Positions 1 through 64,000 of a DNA stretch of 64,000 nucleotides are shown here, piece by piece (position 1 is the first letter of the stretch; the number at the start of each line of letters is the position of its first letter). A model generated the notes under the pieces. The model did not search any database, had not been told where the DNA came from, and saw nothing but the letters and a program-made list of their open reading frames with translations. This DNA comes from Amoebophrya sp. A120 (Eukaryota; Protista; Dinoflagellata), in assembly GCA_905178155.1 (NCBI GenBank), contig CAJINV010000008.1, positions 2,533,762 to 2,597,761 of the forward strand. The letters are read 5' to 3'. Both the position numbers and the translations under genes were made by a program.

Positions 1-2269
1 CCTAGCCATGCGACTCAACAACATAACCGCCGCGCCTGCGGGGCTGTGCCTGTGGAGTTGCGCGTCCAGGTGCTGGGAGGTGTGGCGGGGAGAACGAAGC
101 CTTCATCTCACCGGCACAGCCATCGGCTGTGCCGGCGTCTGTGCAACTACAACAAGTCGCGTCGTAAATTCGTGCGAAAATAGTCAGCCCATCGGGCGCC
201 CCCCTGCCATCGGCGAGGGGGGTATGCGGGCGCGGGGTGCCCCTTCGTGGGTGTGTGTCAGCGTTAGCTTGATGCTGTGTGTGTGTAGTGTGTTATTCTG
301 GCCCTGGCCAGTGACAACGTCACTGACCCCGCGAGCATCGCCCTAGGATACCAGTAGCCTTGGCCTTCGGTGAGGCTGTAAGGAATTCCTGTCAAAGTGA
401 AACACGGCGCCCCTGCTCGCACGGCTTCATCAATGACAGGCGAGCGGCCCGCGTCCGTCTTAACATCTGGCGCTACATTGCGCCTTACGATGCTAAGCGC
501 AAAAACACGAACCGCCGGGGGGGCCTAAAAAAACCTGTATGTTTTAGCGAAACCGTCCACCACCAGGGGACACTGTAAAACTCCACTACAAAACCCGTAG
601 GATGCGCCACACTTCCACCTGGGCGAACGGCGCCCACCAGGACCTAGCAGACAGCGCAAGAAGCCTCGGCGACCCAAGAAAGTCCGAAACCTCCTTGTTA
701 GCACTGCTCACCTCGCACTCGTACGTACCGGAGAGCTGCACTTTCTATTACCACACGGCGCGACCAAGACCATCCGGGCCAAAAATCCCTGTGAAGCTAC
801 CAAGAGAATGTTCCCAAATAGGGACGCGGAGAGATCGTTGCGGACCCAAGGACCGCCCTCCCGAAAAAGCTAGCAACTCGGAAAAGCCGCCTCCTATTTC
901 CCTTCCACCAGAACAATTACCTAAGAGAAGGCCACGCGCCGGGTAATCAAAACCTTTTCCAGTATAGCAGCAAGGCGTCGCAACCCCCCGGCCACAAGTA
1001 CCGAGACACCACCTCACCGCAGCCCCCTCCCGGGACATCCCGTTCCCCCCTCTAGGGGAGCAAGGCCAGCAAAAGCAGCCGAAGACGCTGACCGCGACGT
1101 ATAGCCGAGAGCACCCAGGCCCTGCTGGCAGGGAGTGAATAATCCACCAAGGGGACGGACAAGACCCGCACAACAAGGACCGTCCGCGAGGTATCCGAGC
1201 GGCCGTTGCCTCCTAAAGAAAATCCTAAAGATGGCACTGCGGTGTACTCAGAGCACAACATGAGCTACCACTCATTACAAAATCCCCCTTCCCCGCTGGG
1301 AAGCACCCTCAATGGTGGAATGGCACTGCGGTGCACTCAGAGCACATGAGCTACCATTCATTAGAACGCGAAAACGACTTTAATCCATCACAAAGCAAAA
1401 TATCCAGCGAATCCTGCGGACTACGTCCGCGTTGGCTCCTTCCCCAACCCCACTCAGAGGGGCGGAAGACCAACAACTCCAGGCATTAGCTTCTAGGGAT
1501 CTGCCAGCCCATATACACAAACGGACGGGGGGAAACTCCCTCCAGTCACTCCACGAAAAGGATCTACCAGGGTGGATGTGTCTATAAAATGATATGGGAA
1601 CATCGGGACGTTTTCACTGAGCATAGCTGTCGTCCGAGTCGCCCTCCTCGCGCATTCCGTCCAGGAGTAGCAGACCCGCGCCAAGGGCACTCACCTCCGC
1701 CGTGTCCGTGCGTCGCAACGTGGCGCGGTTCGGGCTCTTCGCCGGCGTATATTGTGACTGGCGTCGGCTGCCGTGCAGTATGAGAGCGCATTTTTAAAAC
1801 TTCCCGCCTCCTCATTTATTGCATCTTGACATCTAGTACAGCCACAGCAGGAACAGAAGTTGCAGTAGCACAGCAGCTTCCGCATGACACATCTACATAT
1901 GGATTGTAGTGCTGCTTGGGGTGCCAGAAGTTGATGTGCACCCTCATATGCATCGAATTGCCGGCGGAAGGATACCTGTTTCGTCCAAGACGGCAAAAAA
2001 TTTTTGCGAGAGTTGCTCCTTATGCATTATCTGGGCCAGCAACCTCTGGGTCAGCAACGAGGAACTTTGTAGCGTATGTAGGCTTGATCATTTTCATTTC
2101 CACGTAAGACGATGCTCATCGATCGGATCATCGAGGAAGCTACGTACATGACAACACCAGCACAGCTCGTTCCTCAACACCTGGCTTCGGTCTACATGAT
2201 CCGCTATACAATAAAAAACGAAGTATCGTCTACGAAACGACCAAACCAAAAGCAACACGTTCTACTGCT

Positions 2270-5200
2270 CTATGCAAGTAAGTACATGCTCACAGCCGCG
2301 CTGCTTTGCGCCGACGACGCTAGCGACGTACACACATTTCCCGGCCGCACCGGCTGCGCCACGCCCGCAATGGAAGCCGACGACGGCTTCCGCGAACGTA
2401 CCTCTGCCTCTCCAAACTGCACGGCCAGTGCGTTCTTCTTCTTCGTGCCCTCTGCGGAAGTTGGGCTGCCTGTAGTTCAGTGGTGCAGGAGAACAAGAAT
2501 TCTTGGACCACGTCGATTAAGTGAAAATAGAAAACCTCTCCATACAACTTACTGCCTTCAACACCAAGCTACATTTCAGGATGCGGACAGACTGTACACG
2601 TGGGGCATGCTGAGCGCTCGACGGCTTTGCGCTCCTAGTACTTGTGGCAGAAAAAAAAAAGTATACCGAATTTTAAACTCTATGAATTCCACCATTTTGA
2701 TTCTACCATTTGGCTGGTCTCCCGCGGCACCCAGCCCCTGCGCCCCCTGCGCCTCCAACGACATGGCCTGCGCCACGGTCAGTTCCGCGCGGTCGGTGGC
2801 CATACCGGTCTTCAAGGACATCGTGGCCTGCACGCCGTCGTCGGCCTCGTTTGGGGGCGTCGCGTGCGCGGACCGCGAGGGTGACATTACCCGACTCTCA
2901 AATGGCGAGGCAGCGATCGAAGCGGCAATGGAAGCCGCGATGTTGGGGGAGTTACGCGCACTGAACTCCTGCAGCAGGTCATCGCACGGAAAAACTTGTA
3001 TGGCGGAAGTTCCTTGTTGAAGACACAGTTTTCTGTCATGCTCGACTACATGCTGACAGAGATGACCAGCGCGACCCCTATTCAAGTATCATTCGTCGTC
3101 TTCGTTTTCCTTTAACTTTGCTTGTTTTGTTTCTGCTTGCTTTACACACGTCAAATCATGACGCAATAACGTCAGAGGTTTCTCACAGGTGGCGCCCTGT
3201 CTACTTACTAAAAATGCACGTTGTTTGTGCTGCTGTTAGGGTCGGTGTGCAAAGGTAGAGTTATTAGTATTACACAACCAGTACAGTTTTTTCCTGTCGG
3301 ATACTCGTTGAACCGCTCCAAGTCGATTGGTGCGCCGAGTGTGGCGCTCTAAAGCGTTGCATTGACAGCGGTTACACGAATAATAATTTGTGACGCAAGA
3401 TCAATGTGAATAGCAAAAGCGAGAGTGGGAAGTCTGCGCGTTTTGCAATTGCATGTACAAATTACGGATTGCCATGCTGCTTGGGGGCGCTTTGAGAATT
3501 TTTCACACGCAGTAGCATGATCGTGTGAGCGTGGAATGGAGACTAACACTAAAGGTGACCGATTTTGCATGACAAATCGTGTGGCAAGCAACCTATGTCA
3601 CGCTTGCAAACGTCATACCGAGCACCGACCCCTTGCGGATCTGGTTCCAGAGGAGCGCCTCATGCAGCGCGTTCGCTGCGATGGGCTTCTTTTCGTCCGG
3701 CTCCTCGTCGGCATTTTGAAAATCCGGCGCCGTCTCGTCCACAACCACCGACGTTGCCTGGATGATGGTCCCGTCCGGCGACAGGGCCATACCGGGCGCC
3801 AGACCCGGAAGTCCGCCGGAGAAGGACTTCGCCCGCGGCCGTTTCCGGTCCATCTCGGCCGGGTTCAGCAGTTTCGACGCCGGGTTCCGCTGGAAGGTGG
3901 ACGTTTCGACGGTGGACTTTTTCGAAAGCTGAAACTGCCGGAAACCGTTGCCGTTGGTTCCCGAAGAACTACCCATCGCCTTGCCGTCCTGCTGCGCTGT
4001 CCTCGTGGCCGCGCCGCCACTCTTGCTCGGAAAAGAATTGTCCGCGGCTAACGTGCCGATTGATGTTGTAAGTCCCCCGCCGGGGCTCCGCGGCACGATA
4101 TTGTTTCCTCCGTGCTTATTTTCAGCTTGTTGGGATGATGGAATACTACTATTTCTCGGACTGCCCGTCACAATCGCATCGGAGCTGTTGCTTTTTTTGA
4201 TGCTGCGCCGCCGGCTTTCGTGCAAATCGTTCGTGGTAATCGCAGATGGTCGTTTTCTCGAGACTTCCTGCCACTTGTCTTCGATGATACTCTTCCGCCG
4301 CTGTTCGCTTGCATCTTTCTGCTTCTGCTCCTCGTCTTTATTTGTCGAAGGGGGTGCTGAGTGAGAGGTCTCTTCGTCTTTCTGATCATTTTCCACCACG
4401 ACGAGGCTGTTCTGCCCTTGCGGTTCTTTCGACGTAAAGTCCTCTGACTGCTCTACCCCTGTTCTTGGGGCAGTAGTTTTCTTTTCGGTCGTAGTATCTA
4501 CGCTTTCCGCCGAAGTAACGGTGCAGCTTGCGCCACCGTTCTTGTGGGCCATCTTGGCACCAACAACAATTACCTGCGTGTCAACCGGCGTTAGGGGCCG
4601 TGACCGCTCTTTCTCCTCGCTCCCTTCGACTGCTGCAGACACCGCATTAGTACTCAAAGCAGGTGGCGATGCTGTATACTCAGGGAAAAACTGTGATACA
4701 GAAAAAAATTTGAAATTTTGTGTCGCCGAAAAGAGCAGCATTTGGGCGCGGCTACTGACACAACTTGCAGTTGCAGATATGCCGCAAGTGGCGCCGAGAA
4801 CAGGTAAGTAGGTGGTCAAGGTGATGAGTGTGGTCGTTTTCCGGCTGCAGCGATAGCAGCCGCGGCAGGTGGTGGCTTAGATTCCGGGACCACTGCGCGG
4901 AGCCGGCGTGGTCGCTTCTAGATGACCTTGCTTCTATGATTTTAGAATGCATTTCATTGATTTTGATAATAGGTTAACTAGCTAGCTGGCTAAAGTAGTT
5001 TAGCAATAGATAAATGCCTGAAATGCAACTATTTTAGCACGCAACTAAGGGAGTTTTCAACTAGCCGGATGAGGAGGCATCGGAAGCCCAAAAATGCTGC
5101 ATATTCGCGTATACAGGTCGGTACTAGGGTAGGAAGTGCCCTTGTTGCACCATAGATGGTGCAACATGGGCACTAAGGGGCTGCTATAGGACGGTGCTGG

Positions 5201-8200
5201 CTCCAGATCTGATGCCGATATTCGACGCCACCAGCTGCTTGGGACTATCTAAACCGACTCCCTTAGTTAGGAGCTAGAATAGTTGCATTTCAGGCAGATT
5301 AGTAGCTATATTCTACGCTTTAACTAGTTCAAAATAGCGCATTCCGTATGATATTATCTATAGTATTTTGCGGTAGCTACGTCAATGATTTTACTAAGCA
5401 AAAACTCACCGCGGCGTTGGACCAGAGGATCATGTCGCAGCCAAAACGCACAGGTACCGCCGCCGCCCCGGTCATCGTCAGCGCCGCTTTTCGTCTTCCG
5501 AAGACGACACCTAGCTGACAACTTTGCGAGGATGCTTTGTCATCCAAATGCAAATTACTTTACTCGCATCCCCACCGTTGGTTCGAGTCAAAATTTCAAA
5601 TTTTTTTCTGTATCACAGTTTTTCTCTGAGTACTGTATAATTGGTATTCATATGGTTCTTAGACGCACTCTGCACCCAGGAGGATGCTGACCCCACAGCT
5701 TCTGCTTCGACCACGTTTTCGCTCTGCAGACCGCCGCGAGTTGTAGTGTCATCTTCTTCCGAAGTTCCTCGCGGCACCGCTGGCAGACTCGTTGCATTGG
5801 TCTCAGAGTTGTTCGCGGTAGAGTTCTCGCTTCCATCCTTGATGTTCAAGCCTTGCGCTTCTAGTTCGCCTGCAGTACTTTCATGTGCACCATCCATTCG
5901 GTCCCCTGCCAGAGCAGTCCCGGAGGTGTTCGCGATAGACGTTGACTATCAAATGTAAAAATGTCTGAGTCTGGAAACTTGTGATGCTGGGTGGCGTCTC
6001 ATGATGAGGCCACAAATGCTGGCTCAGCATCACAAGTTTCTGAGCTTCTAGGTTTTGCCTATTCTGCATGAAAAACTGCGTTTCTGCATCACAGAAAAAT
6101 GGAGCTCTTGGATAACGTGGTCCATGACAGATTTATGAGTCATCCCAGACAAGCATGACAAACATGCACTCTTCCAGACCCAGACACTTTTACATTTGAT
6201 ATTGACTTCAGGCTGACAATGTCGCGCAGGCCCGTAACGGAGGTTGCGGTTGCGGCTTTCATCCCTTGATGCTGTTGTATACTAGAAGAACAATAATTCT
6301 TGACGTGCCCTGCTCCAGAAACTGCTGCAGCCCGTGAAGATCCGTGCGACGATCCTGCTGCTACAAACTGCCCGTCCTGGTCGACTTGTTCCAGCAAGGT
6401 CTTCATGCCCAGGTGCCCTCCTTCCCCGCGCTCCAAATCCTTGGAAATCGCTCGAATATCCGTGGGCGGCGCAGATCCTCGCAACCCGTCTGCCCGACTC
6501 CCGCTCCTGCCGCCGGACGCTGCGGGTTCTTGCTGGCATCCTTTCTTCACAGCCATTCTCATACTTTCGTCGTACAGATGAAACTGGGCAGCAGTGCCTG
6601 TAAAAACTCCTGCTCTGATCGCGGCCAGCAACTGCAGACAATTCTCCGCAAAGGGTCTGGACGAAAAAAGCACGGCGACTGCGTCGAGCAGAAGCCCGCC
6701 GTAGTCACCCGCTGCAAGGATGAAAAAGAGCAGCAGGACCGGGTAGCGCAGGAATCGCGATTTGGCTACCAGAAACAAATGCTGCGACGTTTGCTGGTCG
6801 TCCGATGATATGACAGCAGCAAGTGCAGCGGCGCTGCTCGTATTTGATGAAAAAGCGGCTTCTAGAGCTCCATCGCCACTTTCGTTCGACGTGGTCCCTG
6901 TCAGACGCGCGGGTGCGGGTCTACTAGCGCCGTACACTTGCAGCATGAAGACCAGCAGCAAAACACCGGTCTTTTCCCGCATGCCGGAAGTCCACAGGCT
7001 TCCCATGGCGACGGCTTGTACGAGCAGCAAGAGTCCAGTAGAAGAAGGTGGCGAGTTGTGCAGCCTTGACGGTATAGCCACACCATCATGCTCGAAGACG
7101 AAGTTCTTACCGACGGCAGTCCGGGAAAAAAATAAGCCATCAACAAGGGCTATCAGCGCGGTCGAGACGAGCGTGATGGTTGAAATACGAGTCACAAAAC
7201 CTTGCTTCTCTTCCGGCGTTGCGAGCTCCAGCAGCAACCAGAGGTGGTACGTCAGGATGGAACTCAAAAGCAAACCGTTTCCGAGCAGTACGGGAGGAGC
7301 CGGCTTGTTGGATAGCCACAGCGACACGGCTGCATCTGACTCCATCATGCGGCTCGCTGGCGATTCTATGGAGCTGCTTGTCAAATTGGCTGTACTTGAT
7401 GTAGTCCCGGTTGGTGCGACGACTGTGAATAGTCTGCTCTCGTCCTTCGCGCTCTCCGGCACACTCTGTTTGCCGCTGTTTCCGCATCCGCTCCTTTTTT
7501 TTAAAAAGAGAGACCGGAGGAGCATGCTCAAGTCAGTAGCCAGCGACCCGGCCCTCTGCATCACGCGGAAAATGTTGGCGCAGAACACGCAGACTGCAAC
7601 CACGGCACTCTTTTCAATCGCCGTCGCTGATGTGCTACTCGAGAAGGCGCTCTGAAGCACGAGCGCCGTCGAGAAAAATACCGCCGGTAGGTATGCGGCA
7701 ATTGCGAACAGCTGTAGGAGATGAAGGATTGCGGATCGGTTTTTTTGTTGATGTTCTCGCGGCACCGCGCAACATTCAACCAAGTCCCCTCGTGGCAATA
7801 CTAAGTGGAAAAATGTCTGCAGCAAAAAAAATCAAAATTTTTGATAGTGCAGTTTCTGTTCTTCTCTTCTCGCCCGGACTGCAGCCCGCTTGCGAGCGCC
7901 GTGGACTCCGTGCTGGGGAACTTGACCGAGGTGCTGCGCTCCATTCCTGCGTCGTTTGTTCGAAGACCCCGCGCGAGGTGCAATTCTAGTCCAAAAAAAG
8001 TGGCCTCGGAGAAGGTCGACTCGGGGATGAGCTCAAATTGCAGGCTTTTGCCTGCGCATTGAGCTCGATACAGGTCGGACCCTGCGAAAAGGGCGGCCGC
8101 AATTTGTCGCCCCGGAGGTCCTCGACTCGGGACGACTCCGAAGAGGTGTCCGAGGACGCCTCATCTGGAGGCCAATCTCGGAGGTGCAGACGTTTTCCGG

Positions 8201-9610
8201 AGCGCAGACAAACACGACCTATGAGCCCCACTTTCCCCCCCCCCTTCCGGAAAACGTCTGCACCTCCACTCGGGGACCTCAGTGGCCGAGGTGCAGACGT
8301 TTTCCGGAAAGCCACGTTTTGCATCACAAATCTGAACCCTCACAGCACGGCATGCTGCTGATGCAGGGGTTCAGATTTGTGCTTCGGGCCACAAAGTTGA
8401 CCCAAGACGTGGCGCAAAAAGTGGCAATGTGTAATTCCACATGGCGGCCTGTGCCTTCGCGCAACAGGTGCAGGGGGGCACACGCCCAAGAGCCTGAGAG
8501 AGTCAGCCCGCACGCCGGGCATCAAGATTTTTTTCGTTCTATACGATTGAGCACGATAACAAACACCCAAGAAAAAGCCTCGCTCTGTAGTGTGTCAAAA
8601 ACAACATTTTGATTTATCCAGGAAAAAAACTGTGTAAGTGTAACTTTGTAGGCAGGGCAGCATCAAAAATTCGTTTTGCACTTACAGAAACACCCTGTCA
8701 AGCGCACTTAATACGTGAAACAAGTATGCAGCATGGCTATGTAGCAGATCCAGCATGACAAGTGTAACTGTGTTGCATTTTCTGCATCACAGATTTACAC
8801 TTACACAGTTTTTCTCTTGAATATGATTTTTTTAGCTGCAGACATTATTCGACTTAGTAGGCACCGCGCAACATTCAACCAACTCCCCGATCGGAAACAG
8901 AAAGGCTGCAACAGTCCCGATCAGCACTGCTGCTTCACCAAAAATCGACGCTGCTACGGCCAGAACGGTCGCCTGATTTGTTAATGATGAACTCTCAATC
9001 AGAGGAAGATTTGATGCCTGAACTAGAACTTCTCATGCAGCTGATGTTGCTGGTTGCATCCAACAGCGAATCTGCTACAGCAAGAACAGAGACAATAATT
9101 TTAATTCATGTTGAAGTAGCGTCAGACGGAAAAAAATGCAGGAGCCAGTGGTCGACCTCGACTGCCTCGACCTATGCGCCTCAAACATGTGCTCGCTCTG
9201 CTTCTTACCGCGAGAAGCAGCAGACTTGGCACCGCTCGAGGATACACCGCACTCGCCGCTTCCCCAGGAAATTCATCATGCGCGGACGTTGCGCGGATCC
9301 GTGAGAGAGCAAGAACTATACCGCCGCCCAGTAGCGCCAAAGGGGCAGCGAACCAAGCGATCACATCACGCGGTTGGTGCCCGTTATCTCCAGTGAGTAC
9401 TCGTAGGCCGGTAGTTAGCACTGCAGCAGCCGCGAACAAGAGGTGCAGCGAAAGAAAGGAGAGTGCCCGCCGTTTGTGGTGCCGTGTCGCTCCGTCGAGC
9501 TCCGAAGATTCTTGTAGTCTTCGCCCTTCTTCATGGTGCGCTGCGGGAGCCATGTTACGTGTCTGGCTGTGTTCGCCCCACGAATCGGCTTTGCCTTGCG
9601 TTGCTGCCAT
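2270..9610 (-). CDS. Multi-exon hypothetical membrane protein (hydrophobic N-terminal half, Ser/Thr/Gly-rich C-terminal half)
   Basis: ORFs 6140-7825, 5613-5897 and 3593-4819 join in frame once the TIR elements plus one TSD are removed: ...GELVECCAVP|RGDLVECC (7799-8859), SLKS|TSIANTSG (5947-6201), NYT|ASPPAL (4677-5632). Weaker in-frame joins extend the gene to ~2270, possibly ~1626. The link to the 9122-9628 exon and both ends are uncertain. Confidence 0.6.
2980..3303. mobile_element. Eroded TIR introner (family C-like)
   Basis: Ends CATCGCACGGAAAAACTTGTA / rc TATCCGACAGGAAAAAACTGTA; flanks CAGGT/CTCGT; removal is in frame with LQEFSARN. Confidence 0.5.
4677..5632. mobile_element. Large (956 bp) TIR introner, family E
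   Basis: ~42-bp TIR TACTCAG(G/A)GAAAAACTGTGATACAGAAAAAAATTTGAAATTTT; perfect TSD CTGTA (4672-4676, 5633-5637); removal restores the frame. Confidence 0.92.
5947..6201. mobile_element. TIR introner, family A
   Basis: TIR TATCAAATGTAAAA(A/G)TGTCTG(A/G)GTCTGGAA; perfect TSD TTGAC; homologous to 39222-39476, 62643-62895 and 63776-64000. Confidence 0.95.
7799..8859. mobile_element. Large (1061 bp) TIR introner, family D, containing a nested element
   Basis: TIR TACTAAGT(G/C)GAA(A/T)AATGTCTGCAGC.AAAAAAATCAAAAT; flanks GGCAA/GGCAC; removal restores the frame. Confidence 0.85.
8615..8823. mobile_element. TIR element, family C, nested in the right TIR of 7799-8859
   Basis: Left TATCCAGGAAAAAAACTGTGTAAGTGTAA, right TTACACTTACACAGTTTTTCTCTTGAATA; perfect TSD TGATT. 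Confidence 0.9.
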
Positions 9611-10443
9611 ACTTGCAGTTGCAGCCACCGCAGCTGCTGGACGCAGTAAGAATGCTCTTCCTGCTGCACTCCTCGCAGTCTTTAAATACTTAGGTCAGTC
9701 GTGTCCCAGTTCCACTAGCTGCTAACCCTGCACACAACTCTACGAACGCAACGAACGTCCCTCGCTCGTAATCAGAAATAACGCTGCAGTAAGAACCCGA
9801 CAGTGCTTCGATTTCGTATCAGAAACCTGCGGCTAAACCGTGCGCACCAAAACCCTGGTGGCTGCGCGCGGTGGACTCTCGTTAATCATGGAACGGCGAC
9901 TTTTTTGCGCAGCGCAGGACACAGTGTCTTTTCTGCCACGAAAACTCCCTCTGCATCCGCACTCAAAGTCAACAGGAGGACGAGGAGCGCGAGTGCAGCT
10001 CAGCGCATTACTTAAGTAGCTTTATGAGATTGAGAACACGACGAGCCACGAAAAAAACTTACTGCACCGGATTCGTTTTCGCTTGCTAGCGAACTTTATG
10101 ACATAGATGCAGCGCCGACATCGAGTGCCTGCATGTGCATGCGGTGCCGCTTGATTTCGAAAAGCAATATATTGCAATGTAAAATCAAACATGAAGTTTA
10201 GGTAGATCACTGTAGCCGGAGCGAACTGCCGGAGCGAAAAGCAATATACGACTAACATGATACGCATAACGAAAAAATGTCAAAGTCGTGCGCTCTTGTT
10301 CAAGACATTCAGTTTTCCGTATATGACGTCAGTTGTTCCATGTGGAAGTCATCATCCAGCACTACACTCACTCAGTTCCTCATCTTCCAGGCTGGCGTGG
10401 GCGGCGAGCCACTACTAACTTTCCTCCGTATTATCTTTTCCCC

Positions 10444-12654
10444 TCACTTCTTCTTTTCCGGCAAACTCTCCGGCTTCTTCGTTTTGATCTTCGCCGGCGG
10501 CGCCTTCAGTGTGTTCGGTGCGTCCTCGAAGGTCGCGAACTCCCTGGCCTTGCACAGTCGCTGCACGCGTTCCTCCGCGGTTCCGCCACACTTCAGCCCC
10601 ACGGCGGAAAGCCAGGATTTCGTGTCTGCGTCGGAGACCGCACTCTTTAAACTTTCCTCGTCCGGAAACTTGTCCTTGGAAACCAGGTGGTTGACCAGCT
10701 TCTCCCATGTCACGTCCGCCGCCTGCTTGCAGAACATCGACGACAAGGAGGCCTTCGGAAGATCTAGTGCCTGGTCTGCCGGATGTGGTGCTGTAGTAGC
10801 ACCAGCTGTTGTGCCAACTGTGGAGGTGCCGGAGGAGCCCCCTGCTGTTTCGTCCGTGTCGTTCTTCTTGTCGTCCTCCTCGACCACGTCAGCAACTGCA
10901 GAGGAGCGGGCCGCCGCAGGATCAACATTCATCGCGGTCGTGCTGCTGTCCAAAGCCGAAAGCTTGTCGGCTAAAGAAGCACTGCTGGTGCCCTTTGTGT
11001 TCTTCCCACCTAAGCCAGTCTTTCCTTTCCCTTTCGCAGGAGCACCCTTGATGTTACTTCCGACAGCCGCCGCCACGCTACTCGTAGAAGTACTACTATG
11101 CAGTAGAAATATAATGTCCTCTGGGCCTGAAAATCTGTTCTTGCACATTCTAGATGGTGCAATAATCTGTATTGCACGAGGAGCGAGAGCGACGAGCCAG
11201 TTTGTGCCACGCGGGGAGACCTACGCAATTTATCAACATACAGGCTAGACACAAAGACGTCATCACGAAGTAGTAACCTGTACGTGATCATGCTACAGCT
11301 GCATACACGATACACCCCACGGCTCACGAACGCGGGCTCTGCAAGAAAATCTACATATCAAACATCGGCATTGAAGGTCCAGACCCCGGCGAGGACAGCA
11401 CACTTCTGATGCATAACTGCTGCCGTGCGCCAACTCCACCCGCACCGGGCGATTCTTGATATTCTGCCCAGACTTCAGCAGTGCCTTCTGCACGGCGCCT
11501 TCGTGCGTAAACTCCACCACGGCGAAGCCCGCCGGCTTCCCATTCGCGTTGCGCGCGATCCGGACGGCTGCAATTTCGCCGACCCCGGCAAACAGTTCCC
11601 CGAGGTTCGCTTCACTCGCCGCAAAAGCGAGATTTTTCACCACGACGGACGGCTTGTTCAACACCGAAGATGTCGTTGTCCCGCCAGGGTTCGTAGTTGC
11701 TCCACCACTTGTCGACAAAGGTGCACCAGCGGCCACGCCGCCGGTCGTAGAAGCAGAAGATGAACCAGCACTGGCATTGTCGTGGTGCGCGAAGAAATCT
11801 CGCACATACATCTTCATGCCGAACTGCTCCGTGCTGTTCAGCTTCAAGCACTTCTCGAACTCCTCCTTTGAACCGACCACCAACTTCGCACTGCCCTTCG
11901 ACTTCCCCGCAGGGGTCTTGTACAAAGACAAGAACTTCACCGCACAACCCTGCTCGGTCTCGAAGAAATGTTGCAGCTGCGCCTCGTCCACCGTGTACAG
12001 AATGTTGCACACGTACAGTGTGTTGTGGTCTTTATTTGTCGCAGAAGAAGTTGTAGTACTTGCTGAGGTCGTTGTAGGCACTCCATGACCCTCACCTTTG
12101 GACGTGGTATGGTGTTCCCGGCGCTGGTTCGTCGGTGCGGCTGCGGTCTGAAGGAGGTCGTTTTGATGGCCCACTTTAGTGCTCGCAGCCGACAAACTGG
12201 TTAAGGTGCGCATCATATCCAGCTTGGCCCGTTTCGCCGGCGGCTCCGCGGCTGGCGCCACTGCGCTCATCTCCGAGTTCGGCGCTGTGCCAGCTGTAGA
12301 CGGCCCGTTTGCGGTCGCGGAACTCGTCCCGTTAGCTACGGCACCAGAAGTGGTCGCAGTTGTAGTACCACCGCCGTTCGCTAGTGCCGCTCCAAACGGA
12401 AGCTTGGCGCTGCTATTGGTTGCTGACCGCGGAGTGATGCTGTTCGTTGCCAGCGCCATGGCCTGGTCGGGAAAATTCACCTCCTTCAACAGATCCTTCA
12501 ACTTTGCGAGAAAAACATCTTGTTCCGACCCCGCTTGGCGGAAGAGCACCGGGAACGCGCGAACCAACACATTTCCGTCCGTACAGTTCTCCACGGCGTT
12601 GAGAAAGGAGTCGCGAGTCGTCGAGGCGACCGGTTGTGACACAGGAGGCGCCAT
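10444..12654 (-). CDS. RNA-binding protein with two RRM domains and a C-terminal Sde2/SF3A3-type SAP-like domain
   Basis: RRM1 TLYVCNILY...SKGSAKL; RRM2 SVVVKNLAF...PAGFAVVEF; C-terminal motif LSAVGLKCGGTAEERVQRL. The two ORFs join in frame (HGSS|TSTSS) after removing 11097-11415. Confidence 0.8.
11097..11415. mobile_element. Eroded TIR introner
   Basis: TATGCAGTAGAAATATAATGTCCTC vs rc TATGCATCAGAAGTGTGCTGTCCTC; flanks ACTAC/ACTGC. Confidence 0.75.
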
Positions 12655-13812
12655 TTTTTTTCCGTCGTCTCGTGACACGAGATAGTCGGTGCTTCCGCTT
12701 GCGCAAAATATTTGACCAAATGGATGTGAAACACGGAAAAATATTTTTCGACTTGTTCGGCTGTCACTGTCTAGCTACTGCATATTTCCGTCGAATTGTT
12801 AGGAAAGTAATAAAATACTTGACAACGATGTTCGCAGTTAGAAAAGCTAAACCTTGTCGTCTGTCGCGGTCGCTGTAATTGTGAAACACAAATGATCAAT
12901 GGGATACGAACGTCATCTGAACCTATTTTTGCTGATCTAAGTTTTGTTGCGGATGAGACAGAGTGCGACTTTCAGTGGAAATAATGGACAGCAACAAAAA
13001 GGGATCGATCGTCAGAATCGCCTGTACGTAGCGCATCTCGTCCACAAGAATCATAATTACTTCATTCGGAACTTTTTGTCCACAAACCATTCCTCCTTAG
13101 GGAATACTACAAAATCTTTGCACGACCAGATCACGTTGAAAAAGATTGCCTTCCCGATGATGTTTGTTTGTTTGTTCTCATGCGGGAAGGTGGGACCGCG
13201 TTTACACACCTTTTTTCTCTAGCGCTATTTCAAGAAAAATCCCTGCTTCGAAAGCCTGTGAAAAAAGACAACAACTAAAACCACTTTTCCTACAACCATT
13301 GAAAAAAGACAAATAACTCTTTCTCTGACTATTTCTGCTTGCTACTGAGCGATTAGATTTGCACTGATTTTGCTCGAAAATGGAGGATCAAGATTGCCTT
13401 CCCGATGATCATTTGTCGCAAAATCAAAAACACAACGAACCATGTTGAGCATGACCACCAGGGCGAGCGGCACCTGCTGGTGAAATGAATTTATTGTCAA
13501 CAAGCCAAGTAGCTATATGTATATTTAGGAAGCGAGCGCCGGCACGTAACATCTATATTCCCGTGTTGCACTTATCCAGGAGGCCGCAGGAACACTATAG
13601 CGACCAGAAAACAATCCACATGAAGTCCTTTGGTACAACACCTCCTCCGGTCGTGGAAAATGAAAAAAGTACAGTACAAATGGACCAGACTGCGGAATTC
13701 TAATGATAGTACTCAGCTATCGCAGAAACATACAACAGTAGCTAATAAATACCTCCGATATAATCAGCGAGAATGAGTAAGTAGACAACAAGTCGAAACC
13801 AGTGCAGACTTT

Positions 13813-15773
13813 CTACAGCATCCTTGCCGGCTGGTGACCCGGGCCGGGTTCGGTCGGATTGTGCAGAATGCCGTCTCCTCGGACCCTGTCCCCCCGCACC
13901 CCGTAGGGGAAGTGGGGGCTAACCTGCTGCGGGCTGATCTTCGCGGCTTTGCCGAAATCCTCCGGCACCGGCTCGATGGGGTGGTGCGTGTGCCGGACCA
14001 ACGTGCTCGCACGCCACCCGGTCATGCTCTTGGTCGCGTCCATGAACATCCGCGGCATGTTCTTCTTTTTGTACAGCTTCTGGCGAATCAACCACTTGCA
14101 CTTGTCCCCGTCGATGCCCATCGGCGCCACCATGCGCGACGGATCCCGGTACTCGGGGATTTATCAAATGTAAAAATGTCTGGGTCTGGAAGATTCTAAA
14201 CTTGTAATGCTGTCTCTGGATTCTAAAAAATAATGTATTGCATGACCAGCAAAAGGACTCCAGTTTGTGCTACGTGGAAAGGGCATTTCTCATGCGGTAG
14301 AGGCATCCCAAAGTCCTCTAAAAATCTGTGATGCTAGGGCATGCATCACGGACATCAAGGGTCATTCAAAATATGCATGACAAACCTGGCAATCTTCCAG
14401 ACCCAGACATTTTTGCATTTGATAGGATTGCGAACCGCACCAAACGGATGCTCAGCTCCTCGCAGACATACTTGTACAGCAAAAAGTCCGATTTGTACAG
14501 CGCCTTCATCACCTTCATCCTTCGCGACAACTATCCTGAGTAAAAACGTCCCCAACCCCCTAGTTGTCATGCAGATTTGCAGTCACAGGAAGATTTGTAA
14601 TGCGCATCCTCATGAGTATGAGAGGCATTTCCAATCGTGTTCTGGAAGTTGTGATGCTGTAAACAGGATGAGCAGAAAGATGGATTTGTGATGCTGTTGT
14701 CCTTGCTAACATGCACTACACTACGGAGTGCAACTTGTCATGCGTGGCTCCCAGAACTTCTGCATTTGTGTTGCTAAGTTCCCAACTTGACTCTGGGGCG
14801 GGGACGTTTTTACATATGATAACAACAGCAGGGTCATCACCCGTCTCGCCATGGAGTCCTTCCGGGTGCGGATCATGTGCGCGCGCAGGTTCAGGATTTT
14901 CTCCTATCAAAAGCAAATGTGTCTGGGTCTGGAAGAATGCCAGACCTGTCATGCAGGTTTTCCATGACCCATGAGGTCTGGCATGTAGGACAGAGCATGA
15001 CAGATTCTGTGAGAGTTCTATCATGCCTATCCTGCATGAGAAACTGCCTCGCGATTAGGTCAAAAGTGGACAGCTTTTGGCAATCATGCAACACAGATTT
15101 TTACACGATTCAGATTTAGCAAGACAAGTTGCTCTGTTCCAGACCCAGACACTTTCGCATTTGATATCTCCGTCAGGCAGGCGATCCGCACGGCGGGGGA
15201 GTTCGTGTCGAAGGGCGACACTTGGAACTTCCGCACCAGGCACCGCTTGCGAAACTGGTGGAGTTCTCTCGAGGAAGCGGTTTCCAGCGTGAGCAGATCT
15301 TTGACGTGCGTCGGGAGCTGGTGCACGTCGTCCTCCGTCAGCTCTTTCACGTAGTTCGTCACGGAAATCGGGTTCCCCTCCACGTCCTGCTTCATGCTAC
15401 TCAGGGGCACCACGCTCCGCTGCTTCAGAAACTCCCGCTCGCGCGCAATCTGCCAATCCGACCGCGGGGTTTCGCAACGAATCGGCCGGATACCCGTGTA
15501 CCGGTACAGGCGGTGACACCGGTACCCCTGGGACCGCACAAACCGCTTTCCCTGCAGGTTGTGGTACGTCGTACAAGTTGCGGGCTTGGAGGTGCCCTGC
15601 TCGGCGGAAATAGATGTTGTTGGGCATGATAATAAAGGGGGCGCACGAAACAGTGCACCACGACTGGAAGAACTGCTGCAACTACTACCCGAAGAGTGCA
15701 GGAACACAACAGCCGCTGTACGGCTCTTCGGCGCGGGGACGGCAGAACAGGGGTTTGTGAGAACGAGCTTCAT
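13813..15773 (-). CDS. Bacterial-type ribosomal protein uS15, probably mitochondrial; 4 exons
   Basis: Spliced product ...RKFQVSPFDTNSPAVRIACLTE|KILNLRAHMIRTRKDSMARRVMTLLL|SRRMKVMKALYKSDFLLYKYVCEELSIRLVRFAI|PEYRDPSRMVAPM... matches the S15 pattern DTGS-x-xQ/RIAxLT...HL...KD...RR...Y...L. Ser/Arg-rich N-terminal extension. Confidence 0.8.
14162..14424. mobile_element. TIR introner, family A
   Basis: Family A TIRs; perfect TSD GGATT; close relative of 43289-43550. Confidence 0.95.
14532..14821. mobile_element. TIR introner, family B
   Basis: Left TATCCTGAGTAAAAACGTCCC, right GGGACGTTTTTACATATGATA; perfect TSD ACAAC; homologous to 39530-39808. Confidence 0.93.
14905..15166. mobile_element. TIR introner, family A variant
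   Basis: Left TATCAAAAGCAAATGTGTCTGGGTCTGGAA, right TTCCAGACCCAGACACTTTCGCATTTGATA; perfect TSD TCTCC. Confidence 0.93.
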
Positions 15774-16538
15774 GATGACCCAGTCTGTAGCTTCTCTTGA
15801 TATGCATCGGATGAGAAAAGTGTAGTGTACTCTTTTTCCAATTGGCAAACCGAATGAAGACAACAAGTAGATTGAGCGAGTTTTGGCCGTTTGAACAAAA
15901 TACAGAAAACAAATCCGGTGCTGCCTACGTGTGAGCACACAAAGTCCCGCGAGCAAAAGCGGTCGGCGCCCGCATCACCACGAAGAACCGAACAACCGAA
16001 GGCTGAACTACACTCTGCGGCACGCCAAGATGAATTTGTGCCATCTTTCTCATGCTTTCGTCATCGATTCTCTGCGCAATGGTATCGGGAAGGTCCTGCT
16101 GAGCTAGGCTCGGGTTTTGCCGTGAGTTCGAACTCGTGCTGGTGCTCGTGTATAGTGCATGTGTATCCTCGGTTATTTGCTTTAAGGTTTATTCAATGGA
16201 GAAGAGAAATTTTTATTTCAACATATTCGTCTTTCGAGCAGGCTTGTACATCATCAAAAAAGAGAATTATTTTAAGGAAAGTGTATAGAAGCGGCTTGGT
16301 CGTGCAAAGAAGAACTACTTTTACCTTTGCTTTATTTTGCGGCTTGGGTGTAGAAATTCCAGTTTTCGTCTAAGACTGATTATCGGTGGGGCAAACGTGT
16401 TTTTGAAAAAACCGAAAGGATGTGACTTCAGTATCAGTTCAAATTCGAAGATTCTTCCAGCGCTGGCATGCAATGAATGAATTCGCTCCAATAGATTTCT
16501 TTCCCCGAGGATCCGACTCCTCCATCGTCCTTGGTTCC

Positions 16539-19500
16539 TCACTTCGAGCCAGAAGAAGTTGTCGCCAGAACTTTGGAATTGCAGTACTCCCGAACCAGCT
16601 GTGACGTATCCAGTACGAACGTGCTATCGCGTTCGCGGTCACAATTCGCACGCATTATAACTTGACACGATATTCTTCATAGTGCATTACAGTGCTCTAT
16701 TTTCCTGTGGCTATTCTTCAATCATCGTCACAAATTCAACTTCACGCGAGCGACTTCATGCATACTATGAAATCAATCGTTTAAAGTCATTGTTGTACAC
16801 AATTTACACACCACGCGCGATAGGTTTGCAATGTTGATACGACACCTGCCCGAGCAACTTATCTGCCTCGAGTCTCTATGCATTGCGAATATGTCTGCGT
16901 TTGGAAAGAGGCAAAATTGTGGTGCGAAGTCAGTCTGGACCTTCGCTACACACCATACATCAATCTGCAGAGCCGCAGTCTGGGTCACACTAAAACCTGG
17001 GTTGCGTGACCGCCAAAACCCGCCCCCTTCCTGCTACGCACAGAGCAAGTTTCCAACCAAGAAGCGGGGAAAATTTATTGATAAACCCATGAACCTGTAA
17101 AAAACGCTTTTGCATGCATCCATTCAAAGCCATGGCTCGTTTGTTTCCCGTCCGTCTCGTCTCCGTGTTGCACGGGGTGCATGACAAACACGTACACTCT
17201 ACTTCCAAACCGACCAAGCCTATTTGTATTTGATAGCTCCGTCGCTGCTTCCGCGTACACCCGAATCACGTCTTCCGTGCCGCTCGGACGGGCGAAGGCC
17301 CGACCCTTACCGACTGCCTGCATCGCCTCGTTTATCGCATGCTGCAGTCCCAGCGGCTGCACCACCTTGGTTTCGTCGTCCTCTTCGGTTTTCAAAACCG
17401 CGCGGTCCTCCACCAGCACCTTGGCCAACCGGTTGGGAAGATCCGTGTACTGTGCCAGCCAGTCTTCTTCACTCCACCCGTAATGCCGCAGAATGGCCTC
17501 GACGCCCAGCAAGTCAGAAAACGCATCGCCCACAGACTCGTTGATCAGATCTCGAAAAGCCAGCAAGTGCTGCGCGGCGCGGTGGGCGGCCTGTTTATTT
17601 TTGAGAAACAAACGAAATAAATAGTTTCTTGCTGGTATCTTCACCGAGTAGTAGTAGAGATGTTGACACTGTTGTAGGAAGAGGAACACGATCAGCTCGG
17701 GAAAAACAATTATCTTCACGCGCATATTTTGCTGTAGCAAGTGTCTAGTGGTACTTCATGAGCGTTTATACTGCAAAGTAACCTAAACGCCTCCAAAAAT
17801 AGCCGGAGGGAAGTGCATATGGTAGTGTAATATGTGCGTTTATTTAGATATTACGTCTCTTAACGACGCCGTTCGCAGCGCAATCCCATTGACGCTATCG
17901 ACAAACTTCTGCGAAAACACAATGGTGCCGTGCCCATTAGCTTCGAAGTAGATGCCCACATCGAGCTGCTTTGCTATGCATCACAAATTCCCATGCCTCA
18001 GTCTGGATTTTTGATGCGTGGCTTGGATGTTGCGAGTGCGACAAAGCACCGCAACATGAAGAGTAGTTGTGAATTTCCTTTTTGGAGGCAAGAAGCCCCG
18101 CGAAAGAACGTCAGGCCGTGTACAGGTTGTAAAGACAGATTATTCTGCGACGCACGAACGAAGGAACGCCAGTCAATTGCATCTTCCAGACCCAGAAAAA
18201 TGCATGTCACTTTGCAGTGGATAATCGCTTTCTCGTGGCAAAATTTCACACCCGTCTTCGCCAGGATTGGTGGTTTGCCATTCAAAACACTCGCGCCGTA
18301 GGCAACCGAGGCTCCGTTGGCGTACCCAGTCTGCACGAGGCCAATCTTCAACACCTGGTCCAGCCCACAGATCGCCAGTTTCTGCCCCAGAAATTTCGCG
18401 TAAAGAGTAGCAATGCGGTCGCCGTCGAGCAGCGCGAATTTGTCGTTTCTCAACGAGTAGTAGATGAGCCGATCTGCATCCCCGTCGAACGCGGCATATC
18501 TCCCGTCGCCCTTGCGGTTCTGCGACGGCTGTTGGTTGGACTTCACGAAATCCGCGCCGCAGTCCTTGTTCAAAACACCTTCGCCCGCGTTGAAAAGCTC
18601 AATGCCATTATGCACTGCAAATATTTCGTCTTGGCCTGGAAACTTGTTTTGATGCCACAGCTGTAGATCACGATAGGTAGATGTCATTATCACGCAGCCT
18701 GGCGTGATAATATTTTTCGCTGGTGTGCTGTCCTTGACCTTGCTGCGCATTCCGCATGAAGAGAGTCCGCTCTTTTGCGTTCGCTTGACGGTGACGCAGC
18801 TAGCAGTGTTCCATAAAAATATACGCATCACAGACCTGTGAATCATGAAGTGCGATTCTAAGTTGAAGTTTTTCTATGTTTGTGCCGTTTTTCAGTCCCA
18901 GACAAAGACGTCAAATGTGCAACGCATACTCCAGCCCGGGGAGCAGAACGCCATTGTTCGCTGCGAGACCAACTTTCGTGAACAGCTGCACCAGTCGTAT
19001 GCAAGACAGAAGTAAGTGTGCAGTCGCTCGTAGGCACTTCTACTGAACGTCAGTGTTGTGCGATTTGTACTTCTACGTGAAAGAACTCATCTACTCCTAC
19101 TCGTTATGTTCTTTCAATTTCATCTACCTGTGCAATGGTTCAGAAAGTGCCTGTGTGCATTGTAAAAATGCTATACGCACATGCTTCTTCTGAACCTCGT
19201 AGTCCCACCTCTGGCAGCACTGCCGCGCATGCGCTAATGCAAAACTACATATACAAACATCTGCCCGGTCGATAACTCTTGCTCCCACTCCATTCGCAGC
19301 GTCAATGTAAAGTTTGGGGCAATAGTTGCTGCTCGACTGCGACGCGGCAGAGGTCGTGGAGCTCTTGCTCTGCTCCGCTTGGAGAAGCCCTGATGAATCT
19401 CCCTGCGGGGAGCTACTCGCGGCGAAACCTTTTGGCAGCAAGCTGGTGCGATTCACGGTGTTCCGCCCACTGGTGGCGCTCGTGGCTGCCGTATGCGAAG

Positions 19501-21866
19501 AAAGAGGTGCAGCTGCTGTGGCGCATTCCAGTGATGCAGCGCAACCGCAAGCAGAAGGAGAAGCAACACAGACCAGCTCTGTCATCCGTACGATGCTCAG
19601 GACGTTGAGCTGCCTGTTGCTATGCATGTCTTCTCGATTGATCCCCGCATAATTGCAGACTTCTCTTCTCCTGCAGATCTAGCTGAAGTATTGCAGCAGT
19701 TGCGAATAAATCCGCAAAAATTGAAATGCGTATCAATGGTGCCACTTTTTTCTTCGCATATGTCGCAGCTCCGCCGATCCAGCCCTGCTCCAGGGAGCGA
19801 AAGCGGATCCAGGCGGAAGACAGCTTCGTGATATACCCGCAGGCGTCCGCGACCTACGAGGTGGGTATAGGCTAATTATAAAATTTTATTCTGTTTATCA
19901 TCGTTCTGCAGCGAGACTTGGCTACTATATCTCAATCTCGTGCGCCCACAAAAGTTCTTTCAACTTGCGGTGCTCTTGATTATCTTCATGTTGAAAAAAC
20001 GATCATCACGGACCGAGCAACCTTCATCGTCCCGCAGGAGCAAATTGAAACAGACTGGCGGGACAGCGTGCAATAGAAAAACTACTAGACGTCGTAATTC
20101 TAAGCAAGTACCCCGTAACTCGGTGAGTTCCAGCACCGGACGTAGAAGTGCAGTTGCGGCGTCGTGCACAAGCCTACGTACTTCGGGGTTCCCCCGAGCG
20201 CCGACACGCCCTCGATATATGCATTGCAAATATACTCGGATGTCGAGAACCCTGAGCTGCTAAACTGTCGTGAAGGATGGGCGCACTACAATACGCAGCC
20301 AAGCGTGGCAAGTTTTTGAGCACCTTATCTATGTGTTCCGCTTCCCCCAAGAGAAAACTTCATTTTTCAATGACTTCACAGTATTTTCATTTGCAAGAGG
20401 CTTTATTTTTTCATCCTGCTCATGCATTCGACAAAAGCACGACGGACTTGCATTCTTCCAGTCCTAGAGATATTTGCATGCAATGAATACGATCGCCGCA
20501 AGGGCCAAAGCGGGAGAAGAAGGTCGCGTGTCGCAGCCGATGAAAACCAGAAGCATCCCGTCTAAAAACGTCCCCACCTCAGAGTTCTTGTCATGCATAT
20601 CTGCAACCCTCAAGAAATGTTTGTCATGATCAGCCCCAACATCAGGAGCATTTTCTAACGCCGTCTAGGACTTTGTCATGCTCTACTTGTTGAGTAATCA
20701 GGAGGAGACACTAGATTTGCGATGCGGCTACGCTAGAAAAGCACGATTACGCAGAGGTCATGCGCAACAGCCAAATCCTTAAACGCCTGGATGTGGATGC
20801 ATTTGTGTTCATTCCGAGTGGTCCCCATCTTGACTCTGGGGTGGGGACGTTTTTGCTAAGGATAAGAGGGGGAGCACTGCTGCTCTTTCTCGATACAACT
20901 GGCGTGCAGCTGTTGAAAGTTGCCGGGGACGTCCCTCCCCCTATTGACGCACTGCTTGCCGCCGCACTCAATCTGGGCTTCGCCAGGTCGATCTTCTCCA
21001 TATCGCAAATGCTCGCGAGCCGTTCGGTAAGCAGTTCCTCGGGACAGTTGCACAGTGTCGTCGCGATCTGTTCGAAATGCGGAGCTAGCATGTCGCCCGT
21101 GGGATCCACTAGTTTTACCCCGTTGTCCTCGACCGGGTTGTGACTGGCGGTCACCATTATACCTGACCAAAACAATTTCTTTTCGTTCGGAAAAGAACGA
21201 AAAAGATTCGGTTGTGATGGCTAGTCATGTAGTCTACTCTCTTTCCTGTGTGCTGACTTCTATTCGTGATGTCAAAAAAATGCTGCGCCGTAGCATGCTG
21301 TTCGTCTGCATAACACGAAACAAAGAAGCAGCAGACGTCGCGCCGGTGACTTCTATTTTGACACTAAATTCAACATGGATCGCGCGCCATGCATCTCCAA
21401 TAATGACCGCGAGATTTCTGTATCGCTATTAATCAATCGAAACTCTCCCAACTTCCAGCAGTGACCCTTACCGGTCGCCTTGCCTGTTTGCTTCGCTCGT
21501 AGCACCGCTAGCGCCCCCATCCGAAAGAGACAAGCGTCCAAGTTTTCCGCTTTCGAGCGAAATCCCGCGGTTCCGTAACTCAAACTCGGCACGCCGGGCT
21601 GCCTAGGATGCGAAAAGTCTGACTTTATCTTGAAGTCTCGAAACTGCTCCTGCACGTGCTCCAAAACCGGCCCAGAACCCGTCGCGATCGCCGTCTGCAG
21701 GCTGGCGAAAGAGTGGATGCTTGCTCGCTGGACCCCTCCAAGACCGACGGGCGGCGGGGCGTGCTGGATCGAGACGGAAGTTCGAAGGGGAATCGACACT
21801 TGAGACACCAGGCCGGGGGTGACAATGGGTGGCGGCGCAGATATTGTCGACGTCGCGTATGCCCCA
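16539..21866 (-). CDS. PGM3: Phosphoacetylglucosamine mutase (PGM3/AGM1), about 12 exons
   Basis: Motifs in order after splicing: [100 protein letters not shown], then [17 protein letters not shown]...stop at 16539. The 5' end is uncertain (possibly ATG 22367). Confidence 0.93.
16607..16839. mobile_element. Eroded TIR introner in PGM3
   Basis: TATCCAGTACGAACGTGCTATCGCG vs rc TATCAACATTGCAAACCTATCGCG; flanks TGACG/CGACA; join QVS|QLVREY. Confidence 0.7.
16877..17235. mobile_element. Eroded family-A-like introner in PGM3
   Basis: Left end TATGCATTGCGAATATGTCTGCGTTTGGAA; flanks GTCTC/GCTCC; join AATE|LEADKL. Confidence 0.7.
17975..18223. mobile_element. Eroded TIR introner in PGM3
   Basis: TAT...ATA ends, internal CTTCCAGACCCAGA; flanks TTTGC/ATCGC; join HEKA(K/M)[14 protein letters not shown]. 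Confidence 0.7.
18609..18928. mobile_element. Eroded TIR introner in PGM3
   Basis: TATGCACTGCAAATATTTCGTCTTGGCCTGG vs rc TATGCGTTGCACATTTGACGTCTTTGTCTGG; TSD degenerate; removal plus 5 nt is in frame. Confidence 0.6.
19492..19760. mobile_element. Eroded TIR introner in PGM3
   Basis: TATGCGAAGAAA at both ends; flanks TGCCG/TGTCG; in-frame join. Confidence 0.75.
20218..20489. mobile_element. Eroded TIR introner in PGM3
   Basis: TATGCATTGCAAATAT vs rc TATTCATTGCATGCAAATAT; flanks CGATA/CGATC; join AAI|EGVSALGG. Confidence 0.75.
20554..20864. mobile_element. Family B introner (older copy) in PGM3
   Basis: Left CATCCCGTCTAAAAACGTCCCCA, right TGGGGACGTTTTTGCTAAGGATA; flanks AGAAG/AGAGG; join PPL|[11 protein letters not shown]. 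Confidence 0.85.
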
Positions 21867-23847
21867 CTGCAAAAGTACTACTTACTTAAAACACAGGCAC
21901 GACAGTCGCCATGCACTTCAAGACAACAAACTTGCTTGACCCTCTGCTGCATCATGTCGTGTTTGATAAATGGACTGCCTCATACTCTTCCTGACGCCTT
22001 CAGCCGTGCAAAAATGGCGCTTCTTCTTCAGGCACATCGAAAAAGTTTGATGTAGATGCAGCAGCAGCAGGTAACATTATCTATCACTAAAACAACGACA
22101 CCGGTGTAGGTGCAGCGGGTGACAATATCACTAAATCAACGAAACCGGTGGAAATAGCTTCAGTACTTTTGCGAAGCCTAAGGACGACGATGCCGCAACT
22201 CGAACTCCTCCAGGCGGGGAACTGCTTGTAGTAGCCCCACCCACGACGAGCCCCCCGCTGCTGGATGCCGCCGCGCTAGGTCTTGCTTGCAATGCAGGCA
22301 CTCCCTGCGGGCTAGTAGTGACGCTCCATCCCAACCCCGTGGGCTTCAACAGCGTTGGTGGTTGCATGTTTTCCGAAGTGGTGATGTGGTCTGTGTTTTC
22401 GATAATTGTAGATAAATTTTCACGTCCTCCGCCTACCAGTTCCGTTCCTGTCCTTGTCGGCGCAGCCTTGGAAGTGCGAGTTGTTCGAGAGGTTAATCTG
22501 ACAGCGTACGCCACATGGAGCAGCCCACACGGGGCACTTTGAAAATAGACTGGTAAGAGTCGGATTCGATGCTGTTCAATGAAGAGTAGAAACGATAAAA
22601 GGGAGCAACAAAAAGCGAATAGACGGCGATTATTTGACCTAGTAAATGTTGAAAGTTCGGTCTTTTTACGCGAAAATAACCTCGAAGTCGAAGAGAAATA
22701 TGCTGGGCTAGCAATAGAACAGGACATCAGCATCATCACAAGAAGCAACTACTTTGGCTTGCTTTGCATCTTCTGATGCTACTTCATATCACAATCACTC
22801 CTCTCCTCGTTAAAAATATTGTTGTCAAGAGACCGAAGGACACACAACCGTGGTGGGAGCTTCATCACAGAGCACGAGCAAACATCAGTCCTCCAAGTCA
22901 GGACTGTCCTCACGAATGAGCATCTAGTTCGATCCTAACCTGCATGTGCATCTTCCTGCAGGAGTCTTCTTATTTCTATTGATCAACGCGTTCAGTTCTT
23001 TTTTCTCATCGGAAGATGAACAAAAGAAGTAGATCCGGCGCTACGAAGCTTTGGTTCCGAACACCCGAGCCCAACATCACCTGGAGCAGAAAAATTATGT
23101 GCCGCACGATATAAAGCACCCATATCCACAAGTGTTTCGATACAGCAGACCAACCACGCTATTTCAGTATGGATGATATCACATGCCATGATTGTCCATC
23201 AATCATGATTCATTCGACATAATCAACATCATACAAAACATATACACCATTTCTTCTCCGCAAGGTTAGACGATCCGTGAAATCTGAAACTACTCAACTA
23301 CTGACTCTTTAACAACGATAATTTCATTAATTTACGTAAACGCTCGTATTGTTCCTGTCCGTTCTACTTTAAGATTCAGGCTCAGTCTCAGCTCAGATAG
23401 CCATATATGAGTTTCACTTTGCTATGCTACTTCGTGTCCTTTTTCGCATCATGCATGACAGTGTTGAAAATATGCAGTTAGGCGAGGACTTTACTGATTT
23501 TCGTTTACTCTTGCTGTGAGTATGCCAGGCTCAAGAAGAAAAGAGAATCTACATTTTTCACTCGTACAAACTTGAAACGGCTTACCACGGCATTGCACAG
23601 GCTTATTTGTGTCGAATCGACGTACAGTGGTGCCTTGCTGTCTTTCATCATTTTTTATTGAGTCTTTCTGTTAATTCGAGAACACTAGAGACAGAATCAA
23701 AAACAAAATGTAAACTACAATTAGAGGAGCAAGTAAGTTCTACGTGCGAAAGATGAATTGCGATAATAAATAGAGCCTGCAACTGAGATGATCATCATGA
23801 AGTGTGAATAATTAAACAAGTACTAGTTTTCTCCCGCGCCCAGCTCG

Positions 23848-26800
23848 TTATTCCAACTTGACCATTCTGGAGATCAGGTACAACCCAACTGCCATACTCA
23901 AATACCCAAACTTCAAGACCGAAGCAGGCGCTAGTCGAACATTGTACACGAAGAACCCCGCATCACAGGCTGCGATGTGCGACGCTACGCACCATCGGTC
24001 ATAGTCAATTTCCAGCCCAAAATTCAGCGAGTTTACCTGAAGAAAAGCCCATGATTTGTTGGGTAGTTGGAGTTCTACGTTTCTAGTTTTCAACTACATC
24101 GATGTCGATCATGGCTCTTGTTTGATATCCAACACCAGAAAGAGCAGGAAAGTAGTAAGTTAGTACCAGCGTCGGCAGGCGCTGACATTTGATGTTGATC
24201 ATTGCGATCGTGTTGAGAAGCGTCAGGCCCAGCGCAATGATGACGAGCACCCACAGGATTGCACAGTAACTGAGGTCGCCCGACCCGGTTTGCGCCTGCA
24301 GGAAGTGGTGTAGGATGCCGAACATCAAGCCAAACCCAGCAGTGGTATAGGCGACCAGGGGCAACTGCACCGCGTACGCGCCCCTGCGGTATCCGAGTGC
24401 TGCACACCTCCCCCTGCGCGGCCCCCAATGATCAAAACGCATGATCATCTACAGCAACTACAATAACGGCTGTGACAATCTCAATCAGAAGGAACCCAAA
24501 CGAATCTAATGCAGCTTGGGCATGACAGATCCACAACACTTTTTGCTGGATTGAAGTAGGTAAGTACTTAAGTCCTGGTGCTTGGTCTTTCGCAACCTGT
24601 CATGCTTGCACAAACAAGGGCCAAAACCAAAAGGCAAAGACGCGACGGTCGGGTTCTTTGCATGACAAATGTGAGGCGACCTCGGGGGAGCTGTGCACTC
24701 TCATATGCGCAGGTGGGCGTTCAAAATGTTGAACTTTTTGATGAGCCCATCCAGCACATCGGAATTCACCAGTTCCAACGCGAAAGCGTCTAGAGAGAGC
24801 GAACAGAAGTCCAACACGATGAGAAAAACAGCGATCAAATTGAGAATACAAACCCAGACCGCATAGGCCAACACCAGGCGCCCTATCACCCGGTCCCGTT
24901 TGGTCGTGTTGTTCTTCGTTGCTGCACCAGGATCTGCTCCCGGCGCATGACTTGCGAACATGTCTGGGTCTGGCTTAGGCTTTCAGTTTGGAAATAACGT
25001 TTGCGACTGATAAATTCATTGCTGTCTGAGCAAAAGCAACGGACTCCAGTATGTAATTGTATCAGTAAGTAGGTGCTTCCCCCACCGAAGAATGACAAAT
25101 GTTTTGAAGTGTGCGCAACTAGCATCAGAGACAGGAATCGCACTGCGATGGTTAGTACTGTGACAGTTACAGTTTCCCTAATTCATACTATTTTTCTGCA
25201 GCCTCCAATCTGCTCTATGCACCACGCATTTGCGCATCATCAGAATTTCCCAAAACAGGTATACTCTCATCCGGACCCAGACATATGTGCCACACTTACG
25301 TCGCGGTCGCTGCGGCTGAAAGAAGCCTACTCGTGCTTGGAGAGAGGTTATTTACAGGAGTGGTCGCTCCTGGTTTTATTCCGTCGTGTTCTTGCGAAGC
25401 TGTCACCATGCTCAGGTAGCCCTCTACCAGTGCCCCACCGGCATCCAATGACGATTGCGTTTTTTCTTCTTCTTCCATTTCGATTTCCCCAACTCCGTTC
25501 CTAACAGCAGTTACAGAGGAATCATAACTCTTCTTCCTCCGTTCTCTCATCAATGCAAGCAGATGTTGAGAGGATCTACTTTTCCGCCCGCTTGATGTTG
25601 ATGTTGCCTTGCTTGTTTTACTGCCCGGATATTTCGGCGCCGGACCACGACCCGACATTGCTGTGCTGGTGGAGGCCGTGTCTGTTCTCAAACTCAATGC
25701 TCGTGGTGGCTGTTGTACTACAGATGGTGCCTCCTCGTGTTCAACTGCGTTGGTATTAATCGACGACAACAGGTTCGCGCTGATGGTGCTATCCGGCCAC
25801 GTGGGAAGCGGTAGGTGACGCTGCTCAAGAAGAACAGCAGCGTCTTCAAGTACACCTGTCCGCTGCAGCTCCTCGCGGCCTTCGACGTCTCCCAACTGCC
25901 TCCTCGAGCCGTATCCTCAGGAAAAACCACGCAATTACCCACGAGCTTCGGTTTGACTTTGAGTGTGAAGTGCAGACGAACAAATTATTAGCATGAACAG
26001 GACGAAAAGCCAGCACTGCACAATGCTATCTGCTAGTTATCCTGTAGGTTGCTGCATTTTTACAGGGACCAAAACACTAAAAGAAATGCCTCTCATGGGG
26101 CATAGGAGGGAGGTACGGTATTGCAAATAGTGTTCATTCAACATGTGCAAATCTGCATGACACCCCTTGTCTGGGTACTACGTTTTTCACCAGGATAATC
26201 CGCCCTCGCTTCGCACTTCCTGCAACACGTCGTAGACCTCGTTCTTGTCTAAAAAGACCGCGCAGGACAGCACCAACGGCAGAAATATCGTAACCAGCAG
26301 CCGCCTCCTGGCTTTCACCGCCCAGCTGACGAAAAACCCGTTTCGTTTTGCGTAGGTAGCCAACGTGTTGAATGTGGGCGAGGAAAAGAAAGTGATGCCT
26401 GGCATATCCTATGTAAAAACGAAGCCCACACCCCGCCAGTAAGATGGGGATTTTGCTGCACAAGCCAACAGTGCGTGGCTGTTGCGCATCACAAGTTTCT
26501 GTTTGAACATAGTGCAGCCGCATGCGAAATTGATAAGCTCATCCTGCTTCCAGCGTGACAGACAAGCTTGAGCTTCCAGATATCATTCCCATATAGAAAA
26601 TGACTCTCATGAGGGTGCGCGTGAGAGACGTTTCACGCATGCAGATTTGCTTCACATCGCTGGGACTGGGGCGTCTTCACTCAAGATACGACAACTGCGA
26701 TAGAAACGCGAGCGCGAAGAGCAGAAACTGCACGATGTCCACAAATATCGCGGAGTACGACAGTCGCACGCCTTCTGCGGGAAAAAACACGTCGTGAAAA

Positions 26801-29800
26801 TGGAGAAAGTAGGTTAAGACAAGAAGCGTGTGCATTGCAAAAATATGTCCGGGTCTGGGTAAACAAGTCGTGAATGTGATGCCATAGAAGTGGTATGCGA
26901 ACGAAGACGTTGAGCAAGCTCCAGCTCCAGGCCGGTACCAGACATGATAAGTGACACAAGAACAACTTCTCTCCGAGCGACGACGTCTAGCTCTAGCGTA
27001 AACCGCATGACATCAAGTCGCACAGCTTTTGTGATAACAAAGAAATAGGAATGGCACTGCAACTGCTACTGCAGCCCCACACGCATGACCGATTTTTCTG
27101 TCACCTGTTAGGAGTCCAGTCTTGCAATCTTCTTTCAAACCCGGACATCATATGACTTCGATTTTTGTGGTTGATAGAACGCGGTAAGGAGCAAAACCAT
27201 GTATGCGAGGGAGAGGAAATGCTGCGCCCTGGTGTACCGCAGCACGCCCTGCAAGTCGTCGCTCGCGGGTTTCAAGGAAAGGAGTTGGAACAGCTTTCTG
27301 AACAGCTTACTGCCACTAAAGCGCAGCTCCGACACCGAGCGTCGCGGTCTGATCGCGTTGAAATTGATACTTCCCGTCAGAACGTTGCTGTAGTTTACAG
27401 CTTCCACATCTTCACTGTTCTGCTCTCGGTCCTCTCGGCCCTGCTGTCCAGCCTTGTTCACATGTGTTTTTAAGCTGATGCTGTTGCTTAAGTTGAACAG
27501 CGTCGTCCCGACGAGCGTGATGCTGTTTCCAAGCAGACGGCTGCTGGTGCTGCGACTCACGATGTTGCTCAAAAATTTTTCCTTCGATGACGACTTGTTC
27601 TGCCCTTCGCGGCGGTCATTTTCGCGTTCCGCGTAGTCCATTGCTGACTCCAAATCCTCGACCGACTCACCGCGTTCGGAAATGTCCGACACGCGGCTCT
27701 TGCTGTGCGTCAACACCTCCGAGCGCTTGCTGCTGTTGGGAACCCGGGCCCCCGGGTTCTTACTGCCGCTCAAATTTACTTCCGTACTGCTGGTCGGCTG
27801 TCGCTGCGGAGTATCGGTCGTGGCATGTTTGGGTGATTTCTGCGTGTTGGACGAGTCGTCTTTGTCCTCCATTTTTCTGTGTCCTCCTGTCCTACTCGAG
27901 GTCCCGTTCGCCTGGCCTCCGGGCTTCTGGTTCAATAGTTCGTAGTTTTGCTCCGTTGCCGTTCTACCTTCCTCTATGTTTTCCAGCGACTGTGCGGTCT
28001 GCGAGAGCTTGTCCTTCGACCCTTTGGGCACAGCGACAGCTCTGCTTTGCCCGGGCGAACCACGGAGAGCTGCACTGGCGGCGGAAAAATCCCTACTCTG
28101 TTGCGTGTGTGAGTGCTGCTGTTGCTGTTGCCCCGCCGACCCTGTGGAATGCATCAACGTGTGGCGCCTGTCACGATTGGTGCTCATCGGGGTGCTTGCA
28201 CTCGATGACCCGGGGGGCGTACCGCTTGGGTGATTGGCACTCGGGTTGTTGTTATTCCGCGGAGAATTCTTGATAGTTGCGCCGGAGGATGTCAGTTTGG
28301 TCTTTCCCTGCAGATGCTCCGCCGCCCCCTTCTGCTCTTGGTGAGCCAGCACGTCAAAGTTGGGGTGCAAAGGACTGATCTGCAGCGACATCTGCCGCCC
28401 CCGCTGGGTCGCGCTCGAGATGGGCGTCACCGGACTGTTTCCATTCAGTAGCTGGTGTTGCCGAGTCGCAGCTGATGGTGATGAAGCAGTAGTTCCATCA
28501 ATCGGCGCGCTATTCTTCTCGGAAACATTTTTCAGCTTTCTGCGCTCGTCGGGAGGGGTGACGCTGCGGGTCAGCGGTCCGGCGTGTAGCGGCGGCACCG
28601 AGCTGCCACGACCGCCCGTTCCAGCATTTATTGTTTTGATAGAACCATTAGCAAGGTCCGCATTCGAACTTGTACCGTTCTCCTTACTGCTGCTGGTGCT
28701 GTTTTCTGGTGCAAGTGCGCCAGCCGTTCCTGTCTTGGCGGTCATGGCAGTGCTAAACAATTTGCCCAAGAAGGACACGCTTGAGGGCGATTTTTTCAGT
28801 ACTGCCTCCGGCGAACTGACTGAGGTACCACCCGTCGAGGTCTCTTTCAGCGACTGCAGACTAGGCACAACCTGGCCAGAAGATACATTTATTTTCAGCT
28901 GCTTTTTCTTCCCCGGGGACAGGTAGGATTCCAGCAGCGTCGTGCCCGCGGCGACCGAAAACCTGCGGTTCTGCGAGCTGCTCGCCGGCACTGTTTTTTG
29001 CCTCTCGTGCTCCTTCGCGTTTTCCAGCACCCCCATCGCCGTCGCGCTCGGTGGGTCACCGCTCGACTCGGCAGGAGGTGCAACAGTAACAGAAGCTCCC
29101 CCGCCTACAACTTGTTCCGGACTGGTATTGTGATGTTGCTTGTTTTCCGCGAACTTGCTTTTCAGCGAAAGCGCCTGCATCTTTGGCTCAATGGCAGGGA
29201 TCGTCGTAACCGTTTCTTGATCCTGGTTCACACTGCCGGGCACCAGATTTGCTGCACTCTGTCCTAGCTGCTCCCTGCTGGAATTTTTCTCAGAGCCATT
29301 CTTAAAATTATCACTGCTTCTGCCACTGCCGGCGTTAGCCTGCTGTGTGCTGAAGTTATTTTTCACTAGTTCGATACTGCTTCCGAGCCGCTCCCGGCCA
29401 TTGGAAGCACGCCGGGGGGAGGTAAACGTGGCTATGGTCGAACCTCCCTGGGCGGCGGGTGGCGGAGAACTACTGCTGACGCTTCCCGGCGAAGCGGCAC
29501 CGCCTTGTGACATCAGGAGTTTCTGCGAGACGCTCTGCAGATTCGTTGGAATTCCGACCGTGTTCACCCGGTCGTGCAAACTACCTGTCGTGCCAATGGG
29601 AGCGTTTGGGTGGAACGCGACCGGATCCGATATCCGCGGAGACAACGCATTATTGTAGTTATTATTCAGACCTGCCTCAAAATTGCTGTCCGACGAACAA
29701 GCTCCAAAGTTGTGAGGCACGTCGGAGATGGTAAAATCGAAACTGTTCCGGAGGGAGTCCACTTCGCCACAAAGGGACGAATGGTCTCGGATTAGTTCAT

Positions 29801-32800
29801 TATCGTTCTCCGGGAGGGAGGCGCCGGGTTCTGCTCGCCGCTCATCATGCACGCTGGTTGTAGTAGTCCCGTTGTTCTTGTTCTGCCCACCTCCGACCTG
29901 CTCCGAATGTTCTTCCGGGATCTCTTCGTTTCTTCCCAGGTCGTGGCTGCCGGCGCAGGAACTGACGGTCGCAATGCCCTCCCCGGCGGCCGTCTGTTCC
30001 CGGCTCAGGACGGAGCCGCTGTGCTGGTACCCCAGCCCGTCGCGCGACGAGCACAAGGAATCCGGGCCTGGCGGCTCGTCGTACGCCCGCTCCTTGCTGC
30101 TGTTTTCGTTGCTGTACGGGCTGCGGCTCAAGCTCGCGTTCCGGCTTCCCACGAGTGCGGAACTCGACGAGGGGGCGGAATGCAGAACCTTCTTTTCCGA
30201 CGTGGAAAACGGACTTCCTGTCACTCCCCTCGGAGCAGTAGGGCCCGGTGCGTTTATGGGGTTCTCAAACGTTACATTCTCAACTGTTACATGATTTGTC
30301 ATGCAAAATGGCCATGGGCCACCACATGATCAAGCTGCTTCGCATGGCAAATTCTCGGAGGGCTAAACAGCGTCTAAATCTGCACCAAATCTGTCATGCA
30401 AGACGCGCAAGCTCCCCCCATGCCTTTTTGCCATTCTTGCATCACAAATTCATGTAACAGTTGAGAATGTAACGTTTGAGAACCCCATAGCGTTAGAAGA
30501 AGAATTATGGTGCCAATTTTTCGAACCGCTCGAGTCCAGGTCCTCAGTTTGCGTAGTCTCGGCTGACAGGGACGACGAGACTGGCCCACCGGGAGCAGCT
30601 CCAGGAGCGGAGGATCCGGCGGTTGCAGGCGCGGCAGCGGCGGTAGCCTCCTTGTTGTAGTTCGGGATCGTATTTATTATTCCCGGCGATGTTGTTGTAG
30701 TCAGACTCCCGGCTGCTCCTCCTGTGGCAGTTTCGCCACCACCAGAACCTGCAAGTGCGCCTCGCTCCCAGGACTTTGGCGGAATAAAGGGCGCAACCAT
30801 GGACCGATTGGACGCAAAGGAATGCTGGCTCTGCATGCTCATGCTCATCATCAGGTCCACGGTGGTTTTCGAGGCACTGGGGCCCGGTGGTACAGCCGGA
30901 TGTGGTGATCCTGATCCTGCAGCTGCAGCCCCAGGAGCAGGCGATATCGACTGAGGTTGATGGTGCTGGCCAGCAGTTGATGTCGGTCCAACGACAAAGT
31001 TGTAACTCGACGAGTCTATGGATCGCTTTTCTAACTTTTCGTGAAAGGAGGTACCGCACTCCGCCGACATCAGGGACGAGTACTCCTCGGAGTCGTAGTC
31101 CGACTGTTTCGCTGCCTGCGGCTGGTGTTGCAGCACTTCTCCGGGCAACGACCTGGGAGGTCCTTGTTGCTCTGCCCTATGATCATTTCCGCCAAAATTC
31201 ACTTCCTCACTACCGTTGTCATTTATCCCCATCGCGTGCGTTCCTTCCTGCAAGATTGCCTTCGACTCCCCAAGAGTTGGTGGACTCTGCACAACATCAA
31301 CGACACCACCAGTAGTACCGGCTCCGGTCGTCCCTGTCCAAGGAAAAAACTGTCGCAGTTTCTTTAGGTTTCACCAACACAAAAACAAATTCGCGAAGCA
31401 AGAAGCAACAAAAACTTTAATGCTTCAAACAGCAAGAGAAAACACGTACAAACAACGCACTTCTTGCGTCTCTACCTCTAGCAAAACTATATAAATCAAA
31501 AAGTGTCCGCATTAAATGTTGAGACTTAGACAATTTGTTCCCGCGATAGTCTCCGATGAAGCGGCATGATGAACAGTTGCACTTTTTTGTGCTACCTCGT
31601 TCGCACCTCTAGTTTCCCCCACTACTTCTTCTACGCCTGTCTTGTCCGGCTGGCCGTTATCACGAAACGCGTGCGCATAGGTGTCCGTACTCGAGTCGGG
31701 CGAAGACTTCAGGAGGATATTATTACTTTCCAGCTCGTTCGCTGAATGCGTCCGCGAGTCGTTAGGACTGCCTCGCGAGGATTGAGGAGGCGACCGGGAA
31801 GAGAGCCGCATGTTGGTCGTGGTGCCCGATCCGGACCGCAAGCTCACCGCCCTCGGTGGCGTGGAAGTTGACTTGCGCCCATCATTCGTTGTATGATCCG
31901 CACGAAGTTGATGATGATCGTCGCCGGCGTTCTTTATTCCATTGGCGTAAAAATATTGGTTCGTCCCGGCTCCGCTGCTGTGCTCTGAGCGGGATTCTTG
32001 CTTGGTAATCGTTCGTTTGCTCAGGCTCACCTGCAGCAGCTCGCGCTCGTTTTCCGACTCAAACTTCGTCGCACGGGGGGAGTGCACCAGACCACCTCCG
32101 TTTTTGTGTGATGTGTTTGTTCCGCCTTCGTTCAGCATCCTGCTTGATGCGTGCTTACCGGTTTTCGTCTTGAAACTCCGCCGACTGCCCCCGTTGCTGC
32201 TCGAAAACGAATATCCTGTGCAAAAGTATCGTACTCGTACAAATGCTAATGCAAGTCTTGCATTACAAATCTTGTTTCCAAGTCAAATCTGCATTACAAA
32301 TTTTATTTCTCTTGCTGAGGAAATTTGTAATGCATTTATACGAGTACGATACTTTTGCAGTTCATAACGAAGTCCGCGGAAACGAGCTGCTGGGCGTTGG
32401 CGAGTGCATCCCAGACGAGCTGTGCTGCTGCTGGTGATAACCCAGCTCGTCCCTTGACTTCTCTCGTGGTACCGATGGCGTGGTCCTTTTTGATCGAGAG
32501 AGGTGGTGGTCCTGCATCTGCGCATCGGAGTGCGAGGGCTGCCGCATCCGGTTGAACGACGAACTGCTGTCCAACTGCATTTGCGACTTTCGCGAGCTGT
32601 TGTTGTTCGGATTCACCACCGTTGTAGCACCGCTCAGCCCCAAACTCTGCGACTCCCGGTGGTTCGTGCCACCGACAGAATATAAAAACTAAAACCTGGT
32701 CAGATGTTACAATCTTCTCAAGCGTTAGCACAAGAGAATCTTCTGGATTTTGTCATCATGCATGAACAGCATCAGTAGCATAAAGAGCCTCTCGCTTTAC

Positions 32801-35800
32801 GTTTGTTAATTTCGCAATACAAATTATTTCGTCGGATTCTCGAAGTCGGTTTTTTACGTTCCTAAACTTCTCATGCGCATTCCTTTGACAGGAGGTGGGA
32901 GCCACCAGCACTCGTTGTGCACTTTCGCATCACAAATCTGCGTTCTTTTTGTTGTACTATCCATGATTTTTTATTGTAAAACCTTAGGCTGCCAACATAC
33001 AGACCGCATGGACATTCTTCCGCGGTCTCCCATGCCCTGCGAGCTCCGCCGCGACGCGGTGCTCGAACGTTTATTGTTGGCCGCCGACCGTCGTCGGTAG
33101 GGCTGCTGTTCCTCCTGCTCCAGGAGGTGGTTCGGGCCAAAACTGGTCGTAATCACGGTCGCGTAGGGGCTCACCCAGGGGATCAGGCCTAGCGCGCGGT
33201 AAAACAAGCCGCACTCGTATATCCTGAGTAAAAACGTACCCACACCAGAGTTGTAATGCAAATCTGCATCCTGAAAATGTTTCTCATGCGGAGCCCCATG
33301 AGAAGCATTTTCTAGTCCTGCTTTGCAATTTGTCATGCTCCAATCAGCATGGTATGCTAGATCTGTGATGCTGCTGAGCTAGCTCAAACAGCACTACACT
33401 ACGAATCCAAATTTGTCATGCAAAACAGCCAAAACTTGTGGATTTGTCTAGCCGATTCCCCATCTTGACTATGGTGTGGGTACGTTTTTACTCAGGATAT
33501 CGTAAAACGGCGTGTCATCCATCATCCAACTTCGCTTGGTATTACAATGAAAAATGACCCCACCCCCGGACTTGGGAGCATTTGTATTGCAAACCTTTCC
33601 AAATGAAACACTAACCCTCTTGCATCTATCAGCATCACAGGTTTCCAGTCGTGAATAGCAAAAATCTGTATTGCAAAAGACCCCAGCAAGAGTGGCGCTT
33701 GTCATGCAAGCGATGCGATACACGCCTAGAGTCTGCATCAGAAAGATCCATACTCCTTTCATGCATGGCAAAAAGTTTAGTTTTCATTTGGAAACTTCAC
33801 ATCACAAATTTTTGCAACTTTCGGGGTGAGGGCTTTTTTCACTGTAATACTTGGCCAGCTGAAACCAGCCAAAGAACCCCACGTACACCTCGTACTCCTG
33901 CTGCTCCATATGCATCTTTGCAAAAACTATCGAACTACCACTAGGTAGACTGCACCACACCAAAAAACTTTGCTCATCAGTTACCCGACTGCACGACCAC
34001 ATCAGTTGTCATGCAGATTCAAGTAAGAAAGCAGCTCTCCTGCCAACATGCGTGACTAACATTTTTCCTCGTTGAGTTGTACGATTTAGTTTCGCAAAGG
34101 ATACTGCAACTGGTGCGGCAGCATGCTGTGCATCTGCGTCAACTGCGAGTCTTTACGCCAATGGTCCGCGGCGCCTTGTGACATGGTAGAAAGCCGGGCA
34201 TTTTGCTGCTGTTGCCCGTTGTTCCCGACCGTATTTTATCCTGCGAAAAACCATCGCGCTCGTGCTATTTGCAATGATAGTGATACATGAAATTATACTC
34301 TGTCTCTCTTGCACATAGACACACAGATAGCTGATAGTTCTACATGTAGAAGTTTCACTGTGATCAACCTCAAAATATCTATCATGCTGTCAGTTTGACT
34401 TTTGGGTTTAGCACGATACTTTTGTTCTGCATATATTCCGTTGCGACATCACGCTGGGCCCCCGCCCGTTTACCGGTCGGGACTGCGTTGGTAGGGTGGA
34501 CGTGAACGACGGAAACTGGCGCAGCAATTTTTGGCTCTTCGTCACCCCGCCATGAAAATCCACCGCGGAGTTAACATTGGAACTCGAAGTTGCGGTTTGG
34601 TGCAGCATTTGTTCTTGCTGCTCTTTAGTACTCGTGCTGTTGAGCAGTCCTTTGGAAGAAACCTCGTTGTCGTTCAACTGTAGGTGCTGGTGGTGCTCCT
34701 GTTGCTGCTGCTGCATCGCAAGTTCCATGGGATCCTTTGTCATGTCCTCCACCACTTGCTGTTGCAGCGCGAAAACATTCACCGTTGACGACCGTCTGTT
34801 GGTAATTGTGTTATTTTTGTAATTCGTTTAATTTATTATATGTCTTCTCCCTACTTAACAAAGTCCTCATTTATCTTTTATTTCAACAAGAAATCCTCCC
34901 AAATGCGCCTGCATTCGCAATCCATTTTCTCCACAGTGAAAGCGAAATAATCTTTCACCCGGTGAAATTCTTGCAACTTACTGCAAAAAAAGCGTCTGTG
35001 CGTGGAGGCTGCGAAAGGTAGACCAGAGGAAGCCCTTTCACCATCACACCCTCGTGTTTCCAATTATCAAAACTTGCTTACCACGACGGCACTATGATAG
35101 TTGCAATATCTTTATTTTTGATTGCGCCGTCGTGCAAAGGTTAACTCGATGACGTCAGCATGGATGCTGGGATCACTACAGTATGCGCGCTGCGAGAAAA
35201 AAAATACTTCAACAAAACCCATAAAAACAGTACTTGTTCAACTCCGCTGCTATAGGCCGTAGAAACCGCCCGAGGCTCTCGCTTTTCATTCCCTTTATCG
35301 AAGAGACCCGGCGGGGAGGTGCGTCGACATTATCGACCGACCGCCGCTTCGCGCCAAACAGCCCCGCTGTGATGTGCTGCCAGGAAGACCGCCGGTCTAG
35401 GACGGAACCTGACGATTTCACTTTCTCGAAATCTGCGGTCTTCGTCCCTTGAGCACTCGTTAGATCAACAGCATGATTCTCGCCAGTTGTAGTTGTTCTT
35501 GAGCTCCGCTTGTTTATTCCCCCGCTCGTGCAGCTTGTCCGCGCGTGCTTGGTCTTATGCACGCTCTGCCGGGCCGGCGCGTTCACACTCACCTATCAAA
35601 CGTAAAAGTGTCTGGGTCTGGAAGAGTCATGCTGTTTCTGCATGACACAGAAGGTCTGGCATGGAAGCTCTAGCATCACAGGTTTCGAGAAGCTTCCGCA
35701 ATGCCGAACCTGCATGACAAATCCCCCATTTTGGTGACAGAGAGTGAGCAGCTTTTGCTACCTATGCATGAGAGATTTTTGTGTGTTCTGATATTCGCAT

Positions 35801-38800
35801 CACAGGTTACATCCTTCCAGACCCAGACATTTTTGCACTTGATATCTTCACCCTCGACATTGCAATAGAAGTTGATGTCCCGGCCCCGCCGTGCTGGCTG
35901 TTTTGGTGGTGGTGGTGAGACGTGGAGGAGGAGACTCTGCGATGTTGCGTTTCATCTTCTTCACGAGACGCCATCTTGTCGTCCGGATGCTGGGAAGATA
36001 AAAATTCGTGTGCAGCTTCAGCATTTTTGTGGTAACCCTCGTGCAGCTGCCCCTGATGGTCCTTTTCCTTCGAGCCTTTATTTGAAGACATCTTCGTCGA
36101 AGAGGTTCCACCCGTCCCCTGGTGCTGCGACGCACGCTTTTTCTTTTTTTCCCCCTCCTTGTTCCTTTGCTGGTGTTGTTGTCCGTGCAGCAGCACCGGG
36201 GTGGGCGCGCCCGAATGCCTGCGGCCGGAACTGCCGGAAGGTCCACCTGCAGTGCCGATGTGGCCCTGCACGCTGTGTCGCCGCTTCTTGTTATGCTGCC
36301 CTACATCCAGGGAAACAGAAGCACCACCGCCGCGTCCCGATGGCAACGAACTTGACGCGGTATCAAAAATTCCGCTTGCAGCAGCGGTTGAGCTGCCTTG
36401 CATCGCGCTATGCCGCCGGCGCTTAGAAGTTGTACCTGCAGCAACAGCAACCTCTCCATCTGCGTAGTTCAAGGATTGTCCATCCTGACGGAGAGAAGCT
36501 GCAATGGCACCACTGCCACTGGAGAAATTGCGCAGCTTGATCGACCCAACGCCGGACTCAATCACGTTCGCAACGGACGCGCGGGTGTGGGTCGCTGTCC
36601 CTGCTGGTAAAGACAGGCGGCGGCCGTCAATGGGAATTCGCACCGGCTGCCCAGAGATACCGTCCTCGTGTTCGGAGTGCTCCTCTTGCCCGAACATACT
36701 CCTTTATCAAACCGAAAACTCGCGTACTCGTGCAAAGCTTCATCTTTGCATGTGGGAAGCAACTGATCAATCCGCGATTTGGTCTGTCTACTTTTCAAGC
36801 GTACCACTTAAAATCATGTGGAAGTAGTCCTCCACCGAGAAGCAGAATCTTCAAGAACTCCAATGCAACAGATACTTGCTTACCGTAAGCGCAGCCATAC
36901 ACTATTTTCATGGTTCTTCTTCTTGTGCGCGTTGCAAATAAAAATGCAAATACAAATCGACACCACGTTTTCGCATTCATTGGTCGGATAGCAGCATCCC
37001 CCCACCCATGTTCCAGTCCTTCCAGGTAAACGAGTCTTTCCGCCGCGGAAACATGTTTGATTCCGTGCTGCGCGCAATGTTATTGTTATTGTTCTGCAAA
37101 TTATTGTTCCCACTCAGTCTGCTGCTCCGCGCATGGCTGAACAGACCTGAATCTTCCTCGCCCCCATCCTCCTCTTCCTCGCCGAAACCGGATTCCACCG
37201 TGGTCCCGATGGACAGCATCGCGCTCTTATGAAAACAAAAAGTATGCTTGATATTCCACATCGCAATCCGCTTTCGCTTTAAATACTTCTTTGGTTCGTC
37301 GAAATGCGGGGTACTTCGGTTCGTCGAAATCGCTTACGCGAAAATGCATATGCACTGCCACTGTCTCAATTCTCGCAACATCAACATGATTTCTTTCTCT
37401 TTGCAAGTGGTGCAGTCGTAATGAATTCACATAGTCCTCCGACCAGCTGCATTGTGCAGTGTAAAGTAAAGTATGATGCGGTTTTTTCTAAGTAAGTAAT
37501 TCTTTTGCTTCGACGTCGACAACAGATTCCTTCACATTGATTGCTGTGACCATAGCTACTTTCTTGTTGGTGTTCATACCTGCTTCCGGTGGAAAACCGT
37601 TCCTTGTGCAGAACGATCGGCTCTGCGTTCGAATTTTGCTGTATCCCAGTAGAGAAAAAAGCTAGTACCCTACCATGTTTGTAAACATGTAATTGTAAAC
37701 ATGGTCGAAGGGGCGATGAGACCTTTATCGGCACACACCATCAGTTTTCTCTTCGTTGTCCCTGCAGAAGGAATGAGTACACTGAAGAATGAAAATCATC
37801 TCAAAAGGCGACCCCAAACAAGCAAGCTCTCTTTAGGCAATACGGCGAAAGTTCTTGTATTTCTGTGTGCTTCTATTGCTGTACTAGCTTTTTTCTGTGC
37901 AATACGCTGTCGCTTCTGAAAGGAAGAAGTGTTTTTGTGCTTGCTCTTCCTATTCATCTCGTGCGACGTCCTGCTCTCTATTTGTTGTCCATCTTCCACC
38001 GAATGCTGCTGCTCCCTGTTCACGCGGCCGCCACTTCCCAAGTCACTGAGTTCCTGCTCGGAATCGTCCTCATTCTCGGAGATCATGGAGAATTCGCCAT
38101 GGCTCGCAGCGCTCCGATCGTTGCTTTATGCATCGCAAAATTACTTATTATCGCACCATTAGAAATTTACAGACTTTTTTTCCCGGCTTAGGAAATGAGA
38201 CTTGTCATGCCAAGCAGTTCAGGCATAATATCGCCAAGAGCTTTGCACTGCAGCTGTGCTGGAATTTATCTATTTAAACGAGTGCGATTTTTGCACAAGA
38301 TATGGTTTCCGACGAGCGGCGGAGCAGCTCGGACAGCCGCTGCGACTTGTTGCTTTTCCCGAAGCTGCGCTGTTGGTTTTTCTCGGAGTCGTCCGATCCC
38401 CGTCGCCGCTGCTTCTTGTTGCTCGAGCTCGTCTTCTTCGTTCCACTATTGCTGTCTCCTCCGGTGTGGTCATTTGATCGTCCCGCGGCCCCGCCGCTTG
38501 TGCTTGACCGCAGATCGGCACCGTTCTCCAGTTCAAACTGCTGGCGTAGATTCACGGAGGACAGCACTTGCTCCTGGTTCTCGAGGGGACCGCGGTCCTC
38601 GTTGTTTTTATCCGAAGAAAAACCATCTTGTGTCTGCCGCTGGTCCGCGTCTCTGCCCACAGGAACTGCGGCTCCCCTGGAGGCAGCGGACCCGCGTTCA
38701 GATGAACCGCCGGAAGGCACACTCACATCTTTGTCGTTCCTCATGGGTGCTGACGTCATCTGCACCAGCAGTTCCGATTTCCGCTTCACCGCTTTGGGGC

Positions 38801-41800
38801 GGTGCACCAAGCGCTCGCCGTTCCGGATTTTGTTTCCCGCGTCACCTCGTCCGCGCAGGTCCTCCTCCTCGCTACTGCGTCCGGTGCTGGTGGGCCCCCA
38901 GCTGCGACTCGTCGAGCCGCCGCCGCCTCCCACCGGACTGCGACTGAAATCATGATCTACTTCGCCCGCGGCCCCAAAGAGCTGCCGTTCCGTCGAGGTG
39001 TGTTTGTGACTCGAGGACGCGGGCGAGACAGAGGAGGACCCGTAGGCCGCGGACTGGTCGGACTGATCTTCGAGCAGCGTGCGCGCGTTGCTCGTCGTGG
39101 TGTTGAACTTGTAGGTCGTGCTGTTGTTGCCGGTATTCTTGTCGTACCCTAGTGCTGGCGCGATCTCCTTCGACGACCGTCCCGAAGTCGTTCTGCTGGA
39201 ATAGTTCCCGGTGGTGGTCACTATCAAATGTAAAAATGTCTGGGTCTGGAAGAATTCACGTTCTTTGTCATGCTTGTCTGGCATGACTCTTAAATCTGTC
39301 ATGCACGTTACCCAAGCGCTCACCTTTTATGTGATGCAGAAGCGCAGTTTGTCATGCAGAATAGGCAACACCTAGGAGCTCAGAAACTTGTCATGCTGAT
39401 CCAGCACTTGTGGCCGCCACATAATACGCCAACCAGCATCACAAGTTTCCAGACCCAGACACTTTTACATTTGATAGTCACGCCAGAGGTGACATTCGAG
39501 TTCGTGTTAGATGAATTCTGCTGCTCGCGTATCCTGAGTAAAAACGTACCCACACCAGACTTGTAATGCAGATTTGCAAAGACAGGAAGACTGGTAATGC
39601 GCATCACCATGAGAGCCATTTCCAATCGTGTTTTGGAATTTGTGATGCTGTGAACAGGATGAGCCGATGAATCTGTGATGCGGCTGCACTTGCTAACCTG
39701 CACTACACTGCAGAGTGCAACTTGTCATGCGTGACTCACAAAACTCCTAGGTTTGTGTTGCAAAATCCCCACTCTGACTCTGGTGTGGGTACGTTTTTAC
39801 TCAGGATATCGCGTCTCTTGTTCTGCCGGACTGCGCCAGACGCGAAGTTGTGTCCGTGGTGCGCACGGCTGCTGTTGTTGTAGTTGTTGTTTGTATCACA
39901 GGAAAAAAGTGTTACAGTTACACATTTGTTGGATTTTCTGCATCACAAAGTTGCTCGACATGACAAATAAAACCTGTGATGCGCAGACTATAAGGGAAAA
40001 CACTAATGAAATGAGGTTGGCAAGTGTTTCCTGCATGACAGAGTTTGTCTGTCTTGCTTGTCTCCAATCAGAGTGTGTAACTGTAACACTTTTTTCTCAG
40101 GATAGTTTGTTGCCTGCGAATACTGCGACGACGGGGTATAACTTTGCAGGTGCGCGTCACATATCACACAGAAAAAAGATGAAAACACACTTGTGCTAGC
40201 ATATTTGAATTTGTACGTGTTGTGCTAGCATATTTGAATCCTACGAGTTTCGAGTAACGCGCGATGCACAACGTCTTGTCCGGCGGGATCGTGATCGTTA
40301 TTTGCTATATTGTACAGATACAAAATTTCCGAGATTGCAATTGGATCTTAGGAAGACGAAGGGGAAGACCTCGTCCTGTCCTGCAAGTACAACTAGGCCC
40401 ACTGCAGTATGTGTATGTCCAAATTACCTTTGAATTTTTACAAACAGCGTCGCACTTCACGAAGATGTCATAGTAGGAGCTCATGGGCTTATTTGACTTT
40501 CTGTGGCATAATATGTTGCGCATGGTGTTGCGGCGCTCCTGCGGCTGAAGCTGCAGAACCTCCTGGACCGGCCCCGGTTCGCGCCGGGCTGACGGAAGAC
40601 GGACCACCGATCCCCGTACTAGTACCGGCATATCGACCAGAAAAGTACATCCCCCCATATCAGAAGTCATGCTGTTTATTTCTGTGTCACAAACACAAAA
40701 ACTATCACTATGCCTTGTGTTAGCTATTGAGCATGACAATTCTTTTGAAGGCTTTTGTCACTCTCGCGGATCAGCATAGTGACAGAAAAATAGCAACGCA
40801 ACTTCTTTTCTTTCTGGTATGGGTGTGCAGCTTATTTCCTCTAGAATACGCCACTAGCACCGCTAAAGTTGTTTCCCTGCTTGTTCTGGTGATGAGGCGG
40901 GTGCGCGCTCGAAGAAGGCCCCCCTACCACGTTTTTCTTCGCTGGCTTCGAAATTCCGTACAGCCCCATATTAGGAATGAACTCCTCATCCTCCTCCACG
41001 GATCTGGCCTGTGAAGATGAAAACAAGTCCTATCAGTATCAAACGCCTATTTCTGGCATTAGAGGACACAAGATGGTTCTGAAGTAAGATCAAAATCCTA
41101 ACCAAAGATGACTCTTTCTCTTTCTACAAGCTCCAGTTCCACCGCAGAAGCGAATCGTTCAAAATTTCAATTTGATGCAGCGAAGCTGCGATTAAATGAT
41201 TCCCCTAGCTCCTCGAGTTTTTCGTTCTCATGCCCATAATCATACACATACGATACTCCTGGAAGTAAGTACTCAGAGCGGAAATGGATAGAACTTTTCG
41301 TTTTCATTTTCATAAGGGTCGCATGTTGCGCATCTGTTGCGCCACACTCGGCATTTCTTTCGAGGAGTTGGTCTTCGACGAGAGGTCGTACCGATCCCGC
41401 ATATGAGGGCTCCCATTCCGCCCGCCGCTGCAACCCTCGCTCGAGTTGTGTTTGTCGCTGTCAGAAAAGTCGTGGGAACTCTTTGACGTTTTGTTTGTGT
41501 AGCTTTTCCGATTCGAAGGAACAGATGACGCAGCACCAACGGGTGGACCACGACCGCTAACAGCTTCCTTATTTCCGACACTCTTTTCCTGATGCACAGC
41601 CGCAGTTTCCGCTCCCGGACCTCCACTTCCGACACTGCCCTTTCCTGCGCCACCGCATAAACCCCGCCCTGTGGTAACGGACTTTTTGTGCTGCTGCTGC
41701 TGGTGTGCAACGTTGCTGGTCGCTCGATCCCGACTTTGATGCCGAATGTTGCTGGGAAGTTGATATAAGCGTGCAGGTGCACATCACCTCCCCCTCGATA

Positions 41801-44334
41801 CCCTCATTTGCGTGATACCAACAGCAACACAAGCGTTTTTGGGGTTGATAAAGCAAAGGAAGCTGCAGGAGCTTTTGCATGACAAATTCGTATAACATGA
41901 TTCTAGTGCTGTTTCGGCTCCCGGAATATGCCATGCAAACAGTGCCACAAGGCAGCGAGAGCGGCCCGACCGGAAATTAATGGAATTGACTTTTTGCATG
42001 ACAAATTATAAGGGGGGCGAGGCAGGTTGATGTGCACTCTCTTCATAGTTGCTCAGGGTCCGACATCGAGCAGCTGGTCTCTTTGGACGTAGACTGCTGC
42101 TGATTCTGCTGCATGTAATTATGGTACGAGTCCTGAGTTTGCTGCAGCTGCTGCTGTGTTCCTCCTCCTGATCCTCCTGCTTGTTGCACGACGCTGCGAC
42201 CAGTTGCACTATAATTTCCCCGTATGACGATCGGGCCGCCTGCTCCTGCTGCGACGTCAAGATGCATCTGTTGTTGCGGATCGCCCATCCCCTGCTGTTG
42301 ACCGCGCTCCTTGCTGTCGTCGCGCCATAGTTGGTCCGGACTCAGAATTGGGAAACCAGCTCCCGGCTCCCCCGCGCCTGCGCCCCCCGTCGGGTCCTCG
42401 ACGCTCGCCTGCACTGTGGCCAGCACCTGCTGCATCTTCTTCTGCTCCTTGTTGCCCCCGCCGAAGATCCGAAACGACGTCGACCGCTGGTTGCTGCGCC
42501 GCATGCCGTCCAAGGTTGCTATCCCAAGCGAAAAAGCGTGCGTGCGCGGTGGATTACTTATTTGGTTGCCGAAGAAATTTCTTTACAGTGCTTTTGAGTG
42601 CAGCATTTCTATCTTTCGAGTGGAGTCGCGCTTTTCATCATTTTCTAGCTGGTGCGCATCTAGGTCTGGGGTGCTCGATATTGAAGACACGAACCATTTT
42701 TGTAGAAATATTGCGCCTTCCACCGTATCTGCAATATGCGAATCGTTGTAGACGGTCCATGCTTCATCTTTGCACCAAGAATGTAGTCATGCTTGTGGCG
42801 TGAAACAAAATGCAATCCAGAAGCCACGGAAAATGAAAATCAAGCTCCTGCCACACTAAAAAATGCGCACACGCCCTTCCGGCTTCCGGGGAGATAATTG
42901 TAGTGTTCGGACTGTTGGCATTGACACCGCCGGGATGATTCGCGCCTCCCGCTCCCGACATCGCTCCACCAACATTGATATGGATTGCAAAAATGTATGG
43001 GTCTGGAAAAATGCCAGTTTTGTCATGCTCTGCTAGCATGACTGTCAAGCCTGTCATGCAAGGTACCCAAAAGCGCCACTTTTGTGTCATGCAAAAACCC
43101 AGTTTCTCATGCAGAATACGCAACACCAAGCGACTCAAAAACCTGTCATGCTGAGCCGTCATTTCTGGCGTTCTCTTGATTCGCCAACCAGCATCACAAG
43201 TTTCCAGACCCAGACATTTTTGCAATTCATAATTGAGCATGTTTCCGGTCGCCCCCATCACGACTCCCCCCGATTGGTGCAGCCCCGATATCAAATGTAA
43301 AAATGTCTGGGTCTGGAAGAATCCAACTTGTCATGCTGATTTTGGATTCTAAAAAAATCTGCATTGCATGAGCAGCAAAGAGAGTCCAAGTTTTGCAACA
43401 CGGCAAGAGCATTTGTCATGCGGTATAGGCATCAGGAAGCCCTCACAAAATCTGTGATGCTAGGGCATGCATCACAGACATCAGGAATCATGCAAAATGT
43501 GCATGACAAACCTGGCAATCTTCCAGACCCAGACATTTTTACATTTCATACCCGAGCCGCCTACCCCACTGATCATACCCGTATTGCCCACCCCAAAGCC
43601 CCCGGTGGGCTCGTTTCGGGCGGCCATGGTGCTGCGCCGTACGTTGTTACCAAACCCGCCTGGCTGCTGCTGGTGATGCCCGGGCACCACGAGCTGCTGC
43701 TGCTGCCGCGGTATGCAAGTTGGAAAACTTCTACGCGTTTCTGTCCTGGTGGCTGGGGGTGGAACTAAAAGGCTTCATCGCGGACCAATCATGTACCACT
43801 GTGAGTTCTTCTTTGTTTTGTGTTGTAGTCAAGAAACCCATGTCAATGCCTCCCACCAAAAGACCTTTATCAGCACGACGCTGTACTTTCTTGTATCATG
43901 TGTACCCTGAAATCATATTGTGCATTTTGCGATGTGCTACTACGGAAAAAATGCATATAGATGTATGAACGAAACGCCGCACTCCCGCAATCCTGTCGGA
44001 TTCGAAAGCACGTGCTTCCTTGCCTCATGCACGATCGCTCTGTGATTTTAGCGAAGACAGAGGGACAAAGACAAACCGAAATGGAAATCGCTGTCGCAAA
44101 TCAAATATAACAACAACATCCGCATCGCAATTCTTGAAGCCTACTTCCCCGGACCCAGACGCATGCACATCCGTACAATTTTCCAGGCTGGATACGCATG
44201 CGCTCCAGCTCGAACCGCATGCGCTCCAGCTCGTCCGCGAGCGCCTGGTGCTTGTCATCGTCCGGAGAGGTAGACGAGTGGTGGTGCTGCACGTTCGACT
44301 GTTGGGGTGCGAACCCGGAGTAGTTGTCACTCAT
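23848..44334 (-). CDS. Very large multi-exon hypothetical protein: long low-complexity region and a C-terminal multi-pass transmembrane region
   Basis: The minus-strand ORFs from 44101-44352 down to 23848-24093 can be chained in frame by removing more than 20 TIR elements and a few GT-AG introns. A few joins (~40150-40510, ~34790-34880, ~24440-24705) were not resolved, so two genes cannot be excluded. Confidence 0.6.
24946..25298. mobile_element. Eroded family A introner
   Basis: ATGTCTGGGTC(T/C)GG at both ends; flanks CGGCG/CGTCG; join ATAT|GADPG. Confidence 0.75.
25912..26197. mobile_element. Eroded family-B-like introner
   Basis: TATCCTCAGGAAAAAC / rc TATCCTGGTGAAAAAC; flanks AGCCG/ATCCG; join EGG|SRRQLGDV. 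Confidence 0.78.
26405..26688. mobile_element. Eroded family B introner
   Basis: TATCCTATGTAAAAACG / rc TATCTTGAGTGAAGACG; flanks TGGCA/CGACA; join QLS|GITFF. Confidence 0.75.
26829..27176. mobile_element. Eroded family-A-like introner
   Basis: ATGTCCGGGT near both ends; flanks AAGCG/GAACG; join LTAF|LVLTYF. Confidence 0.65.
30255..30489. mobile_element. TIR introner, family F
   Basis: ~40-bp perfect TIR TATGGGGTTCTCAAACGTTACATTCTCAACTGTTACATGA; perfect TSD GCGTT; join SSN|APGPT. Confidence 0.95.
31335..31548. mobile_element. Eroded family-C-like introner
   Basis: TGTCCAAGGAAAAAACTGTC / rc TATCGCGGGAACAAATTGTC; flanks GTCCC/GTCTC; in-frame join. Confidence 0.7.
32212..32366. mobile_element. 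Short hairpin TIR introner, family G (155 bp)
   Basis: TGCAAAAGTATCGTACTCGTA(C/T)AAATGC in both arms; perfect TSD ACGAA; join RTS|FSSSNG. Confidence 0.92.
33220..33499. mobile_element. TIR introner, family B
   Basis: Perfect TIR TATCCTGAGTAAAAACGTACCCACACCA; perfect TSD TCGTA; join PFY|ECGLF. Confidence 0.95.
33540..33849. mobile_element. TIR introner, family H
   Basis: TATTACA(A/G)TGAAAAA...CACCCC at both ends; perfect TSD CTTGG; join QLAK|RSWMM. Confidence 0.9.
33909..34103. mobile_element. Eroded TIR introner
   Basis: TAT...CTTTGC(A/G)AAACTA at both ends; flanks CTCCA/CTGCA; in-frame join. Confidence 0.65.
34237..34433. mobile_element. Eroded TIR introner
   Basis: TATCCTGCGAAAAACCATCGCGCT vs rc TATGCAGAACAAAAGTATCGTGCT; flanks TATTT/TATTC; join QRN|TVG. 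Confidence 0.7.
35594..35844. mobile_element. TIR introner, family A
   Basis: Family A TIRs; flanks TCACC/TCTTC (TCACC recurs 3 nt further out); in-frame join. Confidence 0.88.
38127..38302. mobile_element. Eroded TIR introner
   Basis: TATGCATCGCAAAAT / rc TATCTTGTGCAAAAAT; flanks TGCTT/TGGTT; join SET|NDRSAA. Confidence 0.68.
39222..39476. mobile_element. TIR introner, family A
   Basis: Perfect TSD GTCAC; opposite orientation to the 5947-6201 copy. Confidence 0.95.
39530..39808. mobile_element. TIR introner, family B
   Basis: Perfect TIR; perfect TSD TCGCG. Confidence 0.95.
39894..40104. mobile_element. TIR introner, family C
   Basis: TATC...GAAAAAAGTGTTACAGTTACAC at both ends; perfect TSD GTTTG. 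Confidence 0.93.
40631..40848. mobile_element. Eroded TIR introner
   Basis: TAT...ATA ends; flanks CGGCA/CGCCA; join ASG|GTSTG. Confidence 0.6.
41010..41314. mobile_element. Eroded TIR introner
   Basis: TGTGAAGATGAAAACAAGTCCTATC vs rc TATGAAAATGAAAACGAAAAGTTCTATC; TSD largely lost; phase compatible. Confidence 0.65.
41764..42047. mobile_element. Eroded TIR introner
   Basis: TAT...GTGCACATCA at both ends; flanks GTTGA/GTTGC; in-frame join. Confidence 0.7.
42520..42896. mobile_element. Eroded TIR introner
   Basis: TATC...GCGTG(CG)TGCGC at both ends; flanks GTTGC/ATTGT; in-frame join. Confidence 0.62.
42979..43231. mobile_element. TIR introner, family A variant
   Basis: TATG(G/A)ATTGCAAAAATGT(A/C)TGGGTCTGGAAA TIRs; perfect TSD ATTGA. 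Confidence 0.93.
43289..43550. mobile_element. TIR introner, family A
   Basis: Family A TIRs; perfect TSD CCCGA. Confidence 0.95.
43712..44194. mobile_element. Eroded TIR introner (483 bp)
   Basis: TATGCAAGTTGGAAAACTTCTACG vs rc TATCCAGCCTGGAAAATTGTACG; flanks CGCGG/CGCAT; join ERM|RQQQL. Confidence 0.7.
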
Positions 44335-45958
44335 TTTCGACAAAATAATCAAAGATAAAACTAGAAGATCAAGATTAGCAGGGAAAAATCAGAAATAAAA
44401 ATTTATTCAGCTTAAGCACTTTCTTCAAAGTCGAACTAAGACCTCGAGCGATCGAAGAAACACACCTACAGTAAACGGTGGAGCTGTGCCAATTATTATT
44501 CTTCAGGTTCAACTTCTCTTTGCTTCAGGGAATCGTGGTCAGACCGATGAAAGTTGAAGTAGAAAAAAACAAATGCACCGCCGAGTGCGGTTGCGCTCCT
44601 CACACCTCCTGCAACGGTAGGAATAGTTTCTTCGAATACTTTATTTACCTTGCCCAAGGTGCTTGTGGTGAAGAAAAAAAGGACCAGAATCGATTGCATG
44701 CTTGGCACAACAATCGGGGATGTAAATGTAGGTGCTCAGGAACAACTTCTACCGAATAAAGACAGAGAAAACTACCACACCAACAGCGCTCAACACGAAA
44801 CAGGACAAAACATTACCAAAAAGCTTCGACTTGAAGGACCGACAAGGAATGTCACTAAACCGAAAAAACGACTTGACACAGACTGCTGGTACTCATAGAT
44901 CAATTGCAATACCCAAAGCCGGGCACTTTCTTGCTTTAATATCAATGTTTCTGACTGGAACAGGAAGATTCACCGACTCCGACGTCGAGCACTGTTCATC
45001 CACAACAGAAAACAAGATGAACCAAAATCCTTTCTCTTCATCGCATGCAAAAACAGTCACGAAACACCTGCCGACACACGGCACACTCCTGTCTTGCGCC
45101 TCAAAGAGCACAGGCTGGCTCCTCGTATTTGAGGTGAGTAAAACCGCGACGCGCGTAGAGAGAACACAATCCACAGGATCTCCACCTTCCTGCTGGTTCC
45201 TACGGGCATAAACCTGCCACCGAAACACAATACTTCGCCGATCTTTCATGATAACCTGCCTGGCATTCCATCGGGGAGATGGAAAGCCACGTCGAATCTT
45301 TGTTTTAAAATCGGAAATCCAAATACTGTATCCTCAAGGATTATTTCCACACTTTTTCGATCTTAATCATTGGGGATGACATTCATGGCACGTTGAATTC
45401 GAAGTCGCGCAAGACGAGCTTGCAACGAAACTCGAATTCAACGAATGTTGTGTGACCGAAAAGTTCTGGAAGATGCTGGGAGCAGTGGAATCGAGAAACA
45501 TGATTCTGCGTCATTTTTATTTGCAAGAAAAAAAAGTTCAGTCGTTAGTTTAAGTTTTATAGTTTAATACGTATAGAAATTCGTGTAAAAGAATATTAGG
45601 CTCCTTGAAAATGTATTTAATTATAATGAGTACATGATCCTTAGTGTGTCATATTTTTAGCTACTTCTTCGCACAAGAAAGCAAAAATCCCTCGCATACT
45701 CGACAGTGCCACTTAGAAACTTTACATAGGAACAATCTTCCTTCAAACGTAACTGATCGTATCGAATGAATGTGAATTTATAAAGACACGCGATGATGTT
45801 GATGAAAACCAATAAACAATTTATCGTGACCAAGAGAACGTTGAAATAAGTGCTGACCTACTCAATTGTACTAGACGTAGAAGACGAAAGTCGCAAACGC
45901 AACAACACTGATCGAAGATGAGAGCGTCCTCTCAGTGCGACCAGCACGACTGAGCACG

Positions 45959-47904
45959 TCACGCGACTTGCAAGAAAGACCGGTTGGCAGCACGACCGGT
46001 GGAGCCGTGCTGCCGAGAATTCGTCCCCGTTTGCGCAATGTGCAAATTCAATTTGGCTTTGAGACGCTCGACATCGTTGTGCAATTGCTTGGCGAGTTCT
46101 ACCAGAGACTGGTGGTGGTCCGTGACGTGCTTCTGCAAGTACTCTTCGAGGTTCCGTTATCAAAGGGAAAAATCCCCCCTCCCCATATCGAAATGGAAAT
46201 CTGTGATGCAGGATTTGGCTACACAAATCGGACTTGTCTTGCAGTAAGGCATCGCAGCCAGGTCCTCGGCCTAGGTAGGGGCGTATAGGTCTAGTTGCTT
46301 AGCATTGCAAACGGGTGCCCCCTAGGCGCAACAGCATGCCAAATCGCTTCCATAATGGTGCGGAAGCCTCTGCGCCTGTCTTCTTGCAAGACAGACGTGA
46401 TTTGTGACCTCAAATCAGCAACACAAATTTTCGGAAACATACCTTTTCGATATGGGGAGGGGGGATTTTTCCTCAGAATATCCGTTGAGTCTCCGTTTGT
46501 TCCGTTTCCACGTAGGTTTTCACCCCTTGAATCTCCTTCTCGACGTGAGTAAGCATCCTTTGCACTTCCTGAGCCACATTATACTCCTCGCCGACATGTT
46601 GATCCTTCTGCGGTGGTCTGGTGGCCACGTACAACTGGTCGCCCCCATGTTGATCCTTCTCGTCCCACCCGGTGCCCGTGCCCAGGGACCGCGCCGAATG
46701 GAGTTGAGTTTCGTCCGTGGTGCCGTCCTTTTCATTTGGGACGAGTACAGTCGATTCTGGACTTGCAGCTCTCTCCAATTCCAGCAGCGACGGCGCTTCC
46801 GGGACGAGCTGCGCGGGTTCATGGGTCGTGGCGCTGGCGTTCGTGACCTGCACAAAAGATGTGCTGCTTGTTGTACCGACTGAGCTCGGCTGCAGAGAAT
46901 TCGTCTGCAGGGGCCCGCTGTGCAGCGTGTGGTCCAATTTCGCCTCGAGGCTCTTCATGTCGCCACGCAACTCCGCGGCTAGCTGCGAAACGGACTGATG
47001 AAATTCCGTCACGTATTTGTGCACGTAGTCTGCGAGGTTGTGCCAATTCGCGGTTTGTTCGTCTGCCACGTATTGTCTCATTTCTTTCACTCGTTCATTC
47101 ACAAACTGGTCGCCCGCGTTCTTCTGCTCGTCCACGTGGTTGGATATATCGGACAACCACTTGTCCACAAAGTCGACGAGGAGGTCTTGCGCAGAATTCA
47201 TTGGAATTTGCTCCCTGGTGCCAGCCCTGTAGTTCCTCACGATCACGGTCGGACTTCCGCTCGTCAGTCCCACTAGCGAAGCGGCGTGGTGGGTTCGTGT
47301 CGTGACTAAACCCGCGGCGGCCGCCCCGCCACCACTCGACCCCACGGCCCGCGGACTTTCATTGTCGCTTGGTCCAGCGGGTTCTTCTTGCGACTCAAAG
47401 GCGCTGCTTGTGTTTGCTGCGGTGCTCGTGCTGCTCAGACCACCATCTTCAAGATTGACTTATCGTGGCGAACAGAAGAGATACCGAGCCCCTAGACCTC
47501 TGGCTCTTTCCTCGTCGTGACAATGTAGCGGGCCGAGGCCGACTACTCTTTGTATTGATTTGACGCAGCAGAGCTGATGGTGCCCTGCATGCTTGTCAAC
47601 AAGGTATGGTAGGTTTTTTTCATATTTCTATTGCGGAGCCTCTTCTTCGTGAAAATGATTCGCATTCGCGGCAATTGCTGCAACGCGGCCTATTTACAAA
47701 CATAAACTATGCAAGCAGGTGCAGCAAACCAGAAATACTTAACCTAAAGTTCTTGCGGTCATCGATATCAAATTTCTCACGACGTACTGTTGAGGGGGAG
47801 TCATTGCCGCAACATCCTCGTTCCAGCAGCGACGTTTCGGGGAGATCTGGCGATATGCCTGACCTTTTCTCCGTAAAACTGGTCCCCGCCATGGGACGGT
47901 GCAT
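45959..47904 (-). CDS. Hypothetical protein with two internal helical repeats
   Basis: ORF 46473-47345 continues in frame after 46158-46480 (TQR|NLEEYLQKHVTDHHQSLVELAKQLHNDVERLKAKL...SFLQVA*), mirroring the earlier NLADYVHKYVTEFHQSVSQLAAELRGDMKSLEAKL. The 5' exon (via a weak element at 47461-47855) is uncertain. Confidence 0.65.
46158..46480. mobile_element. TIR introner, family I
   Basis: TIR core GAAAAATCCCCCCTCCCCATATCGAAA; perfect TSD TCCGT; homologous to 60605-60930. Confidence 0.95.
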
Positions 47905-48507
47905 GAGTGGTAGTGTGTGCGTCCGATCACCAAAAGCATCATTGCCCGACCGCCCCAGTTATCGCGCAGAACAAAAACACCGAGCCCTAATTGCATTAAT
48001 TCTTATTCCAGTTGATATCTACGCCTACTCCATCAGACGGCCGAGCCTGCCCTGCCCGGACTAAAGCAACAGCTGTGTCCACTTCTTCTGAAAACAGAAG
48101 GGCTCCTTCAGTTGCTGTAAAATGAGTCGGCAAGCGTACCTTCTCTGTCTTTCGCTTTTCCACGCTAAGCATACTATTCTACTCCTCATGTTGCAAGATT
48201 TATAAATATGCAAAATTTGGTGAAGCGAGCCACAAGAACGTTGTACTCTGCAAAGGAATCGGAATGAGAATCTGCGATTCGGGTATCTGTCTCAAATTTT
48301 TCGCTTGATATGGACACTTGTGGTCGTGCCCTAACCGGAGAGGCTACCGATCGGAGCATGGCTTGTTTTTCAGGAGAATCAGGACCCTGTTCGTGGTGGA
48401 AGGACTTAAGATGATAACCATGTGAGATATCAAGACAATCACAGGCTGAATTTCGAACTCGTCCGAAGCTTGCCACTTAAATGATATGCCAAGAAGACAA
48501 AAGCGAA

Positions 48508-48530
48508 ATCATCATCATCATCATCATCAT
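48508..48530. repeat. (ATC)n microsatellite
   Basis: About 7 tandem ATC units. Confidence 0.8.
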
Positions 48531-50258
48531 CGTCTATCCTGCACTGGAAAGGCGTGCATGAGGTTTAGGGTCCTGCTCGAAAGACAAAAAAAGGATAGAA
48601 AAGCAAAATGGCGCACTCCCACTTTAACAAAGCAACTAGTGTCATCATCATGTCGTAACCCATGCCAAAAAAGCACAGATGCGTACTTACCGGCAAGCCA
48701 TCGCCAAGTGACTGCGCCAAGCCAAAGCGCCCATTTGTACTAGGTGCACTACTCGCCGCCGACACTTCCACTTGCGTTTGCCCTGGACGCGTCCCGCGGC
48801 TTTCGCTCCTGGTGCTCCGAGTTGCGCCAAAAGATGAAACATGGTGTGGGGGCCCGCGGCCGGCTCCACCTCCTCCAGCAACATCATCATCATGTCTTGC
48901 CTCTTTCCTTGCTTGAGTTTCACGGCGAGCACCACGTATAGGAACAGATGCAGAGCGCTGTAATCATGAAATTTTGCACCATGTTTGTGATCGAAGTTGT
49001 TGTTTTCTTTGTCTGAGCAGATGATGTGAATGGTGGTATGCGCATGCGAAGTCACGATTCTTTCGGTTCCGGATCTACCCAGAGGCTGAGATAAATTTCA
49101 AGCATGTATCCGTTGAAACACGGACCTGATCCAGAATGCTCCTCGTCACTGTTTATGTAAACTAAGTGAACTTCTGCAAAAGGAGACTAGTAAACAGGCC
49201 GATGCTCTTCAAGGAAAGCACGCAAATAGCGGAAGATGAAGATCTCCAAGAACTTGATATATCATACATAAAGCAAATATATCGTACACACAAACATTTT
49301 TAAGGGATCCGACGTGAAAATAAAGAACTGGCGCGCGAGCAAACACAGCCCTAGCCGACCGAGTGAATAGTAGTCATTTCCATCATGAGCACTTCTTTCA
49401 GCTAGCATACAGCTGCTAAGCACTCTTTTTACGTACCTGTTGCGATTCGCCGAGCATTGTAGTGCGAGAGCTTTCGACCGGTCCCCACTCCGAAGGCCCA
49501 GACCCTTGGCGCGCTTTTGATTTTGGTCTCGGCGGTCCATTGAACGCGGTCACAGGCGGATTGGCCTGCAGTGGTGGTTTTGGCAAATCGAAATTGTATT
49601 TCTATTTTCCGCTGTCTCCTGTGCAAACAAAGCCTGACACGACAGTTACGATCGCAAAGAGTGAACGCCTCTGCATGATCATAATCATCTAACTGCATTG
49701 TCGGGAGCGTGCAATGGCTTGGGTCCTGGTTCTACTTCAAGTGTTTGCATGTCTTAGTCAGGGCACAGCAAGACATGCTACGATTAGTGGAGTTTCGTGT
49801 TCATCTAGTATAATCCAAAACCAAATGCCAATCTGGGTCATTGCATTGATTAATGTGCTCAGGATAAAAAAAGAACAAGGACCCAAAAGCGACCAACTCA
49901 CGACGGAGCTACTTCGAGACAGCCAGGACATCGCTAAGACAGCCAAAGTCAAAGAAATTGCAGACTGCCACTGCGCGGCACAGGAATACGAAATTGTGCC
50001 TCCGCTACCCCCATGTGGAAACGAATGTCGCAGTGTTCGCTATGCGCGAACTCGAAATTGCCCCGTGAAGATTTTTCGGGCCTTCTTCTTGCAACTGCAG
50101 TTGACTGGATTCGCAAGAACCCTTTTTATTACTTACGCTTGGCAGAACAAGAACGGGATCAGCTCGCAACGGAGCTGCACCAAGCCAGTCCAGATTTTTT
50201 TCTTAGAAGGTAGAGACCCTTGACCTTCTTGCGCGGTTTCTTTAGTATTGAAGTACGT

Positions 50259-50684
50259 CTACAAACACCTACACGACCACGACGCATGATGCGCAGATAT
50301 GTATATATTTTTATAAAGCATAATTTGTACCGCTGACCGTGACTCTCCGAGCGCAACTCCAGGTGGCGGCGAAATCGTGTTCGTCGTCCTGCAACCTCCC
50401 GCTGTCGTTCCTCCTGCAGCACCAGGCCCCCGATTTTGTGTCACGAGGGACGCCGTCTGCTGCCCCCCGCCCATGATCTTCAGCTCGCGAACTTGGTTCT
50501 TCAAAGACTCAATTTCCTCCTTCAAGCCCGCGACGCTTTATTCAGCCGTTCTTGGATCGCTTTGGCGGCCGTGAACCTGGCTCTTCAACGACGCCACCTC
50601 CTTGTTGAGTCCGCCTGCCAAGGCCGTGACTTGCTCCTTCAGATCGGCGATCTCTTTCGCTTGCTCATCGACGATTTCACTCAT
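50259..50684 (-). CDS. Small coiled-coil protein
   Basis: Two same-frame heptad-rich ORFs (MSEIVDEQAKEIADLKEQV...; LKEEIESLKNQVRELK) separated by one TAA. The 3' end is uncertain. Confidence 0.55.
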
Positions 50685-51690
50685 GCGTTCCTGTGACTCG
50701 CCACGCCTTCGAACATCGAGAGCTAGGTCGATACTATGGAAGGGACGAAGTAGATGATCCAGCAGAAAGGTGCGCTGCCAACCCCGAACGACAACGAACC
50801 GCCGCCGCCGAAGTAACAGTAAGTAAAAAAATAATCTGAAGGCGCTGCAAAAGGTATAGATACGTTCACGATTCATCTCCCTTTTTCATCTGTGGGAGGC
50901 TCACAAACCACACCCCCGGCATGTGCAGGCGCTAGATGGGCCGCGGGCGCTTCGCGAGGCTGGTGGAAGTTTGCCTTTGCGCACGCTCGCTACCTACCCC
51001 ATCTGGGATAGCGCTTTTGAATTTGATGCGATTTATCTCTGCTACCACGAATCCCGGCGATAAATTTTTCTTTTTTCGTGTTTGGTTTTACCCTTGCACC
51101 GATCCTGGCTCGGCCCTTTCGCTGGCACTCTGTCGATGCGCGCGGCTGAACAGTAGTGAACCACCCTAGGCCTGTGAAAGCGAAAACTTCTAAGTATCAC
51201 AATCACAGCTCGAACTGCATTTTTTGCGTTGCAGACACTATGCTCAAAGTCGTCCTGCTCCCGAAGCCGCCCCCGCCGCGTGGGCCTAGATAATTTTCGC
51301 TAAAAGTGCCGGCTTAAAAGCGAAACAGGTCGGTTGATTGTTAAGACGAGGCCAGAACGCAATCCTAATAAGTTGATTCTCGTTCTCCGACCCATAAATA
51401 CTACTGGAACTGATACAGAGTTAGCGTGACCCCAAACAACTCCTTGAGTCTAATAGGCGCTAGGAGGACCAACCACGAAACCGCCGCGCCGAGCTGCCCG
51501 AGCGCTACTGCAAGTCTCACTCGCCATCAAGAAAATGGATAGCTCGCGCAACGCGCTTCAAAGTAAGTGGGAGATGAAAAGCCCCTGCAAAACAACCTTG
51601 TCCAAGTACGACAATGCATCACATGGGAGTAGATTGATAGGATACTAGTTTTCATATAAAAAACGCATATCCGTAGAGTAGCAGTAGCAG

Positions 51691-52518
51691 TCACGATTCC
51701 GAAACAAGATCACCCATTTTTCCTTCATATTTAAACCTGGACCTCACATCTTCCTTGACCTCCTTCACGAGAGCATCAACACCATCCATCTTCTGAGCAG
51801 CCATCTCGAAATCCTTCAACTTCATCTTTGTCTCGTGTTGTTCTTTGCTATTCTCCGTGCGCATTTTGCTATTCTCCATGCGCATTTTGTCCAGCTCATA
51901 ATTGATGTGCGCTTCTAAAGTATTCAAGCCCACTTTTGACGATTCGCTGATGATATTGGAACGCTCCATCACTTTATCCACGATTTTCAGTGTAGTTTCC
52001 ACCTGGGGCATTTCACGGGCAAGGAGACGGTCGAAATTCCGGTCACTGAAGCTGTCGTGGACCTTCACCTTGTGGTATTCCGTCCTCCCGTCTTCTAACT
52101 CTTCAAACACCTTCACATAGTAGGGGCTATGCTCGTAATTCATCCGGTCGTCGTCGTCATTCTGAAGGTTCACGTCATTTGAGGTGGCTGGATCTGAAAC
52201 GTCAACCACGGGGACTTCATGTTGTGGCCAAAGACCACCAAATGCACTAAATGCGCCAGCAAGTCCACTAAAAGCGCTAGCGATACCACCATCATGTTGC
52301 GACAGCACCCCGCCTTTGTCTTGTTGACGTTGTGGCGGGTTTTGCCGCTGGTGCAAGTTCCGCTTGTCTGCGTCCGGGGGATCTAACCGATTATATGTCA
52401 CGCCCGGTTGTTGTTCAGGGCCGCTCGTTTCTCTCGTCGCTGCCTGTACCCTGGGCCTAGAAGTAAGCCAAAACAACACACAGGGGGATACAAAAATGCG
52501 CACGATCGGCTTTCTCAT
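51691..52518 (-). CDS. Hypothetical secreted coiled-coil protein
   Basis: 275-aa uninterrupted ORF; hydrophobic N-terminus ending VQA; C-terminal heptads including a 21-bp tandem repeat (KMRMENS/KMRTENS). Confidence 0.6.
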   Translation of the reverse strand: MRKPIVRIFVSPCVLFWLTSRPRVQAATRETSGPEQQPGVTYNRLDPPDADKRNLHQRQNPPQRQQDKGGVLSQHDGGIASAFSGLAGAFSAFGGLWPQHEVPVVDVSDPATSNDVNLQNDDDDRMNYEHSPYYVKVFEELEDGRTEYHKVKVHDSFSDRNFDRLLAREMPQVETTLKIVDKVMERSNIISESSKVGLNTLEAHINYELDKMRMENSKMRTENSKEQHETKMKLKDFEMAAQKMDGVDALVKEVKEDVRSRFKYEGKMGDLVSES

Positions 52519-54654
52519 CTTCGTATGACACGTTGTTGTACACTACAACGGGGTCACGGCGCAGTCGCAGTTTTAGTAAAAGGAGGCACTACTACCGAAC
52601 GCTAGTTTGGTGAAGTGAGCGCTACCACAGGTTTTGAGTCCTCGACGACGATCCAAAATTACGGCCGCTTTTCTGAAGATGACGATATGAGTCGGCTTCG
52701 TCGGCTATTGTCTCCTCTTGCGTTGCCCAGCTGATGGAGTTGTGTTGGAGGAGACGTTCTTTTACATTTTTATTTCTTTGCTGCAGTAAAGGCAAAAAGA
52801 AAAACGGCTCGGACGAGTTACATGTAGGTAAAAATACCAGAATAGGCTCTTTGAGTTGGTAGGTTGCTTCACGATGTAATTCTAGTACCGGTATCAAATG
52901 GAGAGGACCTGCTCAGATTGACATTAGTAATGAAGAGTTCTCTTTAAATCGACGTTGATTTCCATTTCACGTACGACGAATCCACAACGAACATACATGT
53001 ATCATCAACGACAAGACCGAATCCAGAATCCTTGAAGACAGAGCAGAGAGAACGATCATGCTGTTGACACGACAAAAGCAAAACAACGTATCTTCCAAGA
53101 TAAAGTTTACCAGCATAACCGAGGAGCATCTCTTTGTTTAAGTTTTCTTTCAAACAAATCATTCACGGACGAAGCGATCAGAGGTACGAAATACCGAGAG
53201 AGCACCTCATAAGCGCAACACGATAAAAGCTAATTTGTAACGTAAACGAGAATTCGTTTACGAGGACGACGACAGAAATACAGGCAACAGAAGCGCCACC
53301 CATCCTCCTCTTCCTTGTGAACGACGACCGACGATTATGTATGGTCAATGACATCAAAGGCGAACACATTTTCACACCTTCCTTCTTCAGTGAAAACAAT
53401 AATGCCGTCATCGTACGACGAGGCAAGCCCAGGCTTGCACTTTTCTATGTGAAAGTGACCACTCGTCAGGCACTTTTTCTTCTCCCCAAAGGTCGCGGAC
53501 GGGGCGGGTTCGAAAATCTAGTCCAGTCGCTTACCATGCTTAACAGGTGTCAGAAAAGAATTGCAATTCCTCCACTTGTTCCTTGGAAGGAAGTAAGCCC
53601 TACTTGACCGTCCTCTTGTTGTAATCCAATAGCAGCACATGTCGACGAGAAGGAGAACATCAGATACTACTGATTCTTCGATCTCCACGTACTCGATTGC
53701 TAACGTTCCAGCACAGAACGCCGTTCCGTCGAGGAGAAGCGATACATACTGTAAGTCGTAACATTCGGAGCTAAGTAGAAGAGATCTTTCCTGCCTCTGC
53801 ATATAGTATTTCTTCTTGTTCGCGAAAAAATGCAACAGTACTTTTTTCCAGCAGCGAAGCGACAGTCTGCGCCCTGATCCTACGAGAAGCGGTTTAATAG
53901 CCGTCGAAGTTCGCCTTCTTGCATAGGGGTTTTATGCTGTCGTCGTGATACCCAAAAATTATTCAGGAGAAGTAATGTACTGTGATGAAAAGAAGGAAAT
54001 GCTGCTTAGCGGTGTTGGGAGGACAGAGCACAAGAGATCATCTGCTCTGTCACCTACACAAAGTGATCGTTGTAACAATTTTACAATGGATAAAGTGCGG
54101 CTAAAAGCAAATCTTCAAGTTCATCTGGGGGGCGGAATGTTTGTCTTGCCTGAATAAACGAAAGTGGTCTGTAGCGCTGGGGGGTGACACTCCTACATGC
54201 TCTGCTTGGGCTATTCACGGGTGTAGCTCCTAAGACTTTGGTACTCGTTCATAGCCCAGGACAACAATCATTCGCTCTTTTCGTTTTTGAGTAATATCAA
54301 TCCTGTAACAAAAAAATAGCTACAGGCATAGAAGTTCTTCAGGCGGGCGGGTAGTGCTTGATGAATTGCTCTGATTTTTGTGCTGCGAAAGAGATCTAAT
54401 AAAGCGATTTCTGGTATAATAAGAGACATACTTATGCGAAAATTGTGATGTTTTAGCTATTTGGTTCTGAAAAAGAGTGTCGAAAGAGTGAAATTGGATC
54501 TTTGCCAACGTAGTTCATCCAGATTTGGATCGTCTTGAAACCGCCGTGGCGAAACCACAAAAGAGAGTGGATCCGCCATTTTTCTTCTGTTCTTGCAAGG
54601 AGAAATTGAAAGTGCGCAACATCGAAGAAAAAGACGAGAAAAACCAAGAACAAA

Positions 54655-55386
54655 TTACTTGGCCATCATCATCTTGACGAACTCCTCGTAGTTGATCTGC
54701 CCATCACCGTCGACATCCGCCTCCCGGATCATCTCGTCGACTTCTTCGTCAGTCAGCTTCTCACCCAAGTTGGTCATCACGTGACGCAACTCCGCGGCGG
54801 AGATGAAACCGTTGCCATCACGATCGAAGACCTGTGGGCGTGTGCGACATCAAAAGTCGTTAAGGTTCAATTTCTTGTTATTGCCAAATCATGTTCAAGC
54901 CATTGCCATTTCAGCCTTGTTTTAAGTACTTATTCTTATTATAGAAATATCTGATTTTTTTTCATCAAAATCAAGAAATGTCAGTACCTTGAACGCCTCG
55001 ATGAGCTCCTCCTCCGTATCGGTGTCCTTCATTTTCCGGGCCATTAAGGACAGAAACTCCGGGAAGTCGATGGTTCCGTTACCATCGGCATCGACTTCGT
55101 TGATCATGTCCTGCAACTCGGCCTCGGTCGGGTTTTGACCTGAGTAATTTTTTTCATTTCCCTCGGATGCTCTACTTCGATACTTGCATGCCTAGCTAAA
55201 TCCATTTTCGAGCAAGTGAAAACATGCATTTTCATTTTTAGGTAAGAGGTGAATAAGCATGATACCCAAGGAGCGCATGACGGTTCCCAGCTCCTTGGTT
55301 GTGATGGTGCCATCGCCATCCTTATCGAACAGGGAGAAGGCCTCCTTGAATTCGGCGATCTGCTCTTCGGTCAGTTGGTCAGCCAT
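54655..55386 (-). CDS. CaM: Calmodulin, 149 aa, 3 exons (55386-55266, 55139-54988, 54831-54655)
   Basis: [26 protein letters not shown]...; four EF hands; two GT-AG introns; the exons sum to 450 nt. Confidence 0.98.
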
Positions 55387-56565
55387 TTTTGTTGTTTTTT
55401 TGTAAAAATTACAAAAAAGAGTTGTGTCGCTTTCGTGTGTGAGTAGAGAAAACTCCTACTAAAGTTTTGTGTTTTATTGCGGCGGAAAAAGTGAGGTGTC
55501 TGCGGGGCGGGACTACTTCTTATTTATTTTTCCTGGTGAATCATTTTCAGAAGAGCCACATTTCATCTGCCATTCAGATGGAAGAGAGAGGTCGAGTTGG
55601 TATACTGTACATCAATCCCAGTTGAGACCAGAGGAAGGTCGCGTTATACCTAGTCTAGGTTAGGGTTAGCCATTCGGTACGTGGGCCATGAAAATACTCC
55701 TTCTGTTTTTTCGCGTACGCTTTGCTTGTTGTGATAAAACTCACGTCTACGTACTTCTATTTTTTCGATTCCTACCGGAAACGTAGTTCATCGTTCTTGC
55801 TATCTTACGTCTTTTCTCGTGCGTTCTTCTCACCCGATTCGTGTTGTTTGTACGTTCCGACGTAGTGCTTTCTTGCATCATCTTCTTTGTACGAACCGAG
55901 TTGTTCAATCATCTCTCCGGATTACATGATACGTCTATGTGTAGTCTATCCGATGCTTCAAGGTTAATGAGATCTGAGGCTGGCGAGCATCTCGAACGTC
56001 AACGTCTACGGTTTATCGATAAGACCTCGTCCTTCTTAATTCATATCATCTTTTGATATAGTCCGAGTGCGACGAGTACGCAGGAGCAACCATATAAAGT
56101 AAGTAGTCAGCCTTGGACGATTATGTACAGCTTGACCATGCGCGATGCTCCAAGCCTATCATGTTTTTCATATTAAGTACTTGATTCAAATTCAATTGCC
56201 AACTACTCGCCGGCTGCCATTGACCAGGATCCGACGCTGCTGCAGTAAATGGAGGGCGCGTTGATGACCAATACTACACTAAATGTGAGTCCACCTAAAC
56301 AAGACTTCCTTAACCTCCCTATGTACTTTCCTAAATCAAAAACTAACATAAGGTCAAAACTGCCCGAAGGAATGCGAACCAATCGGGATGAGGATGCTGC
56401 TGTGCTGTAGTTCGAAGCGCAATAGAATCGGAACAAAAATCAAACGGATCGAGAGAAAAATTCACGTTCTTATGTTCCGCTCCCTCATTCCAGGGAAAAA
56501 TCTCGTCCCGGTACATTTGGGCTCAAAAGTACTCAACAAAATTTTTGTGTGATTTTTTCTTTGAC

Positions 56566-59500
56566 CTAGCTTCTCATAGGTCGGAAACAGTTGACAGCCT
56601 CCACGTGATTATTTCTAAATTCCTCTCCGCCAGTAGTCGTCCCCCGCCCTGGACAGAAGACCTTGGAGACACACTTCTTAAAGCGGTCGCGCTTTCGTCT
56701 CCGCTGATCGTTCCTAGTCGAGGTGTCTAGATTTCGATTGGAATTCATTTGTAGCAAGTACTCGTGCACATCCGGCGCGTGCTCGTACGTGGGAGTGCCA
56801 TCGTTGTACTGCACGACCGGGTTACTATTTTGGTAGAAATTTTTATTTCGTGTCGACGTGCCTGCGTCGTGTTCCTCGACCATGGTGTTTTTACCACTAG
56901 CAGCGGTTTTATTACCCTTCAGCCCCGCGGCGCTCCCCGGCGGCTCCACGATGATGACAAACTGCGACGGGTCGAGGTTCAGCGCACCAGCGCCGGAGCG
57001 ATTTTCCTTTTCCACCTCATCGTAATCATCAACTTCTGCTGCAGGAGAATGAAAGCTCTCCCTTCCTCCAAGGCCCGGGCTCACACTAGAGGACGCTCGT
57101 CCTCCACGGCCTGGCAACTGCAGGAAATAATTCCTGGCGTGTTTCTTATTCTGATTTCCGTCGTCGATGCACCTCCGACGTGCGTCTTGTTGTACGTGGT
57201 GCTCCGCGTCGTTCACCCGCACTTGTAGTCTATCTGCCCGAGTTGTACTTCTTACCATTTCGGGCGATGGCGGCGGTCTCATGGCTCGGGCAGGGGACCG
57301 AAAAAAAGACGTGCTATAATCTCTTGTCGTTTCAGGACCTGCTACTCCAGTGTTCATTTTCCGCTTATTTTCCCCGCCGCGTGGCGACAGCAGACTCCGG
57401 CTCTTCATGCCCGAAAATGACCAACTGAAATAACTTTTCTTGTTCTTACCTATGATCTTCGTTGTCTTCTTTTTATCTTCCGCACTTCTTGCATCTTCGC
57501 CGCAGTCAGGATTCGCATCGTGGTTCTCGTCCCCCAATTCATCTTCATGCTGACCACAAGAAGAACCTCCTCTTTTATGGTCCGTATTGGCTCCCCTCCC
57601 CCCATTAAACTTCGGTGGTGACAAGCTGGCCGCGGCGCGGCGGAGCAAATTCGACCCGTAAAACTTGTTGCTTCTCGCCGGTGACCCGGCACTTGTTTTT
57701 ACCGGGCTCGTCGTGGAGCTTCGCGCCCCGCTGCGAAACAGGCGCGACCGCCCGCCGCCTCCGACGCAGGACAGGAACGTGTAGCCTTGGCGCGGACTGT
57801 CGTATTGATCAGAATTGTCGTCGCCTCCTCGGTGGTCTACTTCCTCGTCATCCCCTGATCTCGAAGATCGTCTACTTCCATTACCATAACCACGACGCGA
57901 CCTGACTGGTTTAGCAGTGGTACAACTTCTGCCCCCTCCTGTGGACGAAGCCACAATCATGCTTTTCTGGTTTTGCACGTCAAGGTCCTCGAGCAAGTCC
58001 GCGTCGCTGGCCGCCGTGTCCTTCCGGACCGACTGAATGTCCAGTGCCTCGACGTGCTCCTCGTCGTTGAAGGAATTCTGCAAGTCGACGTCACGCACGT
58101 CAAAGTCGTTTTTCATGTTCCTGCCTGCATGGTGGTTGTGGTTCTCGTGGTTGACTAGCCCGTTGTAGTTCTTTTTGATTTTGTTGTGATTTTCATTATT
58201 ATTTCCCAAAAACACCGGCAAGACTACACTGGAACGAGTCTTGCGCGGACTCACACTGCCTTGATGTGCGTCGTCCTGCTGGTTCCGACCAGCAGAGTTC
58301 TTGTGCTGACCGCGGCTGGACTTAGATATTACACGCTCTCCCGACGACGTCCATCCGGTTCCGGGTGCCGTAGTTGCATCTCCTCTCGACCGTCGCGAGG
58401 ACGAACACGCGAGCATCATGTCCGACGCGGACACGCTGCTTCTGCGATGCGGCTCCAGCTGCGCTTGTTCTGGGTAAACGCTTCCATTGGCGCTCCTGGT
58501 TGGCGCCTTTGTAGTAATGCAGCTCGAGGTCGCGGTCCCGGGAACTGCCTCTGGTCCACCTCGCACATCATCAGCATGCTGCTCATTATCGCACATTTCG
58601 CTGCACGGATTGTAGAAAGCGTTCTTCTTTTCCAACTGCTTCAGCGAACGCGGGCTCAGGGCAGAACGAGAAATCACGGCCGAATCACCATTGGCCTCGC
58701 AGGCTCTGCTGTAGTTGTCCCCGGGTTCTACTTGCTGCAACTGTTTCATTTTCCCGAGAGGAGCTTCGCAACGACTAGGACCGAAAACATGATCATCGTC
58801 ACAGCAGTTCAAGAATTCGTCGTCGCGGTCCAAATCTTCGTACTTTAGCATAAACCGAAACCGCTCTTGGATCCTCGCGGACGCAGAAGGCGAGGGCCTT
58901 TTGTTAGAAGAAGCTGAATGCACGCCCTCCAAAGTTGCTGCTGTGGTTGTACGGTCAGTCGTCGTGCTAGCGCCGTTGTGCAGTTTCTTGGTACTTCCAT
59001 TCCCTCCGCGGGACATTGATCCAGCGCGAGTAGAAGACGTCGAGGGGGACCTGCGATGTTGAACCGAGCTAGAAGCAGAGGTAGATGAACTACCGACACG
59101 TGTATTCCCCCCACCGCCCCCAGCCGTCGCACCCAGGGTGAACTCGATGCCTCGCCAAACGCGGGCGCTGAGAGCGCAGTCGTCCAAGATGCGCTGTCCG
59201 TCCACGGTGAGCCGCACGGTTTTCTTCTTCAGACTGTGCGCGAGCTCGATCAGGCTGTGTCGGCGGTGCAGCCCCAGCCCGTACTGCACCTCCCAGGAGT
59301 AATTCACTTTCGCAATCAGCTCGATCTTGCTGGGGACGTCTCTCGCAAACTCCTCGTGCCAACTGTCGAAGGGACTGGCACCCAGAAACCGCCCAGCCAG
59401 GGGTTGAAGGGCCTCAGAGTGGTGCTGGTGGTGGTCGTGCCAAGGACCGTTTTCATCATTAGTTTTCGCTGGATCGCCGTGTTCTTGGTCCGCCCCGCAG

Positions 59501-61024
59501 CCGCGGCCGCGTCCGGAGCGAAAATCCGGGCGGCCGCTATTGTTCTCAGCACCCACGGTCGTGGAGCTGGTACGTACGAGCTGCACATCGGGGAAGACGT
59601 TGAACAGGGGACCACCCGAAGTCGTAAATGAACGCTCCTGATCTGCAGAATAATTCTGATCCTCCTGATCCATATCACGCCGGCGCCTCGTCGCAGGAGC
59701 CTGTTGCGGCTTCCCGACCTTGCTGAGCCGGATTTTCAGGGGGTTGCGCTGTAAATGTAGGTTGCCGCAAAAGTACACTACCTGAAATGTGTGCGTCGAG
59801 CGGGGAAGGTGCACGGGCACGAAAATCGTGTCCAAATCCTCCCACTGCCGCTCGTGCAGCTGCCGCACCACCAGGTCCATGCGATTCCGATGATCCGGTC
59901 GTGCTGCAGTGGCATTACCGCTACCTCCGAGATTGGTCTGCTCTCGTCCCTGCTCCCCTCCGCCGGTCGTTTTTGATGCAACTTGTTCCGCAGTATCATG
60001 TCGGCCTCTGTTGTGGTGGTGCAACAGCAAATTTTCTTCGAGCCACACCCGTACCTTCCTGGACTTCCTCGATAGCGTCGCGTGGATCAGAAACTCCGCA
60101 CAGACCACGGGTTTATTCTTCTCGACGTTGCTTAAAGTCGTCGCCTCTTGTTCTTTTTCGTGCGGAGGTGCCTTAGCATTTATTTTCCGTCTGCTACTTT
60201 TCGGCGCCACAAAGAAACGCTTTGCGGGGCTGCCTTGCTCTGGTGGCTTCGCCTTTCGCGCGGACGAAAACAAGGATGTGGCTGAGATCCTCCTAGTTGT
60301 GGTTTTGGTTTTCGTTGGTGAGACTGAGGAGCTCTGTGTGGAACTGCAATCAGCATAATAATTTCCAGCACCGCCGCGTGACGAGACCGACCCTGCTCGT
60401 CTTCTAGTTGTCCGCGCTCCTCCTGTCGCGAAAGAAGACGAAGAGGACGACGAACAGCTCTTATGCTTGCCATAATTCTGGTAGAGATACTTGTTTTCGG
60501 GCAGAACCAGCCCAAAGTCGGGCGAATGCAGGTCCCTCCGTACTTTGATCGTCCACTGGTACGCCGTCTTGCTCGTGCTCGCGAGCCGTCCCACGTTTTT
60601 GCTCTATCAAAAAGAAAAATCCCCCCTCCCCATATCGAAAACGAAATCTGTGGTGCAGTATCTGAGTACATCACAGATCGCATTTGTTTTGCTGGAGAGG
60701 ACTGCAGACCCATATCAGGCCTGAGTAGAGCGGCTTTGACTTAGGCGCTTAGCATGAAAAGCGTCCGTGATGTTGGCTCAACAGCATGACAAACCGGCTC
60801 TATAATGGGACGGAAGCTGCTGCCCTTGTCTTCTTGCAACACAAACGTGATTTGTGACCTCAAATCAGCAACGCAAATTTTCGAAAGCCTACCTCTTCAA
60901 TATGGGGAGGGGGGATTTTTCCTTGCGATATGCTCTCCTCCACGACCTCCAGCAGAGACGCGTCGCTCGTGCTGGTCTCAATGTGCTGGCGTCGACCAGA
61001 ACCACAGGCGGAAACGCCCTTCAT
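56566..61024 (-). CDS. Large hypothetical protein, mostly low complexity, with two short beta-rich N-terminal modules
   Basis: The 1342-codon ORF joins in frame to an upstream exon (VEES|KNVGRLAST) across 60605-60930. Start codon uncertain. Confidence 0.7.
60605..60930. mobile_element. TIR introner, family I
   Basis: Family I TIRs; perfect TSD TGCTC. Confidence 0.95.
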
Positions 61025-62069
61025 GTTAACGACGCCGTCGTGCCCGCTCTCGTGCTCTGCTGGACGAAAAGCCAAGGTTTTGTAGTAGATGCCGTGATAT
61101 ATTGCGATACTTTTCTTTTTCCATTTCCATGGACGGCTGTGTGTGCTGTTTCCATTTCCATGGACCTGGCGGCGCGTGTGTGTGCTGAACTTTGGCCTTC
61201 GAAGACCTAGAAAAATATTTGATCGTAAAAGAAGGAACTCATGCAAAAGTCAATGAATCAAGCAAGTCGCTTCAGAACCACTGAGACGAAAGCGAACACG
61301 AACAGCTTTCAACAAACTGACTGTCCAACACAATCAATGCATGGGACAGTGTGCCTGAGAAACCAAAGGAGCGCAGCACGGTGTAAAAGTCATGCTATGG
61401 TCGCACTGTAATGTATGAAATTATCACACCAGACACACTATGTGCTTTCCGTGAGCAGGCTACTTGCAATTAGCAAGGCACTACTTCAGTGAGCCGCGCT
61501 CACGAATCTATCTTCGAATCAAATGAAATGGGAAAGTATGGGGCATTGCCAGCATGGCTCTCCGATTTCCGTCGCAGACTGGGACTGCTGCATCAGGGTT
61601 CCTGATGCGGGGGAATTACTCAGGTCAGCGCTTAGGCTTCGCGTTCTTCGAACTTCTATCTTCAACAGGAGCATTGCCGGTGGCGTTCCGGGTCGTGCAT
61701 GATCTTCATCTTCTATTGCGCCGGTATAATAAATTCTTGCGGACCACCTCCAATCATATGAAGACCTTGCGTTCAACGTCCAAGTTCAATATCATTTCCA
61801 CACGGCAGGAGTCACTTCCGCAGCCACAACACCAGAACTCGCAGACGCAGTGTCTGACGTCCGGCTTTCATTCGGTAAGGTGTCGGTTGGTGGTGGCAGG
61901 GACGAACAAGCCAGACCCAAAGTTGATGTCGCTGTACTCCTAGTCCACCACCTCCTCGGGGGAGAATAAATGCTGAAACGCCGGTCAGGTGGTGGTCGGC
62001 GAAAGTATTCTTTGCTTCCTGTCGCCGATATTTTTACCACACGAAGAACCCGGCTACGTACTGCTTTAC

Positions 62070-64000
62070 TCAGCCGATTTTCTTCCGCCATATGTAGATT
62101 TCTTGCTGCTTGAAATACCTTAAAAATATTTGTATGAACAAGTTGTACACACGATCTTCACCGGGAGTAGCTGTTGTTTGCAACGACATTTTTTGCATCT
62201 TCTTCTTCGTAGTTCATGTTCCCTGATGAAACAACAAATGGAAATGACTCGTCCAAGTCCTGAGAGACAGCTACATATTAACCAGGTTCATTGATTTCTT
62301 GCTGTTGGTAGTGGTACCCCATTCCCATACAAAGGTAAAACATGTTCCTGTTGCACGTATACATGCTGTGCCCCCAGAAAAAAAAGTGACAAACTCCTAT
62401 ACCTCCTATCCTCTTCATCCACCAGCACCAGATTGAGAAAGTATTTCACCGAGAACTTGTTTTGTACGTTTTTGTATGTCGGCTGGAGGTCGACCCCCGA
62501 GAGGTAGAAGCGGACGGGAATGCATTCCCCCCGCACCGGCGCACCGTCCATGATTTCGAACTTGGTCAGCGTTTCGTTGTCGCTGCTCTGGTTCTGCGCA
62601 CCGGACCCCGTGGTTTCGCGCCGGATTATGTTCAGCTCCATGTATCAAATGTAAAAATGTCTGGGTCTGGAAGATTGCCAGGTTTGTCATGCTTGTCTGG
62701 CATGACTCTAAAATATGTCATGCACGTTACCCAAGAGCCCCACTTTGCTGTCATGCAGAAACGCAGTTTTTCATGCAGAATAGCCAACACCTAGAAGCTC
62801 AACAGCTTGTCATGCTGCGCCAGCACTTGTGGCCTCTTCATGACACGCCACCCAGCATCACAAGTTTCCAGACCCAGACATTTTTACATTCGATACCATG
62901 TGCTTGATCTTGATTCGCACCAGCAGAAAGTACACCTTCCCTACCACCACATCCTTCATATGGTACTTGCTTTTATCGTACCTGAGTACAGAAGTAGTGG
63001 GGTGTCAAAACGAGCAGGATCTCGGTGAAAAGAATACTTGCAGGTTGTAACTGTAAGTGTCGGCGTCGGCCACAGCACAGCTACGTGATATGTAATAAAT
63101 AAATTACAGTGAACAAAATCAAAAACCAACTGTGAAGCAACAAAAATAAAAATCATGACAGAGAAGCAAGACACGTTGCAGTAAATACTCAAACTCGATG
63201 TGCAAGCAGTCCTCTATGCCGACCTCCATCTTGATGGTATTGTTGATGTCTGGAACGGTGAAGCTGTTGAGTACAATTTTGCATGTTTTTATGCCGCAGA
63301 TGCAGATGCACAAGGGCATCAGTAAAAACTCGCAACGAAGTTAAAGTAAAGTAAGTTATTTTATCAATACTTTGAATTACAGCTACAAACTAAAGCTAAA
63401 ACTTCATTCAACGTGCACAAACGAAAAACTATACAGGTTCTGCACGACGAGGTCGACTTCCTTGGTGATGTTCGAGCTATAATTCCTGACCACCACCAGC
63501 CGGACGAAGACTATCCACCGCAAAAGTGTCTCGCTCGTTTGGAAAATTAATTGTGATGCGCGGCTGGCATGGGTCTGAATAGATACTACAACTGCGGTGC
63601 ATATTCTTGCAGACATCATGCCGTGTGAAGATGTCGTGTATTGCTGAAAATCTTGAACAAATTGCTACCACCTTCAGATACATCAAAAATTTTCCAGCGA
63701 ATTTATTCTAGCAGAGACACCATGCGTAAAGTAGCGGAGCCGCACATTTATCCCTGAGTAGGTCTCGCACTGCTTTATCAAATGTAAAAATGTCTGGGTC
63801 TGGAAACTTGTGATGCTGTGTGGCGTATCATGAGGAGGCCACAATTGCTGGCTCAGCATGACAAGTTTCTGAGCTTCTAGGTGTTGCCTATTCTGCATGA
63901 CAAACTACGTTTCTGCATGACAGAAAAGCGCAGCTCTTTGGTAATGTGCATGACAGATTTAGGAGTCATGCCAGACAAGCATGACAAACTTGCATTCTTC
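62070..64000 (-). CDS. VPS26: Vacuolar protein sorting 26 (retromer subunit), 5'-partial
   Basis: [90 protein letters not shown]; three GT-AG introns and three TIR introns. Confidence 0.96.
62643..62895. mobile_element. TIR introner, family A
   Basis: Perfect TSD CCATG; removal restores IKHM|ELNIIRRE. Confidence 0.96.
63512..63728. mobile_element. Eroded TIR introner in VPS26
   Basis: TAT...GTA ends; flanks AAGAC/AAGTA; removal restores the conserved RY|FVR. Confidence 0.7.
63776..64000. mobile_element. TIR introner, family A, truncated by the window end
   Basis: Left TIR TATCAAATGTAAAAATGTCTGGGTCTGGAA; body near-identical to 5947-6201. Confidence 0.93.

Follow-up and report, generated by a model that had tools for sequence, protein, structure and literature searches.

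Several related families of transposon-like elements interrupt coding sequence in the 64,000-nt window (the whole stretch of Amoebophrya sp. A120 DNA analyzed here), and they are very probably the introner elements of this organism, removed at the RNA level. Non-autonomous DNA transposons with terminal inverted repeats (TIRs) would have inserted into exons by the thousand, in either orientation. They persist in the DNA and are transcribed, and the pre-mRNA then loses them as non-GT-AG introns of exactly the element plus 5 nt, which gives the original frame back.

Elements and their target sites

A scan for exact 5-bp direct repeats (TSDs) around termini with an inverted complementarity of at least 20/30 yields 19 rows, which correspond to 18 elements (the one at 39894 is counted in two registers); ten shuffles of the window give 0–1 elements in the same scan. 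The earlier note on this DNA had listed about 18 elements with perfect and all-different 5-bp TSDs, and exactly 18 are recovered, with an identical list of TSDs. Another ~18–20 degenerate or near-perfect copies come from relaxed scans, nhmmer, and a motif-pair scan, so that ~36–38 elements are recognizable in the window. The total thus comes close to 40 without clearly exceeding it; the figure of more than 40 given in that note is plausible, although the exact number was not reproduced.

The perfect elements have TIRs of ~30 nt and a TSD of uniformly 5 bp, and they end in TAT...ATA (once in TAC...GTA). The median element length in the window is ~260 bp. In 8/8 family consensus termini, TAT occupies positions 1–3 and a run of As positions 11–15 (TAT-N7-AAAAA). 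Unless stated otherwise, all features below are on the minus strand. Family A1 is found at 5947..6201 (TSD TTGAC), 39222..39476 (GTCAC), 42979..43231 (ATTGA), and, within VPS26, 62643..62895 (CCATG); a further A1 copy (63776..64000, no strand assigned) is cut by the window end and has the same orientation as the copy at 5947. Family A2 occurs twice in uS15, at 14162..14424 (GGATT; TIR 29/30) and 14905..15166 (TCTCC), and again at 43289..43550 (CCCGA), with an A2-like element with imperfect flanks, from the relaxed scans, at 35594..35844. Between the two A2 copies of uS15 lies a family B element (14532..14821, ACAAC); the other B elements are at 33220..33499 (TCGTA) and 39530..39808 (TCGCG; TIR 30/30). 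Family C is present at 46158..46480 (TCCGT) and 60605..60930 (TGCTC), family E at 30255..30489 (GCGTT; TIR 30/30), family F, with 155 bp, at 32212..32366 (ACGAA), and family G at 33540..33849 (CTTGG). Family D is found at 39894..40104 (GTTTG) and at 8615–8823 (TGATT), the latter near the right end of a ~1-kb TIR element (7807..8851), with no strand assigned to either of these two. The longest perfect element has 956 bp (4677..5632; TSD CTGTA, TAC...GTA ends, ~45-nt TIR) and contains a nested inverted-repeat unit (5009–5302).

Family A was said to occur in both orientations, and this holds in both subfamilies. The A2 copies at 14162 and 14905 are mutually inverted (interior identity 0.72 reversed vs. 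0.61 direct), and the A1 copy at 5947 is inverted with respect to those at 39222, 42979, and 62643 (0.77–0.88 reversed vs. 0.61–0.65 direct).

The elements have the features of MITEs: TIRs, a TSD that is constant in length but not in sequence, high copy number, and near-identical copies. No transposase ORF is found in the window's elements of 155–326 bp, and in the 956-bp element, which has no other genome copies at E ≤ 1e-60, no fully internal ORF exceeds 66 aa. Within the 64-kb window there is no autonomous partner sharing these termini and no Rfam family. Across the genome, first-look candidates number 3608 for A1 (with the copy at 62643), 2653 for C, 2508 for B, and 1848 for E; scored copies are 85–98% identical, and the 40 scored copies of family B (of its 2508 candidates) 96–98%. 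Of 40 copies sampled from other parts of the genome, 32 are flanked by a perfect 5-bp TSD, and the sample contains 39 distinct TSDs. In the pooled set (n = 58), hardly any TSD recurs and no consensus emerges.

Removal from transcripts and continuity of the proteins

The transcript evidence comes from assembled contigs (X3). That the run is RNA is a guess, for which the exon-only, gene-specific depth argues (18.6 vs. 55.9 depending on the gene, as expected of cDNA). In uS15, the X3 contig of record 9 joins 15167 | 14899...14822 | 14526...14425 | 14156. It thus skips the elements at 14905 (262 + 5 nt), 14532 (290 + 5), and 14162 (14157–14424, 263 + 5), and a single mRNA contig loses two A2 copies lying in opposite orientations. 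The PGM3 introns are skipped in the contig of record 11, and the ordinary GT...AG intron of that gene (17591..17854), which is without TIRs, is also removed in the X3 contig together with the element introns. The transcripts of the tested genes neither retain elements nor use nearby GT-AG sites. Of the raw RNA runs with the same species label, X9 covers a TIR with only five partial reads, and X10 gives none; these runs probably represent another strain or have a low parasite content. The transcript evidence is confined to families A2 and B and degenerate A-like copies; for A1, support comes from Pfam continuity, and for C, D, E, F, and G from the ORF frame.

In ciliates, internal eliminated sequences (IESs), which are transposon-derived and TA-ended, are precisely removed from coding DNA by a domesticated transposase. 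Excision of this kind in transcribing nuclei, with the "spliced" contigs coming from rearranged DNA, would fit the TA-containing termini and the precise restoration of the target. It is nevertheless highly improbable. DNA contigs (X1) span the exon–element junctions at the baseline depth of unique sequence (45.8 vs. 42–46), unique intron DNA has the depth of exon DNA, and no exon–exon joint, and hence no element-free DNA of the ciliate type, occurs among the DNA joints listed. Further, the X3 contig drops the ordinary GT-AG intron as well, and its depth differs by gene. Whereas ciliate IESs leave the DNA, the elements of the window stay in the DNA and leave the RNA. The X3 skips, the diversity of the TSDs, and the retention of the elements in DNA contigs therefore support a removal that is independent of orientation and of target and acts on RNA. 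Such a route had been proposed in the earlier note; the "excision" named there should be read as splicing of pre-mRNA and not as excision from DNA.

The proteins are continuous across the elements. Deletion of an element with one TSD had been claimed to restore conserved motifs in VPS26, PGM3, and uS15, and Pfam bears this out exon by exon. (Exons were searched singly and not as a joined spliced model; split codons and a 30-nt micro-exon alone were translated locally.) Across the element at 62643, the Vps26 profile runs from 171 to 199, then one split codon, then from 201 to 275. Across those at 14905 and 14532, the Ribosomal_S15 profile runs to 27, then through 1 + 25 + 1 residues, then from 55 to 81; the positions follow as 27 | 28 | 29... 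at 14905 and are also continuous at 14532. In PGM3, AMG1_III ends at 66 and resumes at 69 across 17971–18224; a single residue and a split codon lie between.

After deletion of the element plus 5 nt, the longest flanking ORFs are in the same frame for 12/18 elements, and the other two frame classes have 3/18 each. The flanking ORFs so joined in frame have 104 and 358 codons at 4677, 543 and 108 codons at 5947, 293 and 1037 codons at 30255, 286 and 125 codons at the A2-like element 35594..35844, and 106 and 1343 codons at 60605. For the 1343-aa exon no protein homologues were found, in a search that apparently did not include the annotated A120 proteome. At the 40 copies elsewhere in the genome, frame continuity saturates within the 300-bp flanks (~100 open codons in several frames).

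That the genes are dead and riddled with transposons, or are spliced at cryptic GT-AG sites nearby, the precision being an artifact, is the least probable of the explanations considered, and for uS15, PGM3, and VPS26 it is refuted. In the transcript contig, the exon joints lie precisely at the element plus 5 nt, the Pfam positions are continuous to the residue, and the frame classes are unequal (12/18 vs. 3/18). Intact paralogs elsewhere, which would make the loci pseudogenes, are excluded for VPS26 and uS15: each occurs just once in the 115.5-Mb genome.

Junction phase and splicing machinery

None of the 18 perfect elements permits GT-AG borders on the transcribed (minus) strand, whichever of the six junction positions is taken; the other border options among them are one GA-AG and one AT-AC. 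The observation that most elements lack a GT...AG junction within the TSD thus extends to all 18. The canonical GT(GC)...AG signature is absent from the elements and present in the adjacent intron 17591–17854.

The position of the cut can be read in PGM3, where the TSDs have decayed. The exons of this gene were mapped by tblastn with relatives at 67%–75% identity, the locus's own PGM3 not being among the matches. The intron at 16607..16839 is an old TAT..ATA element (TSD TGACG/CGACA) with an RNA skip of 16603–16840, that is, the element plus 5 nt. It is followed by a micro-exon of 30–32 nt (16841..16872), which lies between two element-derived introns, corresponds in X3 record 11 to a coordinate gap of 30 nt, and translates into the conserved C terminus of PGM3. 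The next intron, a degenerate A2-like element detected by nhmmer (16877..17235), has a skip of 364 nt (359 + 5). Two degenerate A-like elements come next: 17975..18223 (TSD TTTGC/ATCGC; skip 17971–18224, or 249 + 5, with borders TT..AA or AT..CA) and 18609..18928 (skip 18605–18929, or 320 + 5), in which the junction phase is unambiguous. Exon 18930–18993 fits the X3 depth and a loose end at 18993, which resumes at 19276 beyond the old TAT..ATA element at 18998..19274 (skip 282 = 277 + 5). The ends of 16607..16839 and 18998..19274 were set by eye once the skip was known. Finally, removal of a B-like element with a mutated first base (CAT...) at 20554..20864 (TSD AGAAG/AGAGG), plus 5 nt, places ...EKIDLAKP... 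and VFIGCDTRP in one frame.

The five PGM3 introns with decayed TSDs have a sole common phase, (4,1) on the plus strand. On the transcript, the cuts then fall 1 nt ahead of TAT and 4 nt beyond ATA, and the termini read N-TAT(C/G)...(C/G)ATA-NNNN. The test covers five introns of one gene, and a common phase would arise by chance with a probability of ~0.04 under a crude null. The case for a fixed 1/4 junction phase, with a ruler that counts from the ends of the element, is evenly balanced. Under such a rule, the splice sites would be set by the element's own ends and not by the flanking target, the 1 + 4 = 5 nt would equal the 5-bp stagger of the transposase, and the terminal helix of the TIRs would juxtapose both splice sites. 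Predicted folds contain end-to-end helices of 27–36 bp in 17/17 young copies (z from −5 to −18; −8 for the copy at 62643 and −9.5 for that at 14905). The old intron 16877–17235 is spliced without an end-to-end helix in its MFE fold, and a long hairpin therefore cannot be strictly required. A bulge–helix–bulge substrate of tRNA endonuclease was rejected, as arbitrary TSD flanks cannot form the required exon-side helix.

To our knowledge, no structure-guided endonuclease–ligase acting on introns of this sort exists in eukaryotes. A dedicated enzyme pair, guided by the terminal helix or by TAT/ATA and cutting at set distances, would nonetheless account for the absence of GT-AG or any other constant border dinucleotides, for the orientation-independent removal, and for cuts that seem measured from the ends, the tail being 3 nt longer on the 3′ side than on the 5′ side. 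It would resemble the rule for the nonconventional introns of euglenids (5′-N3CDG...CH′GN5-6|R; PMC12501133). Those introns are released as circles, and removal of the endonuclease-plus-ligase type is suspected for them. In A120, U1 snRNA is reported as undetectable, but nearly all spliceosomal proteins and U2, U4, U5, and U6 are reported as present (PMC7789003). Our genome search gave no match for U1, but the U2 control was also unmatched, though U2 is reported present (PMC7789003), so that the U1 negative carries no information; U6 snRNA genes are found in the genome, and a spliceosome therefore exists. Canonical GT-AG introns adjoin element introns within the same transcript, and MITE-derived noncanonical introns of Fritillaria are reported, in a study cited in PMC11282704, to be handled by the U2 spliceosome. 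A dedicated endonuclease and ligase are thus unlikely, and the catalyst is more probably a modified spliceosome tolerant at the 5′ splice site, as proposed in PMC7789003, than a separate enzyme. More tentatively, a ruler cutting at 1 and 4 nt in any family or orientation might mean that the splicing machinery is matched to the transposase's 5-bp stagger, so that host and transposon are co-adapted, and the Euglena-like geometry may hint at a common, perhaps noncanonical, helix-measuring splicing.

Relation to known introns

The earlier note stated that noncanonical introners are already reported in Amoebophrya, in agreement with PMC7789003. The phenomenon, with its orientation- and target-independent reading, is published for A120 itself (Farhat 2021, PMC7789003; Gozashti 2025, PMC12130899), and finding it again adds no new biology because it was described in 2021 in the same genome. 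In that description, noncanonical introns average 240 nt, the inverted-repeat motif is TAT, then seven less-conserved nucleotides, then at least three As, and the direct repeats are of 3–5 nt and variable position, with the border position called unknown (PMC7789003). The window elements share with the published introners the TAT-N7-A-run repeat, short border repeats, hairpin ends, RNA-supported non-GT-AG borders, thousands of copies, and many families (PMC7789003; PMC12130899). They differ in a TSD of uniformly 5 bp instead of 3–5 nt, in clear 30-nt TIRs, and in the one phase indicated; nothing essential is different. The small addition here is the junction phase in five PGM3 introns with diverged TSDs. 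Should the phase rule hold genome-wide, an unknown border and mechanism would become a precise and mutable cis-code (distance from TAT/ATA) that is directly testable. These elements are among the clearest cases of transposons turned into introns at once, with an intron recognition that ignores GT-AG, and they bear on the origin of introns and on the flexibility of splicing.

Classical introners (Micromonas, Aureococcus, Polarella, and others) are, as here, TIR/TSD DNA transposons that make introns in either orientation (Gozashti 2022, PMC9860276; Roy 2023). Their GT...AG sites are brought along or co-opted, and they count as ordinary spliceosomal introns (PMC9860276), whereas the window elements are without canonical sites. 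In Fritillaria borealis (Henriet et al. 2019, cited in PMC11282704), recent TIR MITEs have likewise become introns with noncanonical borders; there, AG-AC and AG-AT are preferred and the 3′ site is target-derived, whereas there is no conserved border dinucleotide here. The nonconventional introns of euglenids (Milanowski et al.; Nomura et al. 2025, PMC12501133) have in common with the window elements non-GT-AG borders, pairing of the ends, TSD-like repeats, a suspected MITE origin, splice sites at a fixed distance from a paired motif, and a longer 3′ tail. The euglenid signature itself is not found in the window elements: In euglenids, the motif is CAG/CTG, 3 nt in, with offsets of 3 and 5–6 (PMC12501133), whereas here it is TAT/ATA, 1 nt in, with offsets of 1 and 4. 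In Euglena, an unrelated lineage, the helices are short, whereas those of the window come from the ~30-bp TIRs of recently active transposon families.

Elements, families, and the published system

By direct sequence inspection, positions 62643–62895 hold a CCATG flank followed by TATCAAATGTAAAAATGTCTGGGTCTGGAA...TTCCAGACCCAGACATTTTTACATTCGATA and a second CCATG flank, and three further textbook elements lie at 14162–15166. A scan for an exact 5-bp direct repeat around termini with at least 20/30 complementarity returned 19 rows (0–1 in ten shuffles), which correspond to 18 elements because E39894 (E with the starting position denotes an element) scored in two registers. The target-site duplications (TSDs) of these 18 match exactly those listed in the earlier note. 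All but one start with TAT and end with ATA and, by terminal inverted repeat (TIR) and interior, there are about eight families (A1, A2, B, C, D, E, F, and G). A further ∼18–20 degenerate or near-perfect copies come from TIR scans with relaxed settings, nhmmer searches using the family profiles, and a scan for the terminal motif, and therefore ∼36–38 elements are recognizable: the earlier count of more than 40 holds as "near 40," with no number above 40 demonstrated.

These observations are correct and repeat what has already been published. Farhat et al. (2021, PMC7789003) reported that non-canonical introns exceed 60% in both Amoebophrya A25 and A120, and that the "introner elements" are the subset with inverted repeats, 3–5-nt direct repeats, and hairpins; in A120, repeated introns number 29,850 and account for 17% of the genome. 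The terminal motifs described in that paper for A120 match exactly the family termini found here. Strain A25 has TTA termini. Gozashti et al. (2025, PMC12130899) class the A120 introners among transposons of diverse kinds, TIR and others, and these points recur in a review from 2024 and a genome paper from 2025. Our literature search found no paper that resolves the removal mechanism.

In the 115.5-Mb assembly, where the window occupies 2,533,762–2,597,761 of contig 8, first-look candidates number 1848–3608 for each of families A1, B, C, and E, with 85–98% identity among 40 scored copies per family. In 40 A1 and B copies taken from elsewhere in the genome, the 5-bp TSD is perfect in 32 and has one mismatch in five more; 39 distinct TSDs occur without a target consensus, as expected from the claim that removal is independent of the target sequence.

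Removal from RNA and continuity of the coding sequence

Reads were placed on 13000–18999, and transcript support consists of assembled contigs. Run X3 covers exons only, with gene-specific depth (18.6 vs. 55.9), and thus behaves as cDNA (its RNA status is only a guess). Its record 9 (1630 nt) aligns to 15167–15962, to a 78-nt stretch, to 14425–14526, and to 13503–14156, skipping 262 + 5, 290 + 5, and 263 + 5 nt in uS15, in each case the element and one TSD. In the DNA-like run X1, contigs span the exon–element junctions at baseline depth and unique intron DNA equals exon DNA in depth. Since X3 skips the elements and X1 contigs keep them, the elements leave the RNA and not the DNA. Pseudogenes with intact paralogues elsewhere are excluded for VPS26 and uS15, both single-copy in the 115.5-Mb genome. 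Other runs, X9–X11 (2026 RNA-seq under the species label of the genome's DNA run), contain essentially no reads of the locus; that label probably covers different strains.

Interior alignments place E14162 and E14905 in mutually inverted orientation, both within the uS15 transcript and both removed, and E5947 is inverted relative to the remaining A1 copies. Family A thus does occur in both orientations, and the skipping of E14162 and E14905 in one transcript contig bears out the orientation-independent removal proposed in the earlier note.

The minus strand has long open frames. After removal of the element and 5 nt, the longest flanking ORFs are in one frame for 12 of the 18 perfect elements (P = 0.004), the remaining two frame classes having 3/18 each. 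Among the six "failures," exact removal of E14162 and E14905 is backed by RNA or Pfam evidence, and E32212 is in frame with the second-longest flanking ORF. For families C–G, frame continuity is the sole support. Pfam scans were made exon by exon, with no spliced model joined for any search. Across E62643, the Vps26 profile runs over 171–199, one split codon, and 201–275; across E14905 and E14532, Ribosomal_S15 runs to 27, then over 1 + 25 + 1 residues, then 55–81. In PGM3, AMG1_III stops at 66 and resumes in the next exon from 69 across 17971–18224, the two stretches being separated by a single residue and a split codon. The profile positions are thus continuous over the junctions, and the reported restoration of conserved motifs stands for all three genes. 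Elsewhere in PGM3, 20865–20975 carries ∼37 extra codons (RLSAAASS...SSSAPPL) between conserved blocks that only 2 residues separate in relatives; this stretch is either a loop specific to the lineage or one more unrecognized intron beside E20554.

Junction phase, folding, and a proposed removal scheme

On the transcribed strand, GT–AG is possible in 0/18 elements at any of the six TSD-permitted positions (GA–AG in one, AT–AC in one), so that the lack of GT–AG junctions claimed for most elements extends to all 18. The short perfect elements all fold (17/17), with 27–36 end-to-end base pairs and z of −5 to −18. Of the old PGM3 introns, four of five still fold end-to-end (17–29 pairs) and one does not. 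Between element-derived non-canonical introns, PGM3 has an ordinary GT...AG intron (17591–17854, GTAATA...ACAG) without a terminal helix, and both types are removed from one transcript.

Because the TSD copies of five PGM3 introns (from record 11 of X3 plus a loose end) have diverged, their junctions are no longer fully ambiguous. Every skip equals a TAT...ATA element plus exactly 5 nt. With phases as (left, right) on the plus strand, skip 16603–16840 (238 nt; element 16607–16839, 233 nt) permits (4,1), (3,2), (2,3), and (1,4); skip 16871–17234 (364 nt; element 16877–17235, 359 nt) permits (6,−1), (5,0), and (4,1); skip 17971–18224 (254 nt; element 17975–18223, 249 nt) permits (4,1) and (3,2); skip 18605–18929 (325 nt; element 18609–18928, 320 nt) permits (4,1); and skip 18994–19275 (282 nt; element 18998–19274, 277 nt) permits (5,0) and (4,1). 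The phase (4,1) is the only one common to all five; on the minus-strand transcript, the 5′ splice site is then 1 nt before TAT, and the 3′ splice site 4 nt past ATA. The inferred micro-exon between the first two introns (16841–16870/72) translates to the conserved PGM3 C-terminus. With phase uniform over six positions, a crude null, a common phase is expected in ∼4% of cases. A fixed (4,1) phase is suggestive and not established, since it comes from one gene and two element ends were placed by eye. This arrangement is reminiscent of the Euglena rule 5′-N3CDG...CH'GN5-6|R, which was defined genetically (PMC12501133) and likewise sets splice sites by distance from a paired terminal motif, with a longer 3′ tail.

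The best supported scheme is one in which a MITE would insert with a 5-bp TSD, transcription would run through it, TIR pairing would bring the two TSD copies together, and cuts would fall at set distances from the two ends of the element, summing to the TSD length, the insertion thereby being reversed in the mRNA. As catalyst, a 5′-splice-site-tolerant spliceosome is the more economical guess, because U6 is found in the genome and the transcript that loses the elements also has canonical introns. The elements may instead be removed by a separate helix-guided pathway. U1 was not detected in the published work, where an alternative splicing mechanism was proposed (PMC7789003); our own search matched neither U1 nor the U2 control and so says nothing about U1.

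Interiors, outer ends, and unusual flanks

Elements of families A, B, D, E, and G share a short interior motif, written TTGTCATGC(A)/(T)GCATGACAA with GTGATGC as a variant, enriched 34–42-fold versus the rest of the window with 1–5 copies per element (e.g., 62643–62895, 39222–39476, 14905–15166, 33220–33499, and 30255–30489). Its orientation tracks the element, not transcription, and it resembles a repeat bound internally by the transposase and common to the families rather than a splicing signal.

At the termini (E14532, E46158, E32212, E8615), the outermost ∼10 nt are either TATCAAATG- or TATCCTGAG-; these versions are interchangeable, occur across families, and can differ from one end of an element to the other. 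Many genome copies of family C match the query from base 10 onward only. Hence the initial ∼8 nt are often non-complementary, and the helix begins at the A-run.

The 956-bp element at 4677–5632 has ∼45-nt TIRs, a perfect 5-bp TSD, and an inner inverted-repeat unit (5009–5302); no second genome copy was found at E ≤ 1e-60. The 1-kb TIR element 7807–8851 is bracketed by a direct repeat of ∼30 bp (GGCACCGCGCAACATTCAACCAA.TCCCC), 10 nt ahead of it (7760–7790) and immediately behind it (8860–8890). This repeat is not a simple 5-bp TSD; a rearrangement or the duplication of a coding segment may account for it. In the region 35583–35855, E35594 has poor 5-bp flanks (TCACC/TCTTC) and, 3 nt farther out on each side, an 8-nt direct repeat (TCACACTC/TCACCCTC).
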